Assembly (NCBI RefSeq): GCF_004010195.1
Contig: NC_057758.1
Coordinates: 3,091,819 to 3,155,818, forward strand
From: Chiloscyllium plagiosum
Lineage: Eukaryota
Reading direction: 5' to 3'
DNA: 64,000 nt
A program made the position numbers and the translations under genes. This document shows, one piece after another, positions 1-64,000 of this stretch. A model generated the notes under the pieces. It had not been told where the DNA came from, did no database searches, and worked only from the letters and a program-made list of their open reading frames with translations. How positions within the stretch are numbered: the stretch's first letter is position 1; each line of letters opens with the position of its first letter.

Positions 1-708
1 AGTTGGAAGTTTTTGTTGCAAACGTTTCGTCCCCTGGCTAGGTGACATCATCAGTGCTTGGGAGCCTCCTGTGAAGCGCTTCTTTGATGTTTTATAGTGG
101 TCTGTCCCTGCCGCTTCCGGTTGTCAGTTTCAGCTGTCCGCTGTAGTGGTTGGTATATTGGGTCCCGGTCGATGTGTTTGTTGATGGAGTTTGTGGATGA
201 ATGCCATGCCTCTGGGAATTCCCTGGCTGTTCTCTGTCTGGCTTTCCCTATAATGGTAGTGTTGTCCCAGTCGAATTCATGTTGCTAGTTGTCTGCGTGT
301 GTGGCTACTTAGGATAGCTGGTCGTGTCGTTTCGTGGCTAGTTGCTGTTCATGTATGCGGATTGTTAGCTGTCTTCCTGTTTGTCCTATATAGTGTTTTG
401 TGCAGTCCTTGCATGGTATTAGTTTTGCTCATGTTGGGTATCGGGTCTTTTGTTCTGGTGAGTTGTAGTGTGAGCGTTGCTGTTGGTTTGTGTGCCGTTA
501 TGAGTCCTAGGGGTCGCAGTAGTCTGGCTGTCAGTTCTGAGACGCTCCTGATGTATGGTAGTGTGGCTAGTCCTTTTAGTTGTGGTATGTCCTCGTTCCG
601 TGGTCTTTCTCTTAAAAATCTCTAACACCAGAACTGCAAAAAGAAGAAGAGTAATACCTATACAAGGTATTCGCCAAAAACGGATACCCGCGCAACTTCA
701 TCAACAGA
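1..708 (-). mobile_element. Penelope-like element, 3' part (GIY-YIG and pLTR) with inverted 5' segment 625-708
   Basis: Minus strand reads LATLPYIRSVSELTARLLRPLG...PCKDCTKHYIGQTGRQLTIRIHE. 625-708 on plus reads TPELQKEEE*YLYKVFAKNGYPRNFINR. Same family as 58663-59498. Confidence 0.9.
18..57 (-). ncRNA. Minimal type-I hammerhead ribozyme motif (PLE pLTR)
   Basis: Reverse complement: gca-CUGAUGA-u-gucaccu-agcc-aggggac-GAAA-C-GUU-ugc; core intact. Confidence 0.7.
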
Positions 709-2330
709 GTCAGTACCTGATAACCATAATGGATGTGTCTATCAGAGTTTTGAAGGCAATTCCATTATTGAGTGTTCATGCAAAAAGGATGTGAGAGGTA
801 TTAGTAGCTTTCTGCACGCGGTGTGGGCGACCCGGAGTATTCAATGAAACCAAGGGTCTAATACTACTGCTAGGCTTTTTAAAGAGATCATGGAGAGCCG
901 AGGTACACAGCATTTTAAATCCTGAATCCCAGGGACCTTCAGAAAGATGGCATCAAACTCCGAAGACCATGATAAGGGCATACTCTCACGTTTACCCAAA
1001 TGATTGAGATAAAGTTATCTCAATTGTGTTTGTTTGCTGTTAGAAATACGTGAAACGAATCTACTCGGTTTACTCCCTCTGAGTAAATATTCGGACACGA
1101 TGTGAGAGGTCCTTTGAAATTAATTGAAGAGAAATTGACAGCACCAAAGTCAGAGAACTCGCATTTGGATTATGTGTTGGAGGTGATAGTCACATTTAAA
1201 TCGAATAAGGTGAGTTAGTGAAACAGCACCAGTGGAGGTCACCGACTGGAATGAAACCGATAGCAGGTTGAAAAAACCCTGAAATTCAGGCATTTCCATG
1301 GTGAGATGAAGTAAGAGCACTGTTACAGGTGATCCCGTCGAAACCATGTTTAGTAGACGCTATCAAATTGAGAAAAAACTTGATTGAGGTAAACTATTGG
1401 GTGAAGATGATGGATGGGGAAGAAATCGGTATTACGCATGTCATCTGAATATTTTGAAACTTTATCAAAAAGAGCAAAGGAACTGGAGAAATTTTTTTAG
1501 TTACTGCCCCACAGGGTAAGGAATCAAATCCAGATGTTGTGGACTTTGAATTGTCTCAAAATAAGTTAAACAATGAGGAAGTCCTTGTGGAGTGGGCAGG
1601 TTCATACACTATCTACCTCAGGACCAAAGAATGCAACTGAAAGCTTTGTTACAGCAGTATGAGGACATATGCAGGTATAAGATGGGGAGGACTAATGCCA
1701 TTGTACCTGAGGTAGACGGAGGGAATTCTATTCTGATAAAACAACACGCCTACAGGCTAAATCCTTTCAAAGCCATACAGATTAAGAAGGAAGTTGAGGC
1801 ATTGCTCAACCAAGAATTAATCAAACCGAATCAAAGCGTGTAGAGTTCGCCAATCCCGTTACTCCCCCAACCTGACGGGACTTCTCGATCTTATGTGGAC
1901 TATTGGAAGATCCCTGTCGTAACATAATCGAGCTCATAACCCAGACTGAGATTGGACGACCATATAGAGAACGTTGGACAAGCCAGTTGCATCACAACGT
2001 TTGACATATTGCATGGTTATTGGTAGGTAATGTTATCAGAGAAAGTGAAAGAAACTTCTGTGTTTGTAACCCCAAATGGGCTATGTCTATTCAAAGAACC
2101 CACGCACCACATTCCAAAGACGCATGAACAGAGCTGTGGCTGGGTTAACAAACTGTGAAGTATATCTGGACGATGTAATGATCTTTAGTGAATCCTAGAA
2201 ACAGCGAAAGATACAGTTGGCAGAGATTTTTGAACGATTCCGAGAAGCAAAACTGGAAATACACTTCCAGGAAACAGAATATGATAGCAGATACATTGCC
2301 GTGGATTTTACGGTTAAGTAACATTGAACA
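709..2330 (+). mobile_element. Gmr1-type Gypsy LTR retrotransposon copy 1, internal (INT-RT-partial RH), degenerate
   Basis: QYLITIMDVS...KAIPL (integrase), then KQHAYRLNP, then VYLDDV (RT, about 2160), then KQNMIADTLP (RNase H end); many stops. Confidence 0.85.
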
Positions 2331-2518
2331 GGTAACAATTTTATATATATCATATATATGTTTCTGTCTGTCTGTATCGCTCTCTTTCTCGCTATCTCTC
2401 AGTGTGTGTATTTGTGTGTCTGAGCACGCAAATATTAGCATGAACTTAAATTAACATCCTAAGTATAAAGAAGCTATCATTTCATTATGATGGTTCGCTT
2501 TTCATCTTAAAGGAGAGA

Positions 2519-2978
2519 TGCTATGAAGTTAAAGGCGTGTACTGTACCTTTAAGAAAGATTGAAAGCGTGCAAACGCCTGTAATTTCACAGAGAATGCTG
2601 TTCAAAACAGACCCTTAACAGTACGTTTTTTTAATGAGAAGTCTGAGCAGCAGAAGATCGAAGGCGACCCAGGAACAGAGTGGGTCCACACCACTCTCTG
2701 GTTTGCAAAATTGATTTGCTGTCAATTTGATAGGGCCTTTATGGGATCAGTGTCTTGTTATAGAGTGGGAGGTAGATAACAATCCTTTAAGAAAAAGAAG
2801 GTTGAGAGTTGTAAATAGTGGTGGGTTCATGTTCATTTTAGAGGTAAAGAATGAAATTGCTTTTTTTTCTGCAAGGAGTGGAATGGAGGTAGTTCTCCTT
2901 TACACATAATATAACAGATTGTGAGGTGAGGTTTCCTGTGTTTTTGTTATCAGAAGGGTTCACCGCCATGTTGTAACA
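2519..2978 (+). mobile_element. 3' LTR of Gypsy copy 1
   Basis: Follows a purine tract (aaaggagaga); TG...GTAACA termini. Confidence 0.55.
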
Positions 2979-3296
2979 ATTGTTCGTTCACTCTAAGATG
3001 CACATCATATCTCACATTTTCAACCTCCGCACTTGGATGATGTAGAAAAGAATTGATGTGATTGGTGGTCGCTTGGTGTTGATCAGCAAGTAGCTTAAAT
3101 TGTGTCTCCTACTCCAACTTAGTGCAAACAGCCAGGCTCCTTTCCAGTCATTCACCTCAAAACATGATGCAAAGGAAGTTCTCGGTGTCGTGACCAAAAT
3201 GCCTTCTGAGTCAAAAGTATGCCCTGAAAGGGTAACGTACAGAATAAGCCAGTGACATTAGCTGCAGGCTGTGGTTTGTGTGTATTGAACATAGAA

Positions 3297-3611
3297 TTAG
3301 ATTAGATTACTTACAGTGTGGAAACAGGCCCTTCGGCCCAACAAGTCCACACCGACCCGCCGAAGCGCAACCCACCCATACCCCTACATTTACCCCTTTA
3401 ACCTAACACTATGAGCAATTTAGCATGGCCAATTCACCTGACCCGCACATCTTTTGGACTGTGGGAGGAAACCGGAGCACCCGGAGGAAACCCACGCAGA
3501 CACGGGGAGAATGTGCAAACTCCACACAGTCAGTCGCCTGAGTCGGGAATTGAACCCGGGTCTCTGGCGCTGTGAGGCAGCAGTGCTAACCACTGTGCCA
3601 CCGTGCCGCCC
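3297..3611 (-). mobile_element. HE1-type V-SINE
   Basis: tRNA-like head GGCGGCACGGTGGCACAGTGGTTAGCAC with B box GGGTTCAATTCCC, central GGTGAATTGGCCATGCTAAATTG, CR1-like tail with (TCTAA)n. Confidence 0.9.
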
Positions 3612-3869
3612 ACCACGGCCAAGAGTGCAGGAGAGGTTCACAATCCATTGTGAGAGAGGTGTGAGAAAAAAATTGAAAGGTGCACGATATCCAATATTTT
3701 AACACCCATCACGTTTAATGTACGAGCACTTAAAATGGCTTATCCAATGGCTCTTTAAATTTTGTAAGGTCACCTGACTCATCTCGCCAATCGGGCAATG
3801 TATTGCAGATCCCTGCCACTCTCTGCTTGGAAATGTTTCTTATCAACTCCCTTCCACACCTTGGAAACA

Positions 3870-4210
3870 CAGAAAATCTTCCACAGTATGGAATCTGTAT
3901 ACTCACCCATTATGTCCAAACTGATCCTCCCAAACAGTATGCCACAGAGACCCAGCACATCCCTGTAACACCACAGTTCCCATGGCTAATCAACACATGA
4001 TGGGAAATTAAAGATGTCCAATCTAACTAACCTGGATTTTTTTTTGGGGGGGGGGGGGGAATATGTAGGAGGAGACCCGAGCACCCAGAGTAATCCCATG
4101 CAGACACATAGAGAATGAATAAATTCCAACCAGTCACCCAATGCTGGAATCAATCCCTATCCCTGGGCGCTGTAAAGCATCAGTAACAACAACTAAGCCG
4201 CCATGCAACC
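3870..4210 (-). mobile_element. Older, diverged V-SINE-like element
   Basis: Degenerate match to the SINE body (acccgagcacccagagtaatcccatgcagacaca...). Confidence 0.55.
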
Positions 4211-4938
4211 CCAAAGCTTTTGGCTATTCAATTCCAAAATATCCACCCTCGTTATTGAACCGTCAACTGCAGGGAGTAGCTGATTTCTGTTCCCTCTCCC
4301 CGTGGCCCACACATTCCTACAGAACTCAAGCAGGCCTCCCAGAGAGGTTCTCTACTTCAGAGAAATCACCCCGAGTATAGCTCGTTTCTCTTCGGTAATT
4401 AAATGTCCAGTAGAATATCGATCAGGAAAGCAAAAGAATAAGTCTTTCTGCCCATCCTATCCGTGTCAACAATGATGACATTCTAAACTAATCCTTTCTA
4501 CCAGCACCTAGCCTTTTCCCCACAATCCTCCGCCAGTTCATGCCTCTGTCTAAATACCTCTTCTACCTTATTATTAAATCCATTTCCACCACCTCCCCAG
4601 TGCAGCGTGTTCCAGACACCTACCACCTTATTGTGTAAAAGCACTTTCCTCCTACATTTCTTTTCCACTTCTCCCCTCTCACCACAAAATGAAGCCGTTT
4701 GGATTTCTGCCCTCGGATAAAAGAAATTGCTTTGCTGACATAGCCATGTGTCTCATCATCTCCAACACTGGCAAAAACAATCCATGTTTGTCTCATCTCT
4801 CCTTGTAGTTGACATAATCAAATGCATGCAATATCCTGGTAAACTTCTTCTGCCCTCTTTCCAAAACCTGCATATCCTTCCTATACTGTCGTGTTCAGAA
4901 AAAATATTCCAGCTGTGACCAAATCAAATGTCAAAACT

Positions 4939-6450
4939 TAGAACATAGAACATAGAAAAGTACAGCAAAGAACACGCCCTTTGGCCCACGATGTTGTGCT
5001 GAGGATTAATGTTAATGTAAAATAAAATAACTTAAACTATGCACCCCTCAATTCACTGCTGTCTATCCATCAGTCACTTAAATGCTCCTAATGACTCTGC
5101 TACCACCACCACCGCTGACACTGCATTCCATGCATTCACAACTCTCTGCATAAGAAATCTTCCTCTGAGATTCCCTCTATACATTTCTCCTAATATCTTA
5201 AAACAATGACCCTTCATGCCCTGGGGAAAAGACTCAGGCTGTTGACCTTATCCATTATCAGGACACCTCTCTTCCTCCTTCTCTCCAGAGAGAAATGCCC
5301 GAGCTTAGTCAACCTCTCTTGATAAGGCAAGCTCTCCAGTCAAAGCAACATCCTGGTAAGCCTTCTTTGCAACATTTGCAAAGCCTCTATATCTTTCGTA
5401 TCCTATGGCAACCAGAATCGTTCACAATATTCCAAGTGTGTTCGCACCAGAGACTCGTAGAGCTGTAGCAAAGCCTTGTGGCTCTTAAACTCGATCCCCC
5501 TGTAAACGAAAGCCAAAATACCATATGCTTTCTTAACAAATCTATCCAATTGGGTGGCAACTTTGAGGGATCTATATACTTGAACACCATGATCATTCTA
5601 TTTCTCCACACTGCCAAGAATCCTGTCTTTAAGCTTACATTCAGCATTTGAGTTCGGCCTTCCAAAATGTTATCACTTTGCATTTATCCTGGATGAACTC
5701 CATCTGCCATTTCACAGCACAGCTCTGCATCCTGTCTATGTCGTGCTGCAGCTTGCAATAACCCTCGATACAATCAACGGCACCTCCAAACTTTGAGTCA
5801 TCTGAAAATTTACTAACCCACTCCTGAACCTCCTTATCCAAGTCATTTATGAAAACTGCAAAGAGCAGAGACCCAAGAACAGAACCCTGCGGGACGCCAC
5901 TCAACACTGACCTCCAGGCAGTATACTTTCCATCTACAACCACTCTCTGCCTTCTGTCAGCCAACCAATTCTGAATCCAGATAGACAAATCTCCCTGAAT
6001 CTCATCAAATGCCTTGCTGAAGTCCAGATACACCACATCCACTGCTCGACCTTCATCGAGTTGTCTTGTCACCTCCTCAAAGAACTCAAAAATATTTGTG
6101 AGGCTTGACCTGCCCCTCACAAAGCATCTTGACTGCCTTTAATCACTCTACACTTTTCCGAATAGTCATAAATCCTATCCCTCAAAAATCTTTCCAAAAC
6201 TTTGCTGACCACAGTTTTAAGACTGACTAGTGTGTAATGGCCAGGGCTTTCCCTATTACCCTTCTTGAAACGAGCAACAGCATTCGCTGTCTCCTAATCC
6301 TCCGGTGTGACTCCCGTGGAGGGTGTGGAGGCAAAGATCTTCGCCAGCGGCTCAGAAACCTCCACTCTAGATTCCCGGAGCAACCCAGGATAAACCTGCT
6401 CTGACCCTGGGGACTTTTCAATCTTAATGGTTACCAGATTTTCCAGGAGA
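4939..6450 (-). mobile_element. CR1 LINE, 5'-truncated (RT and 3' tail)
   Basis: VDVVYLDFSKAFD, SGVPQGSVLG, FINDLD...SKFSDD; (TTCTATG)n tail at 4939. Confidence 0.93.
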
Positions 6451-7047
6451 TCAATTTCATACAACAACATGAGAAGGCCGTCAATGTATGTTGCTCTTTT
6501 TCTGACATCCCCCTTCCTTTCTGTCACAATGTTAACAGACAGGTTGAACTGTGAATTGCGATATTAAAAATCAATTTGTGTCTGTGCAATCCGGTTTTAT
6601 TGTCATGGCTGAGAAATCAATGGCTCAATACATCGCAAAAAAAATGCAATTTACTGGTTGGGGCATCGAGATACCGTTTGGGAATGGATATAAGCTGCTT
6701 AACTATTTCAGGAACCTGGACGGACATGCTAGCTCTAATGGCCGCCTTCTGAAATGTAATATTCACTGATGGTCATATATGATGGTCAGGTGACCAAATG
6801 ATCCTAAAGAGGGATGGTTTCAAGACGAATCTTAAAGGAAGAGATAGACATGGCTCGCTTTTGTAGAGAAGGTACCCGCTCTGAGAGAACAGACATCTTG
6901 CAGCTTGACCAGCAATGTTAGCCTGAGTAATGCAGTATTGGTCACAGAAGGCCAGATTTGGAGGAGCACAGATAACGTGAAGTTTAAAACCTGCAGTAAT
7001 GTTCAGAAATCAGACGAGAAGATCAAAGGTCAGAAGTAGCCATCAGC

Positions 7048-7180
7048 TAGGAGAAAGTGACGACTGCAAATGCAGGAGCAGGCGAATCAACGTTTCGAGC
7101 ATGACCATTTCATCAGTCAACGTCGACTCACCTGCAACGTCCACTCGGATCCTACCTGACCGGCCATGCCTTTCCACAGT
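7048..7180. mobile_element. Degenerate palindromic PLE pLTR element
   Basis: ggagaaagtgacgactgca end; minus strand CUGAUGA...GAAACGUU; short inverted arm. Confidence 0.55.
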
Positions 7181-8464
7181 TTTCGATCCACATTCTGTGC
7201 ATGAAGGCTGCTCTGCCATTCAATGAGATCGTGGCTGATCTGATTGTCCTCAAACCTACCTGCATTTTCCTACTTATTCTTCGACTACCCCTTGATTAAA
7301 AATCTGTCTGTCTCTGCGATCACTGAACCCGCTCTGAACTAAACTAATGCCAGTATAACTTTCCTCAGGTGAGAGAACGAAAAATGTTCTCAATATTCCA
7401 GCGGTGCTCCTACTTGAGTCTTGTTGAGTCTCAGCAAAACGTCCTGATTTTTGTACCTCGTCCCAGTGATACAGCCGTCTGAGATTTCGCATGACACTCA
7501 CTTTCTATTCTCGTGTTCAGGCCCTGCTCCATTGGTGGATACAATGACATGCTACATTTTGAAAGATGGGAATAAAACTCACTGCACTAATCACTGCCTG
7601 TAGTCCACATCTCATTGCTCATTGGGATATGGCTACTGTTAAGTAGACAAAGAGGGGACGAAGTTAGAAAATGTCAGGGCCAAATTGATATCTTGTGGCA
7701 CTTACGTGGACACCATTACAAAATCCTATCTTCCAACGAATGTTGTGCTCCGGCCCATCAGCATCCTTGTGGAAGTTCATTCCCATTGACAGGAGAGGTC
7801 CACCAGAGGAAAATAGAAGACAAAAGGGATAAAGACTCTCGAATGAAATACAGTGATATTTACGGAATAAGTTGGTTTGAGTACTTTGGATGGGGCACTG
7901 AGGGGGCTTGCAGGTGCTATTGTTCCCCTGCACCTCATGCGCATATCCTGCAAGTTGGCACAGAGCATGAGGGAGGAGGGGGACATTGATAGAATTGCCG
8001 AGTCTTTGGCTAGATGATCCATTCCTGCCAGATCCCCTTGTCCAACTCAGTCAGACAGGAAGAGAGCTGGGACTAGTCTGTGTTTTGGGCTAATAACATG
8101 AACCAGATTAAGCCTGTAGCGCATTGTAGTTGGTGTAATGCATTCTAACCGAATACTGCAAGTAGCACAACTGCATTCAGTTAGCTCTAATTTAGATATA
8201 GGAAGAACAGAACTGCTCACAGTGCTCCCAATAGGATCGGACTGCGGGATATGGAGACGAGAATTCTACTTTGTCCTGAAACGTGTCAGGGTTCTCAAAC
8301 GTTGTCGGAGCTGCAACAATTCAGGCAATTAGAAATTATTCCATTAGACACCTTACTTGCGACTTCTAGCTTATGGCATTGAGGAGGTGATTTATTCACT
8401 ACAGGTTTCCCAAAGTCTGGCCTACTTTGTAGCCACAGTCGAATAATAATCATAAATACATTGT

Positions 8465-8622
8465 CAATTGTCAGAAAAAAAACCCTTATCCTTCACTAAT
8501 GTCCTTTTCGGGACGGCCTCCATGTGGCTGTAAACCAAAAGCAAAGTGATTGACTCTTAACGGCCCTCTGAGCAATTAGGAATGGATAATCAACACTGGC
8601 CAAGGCAGTGACAGTCACATCG
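8465..8622 (+). mobile_element. Fragment of a second shark SINE family (SacSINE-like 3' region)
   Basis: ttcactaatgtcctt...ttgactcttaacggccctctg...agcaattagg motif, inside an old LINE; family assignment from memory. Confidence 0.45.
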
Positions 8623-8639
8623 ATTTTTTTTTTTAAATA

Positions 8640-9040
8640 TAGGGAGTCCAGTGATTTTCTGTTCAATGCTAACCCCGGAATATTGATAGTGTGGAATGCA
8701 GAAATGGTGATGTCACTGAATGTCTAGGTTTGTTGGTTAGACTCTTATTTATTGGAATTGGTTATTGGCTAGGATTTGTATGCAGTATATTGCAACTTGT
8801 CAGCCCAAGTCTGAATATTATTGCATTTGAATATTGACTGTTTCAATACCTGAGTAGCAAATTGTGCTGAACATTGTACAATCATCAGCGACCATCCTTA
8901 CTTCTGAACTTATGATGGAGGGCAGATCATTGGTGAAAAACTGAATGTGGTTGCGCTGAGGAACTCCTGCAGAAATGTCCTGGAGTTGAGATGACTGACC
9001 TCCAATAACCACAATTAATTCTTAGGTGACTAGTATGACG
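8640..9040 (-). mobile_element. Old CR1/L2-clade LINE RT fragment
   Basis: QDISAGVPQ...FTNDLPSIISSEVRMVADDCT. Confidence 0.75.
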
Positions 9041-9054
9041 TCAACAAGCAAAGA

Positions 9055-9487
9055 GTCTGAAACATGTGTTGCTGGAAAAGCGCAGCAGGTCAGGCAGCAT
9101 CCAAGGAGCAGGAGAATCGACGTTTTGGGCATAAGCCCTTCTTCAGGAATGAGGCGGGTGCGCCAAGCAGGCTAAGATAAAAGGTAGCGAGGAGGGATTT
9201 GGAGGAGGGGCATTGGGAATGCGCTTGGTGGAAGGAGGTTAAGATGAGGGTGATCGGCCGGAGAGGGGGTGGGGGCGGAGAGGTCGGGATGAAGGTTGCA
9301 GGTAAAGAACCCACCTAGGAACCCTCCAACCACAAGGGATGAATGCTGATTTCTCCAGCTTCCTCATTTCCCCTCCCCCCACCTTATCTCAGTCCCAACC
9401 CTCGGACTCAGCACCACCTTTTTGAGCTGCAATCTTCTTCCCTACCTCTCCGCCCCACCCCCTCTCCGGCCAATCACCCTCATCTTT
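9055..9487. mobile_element. PLE 3'-end element with inverted arrangement
   Basis: Minus-strand pLTR with hammerhead-like motif (about 9117-9147). Plus-strand LGTLQPQGMNADFSSFLISPPP (PLE C-terminus). Inverted repeat 9241-9302 versus 9425-9486. Confidence 0.75.
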
Positions 9488-12400
9488 CAAGTAATTTCTG
9501 TCATTCAGTAAGTCTATGTTCGACTAGGGAGAATTGAATGCGGTAGCGGAAATATATCAGGATTAGTCAATACCTTTTTTTGAGAAAAAGAATTGCAGGG
9601 CAAAAGAATAACTTTCATTTGGTGTTAATCAATGACGCGTGGTTAATACTGTAATGCACAGGGACAATACGAAGCTTCAAAAGTTTGAATTTTTGATTAG
9701 CATTAGGAATAGGTTAAACTTTATTCACGGATTTCTTCATCTACAGGGAGAGTGGAATAAGTCACATTTATTCTTGTGTATAATATTGAATGTAATCGTG
9801 AGTGGGATCCATAGGATTAATAGAAGATTGACGCAACCTTGTCAGTGTTACAGAGGAAGGAGTATGTGCCGATTGATTGTGATTTATGGAGAGAGAAGGC
9901 TTTGGGATCACATTTCCTGTTAGGAAAGACTATAGAGTCGTAGGTTTTTCGATTGATAAAAGACTGTGAAGAGACAAGAATTTTAAACCACAAAACATAT
10001 GTGGACATCGGGACTTCATTTGAACTGATGCAGCAGCTGTGAGAACAATATAAATATAATACCATCTGAACCATTGACCACGCTCCACCAAAACATGAGA
10101 TCATGGTAGATCTTTTCGTGCACTCAGCTAAACTTATTCCTTTGCCCACCTTAAAACTTAATTCCTTTGCTGTTCAGAAATCTATCCTCACCTCAAAACC
10201 ATTCAGCGAGTGAGTCTCAATGCTACACTGTGCATGGAATTCCACAGATTCACAAATATTTGGGTGCGGAATTCCTTTCTCAACTCATACTTAAATATGC
10301 ACCAAGGGAACCCTTACGTTACGGTTGTTGCTTGACCTGCTGTGCTTTTCCAACACTACACTCCCGACTCTGAGCTCCAACATCTTCAGTCTTCACCTTC
10401 TCCCCGCTCTGTCCCCTATTTCTCATTTCAGTCGTCAGTGGACAGAAACTTTCTGTTTCTAGCTTATCTATTTTCCACACAATTTCATGAGTTTATACAT
10501 GATCGCCTCTCTTTCTTCTCATGCTCAATGAACAAAGTCAAGTCGATTCAAACTCTCCTCATAAGCCAATCCTGGCATTTTCAGAATAATTGTAGTGAAT
10601 ACGACTGCATCCCCTACAGTTCCTGGACATCCTTTCTCAAGTACACTGTATTGCTGGTGTGCCCTGAAAACCCATACAGATGCAGAATAACCTCATTACT
10701 GTTAAACTCCATCTCTCTGACAAGGCAGGATATTTTCCTTCTTAATTACCTGCTTAACCCCTCAATCGCCCTTTTGTGGCTTCTGTATGCGGTCTCTCTG
10801 TGCAGTAGCATGCTGCAATCTTTCAACTTTTAAATAAAAGCCCATTTTGTTGTTATTCCAACAAAAATGTACGATCTCACGCTTGTCAACATTGTACTCA
10901 AAATGCCAGACCCTGCATACTTTCTTAACCTATCTATACACCTCTGCGGCCTTTCAGTGTCCTCTGCATGGTATGATCTATCAAATAGTTTATTGTCATC
11001 TGCGAATTTTGATATTTCTATTTACAATTCTGTTCGTGAGCAATGGTACGGATCGTTTGGTAATTATTTACAATTGGTTTGTGAGACGGAAATTAATTCT
11101 GTTGTTACTATTGGTACCGTCTGAGTTTATGTTTCTATTTTACAACAATTAATGAACGTAATGTTTAATAGAGATATTCAATTCACGCCACTTTTCAGCG
11201 ATCCAATGGTGAATAGGATTTGATTGGAAATTCAACACCTTGGTGGTTCCATAACACCTGGTGATTTTTTTTAACTTTTCAATGTTAAAGGTAATCGATT
11301 GAATAATTCATTTTCACGACCAAAGTGATATTAGATCATTGAGAATCTTAATTGACCGTCAACAGAATTCACACTTCGTTCCAACATGAGCTGAATATGT
11401 GAAGATAAAAAAGTCTTGCATTACCTTTGTCACAAACCAGACAATGTTCTCGTGCCATTTGTAAAACACTATTGCTTCTTGATTACTGCTAAAAACTTGA
11501 GGGTATTATCGTGAGGTTAAAACATTTTCTGATTGGGTCTGGAATTTGGGGTTAATGCAAAAAGCGATGCACAGCTTTCAGGCTATCTACTTTGAATTTT
11601 GCTGATAAAGAAGCGAACTGCTCTGCCATTTTCAAAACACACATGCGGAATGGAGCTGCATAGGGTCCTCCACTTTGTTGACACACATAGCCTTCTCTCT
11701 GTGTCAGTGCAGATTTAGGGTCATTCTGTGATTCATCGCAGGCTAATAATTTGCCCAATCACGTTAACAGCAAAGAATAAAATACTCTCAGCCCATCGTA
11801 TCCATGTCAACCAAAGACCACCAGTTAATAATTCCAGTCCGGTGATCCAGAACTTATTCGTAGCATTTGTTTCCCTTGCCATCGCAAGTGAACATCAAAA
11901 TTCGTCTCCAAATTTATGAGGGTCTCCATCTCCAGCACCGTTTCAGGCAGTGAGTTCCAGGTTCCTTCCGCCAACTGGGCAACAAATGTTTTACTCACTT
12001 ACCCACTAAACTTTCTGCACCTTAACTTAATTGTATGCCTGTGGTTATTTACCCTCTATAAAAGGGAAACTCTTCTTCCTTTCAAACCTACCTTTGCTTG
12101 TTATGGATTTATGCCTTTTAAGCAGTCTCCACTCAATCTCCTGTTCTCTCAGAAAAATATCCGAAGTCTGTCTAATCTCTCTTCATAACTGAGACTCTCC
12201 TGCCTTGTACTTTACAATGTTGTATTTTTTTTTGAACGAGGGCATGGGAGATTATTGGATTGCGGGACCCCATCTATATTTTTGACGTCAAATTCCACAG
12301 TTTCTCCCAGGAGTTGACACAGTCAATAGGTTAATCATTGCTTGGTAAGTCTCATGTCTGCTATTTTAGTGGCTGATATGGTCGAAGGCAGACGACAGCT

Positions 12401-13996
12401 GGCCTGTGTATTGCATGAACATTTTTTTCTTTCCAAAGTTTGAATGATTTTACATTGAAACTAACTCTAACTTTCCCTGTCTCCGTGGCATCTTGCAGGT
12501 GTTAGCACACAGAATGTTTGAAATTGAGTAATCATTATTTTTTTCATATCAAACTTTTTGCTGCGATTTCGTGGTAGAATATTTCCCATCCCCAATGTAA
12601 ACAACAGTGTTGGAGCTTCTGTTGTCTGTCTATTCCGCATTGAATCCATATACTGCCTTGTGTGTTATAGATATCTGATATGTACATCCGACTGAAGGGG
12701 CTTTGACACTATCTACCACAGTGGAGGGCTGTTTCTTTGGCTGCCTAGATGTCTTTTGCTTTTTTTTCGTATGATGCTGTTCATAATGAGCGTCAGTGGC
12801 TGAACGCCGCCTTAGTGAATGTGCAAAGAAGTATGACAAGCATGGATTGAATCGATAGTCGAAATGAAATTTTTATTACATCTTTTTGTTTTCCATGCAG
12901 AAGTGTAAAATACCAAGGGGCATAGTTTTAAGTTAAAAAATGACAATTTTTATTTTTACACAAAATATGCTCGGTGTCTGGAATGAGCTGCTAGGAAAGG
13001 TGTAAAAATCAGATCCGGTAGAAAGTTCAAGAGACACAAGAAACTGTCAACGAATGGAAGCAAACGGATCATGTATAGGCATGTGTGTTAGAATTAGTTT
13101 ATTGTCGGCGCAGATATCGTGGGCTGAATGGCCTGTGCATGTGCTGGATTGTTCTCTGCTCTGATTTCTATTTTTCCGTCCTCAAATCATTTACGTTTCA
13201 ATAATCTATTTTGTGTTTTTTAAAATACTCACATAATTTCAGCCTTCACAAATTATTTCGGTTGACCAATTTTACCTACCTTCTGAGCAAAGAAGTTCCC
13301 TCACATCCCAGTACCAAGTAAATGTTTCATTGTTCTGTAACTACGTCTTTAGTTCAAGTTTCAGCCACAGGTGGGAACGTCTGGCTGCCAAGTTCATTCA
13401 GAATCTTGTGTGTTCAACACATCATTCTTCATGTTTCTAAATTCCAGCTATTAAAGACATAGCCTGTTCAGTTCTCAATATTAATATTCTCATATCAGAA
13501 ATTAATACGTCGCTTCTGTTACGAGTATATACTTTAAAGCAAATCTCAACCAAACTACAGATGACTCCCCTCATTGTTGAAGCACTGCTGCCATACCAGC
13601 TTCTCGATGATACTGCAAATGTAGAACTGTGATAAATATCTTCAATATTTTTTCCGACATCTCCACATTTTTGATAAATAAGATCGTGCACACCAGGGTA
13701 CAAATTTAACTATTTTTCATATCAATCCAAACTGTAAAAATAAAATTATTTTCCGTTATTCTAAAGCCCTCATTGGAAGTAGAATGATCAACGAGTGAAA
13801 TTTTGTTTCAATGCATAGAGGATGAAATAGAAAACATTTAAATACAGGAATAGATGGAATTGTTGGAATTCTTGTGCAAGGCAAAAACACAGCCTCGATT
13901 AGTCACAAATCATGCATTGTTGACTAAAAAATAAGACATTGTTGTTCGGAGAGTGTAACTCATGGTAACAAAGATGCATTACTAGATAGAACATAG

Positions 13997-14163
13997 GAGA
14001 AAGTGAGGACTGCAGGTGCTGGAGATCAGAGCTGAAAATGTGTTGCTGGAAAAGCGCAACAGGTCAGGCAGCATCCAAGGAGCAGGAGAATCGACGTTAC
14101 GGGCATGAGCCCTTCTTCAGGATTCCTGAAGAAGGGCTCATGCCCAAAACGTCAATTCTCCTG
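13997..14163. mobile_element. Non-coding palindromic PLE mini-element
   Basis: 15-bp TSD ctagatagaacatag (13982-13996 and 14164-14178); 42-bp inverted arms centred on 14123, each with a hammerhead-like motif. Confidence 0.85.
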
Positions 14164-14549
14164 CTAGATAGAACATAGAACATACAACACTTCAGCATAA
14201 GAAGAGGCTTTTCAACTCATCATATCTTTGTCGACCATGAAGCCATGCATCTGGCCGCACGTGGTCAGTCTCCTCTGTACTTTGCCTGCTCATGTGTTTG
14301 TCGAAATGGATCGTAAATGCTGCTTCTACGACTTTCCCCGGCGTCACGTTCCAGGCATCCATCAACTTTGGTGAAAAGAAAAATCTCTCAGAAGTTTAAT
14401 TTTAACTTCCCTTTCTCACCTTAACCAACGTCAGCTGGCATTTTACATCTGCACCTTGATAAAAAGAAAAAATCTGACTATCCATGCACCTCATAATTTT
14501 ATATGCTTCTTTCAGGCCCAATCTTTCAGGCTCCTGTTCTCTCCAGAAA

Positions 14550-14792
14550 TCAAGCAGTTCAGGCAGAATCCGAGGAGCAGGAAAATAGACGTTTAAGGCC
14601 GGAGCCCCTCATTGTACAAACTGTAATAAAGCTCATGAACTGTTTACATGGAGAGGAATGTGTCATTCGTGATGAAAGGCTCCGGCCCGAAACGTCTATT
14701 TTCCTGCTCATTGGATGCTGCCTTATCTGCTGTGCTTTTCCCGCAACACACTCTCTTCTCTGATCTCCACCATCTGCAGTCCTCATTGTCTC
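14550..14792. mobile_element. Palindromic PLE mini-element inside an old CR1
   Basis: Inverted pLTR arms; plus arm gUGAUGAaaggcuccggcccGAAACGUC followed by the ...catctgcagtcctca pLTR end. Confidence 0.75.
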
Positions 14793-15509
14793 GAAAAATC
14801 AATCCAACTTCCTCCAAACTGTCCATGTATCGAACATAATCCAAGCCTGGCAACATCCCAATGAACCTCTTTGGCATCTCCTCAACGCCTCCAGTCTTAT
14901 TCTGAGACTGTTTCAAACTGGAACTGCACACAATACTGTAAATGTAATCTAAATCACATTTTATAAAGTTGCACTATAACTTGCTACAGGTGCATCAACT
15001 GATGAAGCTTTGTTCACTTCCTTTGCCAGTTTGAGGGAGCTATGGATTTGATCACAAGGTCTCTCTGTACATCAATGTTTTAAAGGGTTCTATGGTTTAC
15101 TGTACACTTTCTTGTTGAAATTGCTCTCACAAAACGTTTTAGTCACATTGTCTGGATTAAACACTATCTATTACTTCACGACCTAACTTTCTAAATGATC
15201 TTTAGCCAGCTGTCTTTTTTAATGACTTTCTCACTACCCACATCTTCACCAATCATCATGGCAAATGCAAACGTACTTATGTATCGACCTGCCTGCATTG
15301 ATATTTGCTAAATATCAATGATTACAGACCTCCATTTATTATACTAATAGTCACATAACAGATTTCCCTTCCATTTAAGTTTTATAGAAATTTCATAGCC
15401 GGGATTTTTCTGTATTTCGTGCTGCAGTAATTAACTGGTGAGAAAGATAGAATTTATTTTATGCATAAGGATTTAATATTAGTTAAAGAGCGAGCAATAA
15501 ATGCAAACT

Positions 15510-15994
15510 GACAATGTAACAACTTGGAGAAAGGCCCTTCAGCCCAGACTGGTCCATGTCAACCAAAGTATACACCATGCTAACCACATTTCGTTGCACT
15601 TGGCTCATGTTCTTCTAAACATTTCCTATCCAAGTATTTGTCCAAATGTTTTTTAAATGTTGTTAAAGGTACCTGTCTCAACTACTTTCACTGGCAGCTT
15701 CTTCCATGTACGTACCATTTTTTAATAGAAAAGAAGTTGGTCCTCAGGTTCCCTTTTATTCTTTCCCCTCTAACCTTAAATTGATGCCCTCTTGTCTTCA
15801 ATTCCATAACCCTGGGAAAAACCTTTTCCATGCCTCTCATGATCTTATATACTTCTATATAATTACCGCTCAATATTCTATGCTCTAATTTTAAAAAGTC
15901 ATCGCTTGTCCAACCTCTCCCTCAAGCTCAGACTGTTGAGTCCTGGCAACATCCTTTTAAGTTACGTCTGCACTTTTTCCATTTTACTAACATC
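15510..15994 (-). mobile_element. CR1 3' fragment
   Basis: IEVYKIMRGM...KTRGHQFKVRGERIKGNLR. Confidence 0.8.
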
Positions 15995-16240
15995 TGTGAC
16001 GATGCTGTCACTTTTAGAATGTTACTTTGTTCTTGTTTTTTTTTACGAGAGGTCAGAAAGGCAGAAGTTCGAAGTGTCGAGTTTAACAATGGCAGGGGAG
16101 AGGCCACTTCTCACAGTTCAGGTTTTATTCTAAATTTGGTTTATCTGCGGCAGTCGGAAGATGCTGACGTTCAGGAAAATTAGAAACCTTTATGAGATGC
16201 TTCCTGACTGCTTATGTCTGTCTGAAATGTCTTTGAAAGT
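15995..16240 (+). mobile_element. Gypsy LTR 5' fragment
   Basis: Begins TGTGACGATG, like the LTRs at 32930 (-) and 57365 (+). Confidence 0.6.
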
Positions 16241-16244
16241 TGTC

Positions 16245-18490
16245 AGTTAAGGATAGTATAACGGTGGCTGAGAGAACTTTTGATGAGGATTTGTCTACAT
16301 AGGTAGTGTGGGCTGAGGTTAGAAACAGGAGAGGAGATGTCACACTGCTTGGAGTACTTTATAGGCCTCCGCAGACCTCCAGTGAGGTGGAACAGAGGAT
16401 TAGCAAAAATTATTCATGGTAGGAGTGAAAGGAACAAGGTGGTCATTATGGGGGACTTTACCTTCCCCAACATTGACTGGAAATGCTATAACTCTAGTTC
16501 GTTGGATGGATCAGTTTTTGTCCAATGTGTACGGGAGTGTTTCCTGATTTAGTATGTGGAAGACCCGACAAGAGGGGAGGCCACGCTGCATCTGGTGCTT
16601 GTTAATGAACAGGCCAAGTGTTTGATTTAGTTGAGCACTTTGGAGAGAGTGACCATAATTCAGTTACGTTTAGTTTAGCGATGGAAAGGGATAGGTACAT
16701 GCCACAGGTCAAGAGTTATCGATGGGACAAGGACAGTTATAACGCGATTAGGCAAGAATTCGAATGCATTGAATTGGGGTAGCACAATTCAGGAGATGCA
16801 GATAATGGAAATGTGGAGCTGGTTTAATGAACAGATATTACGCGTCCTTGATAGGTATGTCCCTGTCAGGCAGGGAGGAAGTGATAAGGAAGGGATCCGT
16901 GGTTTACTACAGGAGTTGCATCTCTTGTTAAGCAGAAGAAGGGGGCTTTATGAGGCAAGATAGTTCAGATGAGGCGATGGAGAGGAACAGATCAGCTAGG
17001 AAGGATTTAAAGAGAGAGTTAAGCAGAGCAAAGAAAGAACATGAGCCGTCTTTAGCAAATAGAATAAGGAGAACACTAAAGCTTTCTAAAGATATGTGAG
17101 GAATAAAAGGATGTTTAGGGAAGAAATAGGGCCGATCAAAGACAGAAGTGGGAAGTTGAGTGTCGACGCTGTGGAGATTGGAGAGGTACGAAACACGTTG
17201 GTTTTCACTCGGGAAAAGGAAAATATTGAAGAGGAGAAGAATGAGGTATGGGATATTTGACTAGAAAGGATCGATATTAATTCCGAACAGGTGTTATCAA
17301 TTCTAGAAGGAGCGAAAGTAAACAAGTCCCCTGGGTCGGATGGGATTTATCCAAGGATTCTCTGAGAAGCTAGGGAGGAGACAGCAGAGCCCTTGGTTTT
17401 TACAAGATGATTAGGGGTTTAGATAGGGTTGACAGTGAGAATCTTTTTCCACGTATGGAGTCAGTTATTACAAGGGGGCATAGCTTTTAATTAAGGGGGG
17501 GTAGGTATAGGACAGATGTTAGGGGTAGGTTCTTTACTCAGNNNNNNNNNNNNNNNNNTGGGCTTGGATCGGCGCAACATCGAGGGCCGAAGGGCCTGTA
17601 CTGCGCTGTATTCTTCTATGTTCTATGTTCTATGTTCTAAGTTGAGTCGTCATTGTCTACAGATTAAGTACCAGAGGACGGGAGGATTGGAAATGTTGTG
17701 CCCTTGTTCGAGAAGGGCAGCAGAAATGTCCCAGGTAATTATAGCCTTACTTCTGTTGTAGGAAAGTTTTTGGAAAAGATTATAAGAGATAAGATTTATA
17801 ATCATAAACAAGCAACAATTCGATTCAGATACTCAACATGGTTTCATCAAGGACAGGTCGTGTCTCACAAACCTTATTGTGTTTTTTTGAGAAAGTGACC
17901 AATCATGTAGATGAGGGTAGAACAGTTGACGTGGTACATATGAACTTCAGTAATGCCTTTGAAAAGGTTCCACAAGGAGGCATGGAATCGAGGGTGATTT
18001 AGCAGTTTGGATTAGAAATTGGCTTTCTGGAAAAAGGCAGCGAGTGATGGTTGATGGAAAGTATTCAGCCTGGAGTACGGTTACTAGTGGTGTGCCACAA
18101 GGATCTGTTTTGGCACCACTGCTGTTTGTCATTTTTATAAATGACTTAGATGCAGGCATAGGTGAATGGATTAGTAAATTTGCAGACAACACTAAAGTCG
18201 GTGGAGTAGTGGACAGTTTGTACGAATGTTACGGTTGTGGGGGACTTGGATAAACTGTAGAATTGGGCTGCGAGGTGGCAAATGGAATTCAACGCAGCTA
18301 AATGTGAGGTGATACACTTTGGGAAGAATAACAGGAAGGCAGAGTACTGAGTCAACGGAAAGATTCTTAGTAGTACAGAGGGATCCTGGAGTTCATGTAT
18401 GTAGATCCCTGAAAGTTGCCACCCAGGTGGATAGTGCTATTAAGAATCCATACGGTGTGTTAAGTTTCATCTGGGGAGTAATCGAAGGTG
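16245..18490 (+). mobile_element. CR1 ORF2 (APE endonuclease and RT) with nested younger CR1 3' end (17401-17638)
   Basis: [42 protein letters not shown]...KFADNTK; nested piece ends in (TTCTATG)n. Confidence 0.9.
17542..17558. other. Assembly gap (17 N)
   Basis: Run of N within a CR1 tail. Confidence 1.
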
Positions 18491-18504
18491 AAGAAAGCCA
18501 TCTT

Positions 18505-18795
18505 GGGGCAGTAGGGTGGTTCAGTGGTTAGATCTGTTACCTCAAAGTGCTCGAGACTTAGGTTCGATTCCAGCCTCGGGAGACTGTCTCTGTCAAGTGT
18601 GCACATTCTCCCCGTGTCAGCGTGGGTATCCAATGGGTGCTCCGATTTCTTCCCACAATCAAAAGATGTGCAGGTAAGTTGCATGTAGCGTTTGATACGT
18701 TAGTCAGAGGGAAATGGGCTTGGGTGGGTTACTCTTCAGAGGGTCTCTGTCGGCTTTTAGGACGAAAGGGCCTGTTTCCCCAATGTAGCGAATCG
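18505..18795 (+). mobile_element. HE1-type SINE (diverged)
   Basis: ggtggttcagtggttag...ggttcgattcc, tgcacattctccccgtgtc, gggcctgtttcc tail. Confidence 0.85.
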
Positions 18796-18796
18796 A

Positions 18797-21700
18797 ATAT
18801 AAATGCACATGAGCTTGAGCCAGAAACCAACAGACATTTTAGAAATTTAAGGAGGGACACTAGCCAAGCATGCATCGAATTTGAAAGGATGAAATAATGC
18901 AATTTTGTTAGGTGGAAACGTCCATTCAAAGTTACATTAGAGAGATGGTCTTTTTGGAGGAGTTCAAAAGTTCATTCGCTATGGTTGTGAGATCTCATGT
19001 GGAAGAATAGTGTTAAACGGCAAGCTAAGCAGCGAAAATGGTCGAAAATCGTGAATTTGTTCATAAATACACGTTGGGTTTCGAACATCAATTTCAATCT
19101 GGGATGGAAGAAAGTGGGAAAAGAGAAATTCCCACATGGTAAGGGGAAAGTAGATTTCGGTGAAAGTAATAAAGGTAGCTAACCACAGTTTATCAAGGAA
19201 ACACATGAAGGAGAAAGAGAAGTCAAAAAGCTTCAGTTGTTTCAAAGCAGGAAAGTAGGCCAAATTAAGTCGCAATGCTGGTGAGTTAGCAAAAAAAAAG
19301 CAAGAGAAGATGGAAGAAGTAAAACAAAAGAAATCAGTGAGTCGTGATGAAGTGGTAAATGAAAGCACAGCGGAGGTTGAAAATCTGCACCACAATGTAG
19401 ATTGTTTGAGGAGGAATTGTCAGATCTGCATAAATCATTTACTTGCAAACATAAGTTGTACTGTCATAGGTGGAGCAGGTAACGAAGTTACAGTATTAAG
19501 ATATTTGGGATTAGGTCACGGGTGGCACGGTGGCACAGTGGTTAGCACTGCTGCCTCACAGCGCCTGAGACCCGGGTTCATTTTCCGCCTCAGGCGACTG
19601 ACTGTGTGGAGTTTGCACGTTCTCCGCGTGTCTGCGTGGGCACCCTCCGGGTGCTCCGGTTTCCTCCCACAGTCCAAAGATGTGCAGGTCAGGTGAATTG
19701 GCCATGCTAAATTGCCCGTAGTGTTAGGTAAGGGGTAAATGTAGGGGTATGGGTGGGTTGCGCTTCGGCGGGTCGGTGTGGACTTGTTGGCCCGAAGGGC
19801 CTGTTTCCACACTGTAATCTAATCTAATCTAAATCTAATCTAATCAATATCTGATGTCGAGAGATGTGGAGATATGCTACGCAGAAGGACGATTGTAAGA
19901 GTGCTTGTAAGTGGAATTCATTGTACAGCAAGAAGTGCTCTATTATGTATCATGTGGTTAATACTTCCAGTGAAACTTAGAGAAATTACTGGAAAATTAC
20001 TGCATTACTGGAAAAACTCCCAGCTCTAGAACTACAAATTCTCATTGTTAACGATATATTTGGATAACTGGTAGGAGTGCAGTCTAACGTGGTTGAAAAG
20101 CCAGCAGAAAATCTAGTATTACAGAAAGCATATCCTGGGATTTTTCCTGACTGAGTGAGAACAAGGTCACAAATTCACAAGTTGCAACAGCAGGGGAAAT
20201 CAAAGAATGCAGAAAGGGAAGTCGAAGTAGAATTATCAATGACCAACCTTGCTCGAATGGTTGATACATAACCGGAACAGGTGGAGGGTAAAATGGATAT
20301 TTTTAGCTCAGAGAAATTAACTGTGTTACAACAGCAAGTTGAAAAACTGATACAATTGTATCAAGAAAAATACACGGAAGAAGCATCTGTACATATCCCT
20401 GATATCTGCTATCCTAGAAATGATGTCTTTATGAGGAAATAGGACTACCACATATTCAGGCAAAAGACAAATAGGAAAATGTTCATCAAACTCATGTTAG
20501 CAGTGGGATATAGAAAGGAGTGGTTACGATTTGTGCATGATCTATCATGTGCAGGTCTTTTAGGGGTATGAAAAGCTCATCTGAAATGCAAAACGTGTTT
20601 ACTGGCCTGGATAGCATATGGATGCAGAAAAATTTTGCCAGAAATATCAAACATGACAGATAATTGGAAAACAATAGCAGTAATAAAATCGGTATCTTTA
20701 ATACTGATTCCTGCATTTTAGGATCCTTTTACAAGACTCTTAAATTGATTCTGCAGGATGCCTACTTAAAATAAAAAGTGGGAAATAACATTTATTAACA
20801 ATAAGGGATGTGTTCACTAAATTTCCTGAGGCCTTTCTATAATGCATTATCACAGCGAAAAGGAATGTAGAAGAGATGCTCATTTTTTTCCCTGGATATG
20901 GATGAGCCCCTGAGATACAAATCAAATGGAGGATCAAACGTTACATTAAAAAAAAACAAGAAGTTATGGAAACGGTAGAAATAAAACAATTGAAATCCAC
21001 TGCCTACCATTCAGAATCGTAAAAAGTACTAGAAAGATGGCATTAGATGTGAAAGACAATGTTGAGAGCTTATCATCACGATTAATCAGATGAATGGGAT
21101 GAAGGAATTCAGTTTGCACTTCTTGTATTCGGACATGCACCAAATGAATCCAACAAATTCAGTACATCTGAATTAGTTTTTGGCCATGAAGTGAGGGAAT
21201 CAATAAAATTGATAAAGGAGAATTTGGAAAATTAGAATTCAGATCACGTATTTGGACTGTTCGTCAAATTTCAGTGAACGGTTAAATAAAGCAAGGGGGT
21301 TGGCTAGACAGCATATAAAATTGCACAGTATATGGTGAAACAGCATGAAATCAAATACTCGCTAATTTGCTAACACAGATAATTTGTTAGTGTTAATTTC
21401 AGTGATAGGTGTACCTTTCAAAACAAAGTCTTGTGACTCCTACCAAGGCGGAAAGAGAGTGTATCAGGTGAACTATTTGATAGTGACACCAGACAGAAAG
21501 CAATCTTACAGAGTGTAACATATGAATATGTTCCGCAATTGTTTTGAAAGGGAAGGAAAGCAAAAGGAGAACGCATTGTTGGTTACAACACAGAGTGAAG
21601 AACGATGTTCAGAGGATTGTGAGTTAGACATTCTTCAAATTAATGGTCAATAGACAATGAGGAAGTTGTCAAAATTTGGGAATCTCAATTGAAATACTTT

Positions 21701-23145
21701 CCAGAGAAAAATCGAAATAACCTGCAAGAATTGTTGCTAAAGCGGGGGAAATATGTGGAATATGATGAAAGTACTAATCTAATTATGCATGATATAGATA
21801 TAGAAAATGCTGTTCTAATTAAGCAGCATCCTCCTCAGCTTAACCCTCTAAAGTTGGCGCAGGTTCAAGAGAAGATTGAATGCATGTTTCAAGACGACAT
21901 ATTCCAAGTGAGTTGCAGTGACTGGCGCTCACCCATAGTAATTGTGCCAAAATCACATGATGCACATCGTTACGTGTGGACAGTCGTAATGCCAATGAAG
22001 TTGCAGAGTCTGAATCAAGTCCGACTCCAGGTTTGGAAGACAGTATTCTAAAGGTGGGACAAGCAACGTATACTTCTAAGTTGGGCTTACAAAGTGGTTA
22101 CTGGTAGGTAACTTTCTCTGAGTGAAGACAATTACAGCTTTCATAACACCGAATCGACTGCATCAATTTAAACCCATTATCTGGTACATATTGACAACCA
22201 GTGAGTTTTAGTCACACATGGAATGAACATCTGCTGCATCCATCACATTTATTTGACTGACTTGCTGATGAAGGCTGGCTTGCTGAAGAATATGGCTAAG
22301 ATTGAATAAGCAAATCCCAAGTCACCTTCATCAACCATGTTGTCAGACATGAACAAGTGGTCCCACGGAATATAAAAACAAAGCTTATTGGTTGGAGACG
22401 TTCCCACGCCATCGGCAAAGAGAGCAGTACCAGTATTCCTCGGATTGAGTGGGTTTTATCAGAATTTCATATCAGCAATGTGTCTTCCCCACGACTGAAT
22501 TATGAAACAAATGGAAATCGCTTCTTTAGACGGCAAATTTTAAGAAGGCATTCAACAGCCTGAAAGTTGTGTAAACTACTGCTCCAGTATTAGCCACACC
22601 TAATTACGCAAAGTCTTTCAAGGTGGCTATAGGTGCCACTGATCTTGGTGTCAGTGCTGTACTCTTCCAATAAAACGACGGGAAGAAAGAAAAGCTTATC
22701 CGGCATTTCTCCAGGAAATTGAACATTTTTCCTAAATCAATATTAGACAATTAAGAAGGAAACTTTGAATTTGATGTTGCCGTTACATTTCAACAGTTAT
22801 GTTGCCAGAAATGTGTCTGAGACAATCATACATATTATCATCACCCATTAAAGAGTTTGCAGGAATTTAAGGACAAAAATTCGGGACTGTTACATGGAAG
22901 TTGTTCTTTTGAAGATTGTACATGCGGCAGGATGAGAAAACGTGATTGCCTACACATAGTCGAGTTTCGAATGAAAAACAGAGATGCTTGGTGGCAGACG
23001 TAAATGGAGTGAAATAGAATGTCGGATTGCTTGTTTGCATTGTTGTGGTCAATGCAATATATTTGTGCTTTAACAGGGTAAGGCTAAGTGGTTTTCAAAT
23101 GAAACGATCTTTGTACATTAGTGGTTCATTTTCTTTAAGAGGAAC
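18797..23145 (+). mobile_element. Gmr1-type Gypsy copy 2 (gag C-term, PR, INT, RT, RH), degenerate
   Basis: HELEPETNRHFRNLRR (gag); VTVLR (protease, split by a SINE); integrase about 20500-21540; KQHPPQLNPLK and WRSPIVIVPK (RT); PVLATPNYAKSFKVA and ENVIAY (RH). Confidence 0.85.
19518..19843 (+). mobile_element. HE1-type V-SINE, young
   Basis: Full head, V-domain and tail with (AATCT)n; near-identical to 3297-3611. Confidence 0.92.
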
Positions 23146-24428
23146 ACCTTTTGTCCAACCACTAACTAACTGCCATAACTTATCAGGGTCTTAAATTGCT
23201 GCAGTGATGAGAGAGAAAGTGGAAATCAGCAGACATTTTGGTGCTTCATGTACTTCTATTAGCTGCTCTGACGATGTCCAGAAATTCCACATAAATTAGT
23301 TCGACTTGTGTGCCTTGTCTGCATGCAGACTAATCATTACCTTATTTTATCTATTAACAGTATGACCTTTATTGGAACAAAAGCGTAAATGTAGCTGCAT
23401 CTTTAGTGGTGTTTGTTTTTTTTTTGTTCTGGTATCTCACGCGCCTGCAGTCTGAAACACACAGACATTCCAACTCATGTTAAGAAATATTTATTTGAAG
23501 TTATATTAAATGTTTATTAAAGAAAACATGAATGAGATGCCCAGACATTCGGTGCAGCCAAGGCAGTGTAATTTTTCACTGTTCCAGTGATGATGATTCA
23601 ATACATCAAACGAAAAGGCAAACATTATGCCTCCTAATCATTACGCACTCTGTGTGATCACAGGTCAAGTGAATCATACTCCTACTTATTAAAGCAATTA
23701 TCTGCGTATGCATTGTGGAAATGACCAGTTGCCATTCGGTTTTCTTAGGCTCTATATTACATCATAATATAGAGTAAAGGATTGCCAAGTTAGTACGAAT
23801 ATGCTTGTTAACAATAGTTCCAAATTCTAGTCAATGGGTCAAATCCATAAATGTATTCAGAAAAGAAGAAGTCACAAACTCCTGCTTTATTATGCGGAAT
23901 TCCCTCCATCGTTCCCTGTGGCACTGCCCATGTACTAAATAAACAGATTTGGAAAGCAAGCTCCAGCAAATTAATGCGTCTCATCCACGAGGTTGTAACA
24001 CCTATGAACAGGTACATTGTCTTCAGCCGAAATTTGCAATATCATCAGCGGCATAGGCAAAAGCTTTTATTATAAACTGAGTATGTTAGTTTAAATTAGA
24101 AGGCAGAACAGCACATCAGATATCGGTGAGGGCGTGACCAGAAAAAGATGTCAACACCTGCTGCAACTACTGCACGACTGATTTTAAAATAATGATTAAA
24201 AAGCAAGCCAACCTCACAACTGGCAGACTCTATCTAAACCCAGCAGATACCCCACATCTAGCTCAATGCAGTCACAGAGGCAGAAAGCACAAAACAGACG
24301 CGAAACTCCAACTCGTCCATGCCGACCAGTATCCTAAACTAATCTAGATTCGTGCCAAAATTTGGCCCTTATCCCTCCATCCATTCTTTTACATATAGCA
24401 ATTGAGATATTTTTCCATGTTATAATTA

Positions 24429-24760
24429 TGTTATGGACTATACCAAGCCCCTTAAAACCATGTCAATAACGCAGGTCAAACGTTTATTGTAGTTTGGAGC
24501 GTGTGCGAGTGAATATTCCAGGATTGATGCAGCTGAGCAAAACAGAATTTATTTTCAGGCTAACAGATGGAACAGAAGCAAAAGGGAACAAAATACAGAG
24601 TAAGTTAGCCTACCCGAAAACCCAACAAGATATACCAACTTAATGATGGTGTTCCAAAGCTCTACAACAGTCCACATAATCACCCCTTAGCAAAAAATAA
24701 ATAAAATGAAACACAGATTCTCACGGGAGAGGGTCAGTGACAGTGCCACAAGCCACCTTC
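24429..24760 (-). mobile_element. Partial solo Gypsy LTR
   Basis: tgttatggac...accaacttaatgatggtgttcca...; homologous to 32300-32640. Confidence 0.6.
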
Positions 24761-25339
24761 AGTACACACTTCAGTCAAGCACGGTAAAACCTCTCCCACC
24801 ATAAGAACAATCTCGCTCTCATTTGAAAAAAAAAAGATTTGACTCCCCAGTTTCGTGAATGACAAGTGTCAACGCAACGTGCATCTTTATCCCAGGACCA
24901 TACTTGCACATCCTTCACGGTTTATTGATCAAGCAAGTTTGGTGTAACTATTTGCTTGTGCCTCAGACTTCTACAGCTATAATTGCACTTGTTAAATGGG
25001 CTACTCAGCATCTCTAAGGGGATTTGGAAAAGACAACCCAGTCCTCGCAGGGAATTCCCTGCATTCATCCCGCGATAAAACAAGCGATATGTGTAAACAT
25101 TTTCGACGTGATAAAGGCACATTCAGTGGTGATCTATCCAGTTCAGATTCAAAGTTGGAAAGGTGCGCATGCATGACTTATCCTCGGTAGTTTATTCTTG
25201 TATTGTGTCACATCACTGTTATTTATGTTCAATATGGACCAGGTTCATGTAATCATGAAACCAAAAACTCATACTTCGCCTTTTGGCATAACCCGTCATT
25301 GGATACCAGAAATCCAAAGCTGAAAGAATCACATTTGCC

Positions 25340-26740
25340 TGCGAACCTTCAGAATCATACATCACTCTAAATTTCTTTAAAATATTGTAATTTTATCCAT
25401 TTGGACAACTTTCTCTGGCAAATCATTTCATATACACAACAATCTCTGTGTGACACAGTTGACCTTCAATTGAATCTCTGCCTGTTATCTTAAAATTATC
25501 GCTTCTCGGTTTGGACTTCCATACACTGGGAAAAGGACCTTAACTATTCATCTTTTTTAATGTCCCTTATGGTTTCAAAATCATACTTGAATTCACCTTC
25601 TCCCTCCGAAGCTCCAGTAAAAGAAGTTCCAGTCGATCCCAACCCTCCTTATAATTCAAAGCTTCTAGCCTCGGTAAAATCCTTGCAAAACTTTTTGTAC
25701 CCCCTCCAGCGTACTGTCATCCTTACCTTGTCATGCAAACTGAATTGAACAAAGTACTCAAAATGTGTTCTTACTATTGTCTTGCAAAACTGTAACAGAA
25801 TAATTGGCGGTCAGAATCATTGGCGACCTTTAAGCGGCAATTGGATAGGTACATGGATGGGTGTTTAAACTAGGACAAATGTTCGGCACAACATCGTGGG
25901 TCGAAGGGCCTGTTCTGTGCTGTATTGTTCTATGTTCTATGTTCTAACATGACATCTGAACTCCTTTATTCAATGCTGAAAGTGAAGAAGGCAAGGGAAC
26001 TAAGTAACTTCTTTAACACCCTGTTTACCAGTGATATCATTTTCAATGTTAAGTCTCTCATCTTTTAGAATTATAATTTTGCTTTCAGCAGTTCCCACAT
26101 CTCTGCTCGACAACACTTCCCCGGGCCCTTCCATTAACTGTAGGCTTTGTGTTATCACATTACAACACCTCACATTCATCCTAAATAAGTTCTATGTGCC
26201 ATCCTCAGCCACTGGTCCGGCTGTTAAAGATATGATTATACTCTCAGATAACCTTCTTGCTGTCCACTGTATCACTAATCTTAGTGACATCAACAAACCT
26301 ATTCGAAATGCCTGTTAAAATATCAGGCAAATCGTTTATATAAGTGAGGGACGATAGTGGACACTTTTGTCTCGTACCATCAAAATCACTTTGTATTCAA
26401 TTGACAATCTTTCTCTCCACCCCACCTTATTAATCAGTCTACCATTCAATACGTTGTCGACGGATGTGTTAATGTCAAATAGACAACATGCACTGCTCTG
26501 GACTTCAGTGTTTTCTTGGTCATATCTTCATCATAACTCCAATAAATTTCTGAATTGTGACTTACTGTGTATGCTGATCACCTTTGCATTTCCAAATGCT
26601 TGTCAATCCTGTGTCCCACCAGCATTTCCCCTCTCCTCCCCACCCCGCTCCCCCAACAATGTACCTGACACTGATGTTTGGCTTACCAATCTGCAGCTTC
26701 CTGCGTACAGAGTCACCTTATCAGCTGTGGAAAATTCCTA
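25340..26740 (-). mobile_element. Old CR1 with nested young CR1 tail (about 25810-25945, +)
   Basis: Degenerate CR1 RT/3' sequence; nested gtcagaatcattggcgacc...(TTCTATG)n matches 30364-30506. Confidence 0.7.
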
Positions 26741-27344
26741 CTAAATAACAACAAGATTTGCCTTGCTCCAGTTCAACAAATGCAACTTGTGAAACTTGTG
26801 TTTTAAAGCTAAACGACTTATGATCCCCGAACCCAAAATGCTCATCCACAGACACATCAATCACTTGTTGTGCTTTATTTCTGAAGAAAATATTGAATTT
26901 CGCCACTTCTCTAATTGGGCTGTCAATTGGGATTTATTTTTTCCTGAACACTCTGAAGCAATATCTCTCCATTCAAGCTCTTAATACTGTGGAAGACCAC
27001 TGTATGATTGAAAACTTTAAACCGTGTCATCTGCCTACATGTGTGATTCTATATTCCCACTGACAAATGGATTTCTGTGTGGTCGACATTACAATACCAG
27101 AAAAGGGATCATCCCCTTCATATTTCACAAGTCTATCCTTACAGCTCAGTGGGCAATCCGTCAGGAATATAAGCTCCAAGTACTACTGTAATGTTTTCTC
27201 TCAAAGAAATGCCGGTATCCCCTTCTTGCGTCTCATTTCCGTCCTTCATTTACTTTTTAATCCCCTAGTACATTGAGCTCAACTTTGGAACATAGACAGA
27301 CTTTAACCTTACACCTTCAAAATGTTATTGAAGCTGGCATGGCA

Positions 27345-27665
27345 CCTATTGATAAAGTTCCCTTGAGAATGAAACTGTAAAAAAAAATGTTCTGGGGTTT
27401 ACACGTGAAAGAACTGAAAGCAAAATTATAATTCTAAAAGATGAGAGACTTAACAAACAATTCTGGTCTATTTCAATCTCAGCTGCATCACACTGCAAAC
27501 GTTTGCGATAAACTCTATGTCTTATGATCTTATACTTTTTAACCACTTGATGAAGGCGTAGTGCTCCGAAAGCTAATGCTTCCAAATAAACTTCTTGAAC
27601 TATAATCTGGCGTTGTGTGATTTTTAGCTTTGTACACACAAATCTAACACCGACACCTCCAAATT
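27345..27665 (+). mobile_element. PLE pLTR, another family
   Basis: uUGAUGAaggcguagugcuccGAAAGCUA followed by ccaaataaac...ctataa...gttgtgtgatttttag; related degenerate copy at 40050-40225. Confidence 0.65.
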
Positions 27666-27689
27666 GTGGCAACAAATAGGGAATGCGTA

Positions 27690-29280
27690 GGCAGAAAGGC
27701 ACTGGGTGATGACCAGCAGGAATAGTTATCAAGCAGACAAGACTCTCGTGTGGTCATTCCTGTCGCAAATAGATATACTGTTTCACATGTTGGGATGCAG
27801 TGTGGCCTCTAAAGTGAAAGTGACAATAAGGGCGAAATTCGTGGTTCAGCAATTCGCACTGTTCAACCGCAGTAAGTGGATAATTGCAGGTGATCAATAA
27901 CAATAGTGCACTTTATATGGCTACAAGCAGGAGTCCAGTTTTATGAGGTGCCTCGGCTGTTTCCACGGATAAGGCTATCTCTGAACAGATGCAGGATATT
28001 TTGGAAGGGCAGTTCTAGCAACATGGTCCATATTAGTATTAATGACAAGAGGGGAAATGACGATGACGTCATGTAAATGCAATTTGAGGAATTCTGTCAA
28101 ATTTAAAGAGTATGACCGCTCAGGTTGCAGTTTCGGGATGATTACCAGTACAAGGTGCATATGAAACATGAAAATGAAGATGATACTTTTGAAAACATGG
28201 CTAAAGAGGTTGTGTTGGAGGGACGGCTTCAGATCATTGAATCATTGAAATCGATTACAGAACATATAGTACGTATTCACGTAGGACAGATTGCATATAT
28301 ACTGAAGCGTCACCAATACCTTTCAGGGTCGTTTGCTCTCACTAGTCTGGAGAGTGTAAACGAGTGAAGCAAGGGGGTGTGAAATGTAATCGCTCAGCAT
28401 GTGAATTGATTGAGGATCAGGTCAATGTTAAAACAGATTGGTCCAATTGGAAGAACTGGCATGACAAGCTGAATGAACCCTCCGGCTTTGGCACTGAAAG
28501 TGTATTGATTTTAGTGCAAGGAGTATAAAAGGCAAGTCAGATGATATTAGAGCCGAAATCACTCCATGCGAATGTATTGTGACACCGATTACATGAACTT
28601 ATTTGAGAGAAGGTCAAGATGAGCAACTCAACCTTCCAGGATTTAAATGTTTTTGCCGAAATACGACAGCTTGTTAAAGGGGTGGGGAGATGCATTACGA
28701 TAAAGGTGAATGTCATAGCTGTACTTAGGATATCTTGGAGCGTTCGTTAATGCAAGCAATATATTTCCGATTAGCCAGTAGAAATATAGGAACATGTAGG
28801 TCAGATGAACATGGAAAGAAGGAAAAGCAGCAATGTTGTTCTATTGCGTGATCTTAACTTCCCAGAATAAACTGGAAATCTCTTAGAGCAGGAGGCTGAG
28901 ATGAGGCAACATTTGTTAGGTACATCTTGGAGGAATTATTGAAAAATAATTTCCCTAGTTGAGGCTCCAGTTAAAGAAAGGTTCTTACAAAACGTTGTAT
29001 TGGAAAATAATACTTACCAGCTAATCAAAGTTTCATCGACGAAAAGCATTGTGAACAGTGATCAAAATTATGAAAGATTGAAGACAGTAGCGAATGAAGA
29101 TGGGATTTGTCACGGGATGATAATGAGAAACTAAGTAATGATTAGTTTCAACAGTACAAGTCAGAAAGTGGAGAAAATGCATTGAAAACGGATGCATGAG
29201 AGAAAATGCACAACTGATGTGTGGGCGATTTTTGTATTTAAAGGCGAAATTATTAAAGCTTTTTAGGTGATGACTACGCA
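27690..29280 (+). mobile_element. Old CR1 5' region (esterase ORF1 and endonuclease), highly degenerate
   Basis: Remnants MVHISIND (ORF1) and LRDLNFPE*TG/GDFN-like (endonuclease), collinear with 61050-63320. Confidence 0.55.
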
Positions 29281-29284
29281 ATGA

Positions 29285-32200
29285 GTTAAGACTCATAAAA
29301 TGTTCCTCAAATGCAGGAATAGGTCTTGAACGTGCAATTTTATTACTGCCAGTTGTATTCCAGATATCTGACATGTATGATATAGCATTTGATAAGGTTC
29401 CCCATTGTCGACTTATGCGGAAAGTCAGGAGGCATGAAATAGTGGAAAATTTGGCCAGTTGGATAGAGGACTGGCTGACCGGTCGAAGTCAGAGAGTGGT
29501 GGTGGATGGTAAATATTCCGCCTGGAGCCCAGTTACAAGTGGAGTTCTGCAGGGATCAGTTCTGGGTCCTCTGCTGTTTGTAATTTTTATTAATGACTTG
29601 GAAGAGGGAGTCGAAGGATGGGTGAGTAAATTTGCAGACGATACGAGGATTGGTGGAGTTGTGGATACTGAGGAGTGCTGTTGTCGCTGCAAAGGGACTT
29701 AGACATGATGCAGAACTGGGCTGAGGAGTGGCAGATGGAGTTCAACCCTGTCAAGTGTGAGGTTGTCCGTTTTGGAAGGACAAATAAGAACGTGGAATAC
29801 AGGGTTAACGGTAGGGTTCTTAGTAAGGTGGAGGGATCTAAGGGTCTATGTTCATAGGTCTTTGAAAGTTGCCACTCAGGTGGATAGAGCTTGTAAGAAA
29901 GCCTATAGTGTATTAGCATTCATTAGGAGCGGGATTGAATTCAAGAGTCGTGAAGTGATGTTGCAGCTGTACAGGTCTTTGGTTAGGCCACATGTGGAGC
30001 ACTGTGTGCAGTTCTGGTCGCCTCATTTCAGGAAAGATGTGGAGGCTTTGGAGAGGTTGCAGAGGAGATTTACCAGGATGTTGCCTGGAATGGAGAATAG
30101 GTCGTACGAGGATAGGTGGAGAGTGCTAGGCCTTTTCTCGTTGGAACGGCGAAGGATGAGGGGTGACTTGATAGAGGTTTATAAGATGATCAGGGGAATA
30201 AATAGAGTGGGCAGTCAGAGACCTTTTCCCTGGGTACAACAGAGTGTTACAAGGGGACATAAATTTAAGGTGAAGGGTGGAAGGTATAGGGGGATGTCAG
30301 GGGGAGGTTCTTTACCCAGAGAGTGGTGGGGGCATGGAATGTGCTGCCTGTGGGAGTGACAGAGTCAGAATCATTGGTGACCTTTAAGCGGCAATTGGAT
30401 AAGTACATGGATAGGTGCTTATGCGAGGACAAATGTTCGGCACAACATCGTGGACCGAAGGGCCTGTTCTGTGCTATTTTGTTCTATGTTCTATGTTCCA
30501 TGTTCTAAATTCAACTACACCCTGGTACAATCCAGACCCGTAAACATCTTTTTGTATTTCAGCTTGAGTTTTTTTTCTCACTCGTGACTGTCCTCCTCAT
30601 GGCAACTCATGCACCACTCGCAATATGTCATTTTCATAACTCACTGCTAATATGAATTGATGAACTTCGGCCAATTTTTCATCTGCCTGAATATACTATG
30701 GTCTTAATTTCCTCATTAAGACATCATTGTTTTAAGATAATAACATTCATGGATACATTCTGATTTATTCTCTGTGTATGCGTCGTGATACGATTGCTTT
30801 AGATTTTCACCTTTCTGCTAGAACTCAGTTAATCTGAGCTAAAGGTGCCTGCATTGTCATGCATTTCCTCTTGATTTGTGTCAACCATCTGATCAGTGTT
30901 TCTGCTAAGTTAACTTGAAAGTTTGATCTCCAACTGGTGACCTTGTGCCCTAGTTACCACACAATCCGCAAAAAAACACAGGATATATGTCCTGCAGTAG
31001 TTCAGTTGCTTGAGTTTCCACTGGATTTTCAAACCGAGTAGGCAGCATCCTTACCTGTGAATCAGCTGTATAATTAGTACGGATAAGTTGTAATCCCGGA
31101 GCTGACTGTTTGTCCAGTACTCCTACCAGGAATTCTCCAATCTCACCTCACAAAACTGAACACTTCTTGTCTCACAGTGAGCTCCCATTGCGAGCACCTT
31201 TTCTGACAACTTACATTCAGAGGTACATGCCTCCTCATATTTCAACATTATAGATTGAGAGGATCTTGTAACTTTTAATATTGTAAACTTTTTACACGCA
31301 TCTCCTGGACTATGTGAGTTCACCTTAGCCAACCTCCGATCAGCTTGCACATTCTAATGCAACTTTTTAAGCCTGCACTGTGCGGTCCATTACCATTCGA
31401 TTAAAATTCACTGTTTTATCCTGTTTTCCTAACTGTGGCTTCCCAATGCTCTCCTTAACTCACTAAAACTGTGATTTCATGTGGCCTCCTTCAGGCAGTG
31501 AACACACAGCAACTTTGTCTGTCTCCTTAAAGGGTTTCCTTTTTAACCTGTGATATGTTATTCCTATCACTGAAATATGCCTTTCCCTTTCCACGTGAAG
31601 GATTTCTCTTACCCCAATTTCGATCCTTCATATGTTGAAATTGATAATAGAAACCAACCTTTGATTAATGAACCAACCCATAATCATCAGCCATTGCAGC
31701 TCTTAATTTTGCTGATTTAACTCTCTGCTGTTTCACATCCATTCTAACAACTTCAAAAAGTGAATTTTTGAACTCGTATCTCAGTTCAAATTTCTGAATA
31801 TCAAACCCCGTCTCTCTTTTCCTGTCCTCTCTCTTTTATCTCTCTCTCTCTCTTATTTATCTTATGCTCAAGCAGTTCATTCTTTTTTCTCTTTTGTCTG
31901 TTTTTAATCACAATTCAAACCGTTTCACTTCTAATTCCCTTACCTTGTCTGTTGCCTTTTACTCAAGTTGGTCCATTTCAATTGATTTTTAGCCACTTCT
32001 AAAAATTTTGTTTGCTTTTCCAACAAATTTAAATACTGCGCTGTTGCTGTACATTTCACTCCTTTCCTCATGAGGGATGCAACTCCAGCTTCAGTTTGGC
32101 TGCTATTTTCAGCAGCTTGGCGCTATTTTCCTTTTGCACCCCCACAAACCTCTAGACGACTGCATGAGCCATTGCTATCCCAGGAACTGTTAAACCGATT

Positions 32201-32930
32201 TCAACATAGAGAATCAAAAAGAAAAACTCTCTGGCTTTGAGTCAAACAACCCATTCCTATCTGGGATCTTTGGAACTAATTCCGGACGAGCTATCAACTT
32301 GTTAAAGACCACGATAGGCCACCTCAAATCATTTCAAGAAATTAGCCCAGATCCTAATTTTACTAGTTGTTTTAAACAGGTGTAACACGGATAATCAAGG
32401 ATGGATGCAATTGGACAAACCAATTAGTTTTAATCTTAACATAATTTATTTACCAGATTACCGAATGAAACACAAGCAACAGAGAAGTGTATACTGCATA
32501 CAAACGTGAACGTACCCTCCCCGAAAACCTAACAAATCATATCAACTTAATGATGCTATTTCCATACTTGCAACTAATCCAGATAAAAACCGCTTGGCAC
32601 CAAAGGGAAAATCAAATACAAGTTCTTATCGGAGAGAAGTCACAAAGAGATCCGCATAGACCTGCTTCTTTGGGGTCCAGCAGCTTTTACACACTACTAA
32701 AAACCAAACTAGCGTAATGCTGAGGTGGGAGCACTGCCCATTCATTGCACAAGTGTATTTTTCCCAAAAACATGAAAGTCTACTGCCTGTGGTAGTACTC
32801 GTTCGATATAATTAAATCGGCCCCAAAACCTTTCCAAGTCCAGACCTTTCGGAGTCTGTGTCTTTTACAATATCCTGTAAAAGAAAGGTCAAGCACCCAA
32901 TAATCTTGTTAAAAGTGTACCATCGTCACA
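29285..32930 (-). mobile_element. Gmr1-type Gypsy copy 4 (5' LTR 32930-32300, PBS, gag, PR, start of INT)
   Basis: LTR TGTGACGATG...TTTAACA; PBS-like TGATAGCTCGTCCGGA; ATG near 32173; PIPAFEEHF resumes beyond the CR1 insert. Confidence 0.8.
29385..30506 (+). mobile_element. Young 5'-truncated CR1 (RT C-term and tail) inserted in Gypsy copy 4 integrase
   Basis: AFDKVPH...[14 protein letters not shown]...KFADDT...LVRPHVEHCVQFWSPH...RMRGDLIEVYK; (TTCTATG)n. Confidence 0.95.
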
Positions 32931-35900
32931 CCTTCCATGTGTGACTGAAATGCCCATATCATTTGTACAAAATACACAATTGAGTAATCCGGAAATGGTT
33001 AGTTTCTGTCACGTGTCTTGCAGATTTTTCATTCCAAACAGCATGGATTTAGGCTGATGCAATCCATTCAGCGTTACTAAAGCCGAAGGTGACTTCACTA
33101 GTTCTGACAAAGATAACTGCGAGTATCGTCTGAGCAATCCAAATTGGAAATATGAGGTTTAGATTAGATAGATTACTTACAGTGTGGAAACAGGCCCAAC
33201 AAGTCCACACCGACCCGCCACCCACCCAGACCCATTCCCCTATATTTACCCCTTCACTTAACACTACGGGCAATTTAGCATGGCCAATTCACCTAACCTG
33301 CACATTTTTGGTTGGTGGGAAGAAACCGGAGGAAACCAACGCAGACACGGGGAGAATGTGCAAACTGCACACAGAGAGTCGCCTAAGGCGGGAACTGAAC
33401 CGGGATCTCTGGCGCTGGGCTGTAGCAGTGTTAACCACTGTGCCGCCCACTGAGACGCTTGTTGCACATTTAAAACACAATGTTCCAAGCATGGAATTGG
33501 AGAGGATATAGACTTTGTAACTGCATTGACGTTGCGTTGGTCCACACATCACTATTGTGTAACGTGTGGTTTTGGCACTGTTACTATGGGTGAGCGCCAG
33601 TCACTGCAACTCACTTCATTAAGACAGTCTTAGAACATGCGCTCAGTCTCCTTTCGAACGTGCGCCAAATTTGGAATGTTAAGCTGATAAGGATGTTGCT
33701 TCAAAGAAGCAAACTTTCCTGTATGTAAATCATACATCATTAGGTTGTCACTTTTCAGCATATTTCCACATATCCCCCTGTACATTTGCATCAACTCTTT
33801 TCGGTGTTTTCAGTTTTCCTCTGGAATGTAACTCAACAATTTATTTCAATTTTAGACAACTTTCTCATTGTCCAACTTAATTTGAGGAATGTCTAATTCT
33901 GAATTCTCTGAAGTTGGCTGTTTACTCTGTGTTGTAACCATTAACACAGCCTCTTTTTCTTCCCAACGTGTCAAAGTAGATTTGGAGCATATTGACAAAA
34001 CCTGTGAATTGTCTTTTTTTGTCTGGAATCCTTGTCAAATAGTTCACCTGACACAATCTCCTTTCCAGTTATCAAGATCTACTAAACCTTACTTTTAAAA
34101 GTTCACCTTTACTGCAATGATCCTAACACACTGTCTGCGATAGGAAACATCCGAATTTTTGATATTTTTGTCTGCTTCTTGTTCATTGTATGTTGTGACA
34201 ATTTTAAATGCTCCCCAACCAACTCATCGCTCTATTTCATTATTCCCTAAAACTTGACACATAATTCAAATGAATGGTCTCTAAATTTTGCCTCACCAAT
34301 TTCTCCTTTACCAGTTTTATTGTTCTTCTCACTTCATGCTCAATACGTGTCTTAAATGAACTGAACTTGATTGATTAATTTAGTCACCTCTGATGGCAGA
34401 AAGCTACAAACGGAATTCCTTGTACAAGTCATCAGGATAATCTTGTGTATAAGTTTAACGTGGTACTTAATGTCTGATGCTACCTTTCTGGCAGTCTCTG
34501 AAATTCTGGATAGTACGCAGTGGATTTGTATTTTTTTTTCCGAGGATGTCATACCTCCCTTGAATAATGATGATGTAAAATTTGACCCTTGATCTGATTG
34601 TATCTCTGTGGGTCGTCCGTACATAGTGAAAAAAAAAGTAACTCCTCGACAATTGTTTGACCTGTGATACTGCATGACACAATTGATTCTGGATATCCAG
34701 CTGGCTCATCCATTATTGTTAACAAATACTGATTCTTATTTTTTGCTTTAGTGAGGGGTCCTACGAAATCAATTCCAACTCTTGTAAAAGTTTCCTCAAA
34801 TGCAGGAATGGGTATTAAAAGTGCGGGTTTTACTACTGTCTGCGGTTTTCCCACTACCTGACATGTATGACATATCTTGCAAACTGCAAGTATATGTTTG
34901 TGCTGTGCAGGCCAGTCAAAACGTTTTAGTGTATTAGTTTGAGATTTTTTTTCACCCTTCAATCACTATTGGTAGTTCATGCGCCAGCCACAACACCTCC
35001 ATTCTATAACCCACTACCACTACGACTTGATTAACTTCTGCCATGGCCTCCTCTGTCTAGCTTTGTGAGAGTCTCTATTTCCTCATTAAGACATTATTTT
35101 GAATGTAATAGCACTCAGGGCTACATTCAAATTCTCCTGGGTATGCTGCTCTGATACAATTGCTTCAGTTGTGGAACATGTTGGCATTCACCTGCTTTTG
35201 TTTTACCTCAAACATTGATCAAACATGGTCTTTGACAATTCTATTTCAACTTCCTTACCTGTAATCTTTGATCGCTTCTGTTTGAAATGGTGACTTTGTG
35301 ACCACGTTACTGCACAGTCAGGAAAACATTCCAGGATATGCTTTACTTGATCGTGTAGTTGCGTGATTTTCCCCTGCCTTTTAACCACAGCAGATATTAC
35401 TCTCTACCTATGAATCAACTACATTAGCAGCAAGGAAAAAAATTATTCCTGGAGCTGAGCGTTTGCCGAGTAGTAACAAGATTTCTCGACCTTTCATTGG
35501 ACATTCCACCTTCACTTTTACATAACTGAGCGCTTCTTACCTAATCGTAAATTCTCGATACTCGCATCTTTTCTGTAAATAGTCATTCTGAAGTACACAT
35601 CTCTATGTCTCTCGACATCAAATATTGACGTGATCCTGTATCTCTTACTATTGCAAAGTATTTACCTGCTGCTCCGGGCCTATATGAGTAAACTTTATCT
35701 TCTCAATTATTTTGTTTAAGAAGATCTCGCACTCCCTCCTTAAGCAACCTTCAATCATGATGTATATTCTGGTGCAGCTTTTTCGTCTCCATTATGCTTT
35801 CCATCACCACTCCAACTAAAATTGATTTACTTATCCTGCATCCGTCTTCGCAGTTCTTTTTCTAACAATGTGACCTACTTTATTGCAGTGAAAAGGCCAA

Positions 35901-37235
35901 AGCCTTTAAACTTCCATTTCCCCTTCATGGCTTCTTCTTTACATAGTTGTAATTTATCTTTACCATCTTTTTCGATATCTAGCTTTCCTTTACCACGTGA
36001 GAGTTACTCTTATCCCAAAATTCTATCCCTCACGAATTGAAATTGAAAATGGAAAAGAAAACTTGATTCATACAACAGGTTATAATTATTAGCCATTTCA
36101 TCTTATAATCGTGCGTTTTAGCTGTCTGGTCTTCCACGTGGGTTCTCACTTCCTCAAGAAGTGATTTTTTGAAATCCTGGGAAATAATTGTCTCTCTAAA
36201 TGTGTGCGCTATTTTCAATGCCCTTATCCATTGATCAAAATTAGTTGGTTTGATCTTTTCAAACTTAACGTATGCTTGACCAGGATCCCTACTTAGATTC
36301 CTGAAATGCTTTGTGTGGGCTTCTGGCATAAGATCATACACACCTAAGAAGGCTTTCTTTATCCCCCTCATACGCCCCGATACCTCTTCGGATAGCGATG
36401 CAAATACCTCACGAGATCTACCTTACAGCTCTGTTTCAGTCAAGAAACACACGTCATCATCAACCACTTCATTTGTGGAGGCACCGGATCGAATGAGATG
36501 AAGCAGTCTTCTTGATCCTTCTCATCAAATTTAGGCAATGCTTGAATATGTTCAAATAGGTCCCCCTCCAAGCCTTCGGCTACGCTGAGTTTGCTCATCC
36601 TCTCTATCTTCCTGGCTAAGCCTACCTTCGACTTTCATTTCCATCCTTTTAAGCCGACGTTCTTGTTTAATTGCCAATTTTTGAAGTTCAAATGCTGTCT
36701 CTTTCTCCCTTTCCTTTCTCTATATTTCCATTTACTCATTTCTGTTTCTCCCTTTCTTCTTCTAGTGCCTTCCTCTTATTTTTTTTAACCTGCGAAAGCG
36801 ATTCTGTCCTCATCGTTTAGTTCATCTTGGGTGATTCATTCAATTTCTGTTTCCGCTGCTATTGTTTCGTTTCTTTCTCATTTGCAAGCAAACCCATCTA
36901 CAAAGATTATCGTTGCATTTCCAGGAAATTTAAATCTTGTAGTTCACTCTCCTGTTGTCACAAATGAAGGCAACCTCAACTCCAACTTCACTGCCAACTC
37001 CAGCAAGCTTGCCTCGTTAACATTTTGTAAAATGCCCTGAAGTCACTTCCTCCAACCCCAGAAAAACCTCAGTGACTGAAGGAGCCATAACTACATCAAG
37101 CACTATTTAAATCAAACGAATTGAACACCGTGAACAGAATAAACTGACACCTATAAATTCCCGCCTTTGATTTCAACAATCCAAAACCCAAATTGGAATT
37201 ATTCAAAAAATCTCGATAAGAGCCCACAGTCTATC
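32931..37235 (-). mobile_element. Gmr1-type Gypsy copy 3 (gag, PR, INT, RT), degenerate
   Basis: ATG at 37088 (MAPSVTEVFLG); SCAN-like gag 36371-36030; CHTCQVVGKP...IDFVGPL...YLLTIMD; PTEIQSDQGSNF; then RT (KQHPYQ, MLFGMK). Confidence 0.88.
33158..33450 (-). mobile_element. HE1-type SINE in Gypsy copy 3 RT
   Basis: Same head, V-domain and tail motifs. Confidence 0.9.
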
Positions 37236-37299
37236 AGCCCAGAATCTCTGATGGCTACAGTTCATATGGTTGCCCAGATCGTATCTTTGCCTTATTTTG

Positions 37300-39730
37300 A
37301 ATCATGAAAACATTGACAATTCATGTTAAGAAGAATTTGGAGGAATTTTAGACAAACATTAAGAACAAGTGGGTAAAGAGAGAAAGAGCTAGTGCACTCA
37401 GGTACAAAGTTACTGAATCTTTGTGTAGTTCCAAAAGAAGTGGGGAATGTGCTTGATGCGTTTGTCACATTGATATTCATGTGGAAGAAGAACGTGGGCT
37501 CTGGTAAGATTAGGGAGGAGTATGTTTATATTCATGGGCATGTCGAAATTAAGTAGGAGGAGCTGTTTTAAATCTTGGTAAAACATTAAAGTAGATAGGA
37601 CCCGAGCACATGAAGGGTTCTATCGTAGAAGGCTGAAGCAGACAAAAGAAGAGATTGCTTGAGCCCTGACATAGATGCACGTGTCCTATTTCGGCTTAGG
37701 TGAGCTTCTGTAAGACTGTGTAACAACTAATGTTGGCTTTTTTTAGTATAGTTTCAGATACAATCTAGGATATTGTCGGCTGGTGACGCCAACATCAGTA
37801 TTGAGGAAATCATTGCAAAATACATTACATCAAGACTTACTCGCATTGAGAGGGGATCAGCCTTTATTCGATTTTATCAGCATGGTTTTACTCTTGCCTC
37901 ACAAATATGTTGATGTCTTTATGAGGAAGTTTGCCTGGTTATTTATGAGGAGAGAGCTGAGGATATTATTTAACTGGACATTTCTAAGGTATTTGACAAT
38001 GTCCCCCCGGTAAGCTATTCAAGAAGATTAAGTCATATGAGATTCACCATAAGTTGGCAATTTGAATACAAAACTGGATTGGTTATAGAAGGTAGAGGAT
38101 AGTGATGGAGTGATGTTTCCCTTTCGTGGTATGTGAGCTGAAAATGTAAGTGTTCGGACCAGTAAATTTTCAGAAGATGAAAAAATAGGCGGAGTTATGG
38201 ATAGCAACTGTGAATGGAAAATGATAAACCAGGATACATCTCAGACAGAAATCTGGGCAGCGAAGTGGCAGATAGAATTTAGTCCAGTCAAATGTGTGGT
38301 GATACAATTTGAAAGTCATGGGCAAGAGAAATATATGGACCAAAAGACAAGAAACTTGGGAGAATTGATATTCGGAAACATAGCTCACTGAAATTTTCAA
38401 AAACGTGATAAAGAAGTACACGCGATTGCCTTCAGTAGAGGGGCGCTTAGTTTAGAAGGTGGTAAGTCATGTTGCAGGCGTTTAAGACTATTTCAGCAGC
38501 ATTTCAGAATATCGTGTGCACTTCTGTATGCCACACTGTAGGAGCTTGTCAAGGTTTTACGGTGAACGCAATGTAGGTTTTCTCAAATGCTGCCTGAACT
38601 GGACTGTTTCAACTATAAGGCTGCATCCGAGGAGCAAGCGAATCGACGTTTCATGCGTAAGCCCTTCATCAGAATCCTCTGAGAATGTAAAACAGGAGAG
38701 GTCTTTTGTAGGTGTGGGAGGTCGTGGCCCTAACCTGGGCAGGGCTGACTGTAGGGAAATTAGTTGGTGGCGCATGGCTGCGAGTGTGGAGTGGAGGATC
38801 CAGCAAGAGAACCTTTTCATGCGGGTTTTGGATTTGTAGTAAGCACTGGTTGTCTTGCTCAGTTTCACAATTTTCTGGTCTGAATGTAGTCGGGAGCCCA
38901 CACAAGATCACTAAATTAGGTCGGAGGCGCTGATGTTCCAGTTGTGGAAGTGGTAGCGAGTCTGCTTCATGATGTGGCTGACGAGCTTCGAAAAAGAGGA
39001 TATGACCTGGGGACGTGCAGTGAGAGAGGCAGACTCACTGCAATCTTTTTAGAGAGAGGAGGAGAATTCCTTCATGGTCGGCATCCTTGGAAGAGGTTTC
39101 ACATCAGATTTTAAATCAATAAAGAGAGTGAGAACTACAATCGCACGAGGTCAGAGTCAAGAGTGTGTGCTGGAAAAGAACGTCAGGCCAGGCAGAACCC
39201 GAGGAGCAGGAGAATCGATGTTTCAGGCATAAACCATTCATCCCTGACTTGACTCTGATCTCCAGCATCTGCAGTCCTCACTTTCTCCTGAATCAACTAT
39301 GTGGAGAGATTGGACCAACTTGTATTGCTTTGGATAGAGCGTCAGAGGCTGAGGGACTATGATGGAGATAATAGAGGCTGATGGAGCGTATGCAATTATA
39401 ATTGAAATGGATAAGGGGGATGGTTGGTGAAAAGTTGTTTCCCAGGATGGAAAGTTCAAATACTCAAGTGTGGGAGAACAAATGTTTGAAACAGATGTGC
39501 GATTATTTTTGTTTAATTACAGAGGATGGTAGGTGCCTGGAATGTGAAACCAGCGAGGCAGTTGCTTTAGCGAAAATTAAGACATATTTCACAGACATAT
39601 AACAGACAGATAATAGACAGCTTAGAAGATGAAACCTGTTTGGGTGGATGTGATTAGTTTATAAAGATATCATTGTCGGCACAAACAGAGTGCTTCAATT
39701 GACGTGCTCTTGTGTCGTACTGGTCTAAAT
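37300..39730 (+). mobile_element. Old CR1 ORF2 and 3' end, split by a PLE
   Basis: WAAKWQIEFSPVKC and FPRMESSNT remnants. Confidence 0.7.
38617..39292 (-). mobile_element. PLE deletion derivative (pLTR, ORF N-terminus, pLTR)
   Basis: 8-bp TSD tcaactat (38609-38616 and 39293-39300); two tandem minus pLTRs flanking ILHSTLAAMRHQLISLQ; short inverted pLTR end. Confidence 0.75.
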
Positions 39731-40869
39731 TTAATCTTGTAGAAGAAGTAAAAATCAGTAAAATGTCACGGACGATGGTAGGGCTTTGAAATCCACTGCG
39801 TGAAAGAATAATAGAGGCGGTTCACTTCACAAATTCTGAAAGATACTTGGATTTAGTTTTGAAATGCCATGTCTAAGCACTGAGTCGAGTGAGTCGGAAG
39901 ATATTAGATCATTTTAGAGGCAAACAACTTATCGGCCGCATGGTCCTCCTGTAATGTGTGTTGAAATGACTCGATGAACACAACAGGGATATAAATTGAA
40001 AAATAACTGTTCACTCTTGTGGCGAAATAGGGATATGCCGTTATTGGGATGGAGTGGACAAAGTCAGATGTCAAGCAACACCAATTTATAGTCCCACCAG
40101 TTTATTTGAAATCATAAGTTTCCGTCAGGTGACATCAGCCACTTCATCTGACGAAGGACCAGCGCTCTGAAATCTTGTGAATTCAAACGCACCTGATGGG
40201 CTATAACTAAATGCTGTGTAGCTTGAAATATATCATACTCGTAATTAAATGTAGAATTTAGTTATTCAGCAAATGGGAAGAAAGCAAGAACTGCTGCTCC
40301 TGGAAATCTGAAACAAGACAGAAAACACAACCTTATAAACTGGAAAAGGATCCCCGGACTCGAAATGCTTCACATCTTTCACTCTTAAGATGCTTCAAGA
40401 TCTGCTGGGTTTCTCAGGAAGAAGTAATATCAATATTCCTTTGCCATTGCGTTTGAGTACGAATTTCGGAAACAATTATTTCAAATATACATCGCTTCTG
40501 ATACCACACTTTTAACATCCCACTGTCTTTCTCTCGTTATTTAAGAAGAGACGTATTTTTAAAAATAAGTTTGCAAAATCTTGACTTACCATTCTGATTT
40601 AGCTGAAACATTTTGCAAATATCTAAAGTCATTGTTACTACACTTTATGCAAAAGCACTCTCGCATTTTTCACAATGAAGACGTGAAGATAATTGGTCTA
40701 CATTTGCTTTTCATTCTGCTTCAGTTATTCGTGTTTAAACTTTTCCTATGACTGTTCAATATTAATGCAATATCTCAAGCACCGGAGCATTGGTGTGGAA
40801 GTGGTAATAAGTAAATGCTGCAATATTCCATAATATCCTTTCTTAAACTTACAGAACTACCATGATGTT

Positions 40870-41900
40870 TGAGTCATAGCGTCATAGTGTACAACAGGTC
40901 GGAGACAGGCACTATGGCCCAAACAGGTTCATACCAGCGAAAATGTTCGTTCATGCTAATCCCATTTCTCTGCTCTTGGTCCTAATCCTTCACAACCTTT
41001 CCTACCCATTTGTTTGGCCAAATATTTTTTTTCAGTGTTGTTAATATACTCAACTTGTGCTAGCATCTCATTCCACATGGGTACCACCATTGTGTAAAAA
41101 ACAATCCCCCTCAGGTTGCCTTTTATACTTTCACCTCTATCCTTGAATTTATGCCCTCTACTCCTTAATTCCCCAACCCTGGGAAAGAGACGGAGTTTGT
41201 TCATTCTCTCATGGTGTTATATACAGCTAAAAGGTCACACCTTAAAAACAAGTCTAGGTTTGTCCAACCTCTCCTATATCTCAGACCTTTGAGTCCTGGC
41301 AACATTCTTGTGAATTTTGCCTGAACTCTTTTCAGTTTACTAACATACTTCCTATAACAAGGAAACTAAAACTGAACATTCTACTCACTCTTACACCCTC
41401 ACCAACGTCCTGTATAACTGCAAAACAACTTCCCAACTTCAGTGCTCAAGGCCATGACTGATGAAGACAAGTGTACCAAAAGCTTTTGTCATTGTCCTGT
41501 CAACCTCTGACTCGACTTTAAGGGAATTGTGAATCTCAACTCCCAGATCACTCTACTGCACTAAACTCTTTAAAACCCTGTGCTTCACTATGAAATCCCT
41601 GCCTTCGTTTGACATTCCAAAATGCAAGACATGACATCTATATTAAACACCTTTTGCCATTTCTTGGCCCAGTTCCCCTGCTGATTATTGTCCTGCTGCA
41701 ATTCCTGATAGTCTTCCTCGCTATCCACGATACCACCTGTTTTAATGTCATCAACAAACTTACTAATCATACTTTGTACATTCTCATCCAAATCATTGAA
41801 ATAGGTGACAAACAATAATGGGCCCAGTACCTATCGCTGAGGTACTCCACTAGTCTGACGAGTATCATTCAATTATTACCCTCTGCTTCCTACAATCAAG
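40870..41900 (-). mobile_element. CR1 RT and 3' end
   Basis: YFNDLDENVQSMISKFVDD; RSRGHKFK. Confidence 0.85.
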
Positions 41901-42029
41901 GTAATTTTTTATTAAGTTGAAATTACTTGATTACTCTTTCCGATGAGTTCTTGAGGACTGTAACAAAACAATCTGTATTTACACAGCCAGTATCATAATG
42001 CAAATATTAGGTATCTTCCAGCACGTTTG

Positions 42030-42185
42030 CAGACACTGTCACTGACCCCACCAACCCAGAGAAACCCTAGCACATCTATAAAAAGGAAGAATTATCAACA
42101 GTTCTTCGCCTGAGGTTCACTGAAGATGTGACGAAACGTCTGGAAATGAATCTTCCAGCTAAGCGAGCAAACCTACATCCAGAAC
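42030..42185 (+). mobile_element. PLE pLTR with stem-II-deleted hammerhead
   Basis: caCUGAAGAugugacGAAACGUCug followed by ccagctaagcgagcaaacc, paralleling 59424-59498. Confidence 0.6.
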
Positions 42186-43289
42186 AGTCACTGAAAACAA
42201 AAAAAAAACTGTTAGATACAGTTGGTCGGCAGCATCAATGGAAAGATAGCAAAGTAATGTTTCGATACTAGATACCACTTCATCACAATTGACGAGCTGT
42301 CTCTCTGTGCTGCCCAACTCCTTGTGATTTCCAGAATTTTGTTTTGTTTTGTGTACGGATTCCAGAGTCTGTTTTCTTCCCCCTATGTTGTAGACACATT
42401 CGGATGCTCTCAGCTTTATTCTGGAAGATCTATGAGCACAATTACATGAAAACATTCATCCCATTACCAAGTCCGTTGTTTCTGTTTACGCAATGCATTT
42501 ATGGAATTGTTCCAGCAGTTGCGCTAGTTGAACATTGCCAGGAGTTATTGAGAAGAAATAAAATTCTTTAGGGCATTAGTTTCAGTTTTAACTCTTTCAA
42601 ATGACCGCAGCCATTGGTGAATATGAGATTGTGCTTGTTCTTCGGTGTACTTTTATTTTACTTTGTGTTTATGCATGCATGTATGCGTGTAATTTCATTA
42701 ATAACTTAAACGAGAATATCCGTAGATGTGCAGGTATCAATGTGATACACTGAGCATCAAATGTTAGCTAACCTCTAACTACACTACATCAATTTTCCAG
42801 ATCTCGGCCATGAACTTTTGAATAATCTGCATGTAAGAGCTTAAAGATGGTTTAAAAGTTACTAAAATATCTGACTCAATCAATTTTTCAAACACTAAGC
42901 TTTCCATTCTCCTGTGGATGAAAATATTTCTTCTCAAATCTAATCTTTTAACGCCACCTTATTTTAATTCATGGCCACTAGATAATGAATGATAAATTAG
43001 TCTTCCTATCCTGATTTATAAGTATCTCATATTTATACATACCTGTGTTAGGTGACTGCCACAATTCGCACCTGCATGAACAGTATCAGCTTATTAATTC
43101 TCTCCCCATACACCAGAACGGCTAGCTCAACAGTTGGATTTTGAAGCATGGATTGTGTGATTGTCAGCCTAATAAAGGATGCAGTTATTGAGATATGCAC
43201 GTGTGAGACATAATGTGTTTCGAAGAATCAAGGTAGATATTTCAGGTAGAATATGACATAGGATGTCATCTGAAAACAATGGAGACATG

Positions 43290-45678
43290 CTCTTTTTTTT
43301 GCTGACTTGAGAATGGGATTCAACAGATATTTAAATGCATTCTTTAACTCTTATCTAAACTTCTTCTGAGTCAATGCAAAAGTGCAGGTGTTGATGCAGC
43401 AACTCAGAAGTTGCAGCATATTCCCACTTTCTTTCAGAACAAACTTGGGATCATTAAAATTAAAGCCTGATCAATAGGAGCCATCCGTAATCCGCACGTA
43501 TACCACACTTACACCATAAGTAGTCCATAAAAAGTTAAAGTTCCCAGATATAATAAGAACGACAAGAATGAACTTTCTCCGATTCTCCATCTCTGTGGCA
43601 ATGTGATCCTTCACATAAACATGTGCTCGGAGTCTCCTGCAGGCTCTGCTGGATGCTATGATATTTCTTACAGTCAGTGCATTGAATACTAAAAAGAGAA
43701 GGAATGCGATAGTGGGGGTCAAAACACGGTCAAACTAATCGATTGCTATTCAAGTAAATGAAGCATAAAAGTCTGATGTGAGTCGAGAAACCATGGCACG
43801 TTGTAGATCACATACACTGGTTCCTAAACAAAATACTGTGAGTTTTTTTAGGCAACTGAGCGCACAAACTGAACCGTGGGCGGAACGGTGGCACAGTGGT
43901 TAGCACTGTCGCCTCACAGCACCAGAGACCCGGGCTCAATTCTCCACCTCAGGCAAATCTCAGTGTGGAGTTTGCACATTCTCCCCGTGTCTGCGTGGTT
44001 TTACTCCGGGTGGTCCGGTTTCCTCCCACAAATTAAAGATGTGCAGGTTAGCTGAATTGGCCATGCTTAAATTGTCCATAGTGTTAGGTGGACGGGTAAA
44101 TGTAGAGGAATGGGTCTGGGTGGGTGGTGCTTCGGAGTGTTGGTGTGGACATGTTGGGCCAAAGGGCCTGTTTCCACACTGTAAGTAAGCTATCACTATC
44201 TCGTCTTTACATTATGACAATAAAGGTAAATGTAACTGTTCACCAGACGAGACAGTCTCGTGAAGAATACATTGACACTGTGCTAACACTACACGCTGGA
44301 ATGGTGGACAAAAAGCTAATATGCAGGCAAGTCCCACTGATTGGATTCAGTATTAAAGCAGTGACTACAATCAGGGGATCAGTCACAGCCACAGGCACGA
44401 GGAAACGATAGATGCATGTGGAGAGACTGCAATTTCCTCAGGGAAGAGCCACGATAGGCATTAATTTCGCTTTTGAGAAACAGTGAGCAAAGAAAAAGAG
44501 CATTGGCAGAGAGCTTTCTGTTGAGCTACGTACAGAAACTGTCATGTTGTAGGGCACGTTGTATGCAGTTAATATTGAACAAATACAAAACCTTAATAGG
44601 TCAACACAGGACATACTTCAGAAGCTTAAGTCGAATCATTTCGAAACTTTTGTGCTCAACTCAAATTAATTTGGAAATTCATTGGCGCTTAGTACTAACA
44701 TTAAAATGTTGCTAATTCTGAAAATGGAACTGACATCTCACTGATAAGTGATGAGTTTAATCACTATTGACAATGCTGGTTGTCGTGTTGTTGAGAGATA
44801 AATTCTTATTGAAGCAATGGGAACACTCTTGTATTTTCAGTCTAAAGTAAAAGTTTCGATGAGCCCTTATGCTGAACTTGATCTTTTCACTACGGATTTT
44901 TAGCTGTCTCTCATCAATGACTACCAGAGGGAAAATCAACATATCCAATGTGGGGACTATTCTTGAAAGCACTGGTTAAATATCTAAGCTTCACATATGG
45001 AATGAAAGTTCTCTGCGCCATTTATTGTGGGAGAAAGCTTATATTTTTAAGTCAATTGTATTGGATTTCAATACCATGACCCTGACTCATCGAGACACAA
45101 TGGATCCTACTCTCAGCTCTAAGTCATGCTAGAGATTTGGTAAAAATAGAGAACCTTCTTCCAAAATTGGGCTTTGATACTATCCAGATAACATATTCGT
45201 AAAAAAGTTTTAAATGTATCACATTAGCTCTCGATGTCAGTAAATCACTAATGAGAATTTAAACATGAAATATGCATGCATGCCGTTCAAATTGCGTAGG
45301 CATTTAATTTTGATATAACAATGAATGCACCTTGATAACCCACAAGCGGTTTTGAATCCTTACTTCAAGTAGATACCATAAAGTTTTCACATAACCGATC
45401 ACATCGATCAGATTGCAATCAGTTCTGTGATAAAGCAATAATCAATATTAATTACAGCATTGTCTGTTCAAGAATAATTAATAAAAACCAAATACTCAAT
45501 TCGGTTTCAACTATCAATTGGAAAATAGATTTCGTGTTAACTTAATAGAGAAAAATCATGCCAGACCATTATCATTTCGTTAATATGCTGATAAAGCTAC
45601 ATATACTCACTTGGAATTCCAATAGCTCCAGAATGGGATTGCAAAAAAGGATAAAGGATTAGATTCTAATTCTTGCAT
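43290..45678 (-). pseudogene. GPR139-like GPCR pseudogene (two exons)
   Basis: Exon 1 45678-45611 (ATG...GAIGIP-A|gtgagt, frameshifted). Exon 2 from 44469 (tctcaaaag|): KLMPIVALP*GNCSLSTCIYRFLVPVAVTDPL...DCLVW*TVTFTF, then a SINE, then GSVCALSCLKN...NALTVRNIIASSRACRRLR...EMENRRKFILV...MLQLLSCCINTCTFALTQKKFR*. Several stops and frameshifts. Confidence 0.9.
43878..44190 (+). mobile_element. HE1-type SINE inserted in the GPCR pseudogene
   Basis: Full head, V-domain and tail. Confidence 0.9.
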
Positions 45679-46217
45679 ACTGCTAAAGACTGCAGAATTA
45701 GTAGAAATGCTGGGAAATTTCGAATATGCCTCAAAATTAAAATTTCAAGGAATTTCCTGAAGGATAATTACAGTTATCATAATTGACATCTATCGTGATT
45801 ACTTGAATGACAGAAGGGTTTGAATTTTGCCCAATTTTATATTCAATGCACCTATACCATTTGACAGAACACGTACTTTAAGGAAAATGGTAGGTTCTAA
45901 AATACAAATTTGAATAGTTTGGGGGGTACTAGAGACTTGCATTTAAATTAATTCAAGCAGAATATCAAAACGTCTCAGGCGATGTGGGAAACATCATAAA
46001 GTACATCTGCACCGCGGAACCTTGGACGTCGACATAAAATCACAAGTCTATTTCGTGACGATTGCTCCACATTGCTGAGCATAAACATAGTTCATCTAAA
46101 CCCAGGTTGGGCAATTGTTTTACAATAGAAACTCGGTTATCATTTGTCCACTCAATGGTCGAAGGTAAAAAGAATGCAAACCGAGTTCATACAACCTCAC
46201 CAATTAAGTTTAGATTA

Positions 46218-48790
46218 TTTTTTAGAAGTGTTTTATTGACTGTTCTGCAAAAAAAAATCATAGCAGAACAAGGTGAAATCGCAAGCAATAAGCAACTGTA
46301 TACATAACCACGACCCCCCTCCTCACGCCCTAAACATCCCCCAAAATGCAAAGACAAAAATGACGAACTACCCTAATAAATATCGACATATAAAAAGTAC
46401 AAAACCATAAGAAATCAAAGGAGCAGTAAGACAACTGCATTAGAATAAGAAAAAGGAAGTGAAAATAACCACAACGGAAGCTATCTCAGTTAAAAAGACA
46501 AGACAATTAACATATCAAAGAAACACGCTCTGGACTTTTGTAAATTTGTTAGAGCAACCTAATAATGGTATTCAAATATTTTCTAATTTAAGAAAGTATA
46601 GCACATCTCTCACCCAGTGTGTCTGAGTAGATAGAATTAGGGATTTCCATTTTCACAATATCTTCTTGTCAATAGGGTAGTGAATGCTCTCATGTCGTTT
46701 TTAGAGGAAGAAAGATTGGTAAAGAGGGTGACACCAAAAATAACGCAGCAATAATGTTCGGAGTAGGATTTTCTCCAGATGCCTTAGTTAAGTTGTCAAA
46801 AATATGAAAGTAGACAATGTCTACTTAAAGCAGGGCATATGCGTATAATTTGCTGGGGATTATTAGCACCGATCACAGAATGGAGACTCCGCCTCAAAAA
46901 TTCGAGCCATTGTGCAGTGGGCTCGGTGTAGTATCTTGTGTCGAATAACAGTGTTTTGCGCAGATCGAAGATCTATGCGTCCTTTGTAAGATCTCATCCC
47001 ACGCATCACCCGGAATTCCCCCCTGCAGGTTTGCCTCCCAGATAGCTTTAATTGAATCAAGAGAGTCAGAGCATACTTTATGAATGTTTGAATAATAAAA
47101 TGAAGTACCACCCACCACCACTACCACCCTCCACCCCTTAATGAAGAAAACGGGTTGGGAAAGATGTCAATACCAGAATCATTCGAAAGGTCAGGGAAAA
47201 CCTAAGATGAACTACAGCCAAATCTGCAAGCTTGCGGGTAACTGAAGAAGTGTGTTTTAGGAAGTGAAAACCTATCAACTAATTGTTGAAAAGATGCAAA
47301 AACGCCATCAATATGTCAATCTTTCACAGTTTTTATTCCAAACACAGCACAGCCAGCAATGGCACTGTCAACTAAAAATGAGGGAAGAACATGATTTGCT
47401 GCCAACAAAGCCTTAGTAAAAAATGATTGAAAGGCGTCAAAATCGAAACTAAGTTTTAACACAGGATAAATCAATTATGGTTTTCGTGTAAATAAAGTTT
47501 GAAGAAAGAAGGGATGAATGCAATAAAATCTTCATTGTTACCGGATGGGTGGAATGTACCTCAACAGTCAACCGAACTGAGAGAGCATCAAGGTTCTTAT
47601 ATTGCAGACAATAGCTAATGTCTCTAATGATTGCTGCCCAATTTTTAAAAATCGTGAAAGCCATTCCACCTAGAATCGTATGCCACTGTAAGAACGTTAC
47701 TGTAAGCTATGTGTTTTTCTTTATTCCAAATAACATTAAGAATGAGACTATTTCCCTTACGGAAAAACGAAAGATGGAGAAAAATTGGTATATGTTGAAA
47801 TGAATAATAGAACCGTGCAAAATATTCATTTTAATGGAATTATTTCTGGTAACAACACACAAATTAAGGACAGACCATTGCTCGAAGTCTTGTTTAATCT
47901 GTATCAGTCCAGTGCAGTGTTAATGGAGAGAGATAAGTTCGAGGCAAATAGCAAAGGTTATCTGCAAAGAGGACATGCTTTAACTCCACATAATGCCAGA
48001 TAAATCATGACGAGTCCGTACAGCAATAGACAGAAGTTCAATTACAATGGCAAACAACAGCAATAGACTCAAAGTATAACTCTGTCTAGTGGAAGGATAA
48101 ATGTGAAAATCATCAGAATTCATGTTATTGGTCCTAACAAAGGCCTGTGGTGAAGCATGGAGTAGTTTGGTCCAAGAAACTTTTTTTTTCCCAAAGTCAC
48201 GTTTCTCCAACGTGAAAAAAAAATCAATTCACTCTATTAGAGGCTTTTTCAAAATAGGAAGACATTATACCGCTGGTAGAGTGGATTTGGGAAGCATTTT
48301 AAACAACATTAAACACCAGCCAAATATTAAAAAAAAAGGAATGCTTGTTGTTAATAAATGCTGATTCATCCAAGGGCATGATGGAGGGAAGGATCACTTC
48401 CAAACGTCAGGGGAATATTCTTGATAATAATTTAAAGTGAACATTTAGCAGTCTTCTGAGACCATATGAACTACACAGTAAAGGATCTTTGCCTTTCTTT
48501 AAAAACAAAGATATTGATGCTTGCGTTAAAGTTTGAGGAAGAGAGCCAGAATGAAACGCCGCAAAAAACACATCTACCAAAAGCAAAATCATCTTTTTCC
48601 CAATTTTTTTTCTAAATTCGTCCGGAAAACGATCGGGTCCAAGACTTTTAGTGATGTAGCCGCAGCCTCAACTTCGATTGCTTTGATTTCTTATTCCAAC
48701 TCCTTAGTCACATTTTGATCCCCAAAAGGAACGTTAATTTTCTGAAAAAAAAGTATCAAAATCCACTGTAGCAGTAGAATATTAAGATTA
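46218..48790 (-). mobile_element. L1-clade LINE, 5'-truncated, degenerate
   Basis: LPQTLTQASISLFLKKGKDPLLCSSY, TRQSYTLSLLL...IELLSIAVR, KILHRAH, CDRC, QWVRDVLYFLKLE; AATAAA and A-rich end. Confidence 0.85.
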
Positions 48791-48859
48791 ATAAAGTGAA
48801 ATGTAAAATTCCTTTTGAAATGTAAAATTCAAGGACCAGCGACTGTAGTTCTTGATTTA

Positions 48860-50820
48860 TATATTGAAAGAAATAAATTGATTAGGGATAGTCAACACGG
48901 TTTTCTAAAGGGTAGGTCGTATCTCGCAAATCTTATTGATTTCTTTGAGGAGGTGAACAAACAGGTGGATGAGGGCAAAGCAGTTAATGTGGTGTATATC
49001 GATTTCAGTAAGGCGTTTGGTCACGTTCCTGCGGTACGCTATTGAACAAAATATGAAGGCATGCGATTGAGGGAGATTTAGCGAATTGGATGAGAAATTG
49101 GCTAGCTAGAGAAGACAGAGGGTGGTAGTTGTTGGGAAATATTCACCCCCGAGTCAGTTGCGAGGGATACCGCAAGAATCTGCTTTGGGTCCACTGTTCT
49201 TTGTCATTTTTATAAATGAACTGGATGAGGGCAGAGAAGGATGTGTTAGTAAATTTGCGAATGTCACTAGTCGGTAGAGTAGTGGAGACTGACGAATGCT
49301 CTTGTGAGTTACGGAGAGACTCAGACAAACTGCAGAGACGAGCTGAGAGGTGGCAAATGGAGATAATGCGGAGAAGTGTGACATGATTGCCTTTGAAAAG
49401 GGTTAAATGATACGATTCTTCGGAGTGTAGATGAGCAGAGACATCTCGGTATCCAGGTACATAGATCATTGGAAGTTGCTACCCAGGTTGACAGGTTTGT
49501 AAACAAGGCATACAGTGTGTCAGCTTTTAGTGGTAGAGGATTGAGTTTCGGAACCATGACATCATGCTGTAGCTGTACAAAACTCTGGTGCGGCCACATT
49601 TGCAGTATTGCATGCAGTTCTGGCCACCCGCATTTTCGGACTGATGTGGAAGCTTTGGATAGGGCTCAGAAGAGATTTACTAGGATGTTCCCTGGTATGG
49701 AGGGAAGACCTTATGAGGAAAGGTTGTGTGACATGAGGCTGTTTTAGTCAGAAAGAACAACGTTGAGAGATGACTTAATTGAGACATAGGAGATAATCCA
49801 AAGGTTAGATAAGTTGACAGTGAGAGACTTTTTCCTAGGATCGTGATGGCTAGAACAAGGGCACATGGCTTTAAATTGAGGGGTGATAGATACAAGACAG
49901 ATGTCAAAGGTAGTTTCCTTACTCAGAGAGTAGTAGGGGCACCGCCTGAAATAGTATTAGATTCGCCAATTTTAATGGCATTTAAGTATTCATTCAATAG
50001 TTATGCAGAAGAGAATGGAAGAGTGCAGTTTAGAAGATCTTCAGATTGGTTCCACAGGTCGGCGCAACATCAAGGGCCGAATGGCCTACACTGCACTTTA
50101 AGTCGTATGTTCTATGTTCCAGGTGCCGGTCAGACAGGGAAGAAGTTGTCGGGCGCGGGAGCCATGTTTTACTAAGACAATTGAATCTCTTGTCAAGAGG
50201 AAGAAGAAGGCTTATGTTAGTATGAAAGGCAATGGCTCAGTTTGGGCGCTTGAAACTTACAAGTTCGTCAGGGAAGACGTAAGGAAACAGCTAAGAAGAG
50301 TCAGGAGGGGACATGAGAAATCGTTGGCTGTTAGGATTAGGAAAGCGTTAAGGCGTTCTGCAGGTATACCAGCAATAAAATGAATAATTTTCGTCAGTAT
50401 TCACACGAGAACAAGTTAATGTTGTCGAGGAGAATGCTGGGATACAGACTACAAGACTACATTACACTGAGGTGCATAAGAAGGAGGTTTTAGCATTTCT
50501 GGAAACTGTCAATTTAGATAATTCCCATGCGCCAGATGGGATTTGTCCCAGGACTCTCTGTGAGGCTAGGGAGGAGATTGCCGAGACTTTGACTTTGATC
50601 TTTATGTCGTCATTTCAGGAATAGCGCCAGAAGACTAGTGGATAGCAAATGTTGTTCCCTTGTTTAAGAAGGGGAGTAGGGACAACCCTGGAAATTATAG
50701 ATCAGTAACCCTCACGTCGGTTGTGGGTAAAGTGTTGGAAAGTGTTGTAAGAGATAGAATGTATAAGCATCTAGAAAAGAATAAGTTGACGAGTGATAGT
50801 CAACACAGTTTCGTGAAGTT
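48860..50820 (+). mobile_element. CR1: RT and tail (48860-50119) followed by an upstream ORF2 segment (50120-50820)
   Basis: IRDSQHGFLKGRS...IDFSKAF; tail gttctatgttc; then VPVRQG...NVVPLFKKGSRDNPGNYRSVTLTS...DSQHSF. Confidence 0.88.
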
Positions 50821-50869
50821 CCGTTCATACCTTTGATAACCTTGCTCTCATAAAGATGTTACTAAACAG

Positions 50870-51320
50870 AAGAAATTTGCAAGGCTGTTCTTTGGACTCA
50901 AGGTTCTGAGTTTTAGGGAGAGTTTAGACAAGCCAGGAGCTTTTTTTTTTAAGAGTGTAGGAGAGTGAGGAGGTATCTTATGGAAGTGCATTAGATCATG
51001 AGAGGCATGAATAGTGTGAATGCACTTAGTATTTTTCCTAGGATTGTGGAATCGAAGACATCAGTTTAATGTAGGAGGGGAAAGAATAAAAGGTAACCTG
51101 AGGGGCAACGTTTTAACACAGAATGTGGTACGCATATGGAATGAGTTCCCAACGGAAGTGGTTGAGGCGGGTACATTAACAATATTTAAAAGACATTTGG
51201 ACCAATGCATGGATACGAAAGTGTTAGAAGTATATGTGCCAAGTGCAGGGAAATAGGATTAGTGTGGAAGTGTATTTTGGTCAGCATGTCTCTGTGCTGT
51301 AGGAGTCCACACTCTATGAA
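50870..51320 (+). mobile_element. CR1 3' fragment
   Basis: HQFNVGGERIKGNLRGN...WNEFP. Confidence 0.8.
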
Positions 51321-52151
51321 TCCATAACAAAAATCAGTGTTCTACCAGTCAAGCATTTTCCTACTTACTGAAAAAAAAATTTCTGTGACAAGATATCACC
51401 CTTGCACAACGATGCGGACTATCTCTGAGAAATCAATTTATTTTCTTGCCAAATGAGAATAACGACATGGCCATAATGTAGTCAACACAGTGTTGCTGAA
51501 GTGAAATGAATAAGTAAATGTAGCGTGTAAATTCTGACCGTGAGTTTATTTAACAGTTGTTATCCAGAACAGTTATGTCTGTTCTTATTGTAAAAGTAAA
51601 CGTTGAATTTACAATTATCGAACTGGATGTTCGAAAATTTGATATTTATAGTGAACTACCCATAAATATCTCCCCAATGAATAAAATTATCTTGCTGCAA
51701 CTGAATCTACCTGCACTGAATATAATTATCGAGTTGGGAAACTAGCGATAGCAAATTTAAGTAGCATGAAGAGAAGCTCTGCGAAAGGACAAATTAATGA
51801 ACTTGATACATTGAATTAAGAATGATGCTAATTTGTGTTTTCGCAGAACGCTTCCCAGTTAATTGACATCTCATGGTAAGGTACTTAGTGAACAGCACAG
51901 CGCTGTCCTCATAGTAGACTGGACATACTTTGTGCAAGGGTGATATCTTGTCACAGAATTTTTTTTTCAGTAAGTAGGAAAATGCTTGACTGGTAGAACA
52001 CTGATTTTTGTTATGGATTCATAGAATGTGGACTCCTACAGCACAGAGACATGCTGACCAAAATACACTTCCACACTAATCCTATTTCCCTGCAATTGGC
52101 ACATATACTTCTAACACTTTCGTATCCATGCATTGGTCCAAATGTCTTTTA
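51187..52151. repeat. Near-perfect inverted duplication (51187-51409 and 51930-52151)
   Basis: Manual alignment: 223/222 bp, 2 substitutions and 1 indel, 520-bp spacer. Confidence 0.93.
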
Positions 52152-52209
52152 TGTTATTTAGAAAAATGAATGTTACAGTGATCATTATACAGTCTCGACT
52201 AGGAATAAG

Positions 52210-52312
52210 CCAATTGTCAGCTGCACTCATTTGTTTGTTGTTGAACAAATGCGAAACATTTCCAAGATCAGACATCTAATTAAATCTCTGGAGCCTGAAA
52301 TCTCGTATAAAA
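52210..52312 (+). promoter_or_regulatory. Putative core promoter of the GPCR (CCAAT and TATA box)
   Basis: CCAAT at 52210-52214 and TATAAAA at 52306-52312, 57 bp before the ATG. Motif and position only. Confidence 0.45.
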
Positions 52313-52362
52313 ATAAATACTTCCCAGTAAACCTCTGAATCCGTGCAGGACACCTGTTCAAA

Positions 52363-52432
52363 ATGCATGAGGTACTAAGAGGTCTGCTGTTTGCCATTTC
52401 TTATCCAGTCTTTGCTGCTATCGGAGTCTCAG
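52363..52432 (+). CDS. GPR139-like class A GPCR, coding exon 1
   Basis: ATG at 52363 reads MHEVLRGLLFAISYPVFAAIGVS plus 1 nt, then GT donor (G|gtagac). The phase-1 join to exon 2 restores GVS-A-NLAVIVIL (TM1). Not in the ORF track. Confidence 0.85.
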
Positions 52433-55110
52433 GTAGACAAGTGTATTGTTTTTGTAGTGCATGTTCTGCTTTTTTTTTTCAGTTGTACTTACCATCCTTT
52501 CAGATAGCCTTTTCCCCCGTTACAGGAAGAAAAGATTGATTAATTGAGGACTCCATTGCATTTAACGACTATGATATATCACGCTTTCCAGTCTGCATTG
52601 TGCCGGTTAATAAATAGTTAGCCCTCACTATCCGAAAGTAAAGCGTTCCCAGGAAACGTTTTGTAAGCCAGAAATGGCGTTAAATGAAGGTGCATGAATG
52701 ATATAGGGAAGCATGTCACCGTTTTTCGTAAAAGTGAAAATGCTCTTCAGATGCACAAAAACGTGTCCGAATGTAAGACTTCCAGAAAAGCAAGATTGCA
52801 CAAAGAGACTGTTCGAAAAGAGGGTGATACCTGTATTTATACCTTAAAAATACTGACCCTTTTGCGTGAAATTAATATTATAATTTATTCCTTCACAGAA
52901 AGTTTATTTCGTAATGTTTATGCGCATAGCTTTCGCATATCACCTGTATAATTTGCTACTTTACTGATGTGCAATCTACCAACAATTTGACTGAGTGATC
53001 TCCCATAATTTTCGCATTTCCCTCATTCACTGCTCACATCTTCTGGTGTAAATGTATATCTGTGTTACTGACAAGTAACTCAGAACACTATAACTGCAAT
53101 TCGATTCTCTTTTTGATTACTTTCTAAATGATGAGTTGCAAAGGACAAAACAATTCTTATGTTTAGTATTATGATAGTGGCATTCACTTCGATAGGTCTA
53201 GATTTACACTGATAATATTCTGTTTTGTTACAATGGCATGCATCATTGTTACTTTGATGTAATTGTAAATTTGTTTAACTAGCGCCCGTTACAAGGTGGA
53301 CTGATTCCTGAAAACCGTTCACTTATTCAACTGTTGAATAATCCCTCGTTAAACTGAAAAGGGTATCATGGACAAGTATGCTATTGTCAAACAAAAAATG
53401 TGATGAAAATTATAAATATATCATTTGTGGAATCATTAATTTGTGCAGAAGTAAACACCCCACACACCCCTACTGTTTCTGCTTGATTCTGCTCCGACAC
53501 AAAGGTTGTTGCTGATGGCTCCGACCTGATAACCATTGAATGTGTGCTTTCCATCGTCTCCAAGCATCAGCTGATTCTTTCAATTTCCCCAGTTACATTG
53601 CTTCTTGTGTGATGCAGAAAGCCAATAAGTACTGCAATCAGACGTTTGCAATATACAAAGACATTTGTTAAAATACAACACCATCACATAATGAAGTTGA
53701 TAATTTATCCCGATGGCTGAGTGCAGCGTGAATAAAAATTGATTTTGTAAAAAGACCGAAAATGATTTCGACATCATAATTTCCCAATACATCAATGCAG
53801 ATCATTATTTGATTAGGAGAAAGATGTCCCATTGCACAATACCAAAAATATCATCGGCAAATTTGTTAAGTATAGGTCGACTATTTAAAGACATTTTTCA
53901 TTCTCAGAGTGAATAAATTTGCAACAAACAAGATTTTAATTGCAATAGAATCCTAGTTTGTTTCTTTATCCAAGCTTGTTGGCGGTAATTTGCTCTACAT
54001 GTCCTTCAGTTTTCCGTGACGTCATTTGCTAAGACACCACCACACCAGCCAAAGAGGGAAAAAAAGCTCATGGTTTGGTGTAAGGTGTTTTCATGGAGAG
54101 ATGATTGAATTGCGATGTGAAAAAATAGAGTTGCTTGAATTTTTCAGCCTGCAGCATGCAATGAGTCACGTCTTATAGGGATCAGTGCTCAGACTTCAAA
54201 CAGTCACGAATTGCACAAATGATTGGAAAGGATGGGCAGATGCTATGTTAGCTGCAATTGCTGACCCCAGGAAAGTGAGGTTTTAGTGGTAGCCATACAT
54301 AGAAAAAAGATGTAAATGTATTGAAATTAGGTCATTGAAAGTAGGTTTACTAGTCCAATATGAGGAATGTGTGGGTGAGCGTATGAGGAAACGGTAGAGA
54401 GTCTGTTGCATGCCATTTAAAGTTGTTAGATCCAGAGGTTAAATAATTGAACCACAAGCGGTCCTGCATGGATTTGGCTAGGTGGGTCCCGAAAGGATGT
54501 GGAGAGGAATCAATCTTTTTTCATATGGGAGAATCCATAACTACGAGTCATAGTTCAAAAATAAGGAAGTGTTTATCTGAGACAAATCTGCCGCTGTTTT
54601 ATTTCAGTCAGAGGATTGTGAATCCCCTTTCTCAAAACGCAGTTGATGCAGAGTATTAATATAAAACAGGTAGACTTGGAAAAATAAAATTGCCCTTACA
54701 ATCTCATGAATTACCATTTCATTTGATATTGGACAAGTTTCACATAGCTGAGCAAACTACTTGTGTTACCGGTTCCTATGTTTGCATTTTTCTTGCATTT
54801 CTTTTGTTGTATGACACGTCTCATGTGAATATGATCCTGTTATGTTGAATGCTATGTAATGCAGGAATTTGTTTCACTTATCGTGTTCTCCGTTCGTACC
54901 CCTAAGACTCATTTATGTTTTTATGTTATTAGCAATTATTTATCTTTGCAGAAATAATTGTAATGAAGCCAAAATGCTTCATGAATAATAGATGTTTTTC
55001 CACAAATCAGATCACTTCTGTAAATATTGAAAATCATACAGTGTTCTCTCAAATATGGGGAGTGAAAGCTGTTTAAAAAAAGCTTGTCTTGCTCTTGCTT
55101 TCTTTTATAG

Positions 55111-56042
55111 CTAATTTGGCTGTGATTGTCATCCTTTTGCAAAGAAGATGTGGCCTCTCAGGATGTATGACTTATTATCTAGTATCTATGGCAGTGACTG
55201 ATCTCCTGGTTCTGGTCACAATTGTGATATTAAATCGAATTGCTGGAATTTATTTCCCATCCAGTTTCCTCTCTATCACACCCATATGCAGTTTTCGTGC
55301 AGCTGTAAATTTTGCAGCCATTGACAGTTCTGTTTGGTTAACCGTGGCTTTCACCTTTGATCGTTTTGTTGCCATTTGTTGCCAGAAGCTGAAAGTTAAA
55401 TACTGCACTGAAAAAATGGCAGCATGGGTGATCGGAGTTGTGTCAACATTGTCTTGTGTAAAAAACATCGCCACATATTTTATTTATGAGCCTGTATACA
55501 TTATTAACAATCTTCCCTGGTTCTGTGCTGTAAAGGCGATATACTACGTATCATTGACATGGGCTGCATATGATTGGATTCGATCAATTTTAACACCTTG
55601 CCTCCCATTCATTCTGATTTTGCTTCTCAATGCTCTGACCGTCAGACACATTCTTGCAGCGAATGTATCTCGCAGGAGGCTGAGGTCCCAGAACAATGGA
55701 GAAAATCAGGGTGACCCAGAGATGGAGAAGCGGAGAAAGTCCATTGTTTTACTGTTTGCCATCTCGGGCAGTTTTATCCTGCTGTATTTGGTATTTGTTG
55801 TAATGATCCTTTATGTCCGAATAGCGACTGCTACATATTCCTCAGGTTCAGATGCAAATGATCCTATCTTTATTCTCCAACAGTCCGGATATATGCTTCA
55901 ATTATTGAGTTCCTGCATCAACCCCTTTATTTATGCAGGAACACAGAGTAAAATAAGAGCTGTTTTAAAGAACTGGATGAAATATCCATTTAGTCCATTC
56001 ATAAAAATATTTACAATGTGTAAACGAGACAATTCAATGTGA
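55111..56042 (+). CDS. GPR139-like class A GPCR, coding exon 2 (spliced product 333 aa)
   Basis: Polypyrimidine tract and acceptor (tcttttatag|CT). Uninterrupted ORF with hydrophobic helices and motifs MAVTDLLVL (TM2), SVWLTVAFTFDRFVAIC (TM3), PCLPFILILLLN (TM5), MLQLLSSCINPFIY (TM7). Resembles GPR139/GPR142; orthology not shown. Confidence 0.92.
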
Positions 56043-56607
56043 ACTCCAGCTATTATTGCAGAATCTGCTCTTCACAGGCACCTCAAAAGACAATGCCACG
56101 TGAAATGGTGCAATTGCTTATCAAAGTGTTAGTAGAAGAATACTTAATCAAACCACATTTATCCTGAATTCAATCATGTAAACTCTTCTCAATTAGTTTC
56201 TACTTTTGTTCCATATTGCACTGTTTATCATATGCTATATGTATCGCCAAAGCATGGTGTGTTTGCTGATTCGTGATCAGCTCACCATGTGTTAGGCACT
56301 CAGGCGTATTATCTATATAGTATATGTAACATGAACGTGTATAACATCATTGCTTGTGTACGTAAATGTAACGAATTTCATTCCTCATATGTCAACTTTA
56401 AAGACAAGGGAAAAAAGACTTTGGCCAACTGAATAACTCCTTCAGAGACTGAAAAACAAGATGACTTCACCCATTGCCTGGATGGACTTCCCCATTGAAC
56501 TGGTGTATCAGAAAACAATACCGATAGCTCCACCAGGGTATTTTGAAGCTTAGCATGTGAATGGTTGCAAGTCTCATATTTAATTATTTTATACCTTTAC
56601 ATAAGTC

Positions 56608-56613
56608 AATAAA
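56608..56613 (+). promoter_or_regulatory. Candidate polyadenylation signal of the GPCR
   Basis: AATAAA about 570 nt after the stop codon. Confidence 0.35.
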
Positions 56614-57114
56614 ATTTTGACTAGATTTTGACATTTGTAGTATTCCAGTGACATTTGCCGGAAGAAGAGCAGTAAAAAAAAAGTTTCTATTCCAGATGAT
56701 AATATTATCTGCAGACTTCTGGACCACATTACTTCTTCAGAGGTGAAGAGACACTGAACAGACATTCGATCTGGCAGCTGATATTAAGCAAGAGACGAGC
56801 GATCATAGTGTACCATATCATTGTCATTTCTAACCATTTAGATAGCTATCTGCCTCATAGCACACAAAAGAACAGTTACCTGTCTTTTTTCTGCATTGTC
56901 AGTCTTGCGTCTTCTATTAAGTCATTCAGGGCCCAGGGGCACGCCACAAGTCTCGTCATGGGTATTTCCTTTCTCAGCCTCATGTCACAGCTTCAGGGCA
57001 TTTGGATACAAGCAACTAAGATGAACTGTTTGTACCCTCTTTCTTGCAGTATGATCCCATACATCGTGTGTTGATTGTATGTCGTGCAACTAAATTCATT
57101 AGAGTCATTTAGGG

Positions 57115-57350
57115 TGGCGCTGGAATAAGCACAGCAGGTCAGGCAGAATCCGAGGAGAAGAGTCGATATTTCAGGCAGGATCCTTCATCATGCCTGGGGA
57201 GAGAGAAGGGGATTGACTATTAAATAGGTGGGGGAAATGGGGCTAGACGAAAGGTAGGTCGGATGGCAATAGATGGATGCAGGGAAGAAGAGATGGCGAT
57301 AAGTCAGTGGCAATGGTGGAGTAGAAAGGTGGAAAGTGTGATGGGCAGTT
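57115..57350 (-). mobile_element. Degenerate PLE pLTR/3' fragment
   Basis: gctggaataagcacagcaggtcaggcagaatccgagg... followed by a purine-rich tract, as at 9060-9300. Confidence 0.6.
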
Positions 57351-58734
57351 TATGCTGTGTCAGGTATGACGATGCTGCTCCTAAAACAACGTTATGCTGT
57401 CTTTGGCTTTTTTCTGTTTTCAGAGAGGCCGTAAAAGGCACAGCCTCTGAAATGTCTCTGATTGAAGGGTTTTCTGTCCAGTATAATTGTAGCTATCAGA
57501 TACTGCCTCAGACAACAGGCTTTCAAAATTTTGAAAAAAAAACGCTTGTACAATGAAAGGAAAGTTGACTGGTCTCCCAGCTCAGCTTTTCTCTAGTTTT
57601 GTTTTGTTTTTAGTAGTACAGTTAAAAGAGTTACTGGAACCCAAAGAAGGAGGTCCATGATGATCTTTCGCTCTGATTTCCTTCCTGTAAGACCCTGTGT
57701 TTGATTAAACGTTTTTTTTTTAAACGAAGGTGCGTTTATAGAGGTTGTTGGAAGTATTTGGAATAGCATCATTAAGTTGCGATGATCTGTTGGATTTTCG
57801 GATAAGTTAAAATATTTGGTCTTCTGTTCTCTTTTGTTTGTATTGCATTTGGTAATCTTGTAAATAAGATGATTGTCTTTTATCCTTGGTGTTTAATTCG
57901 GTTAGTTTAAACAGTGCTGGGGATAGCAATGGCTCTTTCGGTCACCATGAGTTTTCTGGAGGTGGAAGAAGTGATCCTGGTGTTTTGTTAAGGCTTGAAG
58001 TTAGTTAAGGCTAAACTGCTGGAATTAGCAGGCAAGCTGAAGCGAGAGCTGCCTCCTCCCGTGAGGAGAGGAGAGGTAATTACAGTAATAGCTCAATGTT
58101 TAAATTTGATGCAAATGCCATCAGAATCTTTCGAGATGCCTAAAGTACAATTGAAAATGAAGCTGCTTGAGTTAGGCACACAAGACCAGGAATTACAATT
58201 AAAAGCAAAAGAGGGAGAAAGGGTGTGAGAGGAAAAGATGAAGCAGAGGGTGTTTGATCTTCAGAAATTGGGACTTAAACAGGGAAGACTGCTTACAGAC
58301 ATAGAAATGAAGCTTGAAGGTAAGCTTCATGAGGAAGTGTGTGAAGATGAGCGTGCCCAAAGTAGAAAAAGGCCTGGTTCAAAACTTTTTAAAAATATTC
58401 AAACAATGTCTAAGTGTGATGAGAACGATGTGGAAGCCTTCTTTATATAAATTGTAATGATGCCTAAGCAAATGCAGTGGCCAATGACCATGTGAGTTTT
58501 GAAGATGCAAACAAAACCTGTAGGCACAGCTTGTGAGGCATTCGCATCGCTATCGGAGGAGGTATCTGGGGCGGATGAACAGGCGAGGAAAGCTATCCTC
58601 AGTGTTTATGAGTTTGTGCCAGAAGCCAACAGACAACGTCTCTCTTAATTTAAAGAGGAACAAAGTTTGTGCGAAGATTTGTAGCTCGGGTGCTCGTTGC
58701 TGTGGTTCTGTTCGCCGAGCTGGAAGTTTTTGTT

Positions 58735-58774
58735 GCAAACGTTTCGTCCCCTGGCTAGGCGACATCATCAGTGC
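58735..58774 (-). ncRNA. Minimal hammerhead ribozyme motif
   Basis: gca-CUGAUGA-u-gucgccu-agcc-aggggac-GAAA-C-GUU-ugc. Confidence 0.72.
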
Positions 58775-59423
58775 TTGGGAGCCTCCTGCGAAGCGCTTCT
58801 TTGATGTTTCCTCCGGTGTTTATAGTGGTCTGTCCCTGCCGCTTCCGGTTGTCAGTTTCAGCTGTCCGCTGTAGTGTTTGGTATATTGGGTCCAGGTCGA
58901 TGTGTTTGTTGATGGAGTTTGTGGATGAATGCCATGCCTCTAGGAATTCCCTGGCTGTTCTCTGTCTGGCTTGCCCTATGATAGTAGTGTTGTCCCAGTC
59001 AAATTCACACACACGCAGACAACAAGCAACATGAATACGACTGGGACAACACTACTATCATAGGGCAAGCCAGTTCCTATATAGGACAAACAGGAAGACA
59101 GCTAACAATCCGCATACATGAACATCAACTAGCCACGAAACGACACGACCAGCTATCCTTAGTAGCCACACACGCAGACAACAAGCAACATGAATTCGAC
59201 TGGGACAACACTACTATCATAGGGCAAGCCAGACAGAGAACAGCCAGGGAATTCCTAGAAGCATGGCATTCATCCACAAACTCCATCAACAAACACATCG
59301 ACCTGGACCCAATATACCAACCACTACAGCGGACAGCTGAAACTGACAACCGGAAGCGGCAGGGACAGACCACTATAAACACCGGAGGAAACATCAAAGA
59401 ATCGCTTCGCAGGAGGCTCCCAA

Positions 59424-59463
59424 GTACTGATGATGTCGCCTAGCCAGGGGACGAAACGTTTGC
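59424..59463 (+). ncRNA. Minimal hammerhead ribozyme motif
   Basis: gua-CUGAUGA-u-gucgccu-agcc-aggggac-GAAA-C-GUU-ugc. Confidence 0.72.
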
Positions 59464-60212
59464 AACAAAAACTTACAGCTCGGCGAACAGAACCACAGTT
59501 AAAGAGGAACACCTGTCAAACCTACGTTGAGATTGAAATGATCAATCAAGGAAGTAGTCATAGGTGTAAAAGGGCATTAAAATTCGAGGACACCTATAAC
59601 GCTCTTTGAGAGACGATTATTATTGAGGATTTCAAAAATTCACTCCTTGACGCACTGAGAACTCATGTGGAAGAGCAGAGAGTTCAAACAGCAAGATTGA
59701 CAGCTGGAATGACTGCTGAATGTTAGTGGCTACCAAATCAATTTCAATTCGTGAGGGGTAGAAATTGGGGAAAAGAGAAATTATCACTTAGAAATAAAAA
59801 GGTAGATCTCGGTGAAGATCATAAAGATAACTTACAATAGAGTGAAAAAACACCCTCAAGGGGAAAGAGAATTTAAAAAGCATTGGTGTGCTCATTGCAA
59901 CATAAAAGCTACATGAAGCAATGTGTTGGTGTATAAGGAAAAACATTGGGAAGCCAGAGATAGGAAAACAGTAAATTTTGTTGGAGTGGCAATGGACAGG
60001 ACATTGGAGAGCAGAAAGCTGCAACAGAATGTACAATCTGAAAGAAGGTTAATTAAGGAGCAAATGCCAGAGCTTCCTAAAACATATTCATGCGAAGGTA
60101 AAATTCACTCACAAAGGGCAGCGAGAAAGAGCTTACAATATTAAGGGATACAGGATCCCCTCAATGTATGATGTTGAAATATCAGCAGATGTGTACTTCT
60201 GAAGGACTATTG

Positions 60213-60445
60213 TTGAAAAATGTGGTGCTGGAAAAATACAGCAGACCAGACATCATCCGAGGAGCAGGAGAAGCGACGTTTCGGGCATAAGCCCTTATTC
60301 AGGAATCAGGAATCCATTCCCGAAGAAGGGCGTGTGCCCGAAACGTCGATTCTCCTGCTGCTCGGATGATGCCTGGCCTGCTGTATTTTTCCAGCACCAC
60401 ATTTTTCAACTCTGGTACTCCAGCATCTGCAGTCCTCACTTTCTC
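60213..60445. mobile_element. Non-coding palindromic PLE mini-element
   Basis: 17-bp TSD cttctgaaggactattg (60196-60212 and 60446-60462); about 95-bp inverted arms with two hammerhead-like motifs. Confidence 0.88.
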
Positions 60446-61049
60446 CTTCTGAAGGACTATTGCCAGAAATGGTAAGAGTCACAGGAATTCAAGGTGATAC
60501 AACAGCGCTCAGTTATGTAAAGTGAGGTTAGAGTGTCCAGTGAACAGTGAAGAAGTCGTAGTGGGAGTACTCGACAAACTCTCGGCTCCAGGATTGCAAA
60601 TTGTCCTTGCTCATGATACAGCTGGTTCATAGGTACGAGTGGTGCCGACTGTTCTTGAAAATCTGATAGAAACGCAGGCAACTGACAATTGCAAGACATA
60701 TATCCTGGCATTTCTTTTCCGAACGGTGTGTCAACAAGTCAAATACTCAACAGTTGAAACAGGAGATACGAATGAGTACAGGTTAGAACGTTGAAGTGGA
60801 ATTAGCAGAGACCCTGTTTGATAGCACAGCCAAACGAGGAACAGATAGATGACAATGCAGACATCTTAAGCTCAGATAAATCATCAGAAAGATGAAAATG
60901 TCAAGCAATTGTATCAAACGGGATACTCAGAAAGAAAATCCAAATGTACACTTGAATGCTATACTCTATAAAAATTTCGTTTTTATGAGGAAGTGGAGAT
61001 CATTACATATTCAGGCAGCGGAGAAATTGACAGATGTTCATCTCGTAAC

Positions 61050-64000
61050 TAGATATTTTTATACTTCATTTTTCTACAGTCTCTTTGGGAATGTAGAACG
61101 GTGGGAATGGCACTTTGGGCAGTTGAATTTTCCTCCTGCAGCATGTGGGAGGTAAGGGTCACCTCGAGTGTCACTGCTGATGTATTCTGCGGGAAGTGCA
61201 CCAAACCCCCACTCCTCTAAAACCGTGTTAAGGAGCTGGAGCTGGCGCTGAATGAGCTTCACGTCATTCAGAAACCGAAGGAGTTATTGAGGGATGTAGT
61301 CACACCTCAGGTGTATGAATGCGGCAGATGGGTTACAGTCAGGAGACGGAACAGGCACCAGCAGGCAGTGCAACAAAAGCAAGTATACAGTTTTGGATAC
61401 TGTTCGGGGTTCGATTAGCAGGGTCAGCCATGGGTACAGGTCTCTAGCTTGGATTTTGTCCCTGTTGCTCAGAAGGAACGGGAGAAATGAGAAGAGCATT
61501 AGTCATTGGGGCGTCCAAAGTTAGCGGGACAGATTGGAGGTTCTGTTAGGAAGAGAGAGACTCACATTTGGTGTGTTGCCTCCCTGGAGCCAGGGTTCGT
61601 GATGTCTCGGATTGTGTTTTCGGGATTCTTCAGGGAGAGGAGGAGCAGGCCCAAGCCGAGATGCACACAGGCACTCACGACATATGTAGGAAAAGGGATG
61701 GGGACTCAAAAAAGAAATTCGGGTACCTCGGGTGGAAGCTTCGTACTAGAACAAGTAGAGTTGTTATCTCTGGTTTGTTGCACGTGATACATGCTAGCAA
61801 GGCGAAGAATAAGGAGAAAGAGGAGCTGAACACGTGTCTACCGGGATGGTGCAGGAGGAAGGGTATCGGATACCTTGATTATTGGTACGCGTTCTATGCT
61901 AAATGGACCTCTGCAAACTTCATAGTCTACACCTGAATCAGAAGGGTATCAATGTCCTGGGTGGAGTGTGGAATTTGCTAATGCTTTTCGGGAAGTTTGA
62001 ACTAATTCAGCATGGGATGGGATCCTAATTGGCGTTCAGTTGGCAAGGAGATTGAGAAAAGTGAGTTCACAAAAGAGCTTTCAAGGTCACAAGAGTTCAC
62101 CGCCAAGCTGGAAGGTGGTTTGCAGTGTGCCTACTGCAATGTCAGGAACGTCCAGAATAACGTGAGTGAACTTGCAGCATGGGCTGATACCGGGTACTTC
62201 GATGTTCTGAACATTTTGGAGCATGGATAGACCAGGGACGGGAACGGTTGTTGCACGTTCCGGGATCTTGATATTTCAGTAAAAGCAAAAAAGACAGTAA
62301 AAGAGGGGGTGGTGTGGCATTGTTAGTCAAGAACAGTATTACGGTGGCAGAAAGGACAATTGAGGATTTGTCTACTGAGGTAGTAATGGCTGAGGTTAGC
62401 AGCAGGAAAGGAGAGGTCACCCTGTTGAAAGCTTTCTATCAGATTCCGAATACTTCCAGAGCTGTAGAATAAAGGATAGCCAACAAAGTTCAGTGTAGGT
62501 GCGAGAGCAACAGAGTAATTGTGGAGGAAGACTTTAACTTTCCAAACAATGAAAGGCAAACCTATTGTTCAAGTACTTTATTTCGGTCAGTTTTTGATGT
62601 ATGTGTGCACAATGGTTTCCTGACACTGTATGTCGACAAGCCAACAAGGGGCGAGGCGAAATTGGATTTGGTATGAAGTAATGAATCTGGTCTGGCATTA
62701 GATTCAGAGTTAGGTAAGCACTTTGGTGATAATGACCACAATTCGATTGTTTACTGGCGATGGAAAGTGATATGTTTATAATGCAGGGCAAGAGTTGTTG
62801 CTGGGGGGAAAGCAATGATGATTGGATTAAGCATGATTCAAAGCGTATAGGATGCGGAAGGAAATTGTAGGAGATGGACACAATTGATATTTGGGTCTTA
62901 GTCAAGGAACAACGACTGCTTGTCCTTGGTACATTTGTACCAGTCAGGCAAGGAGGAAGTTGTCGAGCAAGGGAACAGCGGATTGCTAAAGACATTAAAT
63001 CTCTTATCAAGAGGAAGAAGAAGGCTAATGTTCGGATGAGATGTGAAAGCTCAGTTTGCGGCGGTTGACAGTTACACGTTACCCAGTAAAGTCCTAAAGC
63101 ATGAGCTAAGAAGAGCCAAGTGGGGACGTGAGAAGTCGTTGGCATACAGAATCAAGGCAACCGCTAAAGCCTTCGATAGGTATATCGGGAATAAATGAAT
63201 AACTAGAGGAAGTTTACGGCAAGTGAAGAATAGTAGTGGGAAGTTGTGTGTGGAGTTCAATGAGATGGGGAAGCGCTAAATGAATATTTTTCGCCAGTTT
63301 TCAAAATGGGGAAAGTCAATAAAACATTGAACATAGAACATAACAGCGCAATACAGGCCTTTTGGCCGTCGGTGCTGTGCCTGACCTATGGAATCAATCT
63401 GAAGCCTCCCTATCCGACTGTATTCCATTTTCTTCCATGTGTTTATCCAATGGGCATTTAAAAGCGTTTCAAGTTGGCGAGTCTACTACTGTAGACCTCC
63501 ATGAGTTCCACGCCCCTACTACACTCTGAGTGAAGAAGCTACCTCTGACATGTGTCCTATATCAATCACCCCTCAGTTTAAAGCTGTGTCCCTTCGTGCT
63601 AGCCATCACAATTTGAGGAGCAAGGCTCTCATTGTCAACCTTATCTAAACCACTGATTCTCTTATATGTCTCAATTAAGTCACTTCTCAACCTTCTTCTC
63701 TCCGAAGAAAACAGCCAGAAGTCCCGAAAACTTTAGTCATATGCCCTTCCCTCCAAACTTGGCAACACTCTAATGTTTCCGAAGAGAATATTGAGATACA
63801 GGCTAAGAGACTCGGCGTGATTACGTTTCACAAGAAGGTGAAATGACCAATTCTGGGAAGTGTGGATGGGATTTATCCTAGGATTTTCTGTGACGTGAGA
63901 GAAGGGATTGCAAAGTCTTTGGCTTTGATCTTTATGCCGTCATTGTCTGCAGGAATAGTGACAGAAGACGAATAGCAAATGTGGTTACTTTGTTCAAGAT
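61050..64000 (+). mobile_element. CR1 5' half (ORF1 Cys motif and SGNH esterase; ORF2 endonuclease), with nested antisense CR1 tail 63325-63775
   Basis: FCGKC; VCCLPGARVRDV...HTGTHD (esterase blocks); AYCNVRNVQN, RGGGVALLV, DNDHN (APE); agaacatagaacat tail at about 63328. Confidence 0.88.

Follow-up and report, generated by a model that had tools for sequence, protein, structure and literature searches.

Two palindromic inserts in a 64-kb window

The window, that is the whole 64-kb stretch of DNA analysed, holds two short inserts (13997-14163 and 60213-60445), both of them real insertions with exact target-site duplications of 15 and 17 bp, as the original prediction had it (Table 1). Each consists of two head-to-head arms, numbered here with C3 of the CUGA motif as position 0. 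The expectation that either strand carries a hammerhead-like motif and that the arms join a few bases 5' of CUGA holds for both inserts, and no open frame of at least 120 aa overlaps either of them. To describe them as a full pseudo-LTR plus a partial one is imprecise, since no arm is full: all are 5'-truncated at approximately -2 to -5, and the two arms of an insert differ at the outer end, where the tail arm extends to +125 and the other ends short. The outer end of the short arm of insert 1 shares a 2-nt microhomology with the target-site duplication, and the extra base of insert 2, when read along the strand of the element, is a G at -5, a candidate cap copy.

Table 1. Features of the two inserts and other copies in the window (positions in the window; element coordinates relative to C3)
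Feature	Position	Strand	Details
Insert 1, left target-site duplication	13982..13996	+	15 bp, exact repeat
Insert 1, tail arm	13997..14122	-	+125 (outer) to -2; 94% to parent reference; tail ~13997-14031
Insert 1, minimal hammerhead core of tail arm	14093..14120	-	GAAA to GUAA (A13U)
Insert 1, short arm	14122..14163	+	-4 to ~+37/+39
Insert 1, short-arm core	14126..14153	+	G12A
Insert 1, right target-site duplication	14164..14178	+	
Insert 2, left target-site duplication	60196..60212	+	17 bp, exact repeat
Insert 2, short arm	60213..60306	-	~+88 (outer) to -4; core C3 at 60302, G8U
Insert 2, junction	60307..60314		extra base 60307, then 7-nt repeat of 60301-60307
Insert 2, tail arm	60315..60445	+	-5/-4 to +125; core C3 at 60320, U4C; tail 60410-60445
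Insert 2, right target-site duplication	60446..60462	+	
Old head-to-head copy	7050..7146		same family; internally deleted
Longer head-to-head copy (additional)	9052..9486		extends into parent: -163 in one arm, -271..-95 in the other
Solo tail arm (additional)	10326..10403	+	+47..+125
Old head-to-head copy	14553..14792		78-82%; 52 nt junction filler
Old solo fragment (additional)	38618..38672	-	0..+54
Head-to-head copy (additional)	39123..39288		tail at either side, the sole such case among 53
Old solo fragment (additional)	57119..57201	-	~-10..+75

Searching the inserts against Rfam returned five matches at E<=1, none of them to a hammerhead model and none indicating a tRNA-, 5S- or 7SL-derived head; the insert aligns as a whole to its Penelope-like element (PLE) parent. 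Identity as a miRNA was discarded, as the Rfam miRNA matches merely mirror the hairpin shape. Of the looser copies proposed near 7048, 14550 and 40050, the first two belong to the same family, but the third represents a different hammerhead family (GAAA-GC-UA type) and matches neither insert. Further family copies, absent from the original prediction, are marked as additional in Table 1.

The inserts are stumps of a Penelope-type element

Both inserts are stumps of the hammerhead-bearing end of a Penelope-type element. The segment that they represent lies directly 5' of an RT/GIY-YIG frame and again at the 3' end of the full-length parent, and the longer head-to-head copy in the window continues into parent sequence and thereby ties the stumps to the autonomous element. 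Judged by its sequence, the parent is an autonomous Penelope element of the Neptune/Nematis type, with 'Neptune-type' a provisional label taken from the linker. In the parent copy L275, which includes 434 N, a hammerhead core precedes RT motifs (+1641..+1923), a C-x4-C-xx-C linker (+2563) and GIY-YIG (+2677..+2713), followed by another core at +3178. RT and, at the C-terminus, GIY-YIG thus stand in one frame in the order of EN+ PLEs; the copies are frameshifted. The linker between RT and endonuclease reads CNRKKCKTC, of the CX2-5CxxC form. EN+ PLEs are defined by two cysteines between GIY and YIG (CCHH) and by a DKG motif (PMC8557442), and the parent copies contain both, as IYCIRCTRC..YIGET with a later HL..EHF, and as ADKGG in L150 and L130. 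On other copies, Pfam reported GIY-YIG at E 1e-4, above the cut-off, and RVT_1 at E 2.7e-6 with 27.7 bits, below the cut-off of 29.6; NCBIfam and PDB sequence searches with pieces of the parent gave no matches.

An abundant family of head-to-head pairs

The anticipated recurrence of the family was borne out, and at very high copy number: short palindromes occur at ~42 per Mb, which extrapolates to ~150,000 genome-wide. Of 53 short pairs, 48 have the 35-nt tail on exactly one side, and 22 of 23 young pairs are flanked by duplications of 14-21 bp (mode 16). The marks of a PLE complex insertion, namely an inverted 5'-truncated copy, a one-sided tail and a target-site duplication, are therefore all present. 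Rare head-to-tail joints also exist in the family.

Recurrence of arm lengths and junctions had been put forward as a check on propagation, with a unique junction in every copy as the refuting outcome. That outcome was largely obtained, with 44 distinct sets of junction coordinates among 48 unselected elements. Given their fixed 5' stop, the copies are nevertheless not random one-off truncations. Where junctions do recur, they cut across three loop-II subfamilies with the tail on either side. The GGAATGATTCC junction, found on TCAT, TTAT and TAAT subfamilies, has its tail on the right in seven and on the left in five of 13 copies, and the TTCATGATTCC junction in six each; GGAATCATGATTCC is present in six exact copies among junction-selected loci. 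Recurrence with both polarities excludes a single master as the source. The outer ends abut the duplication directly on both sides, and no common carried-over flank was seen among the junctions listed. A SINE-like master with a shared 5' head was likewise rejected, as the first 30 of 1,230 matches to ATGATTCC revealed no common head upstream. Descent of a propagating, SINE-like non-autonomous element from a master is not supported.

Arms share a 5' stop and an excess of G

To locate the arm ends, we used 73 arms lying within the initial 14 Mb of a single contig, picked solely by an exact match to +34..+68. Among the 47 that reach -1, 27 stop at -7..-1, in line with the original proposal that junctions cluster just 5' of the core and that something stereotyped sets them. 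End density is 0.117 per nt in this interval versus 0.0055 upstream and 0.0059 at +11..+33, or ~20 times background. The stop position, -4, is the A of an initiator-like TCATTCC; the modal arm end is -3, and in three of four public runs the loose end listed for that side likewise falls at -4. Two outer ends are preferred, at ~+80..95 and +125.

The base before the stop is frequently a G that the parent lacks. Genome-wide, KT-G-ATTCC occurs 706 times versus 366 for KT-[A/T]-ATTCC, with the two upstream bases held fixed (K,T) and a background ratio of 0.47-0.50, an approximately fourfold excess over chance. All 69 long copies have C at -5, which rules out a subfamily carrying G there. Eight anchored arms end exactly at -4, with G at -5 in three and A in five. 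In the first 20 G contexts, approximately half of the Gs come from neither the other arm nor the target, three are target microhomology and the rest are ambiguous. ATG precedes ATTCC in 1,230 copies, so there may be more than one extra base, beyond what a cap alone explains. A splice acceptor at -4 was dismissed, as the parent has TC rather than AG at -6/-5, and no peak of ends was found at the acceptor-like TTAG near -35. The shared stop and frequent extra G likely mark the start of a capped RNA, with both cap and start site deduced from the sequence of the copies.

Hammerhead cores are mutated and predicted to be locked

In its majority sequence, the family has the parts of a minimal type-I hammerhead, namely CUGANGA, a bulge before stem II, GAAA, a palindromic stem III and NUH. 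The original proposal of a PLE origin and of a minimal hammerhead whose stem III is ACGU is supported. Helix I of this predicted ribozyme is weak (two pairs, U.U, one pair). Each of the four insert cores departs from the intact motif by one core change. Fold z-scores are -19.6 for insert 1 and -11.3 for insert 2, and imposing a hammerhead fold on them costs 36 and 44 kcal/mol, respectively; in these models, fold-back locks the cores. Arm ends show no excess at the cleavage site (+26..+30; one of 69 arms), and a second end peak at +28, hinted at by older copies, is absent in young ones. The observed boundary lies ~32 nt upstream of the would-be ribozyme cut. In a single-cell poly(A) run from a related organism, whose data are uninformative, reads covered both strands with no pile-up of starts or ends, and none of the loose ends listed was marked by an adapter.

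Origin of the palindromes

We consider it probable that each palindrome consists of head-to-head short copies built anew at every insertion from two run-off cDNAs of a probably capped RNA. The endonuclease would nick both target strands ~16 nt apart, and an RT-EN dimer would prime at both nicks from two internal start sites. With element transcription starting at the A of TCATTCC, the two cDNAs would reach the capped 5' terminus of that RNA and run off, the RT would copy the m7G cap as an extra base, and host end-joining would fuse the cDNA ends through microhomology or short templated filler. As both primers sit at fixed sites near the 5' end, the arms would overlap and form a palindrome. Long copies would derive from the 3' repeat of the hammerhead-bearing segment, and the ribozyme would stay uncut in templates and silent in inserts. 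The more general statement, that PLEs here mostly integrate as paired strong-stop cDNAs, with a dimeric RT-EN acting at both nicks, the cap copied and the ends joined, we regard as evenly poised.

Alternatively, the palindromes might also be built anew, with the stop at -4 reflecting RT pausing or a protein obstacle at the hammerhead's 5' edge in a longer RNA, and/or with fold-back self-priming making the second arm, which we think unlikely. The stop does coincide with the 5' strand of helix I, and a second family, of few copies and with a broader stop (-4..-10), likewise ends near its own core. RTs are able to add untemplated bases at stalls. However, helix I is already unwound when the RT gets to -4, and neither the G-specific excess nor the initiator-like sequence at the stop would be expected from a pause. 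The published explanation for inversion in EN+ PLEs is self-priming on an antisense template, and self-priming has been proposed for PLE palindromic junctions (PMC3846280), and the concordance of arms within pairs (35/38 at loop II, 26/32 and 34/34 at the three sites compared) fits fold-back of one molecule equally well. Loop II variants are, in turn, discordant between arms in three of 38 pairs, and of 48 pairs, 28 have a tail-less arm that extends further 5' and 16 a tail arm that does so; fold-back from a single primer cannot yield both orders.

Less probable still are templates consisting of short capped, monomeric non-autonomous RNAs that start at -4 of the many ORF-less copies retaining the upstream promoter, are mobilised in trans and become palindromic only upon integration. 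These RNAs would produce the identical stop and extra G, 20 of 73 young arms (about a quarter) retain sequence 5' of -7 and might be transcribed, and rotifer pLTRs mobilise sequence in trans (PMC3846280). However, some copies include sequence located 3' of the tail (L364, L374, L391, L065 and L240), as expected of an ORF-bearing RNA, and the anole element, in the sections of PMC11167929 drawn on here, required the first 172 nt of the ORF in its RNA.

The ribozyme-delimited palindromic retrozyme or SINE of the original prediction, spreading as one piece by way of cleaved or circular RNA, is largely refuted and highly improbable: although abundance and exact junctions such as GGAATCATGATTCC would suit it, and unique junctions alone do not exclude propagation from many source copies, the recurrent junctions span subfamilies and polarities, both outer ends meet the duplication, ends do not gather at the cut site, all four cores are mutated within a fold that resists the hammerhead, and the layout is inverted as opposed to the head-to-tail order of retrozymes (PMC7229834).

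Relation to known elements

The head-to-head layout itself is already published; the sharp 5' stop and the excess G are added here. Insertions of D. virilis Penelope and A. vaga Pen2a (PMC3846280, PMC8557442, PMC2377424) resemble the present ones in the head-to-head inverted 5' copy, target-site duplication, microhomology joins and GIY-YIG parent, as well as in the inverted pLTR with a 30-40-bp tail on one side only. They differ in that both arms here measure just 40-130 nt, account for most insertions and show the sharp stop and excess G. According to the same sections of PMC11167929, a PLE protein of the anole nicks the two strands and extends each of them, two internal starts define the tail, and uncut RNA is used. 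This element, Poseidon (Anolis carolinensis, in vitro), shares the tail-bounding start sites and a hammerhead where the ORF region begins but belongs to another clade, without the Zn linker; those sections describe neither run-off at a capped end nor palindromic minimal products.

The minimal type-I hammerheads of metazoan PLEs (PMC4209133) likewise have a bulged base before stem II and a palindromic ACGU stem III. In Schistosoma, opposite-strand motif pairs lie 100-700 bp apart, and dispersed motifs were ascribed to truncated PLEs (PMC4209133), whereas the motifs here are ~5-20 nt apart, with a helix I that appears weak. L1 twin priming, as far as the consulted portion of PMC4859970 covers it, also joins opposite-strand primers into an inversion with small breakpoint indels, and an untemplated G at complete 5' ends is read there as a cap signature in L1 and SVA; L1, in contrast, primes at its poly(A) end and a variable internal site rather than at two fixed internal sites near the 5' end. 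Non-LTR retrozymes (PMC7229834; bioRxiv 10.64898/2026.07.22.740005) are similarly non-coding and PLE-related, with a type-I hammerhead and target-site duplications >4 bp. Their head-to-tail repeats are ribozyme-cut to circular RNAs (PMC7229834), whereas the inserts are inverted, unbounded at the cut site and folded shut.

The origin of inverted PLE ends and one-sided tails and the role of the hammerhead are named as open questions in the relevant parts of PMC8557442, PMC11167929 and PMC3846280. With ~10^5 minimal products, a single genome offers base-level statistics on priming sites, nick stagger and the template 5' end. If the run-off mechanism is true, ~150,000 palindromes record start site, cap, both priming sites and the stagger of the nicks, transposing RNA keeps its 5'-terminal hammerhead uncut, and there is an explanation for inverted pLTRs and one-sided tails throughout the class. 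The mechanism directly predicts a capped RNA whose first base is the A lying four bases ahead of CUGA. For annotators, these abundant hairpins would be integration scars, neither a SINE family nor miRNA precursors.

Structure of the two inserts and related families in the window

We numbered element positions from C3 of the CUGA core (C3 = 0; hammerhead residues follow the standard scheme), which puts the predicted ribozyme cleavage at +27/+28, the short outer end at about +80 to +95 and the tail end at +125. Nine clusters of the inserts' family lie within the 64-kb window. As originally predicted, both inserts are present with 15- and 17-bp target duplications (TSDs), which are exact repeats; each joins a tail-bearing arm head-to-head to a tail-less short arm. 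Each folds as one long hairpin (fold z -11.3 and -19.6), imposing a hammerhead fold carries a penalty of 44 and 36 kcal/mol, and all four hammerhead cores have a substitution at a conserved position. The copy at 40050, previously assigned to the same family, belongs to another hammerhead family when compared with both inserts; arm ends of that second family also cluster near the core, more loosely (-4 to -10, 50 arms). In a third family, both arms of the insertion at 58700-59498 have intact hammerhead cores, and its centre shows internal templated rearrangements.

Features in the window and in the full-length parent copy
Feature	Window positions	Element positions	Description
Insert 1, tail arm	13997-14163 (whole insert)	+125 to -2	joined to short arm
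Insert 1, short arm		-4 to about +39	
Insert 2, short arm	60213-60445 (whole insert)	about +88 to -4	then one extra base and 7-nt repeat
Insert 2, tail arm		-5 to +125	after 7-nt repeat
Second hammerhead family	40050-40215; 27500-27680		stem III AGCU; same head-to-head and tail layout
Third family	58700-59498; 25-54		head-to-head insertion, 308-bp arms 98% alike
Open frame, 321 aa	55077-56042 (+)		rhodopsin-family 7TM receptor model, E 6e-23
Inverted repeat, ~220 bp, 99%	51187-52151		encloses an unrelated 520-bp stretch; no hammerhead motif seen
Parent copy L275			core, tail, N-terminal frame, RT motifs, C-x4-C-xx-C linker, GIY-YIG, second core

The autonomous parent

The copy at window position 9052 continues into upstream parent sequence, from which two successive genome searches led to the RT and GIY-YIG frames of an autonomous Penelope-like element (PLE). 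In a full-length, decayed parent copy (L275; 434 N inside), the second core lies 3,178 nt beyond the first; this layout places the segment from -4 to +125 immediately 5' of the coding region, with a repeat of it at the 3' end. At a second locus, L343, the N-terminal frame starts with an ATG at about +163; the same codon is altered in L275. L275 landed in a satellite array. Many tails at other loci are followed by T, matching the base that comes after the tail in the parent RNA.

Abundance and junctions of the palindromes

An unselected sample, made up of the window and 120 10-kb stretches taken at round coordinates from the 40 largest contigs (1.264 Mb in all, 28 kb of it N), contained 196 family clusters and 61 head-to-head pairs. 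Both arms begin at -15 or later in 52 pairs, four of them from the window, a density of 42 per Mb that extrapolates to ~150,000 per 3.56-Gb genome. With the limit relaxed to -20 (53 pairs), the tail is on one arm in 48, on neither in four and on both in one. TSDs of 14-21 bp (mode 16) flank 22 of 23 pairs of at least 85% identity, in a search that tolerated end shifts and a mismatch rate of one in ten.

The original prediction of a new self-copying ribozyme class is largely refuted: the 48 one-tail pairs have 44 distinct junction coordinate sets, and recurrent junctions span polarities and subfamilies. Genome searches seeded with each insert and with one young copy returned look-alikes with mostly different junctions, and the insert 1 junction together with its short +39 end occurred at none of the 28 other loci examined from the insert 1 search. 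Among loci mostly chosen by junction, the GGAATGATTCC junction (13 copies, three loop-II variants) has its tail on the right in seven, on the left in five and unclear in one, the TTCATGATTCC junction is split six and six, and the six GGAATCATGATTCC copies comprise two loop-II variants, with both arms co-varying. These recurring junctions do not mark lineages. Arms agree at three diagnostic sites in 35/38, 26/32 and 34/34 pairs, where random pairing predicts 0.44, 0.31 and 0.84; given this concordance, both arms usually derive from one RNA or source, and the few discordant pairs may reflect two RNAs or later mutation.

The palindromes are real, abundant and the known PLE insertion layout at its smallest. 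Passages of PMC3846280 and PMC8557442 already describe PLE insertions with an inverted copy, one-sided tail and TSD, and part of PMC4209133 reports hammerhead pairs on opposite strands in Schistosoma; its supplement possibly includes cartilaginous-fish motifs. Retrozymes are tandem arrangements in PMC7229834 and bioRxiv 10.64898/2026.07.22.740005, the latter with supplements covering one cartilaginous fish. Head-to-tail joints from a -3/-4 end to a +125 or +90 start occur at L065:2330-2660 (public run X16), L391 and L240; such short tandem units could pass as retrozymes, their bounds being the run-off end and RT start sites, not the cut site.

A fixed 5' stop and an excess of G

The exact pattern from +34 to +68 has 20,538 genome matches. 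We read 74 arms from 70 loci among the 100 matches at the head of the list, which all fall within the initial 14 Mb of one contig; one arm was removed as a duplicate flank, and eight are curtailed by N or a locus edge. Of 47 arms reaching -1, 27 end at -7 to -1 (11 at -3, 8 at -4), two of which are possibly miscalled (L335, L336). The stop rate per nt is 0.117 there vs 0.0055 at -300 to -8, and is 0.024 at 0 to +10 and 0.0059 at +11 to +33. Arm ends show no excess around the cut site in this sample (1/69 at +26 to +30). Position -4 falls on the A of TCATTCC; the initiator consensus is YYANWYY. Three of four public runs of other organisms list -4 as the loose end on that side.

All 69 long copies have C at -5. 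Fixing K and T at -7 and -6, to exclude G from the parent or from usual opposite-arm joins, we counted 706 G and 366 A or T at -5 genome-wide, a ratio of 1.93 vs 0.47-0.50 in background DNA. Of the 20 contexts listed first among the 706, about half have a G attributable to neither arm nor target, three owe it to target microhomology, which implies C on the cDNA end as well, and the remainder are ambiguous. Counting against an extra G, anchored arms ending at -4 carry G in only 3/8, and ATG ahead of ATTCC has 1,230 exact genome matches, partly derived from the opposite arm. At L241-L270 and L278-L307, ATG rather than G alone often precedes ATTCC, and a perfect CATG-centred junction recurs. A 7-nt re-copy of the template 5' end (AGGAATC twice) recurs at window 60301-60314 and at L003, L006, L015 and L017, as would be left by slip-back of a telomerase-related RT or by templated insertion during repair.

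A proposed run-off model for the short insertions

A parent, two outer ends, a 5' stop, a G excess, varied junctions and no cut-site ends are observed. We propose that priming from both nicks, close to the capped 5' terminus of an RNA, would yield short run-off cDNAs, two of which could be fused head-to-head through microhomology or templated filler. A second arm folded back from one cDNA does not explain which arm is longer 5': the tail-less arm is longer in 28/48 pairs and shorter in 16/48. Bearing on the run-off reading, passages of PMC11167929 describe an anole PLE protein, a predicted dimer, that nicks and extends both strands, with two internal starts bounding the tail and the template RNA uncut; parts of PMC2377424 place an internal promoter containing an initiator in the Penelope pLTR, and parts of PMC4859970 describe capped L1 and SVA templates marked by untemplated G. 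A literature search, with most subscription journals outside its reach, found no paper on PLE run-off or cap copying. The fixed stop and excess G are the part deserving follow-up.

Elsewhere in the window, the inverted repeat at 51187-52151 looks like a local inverted duplication.
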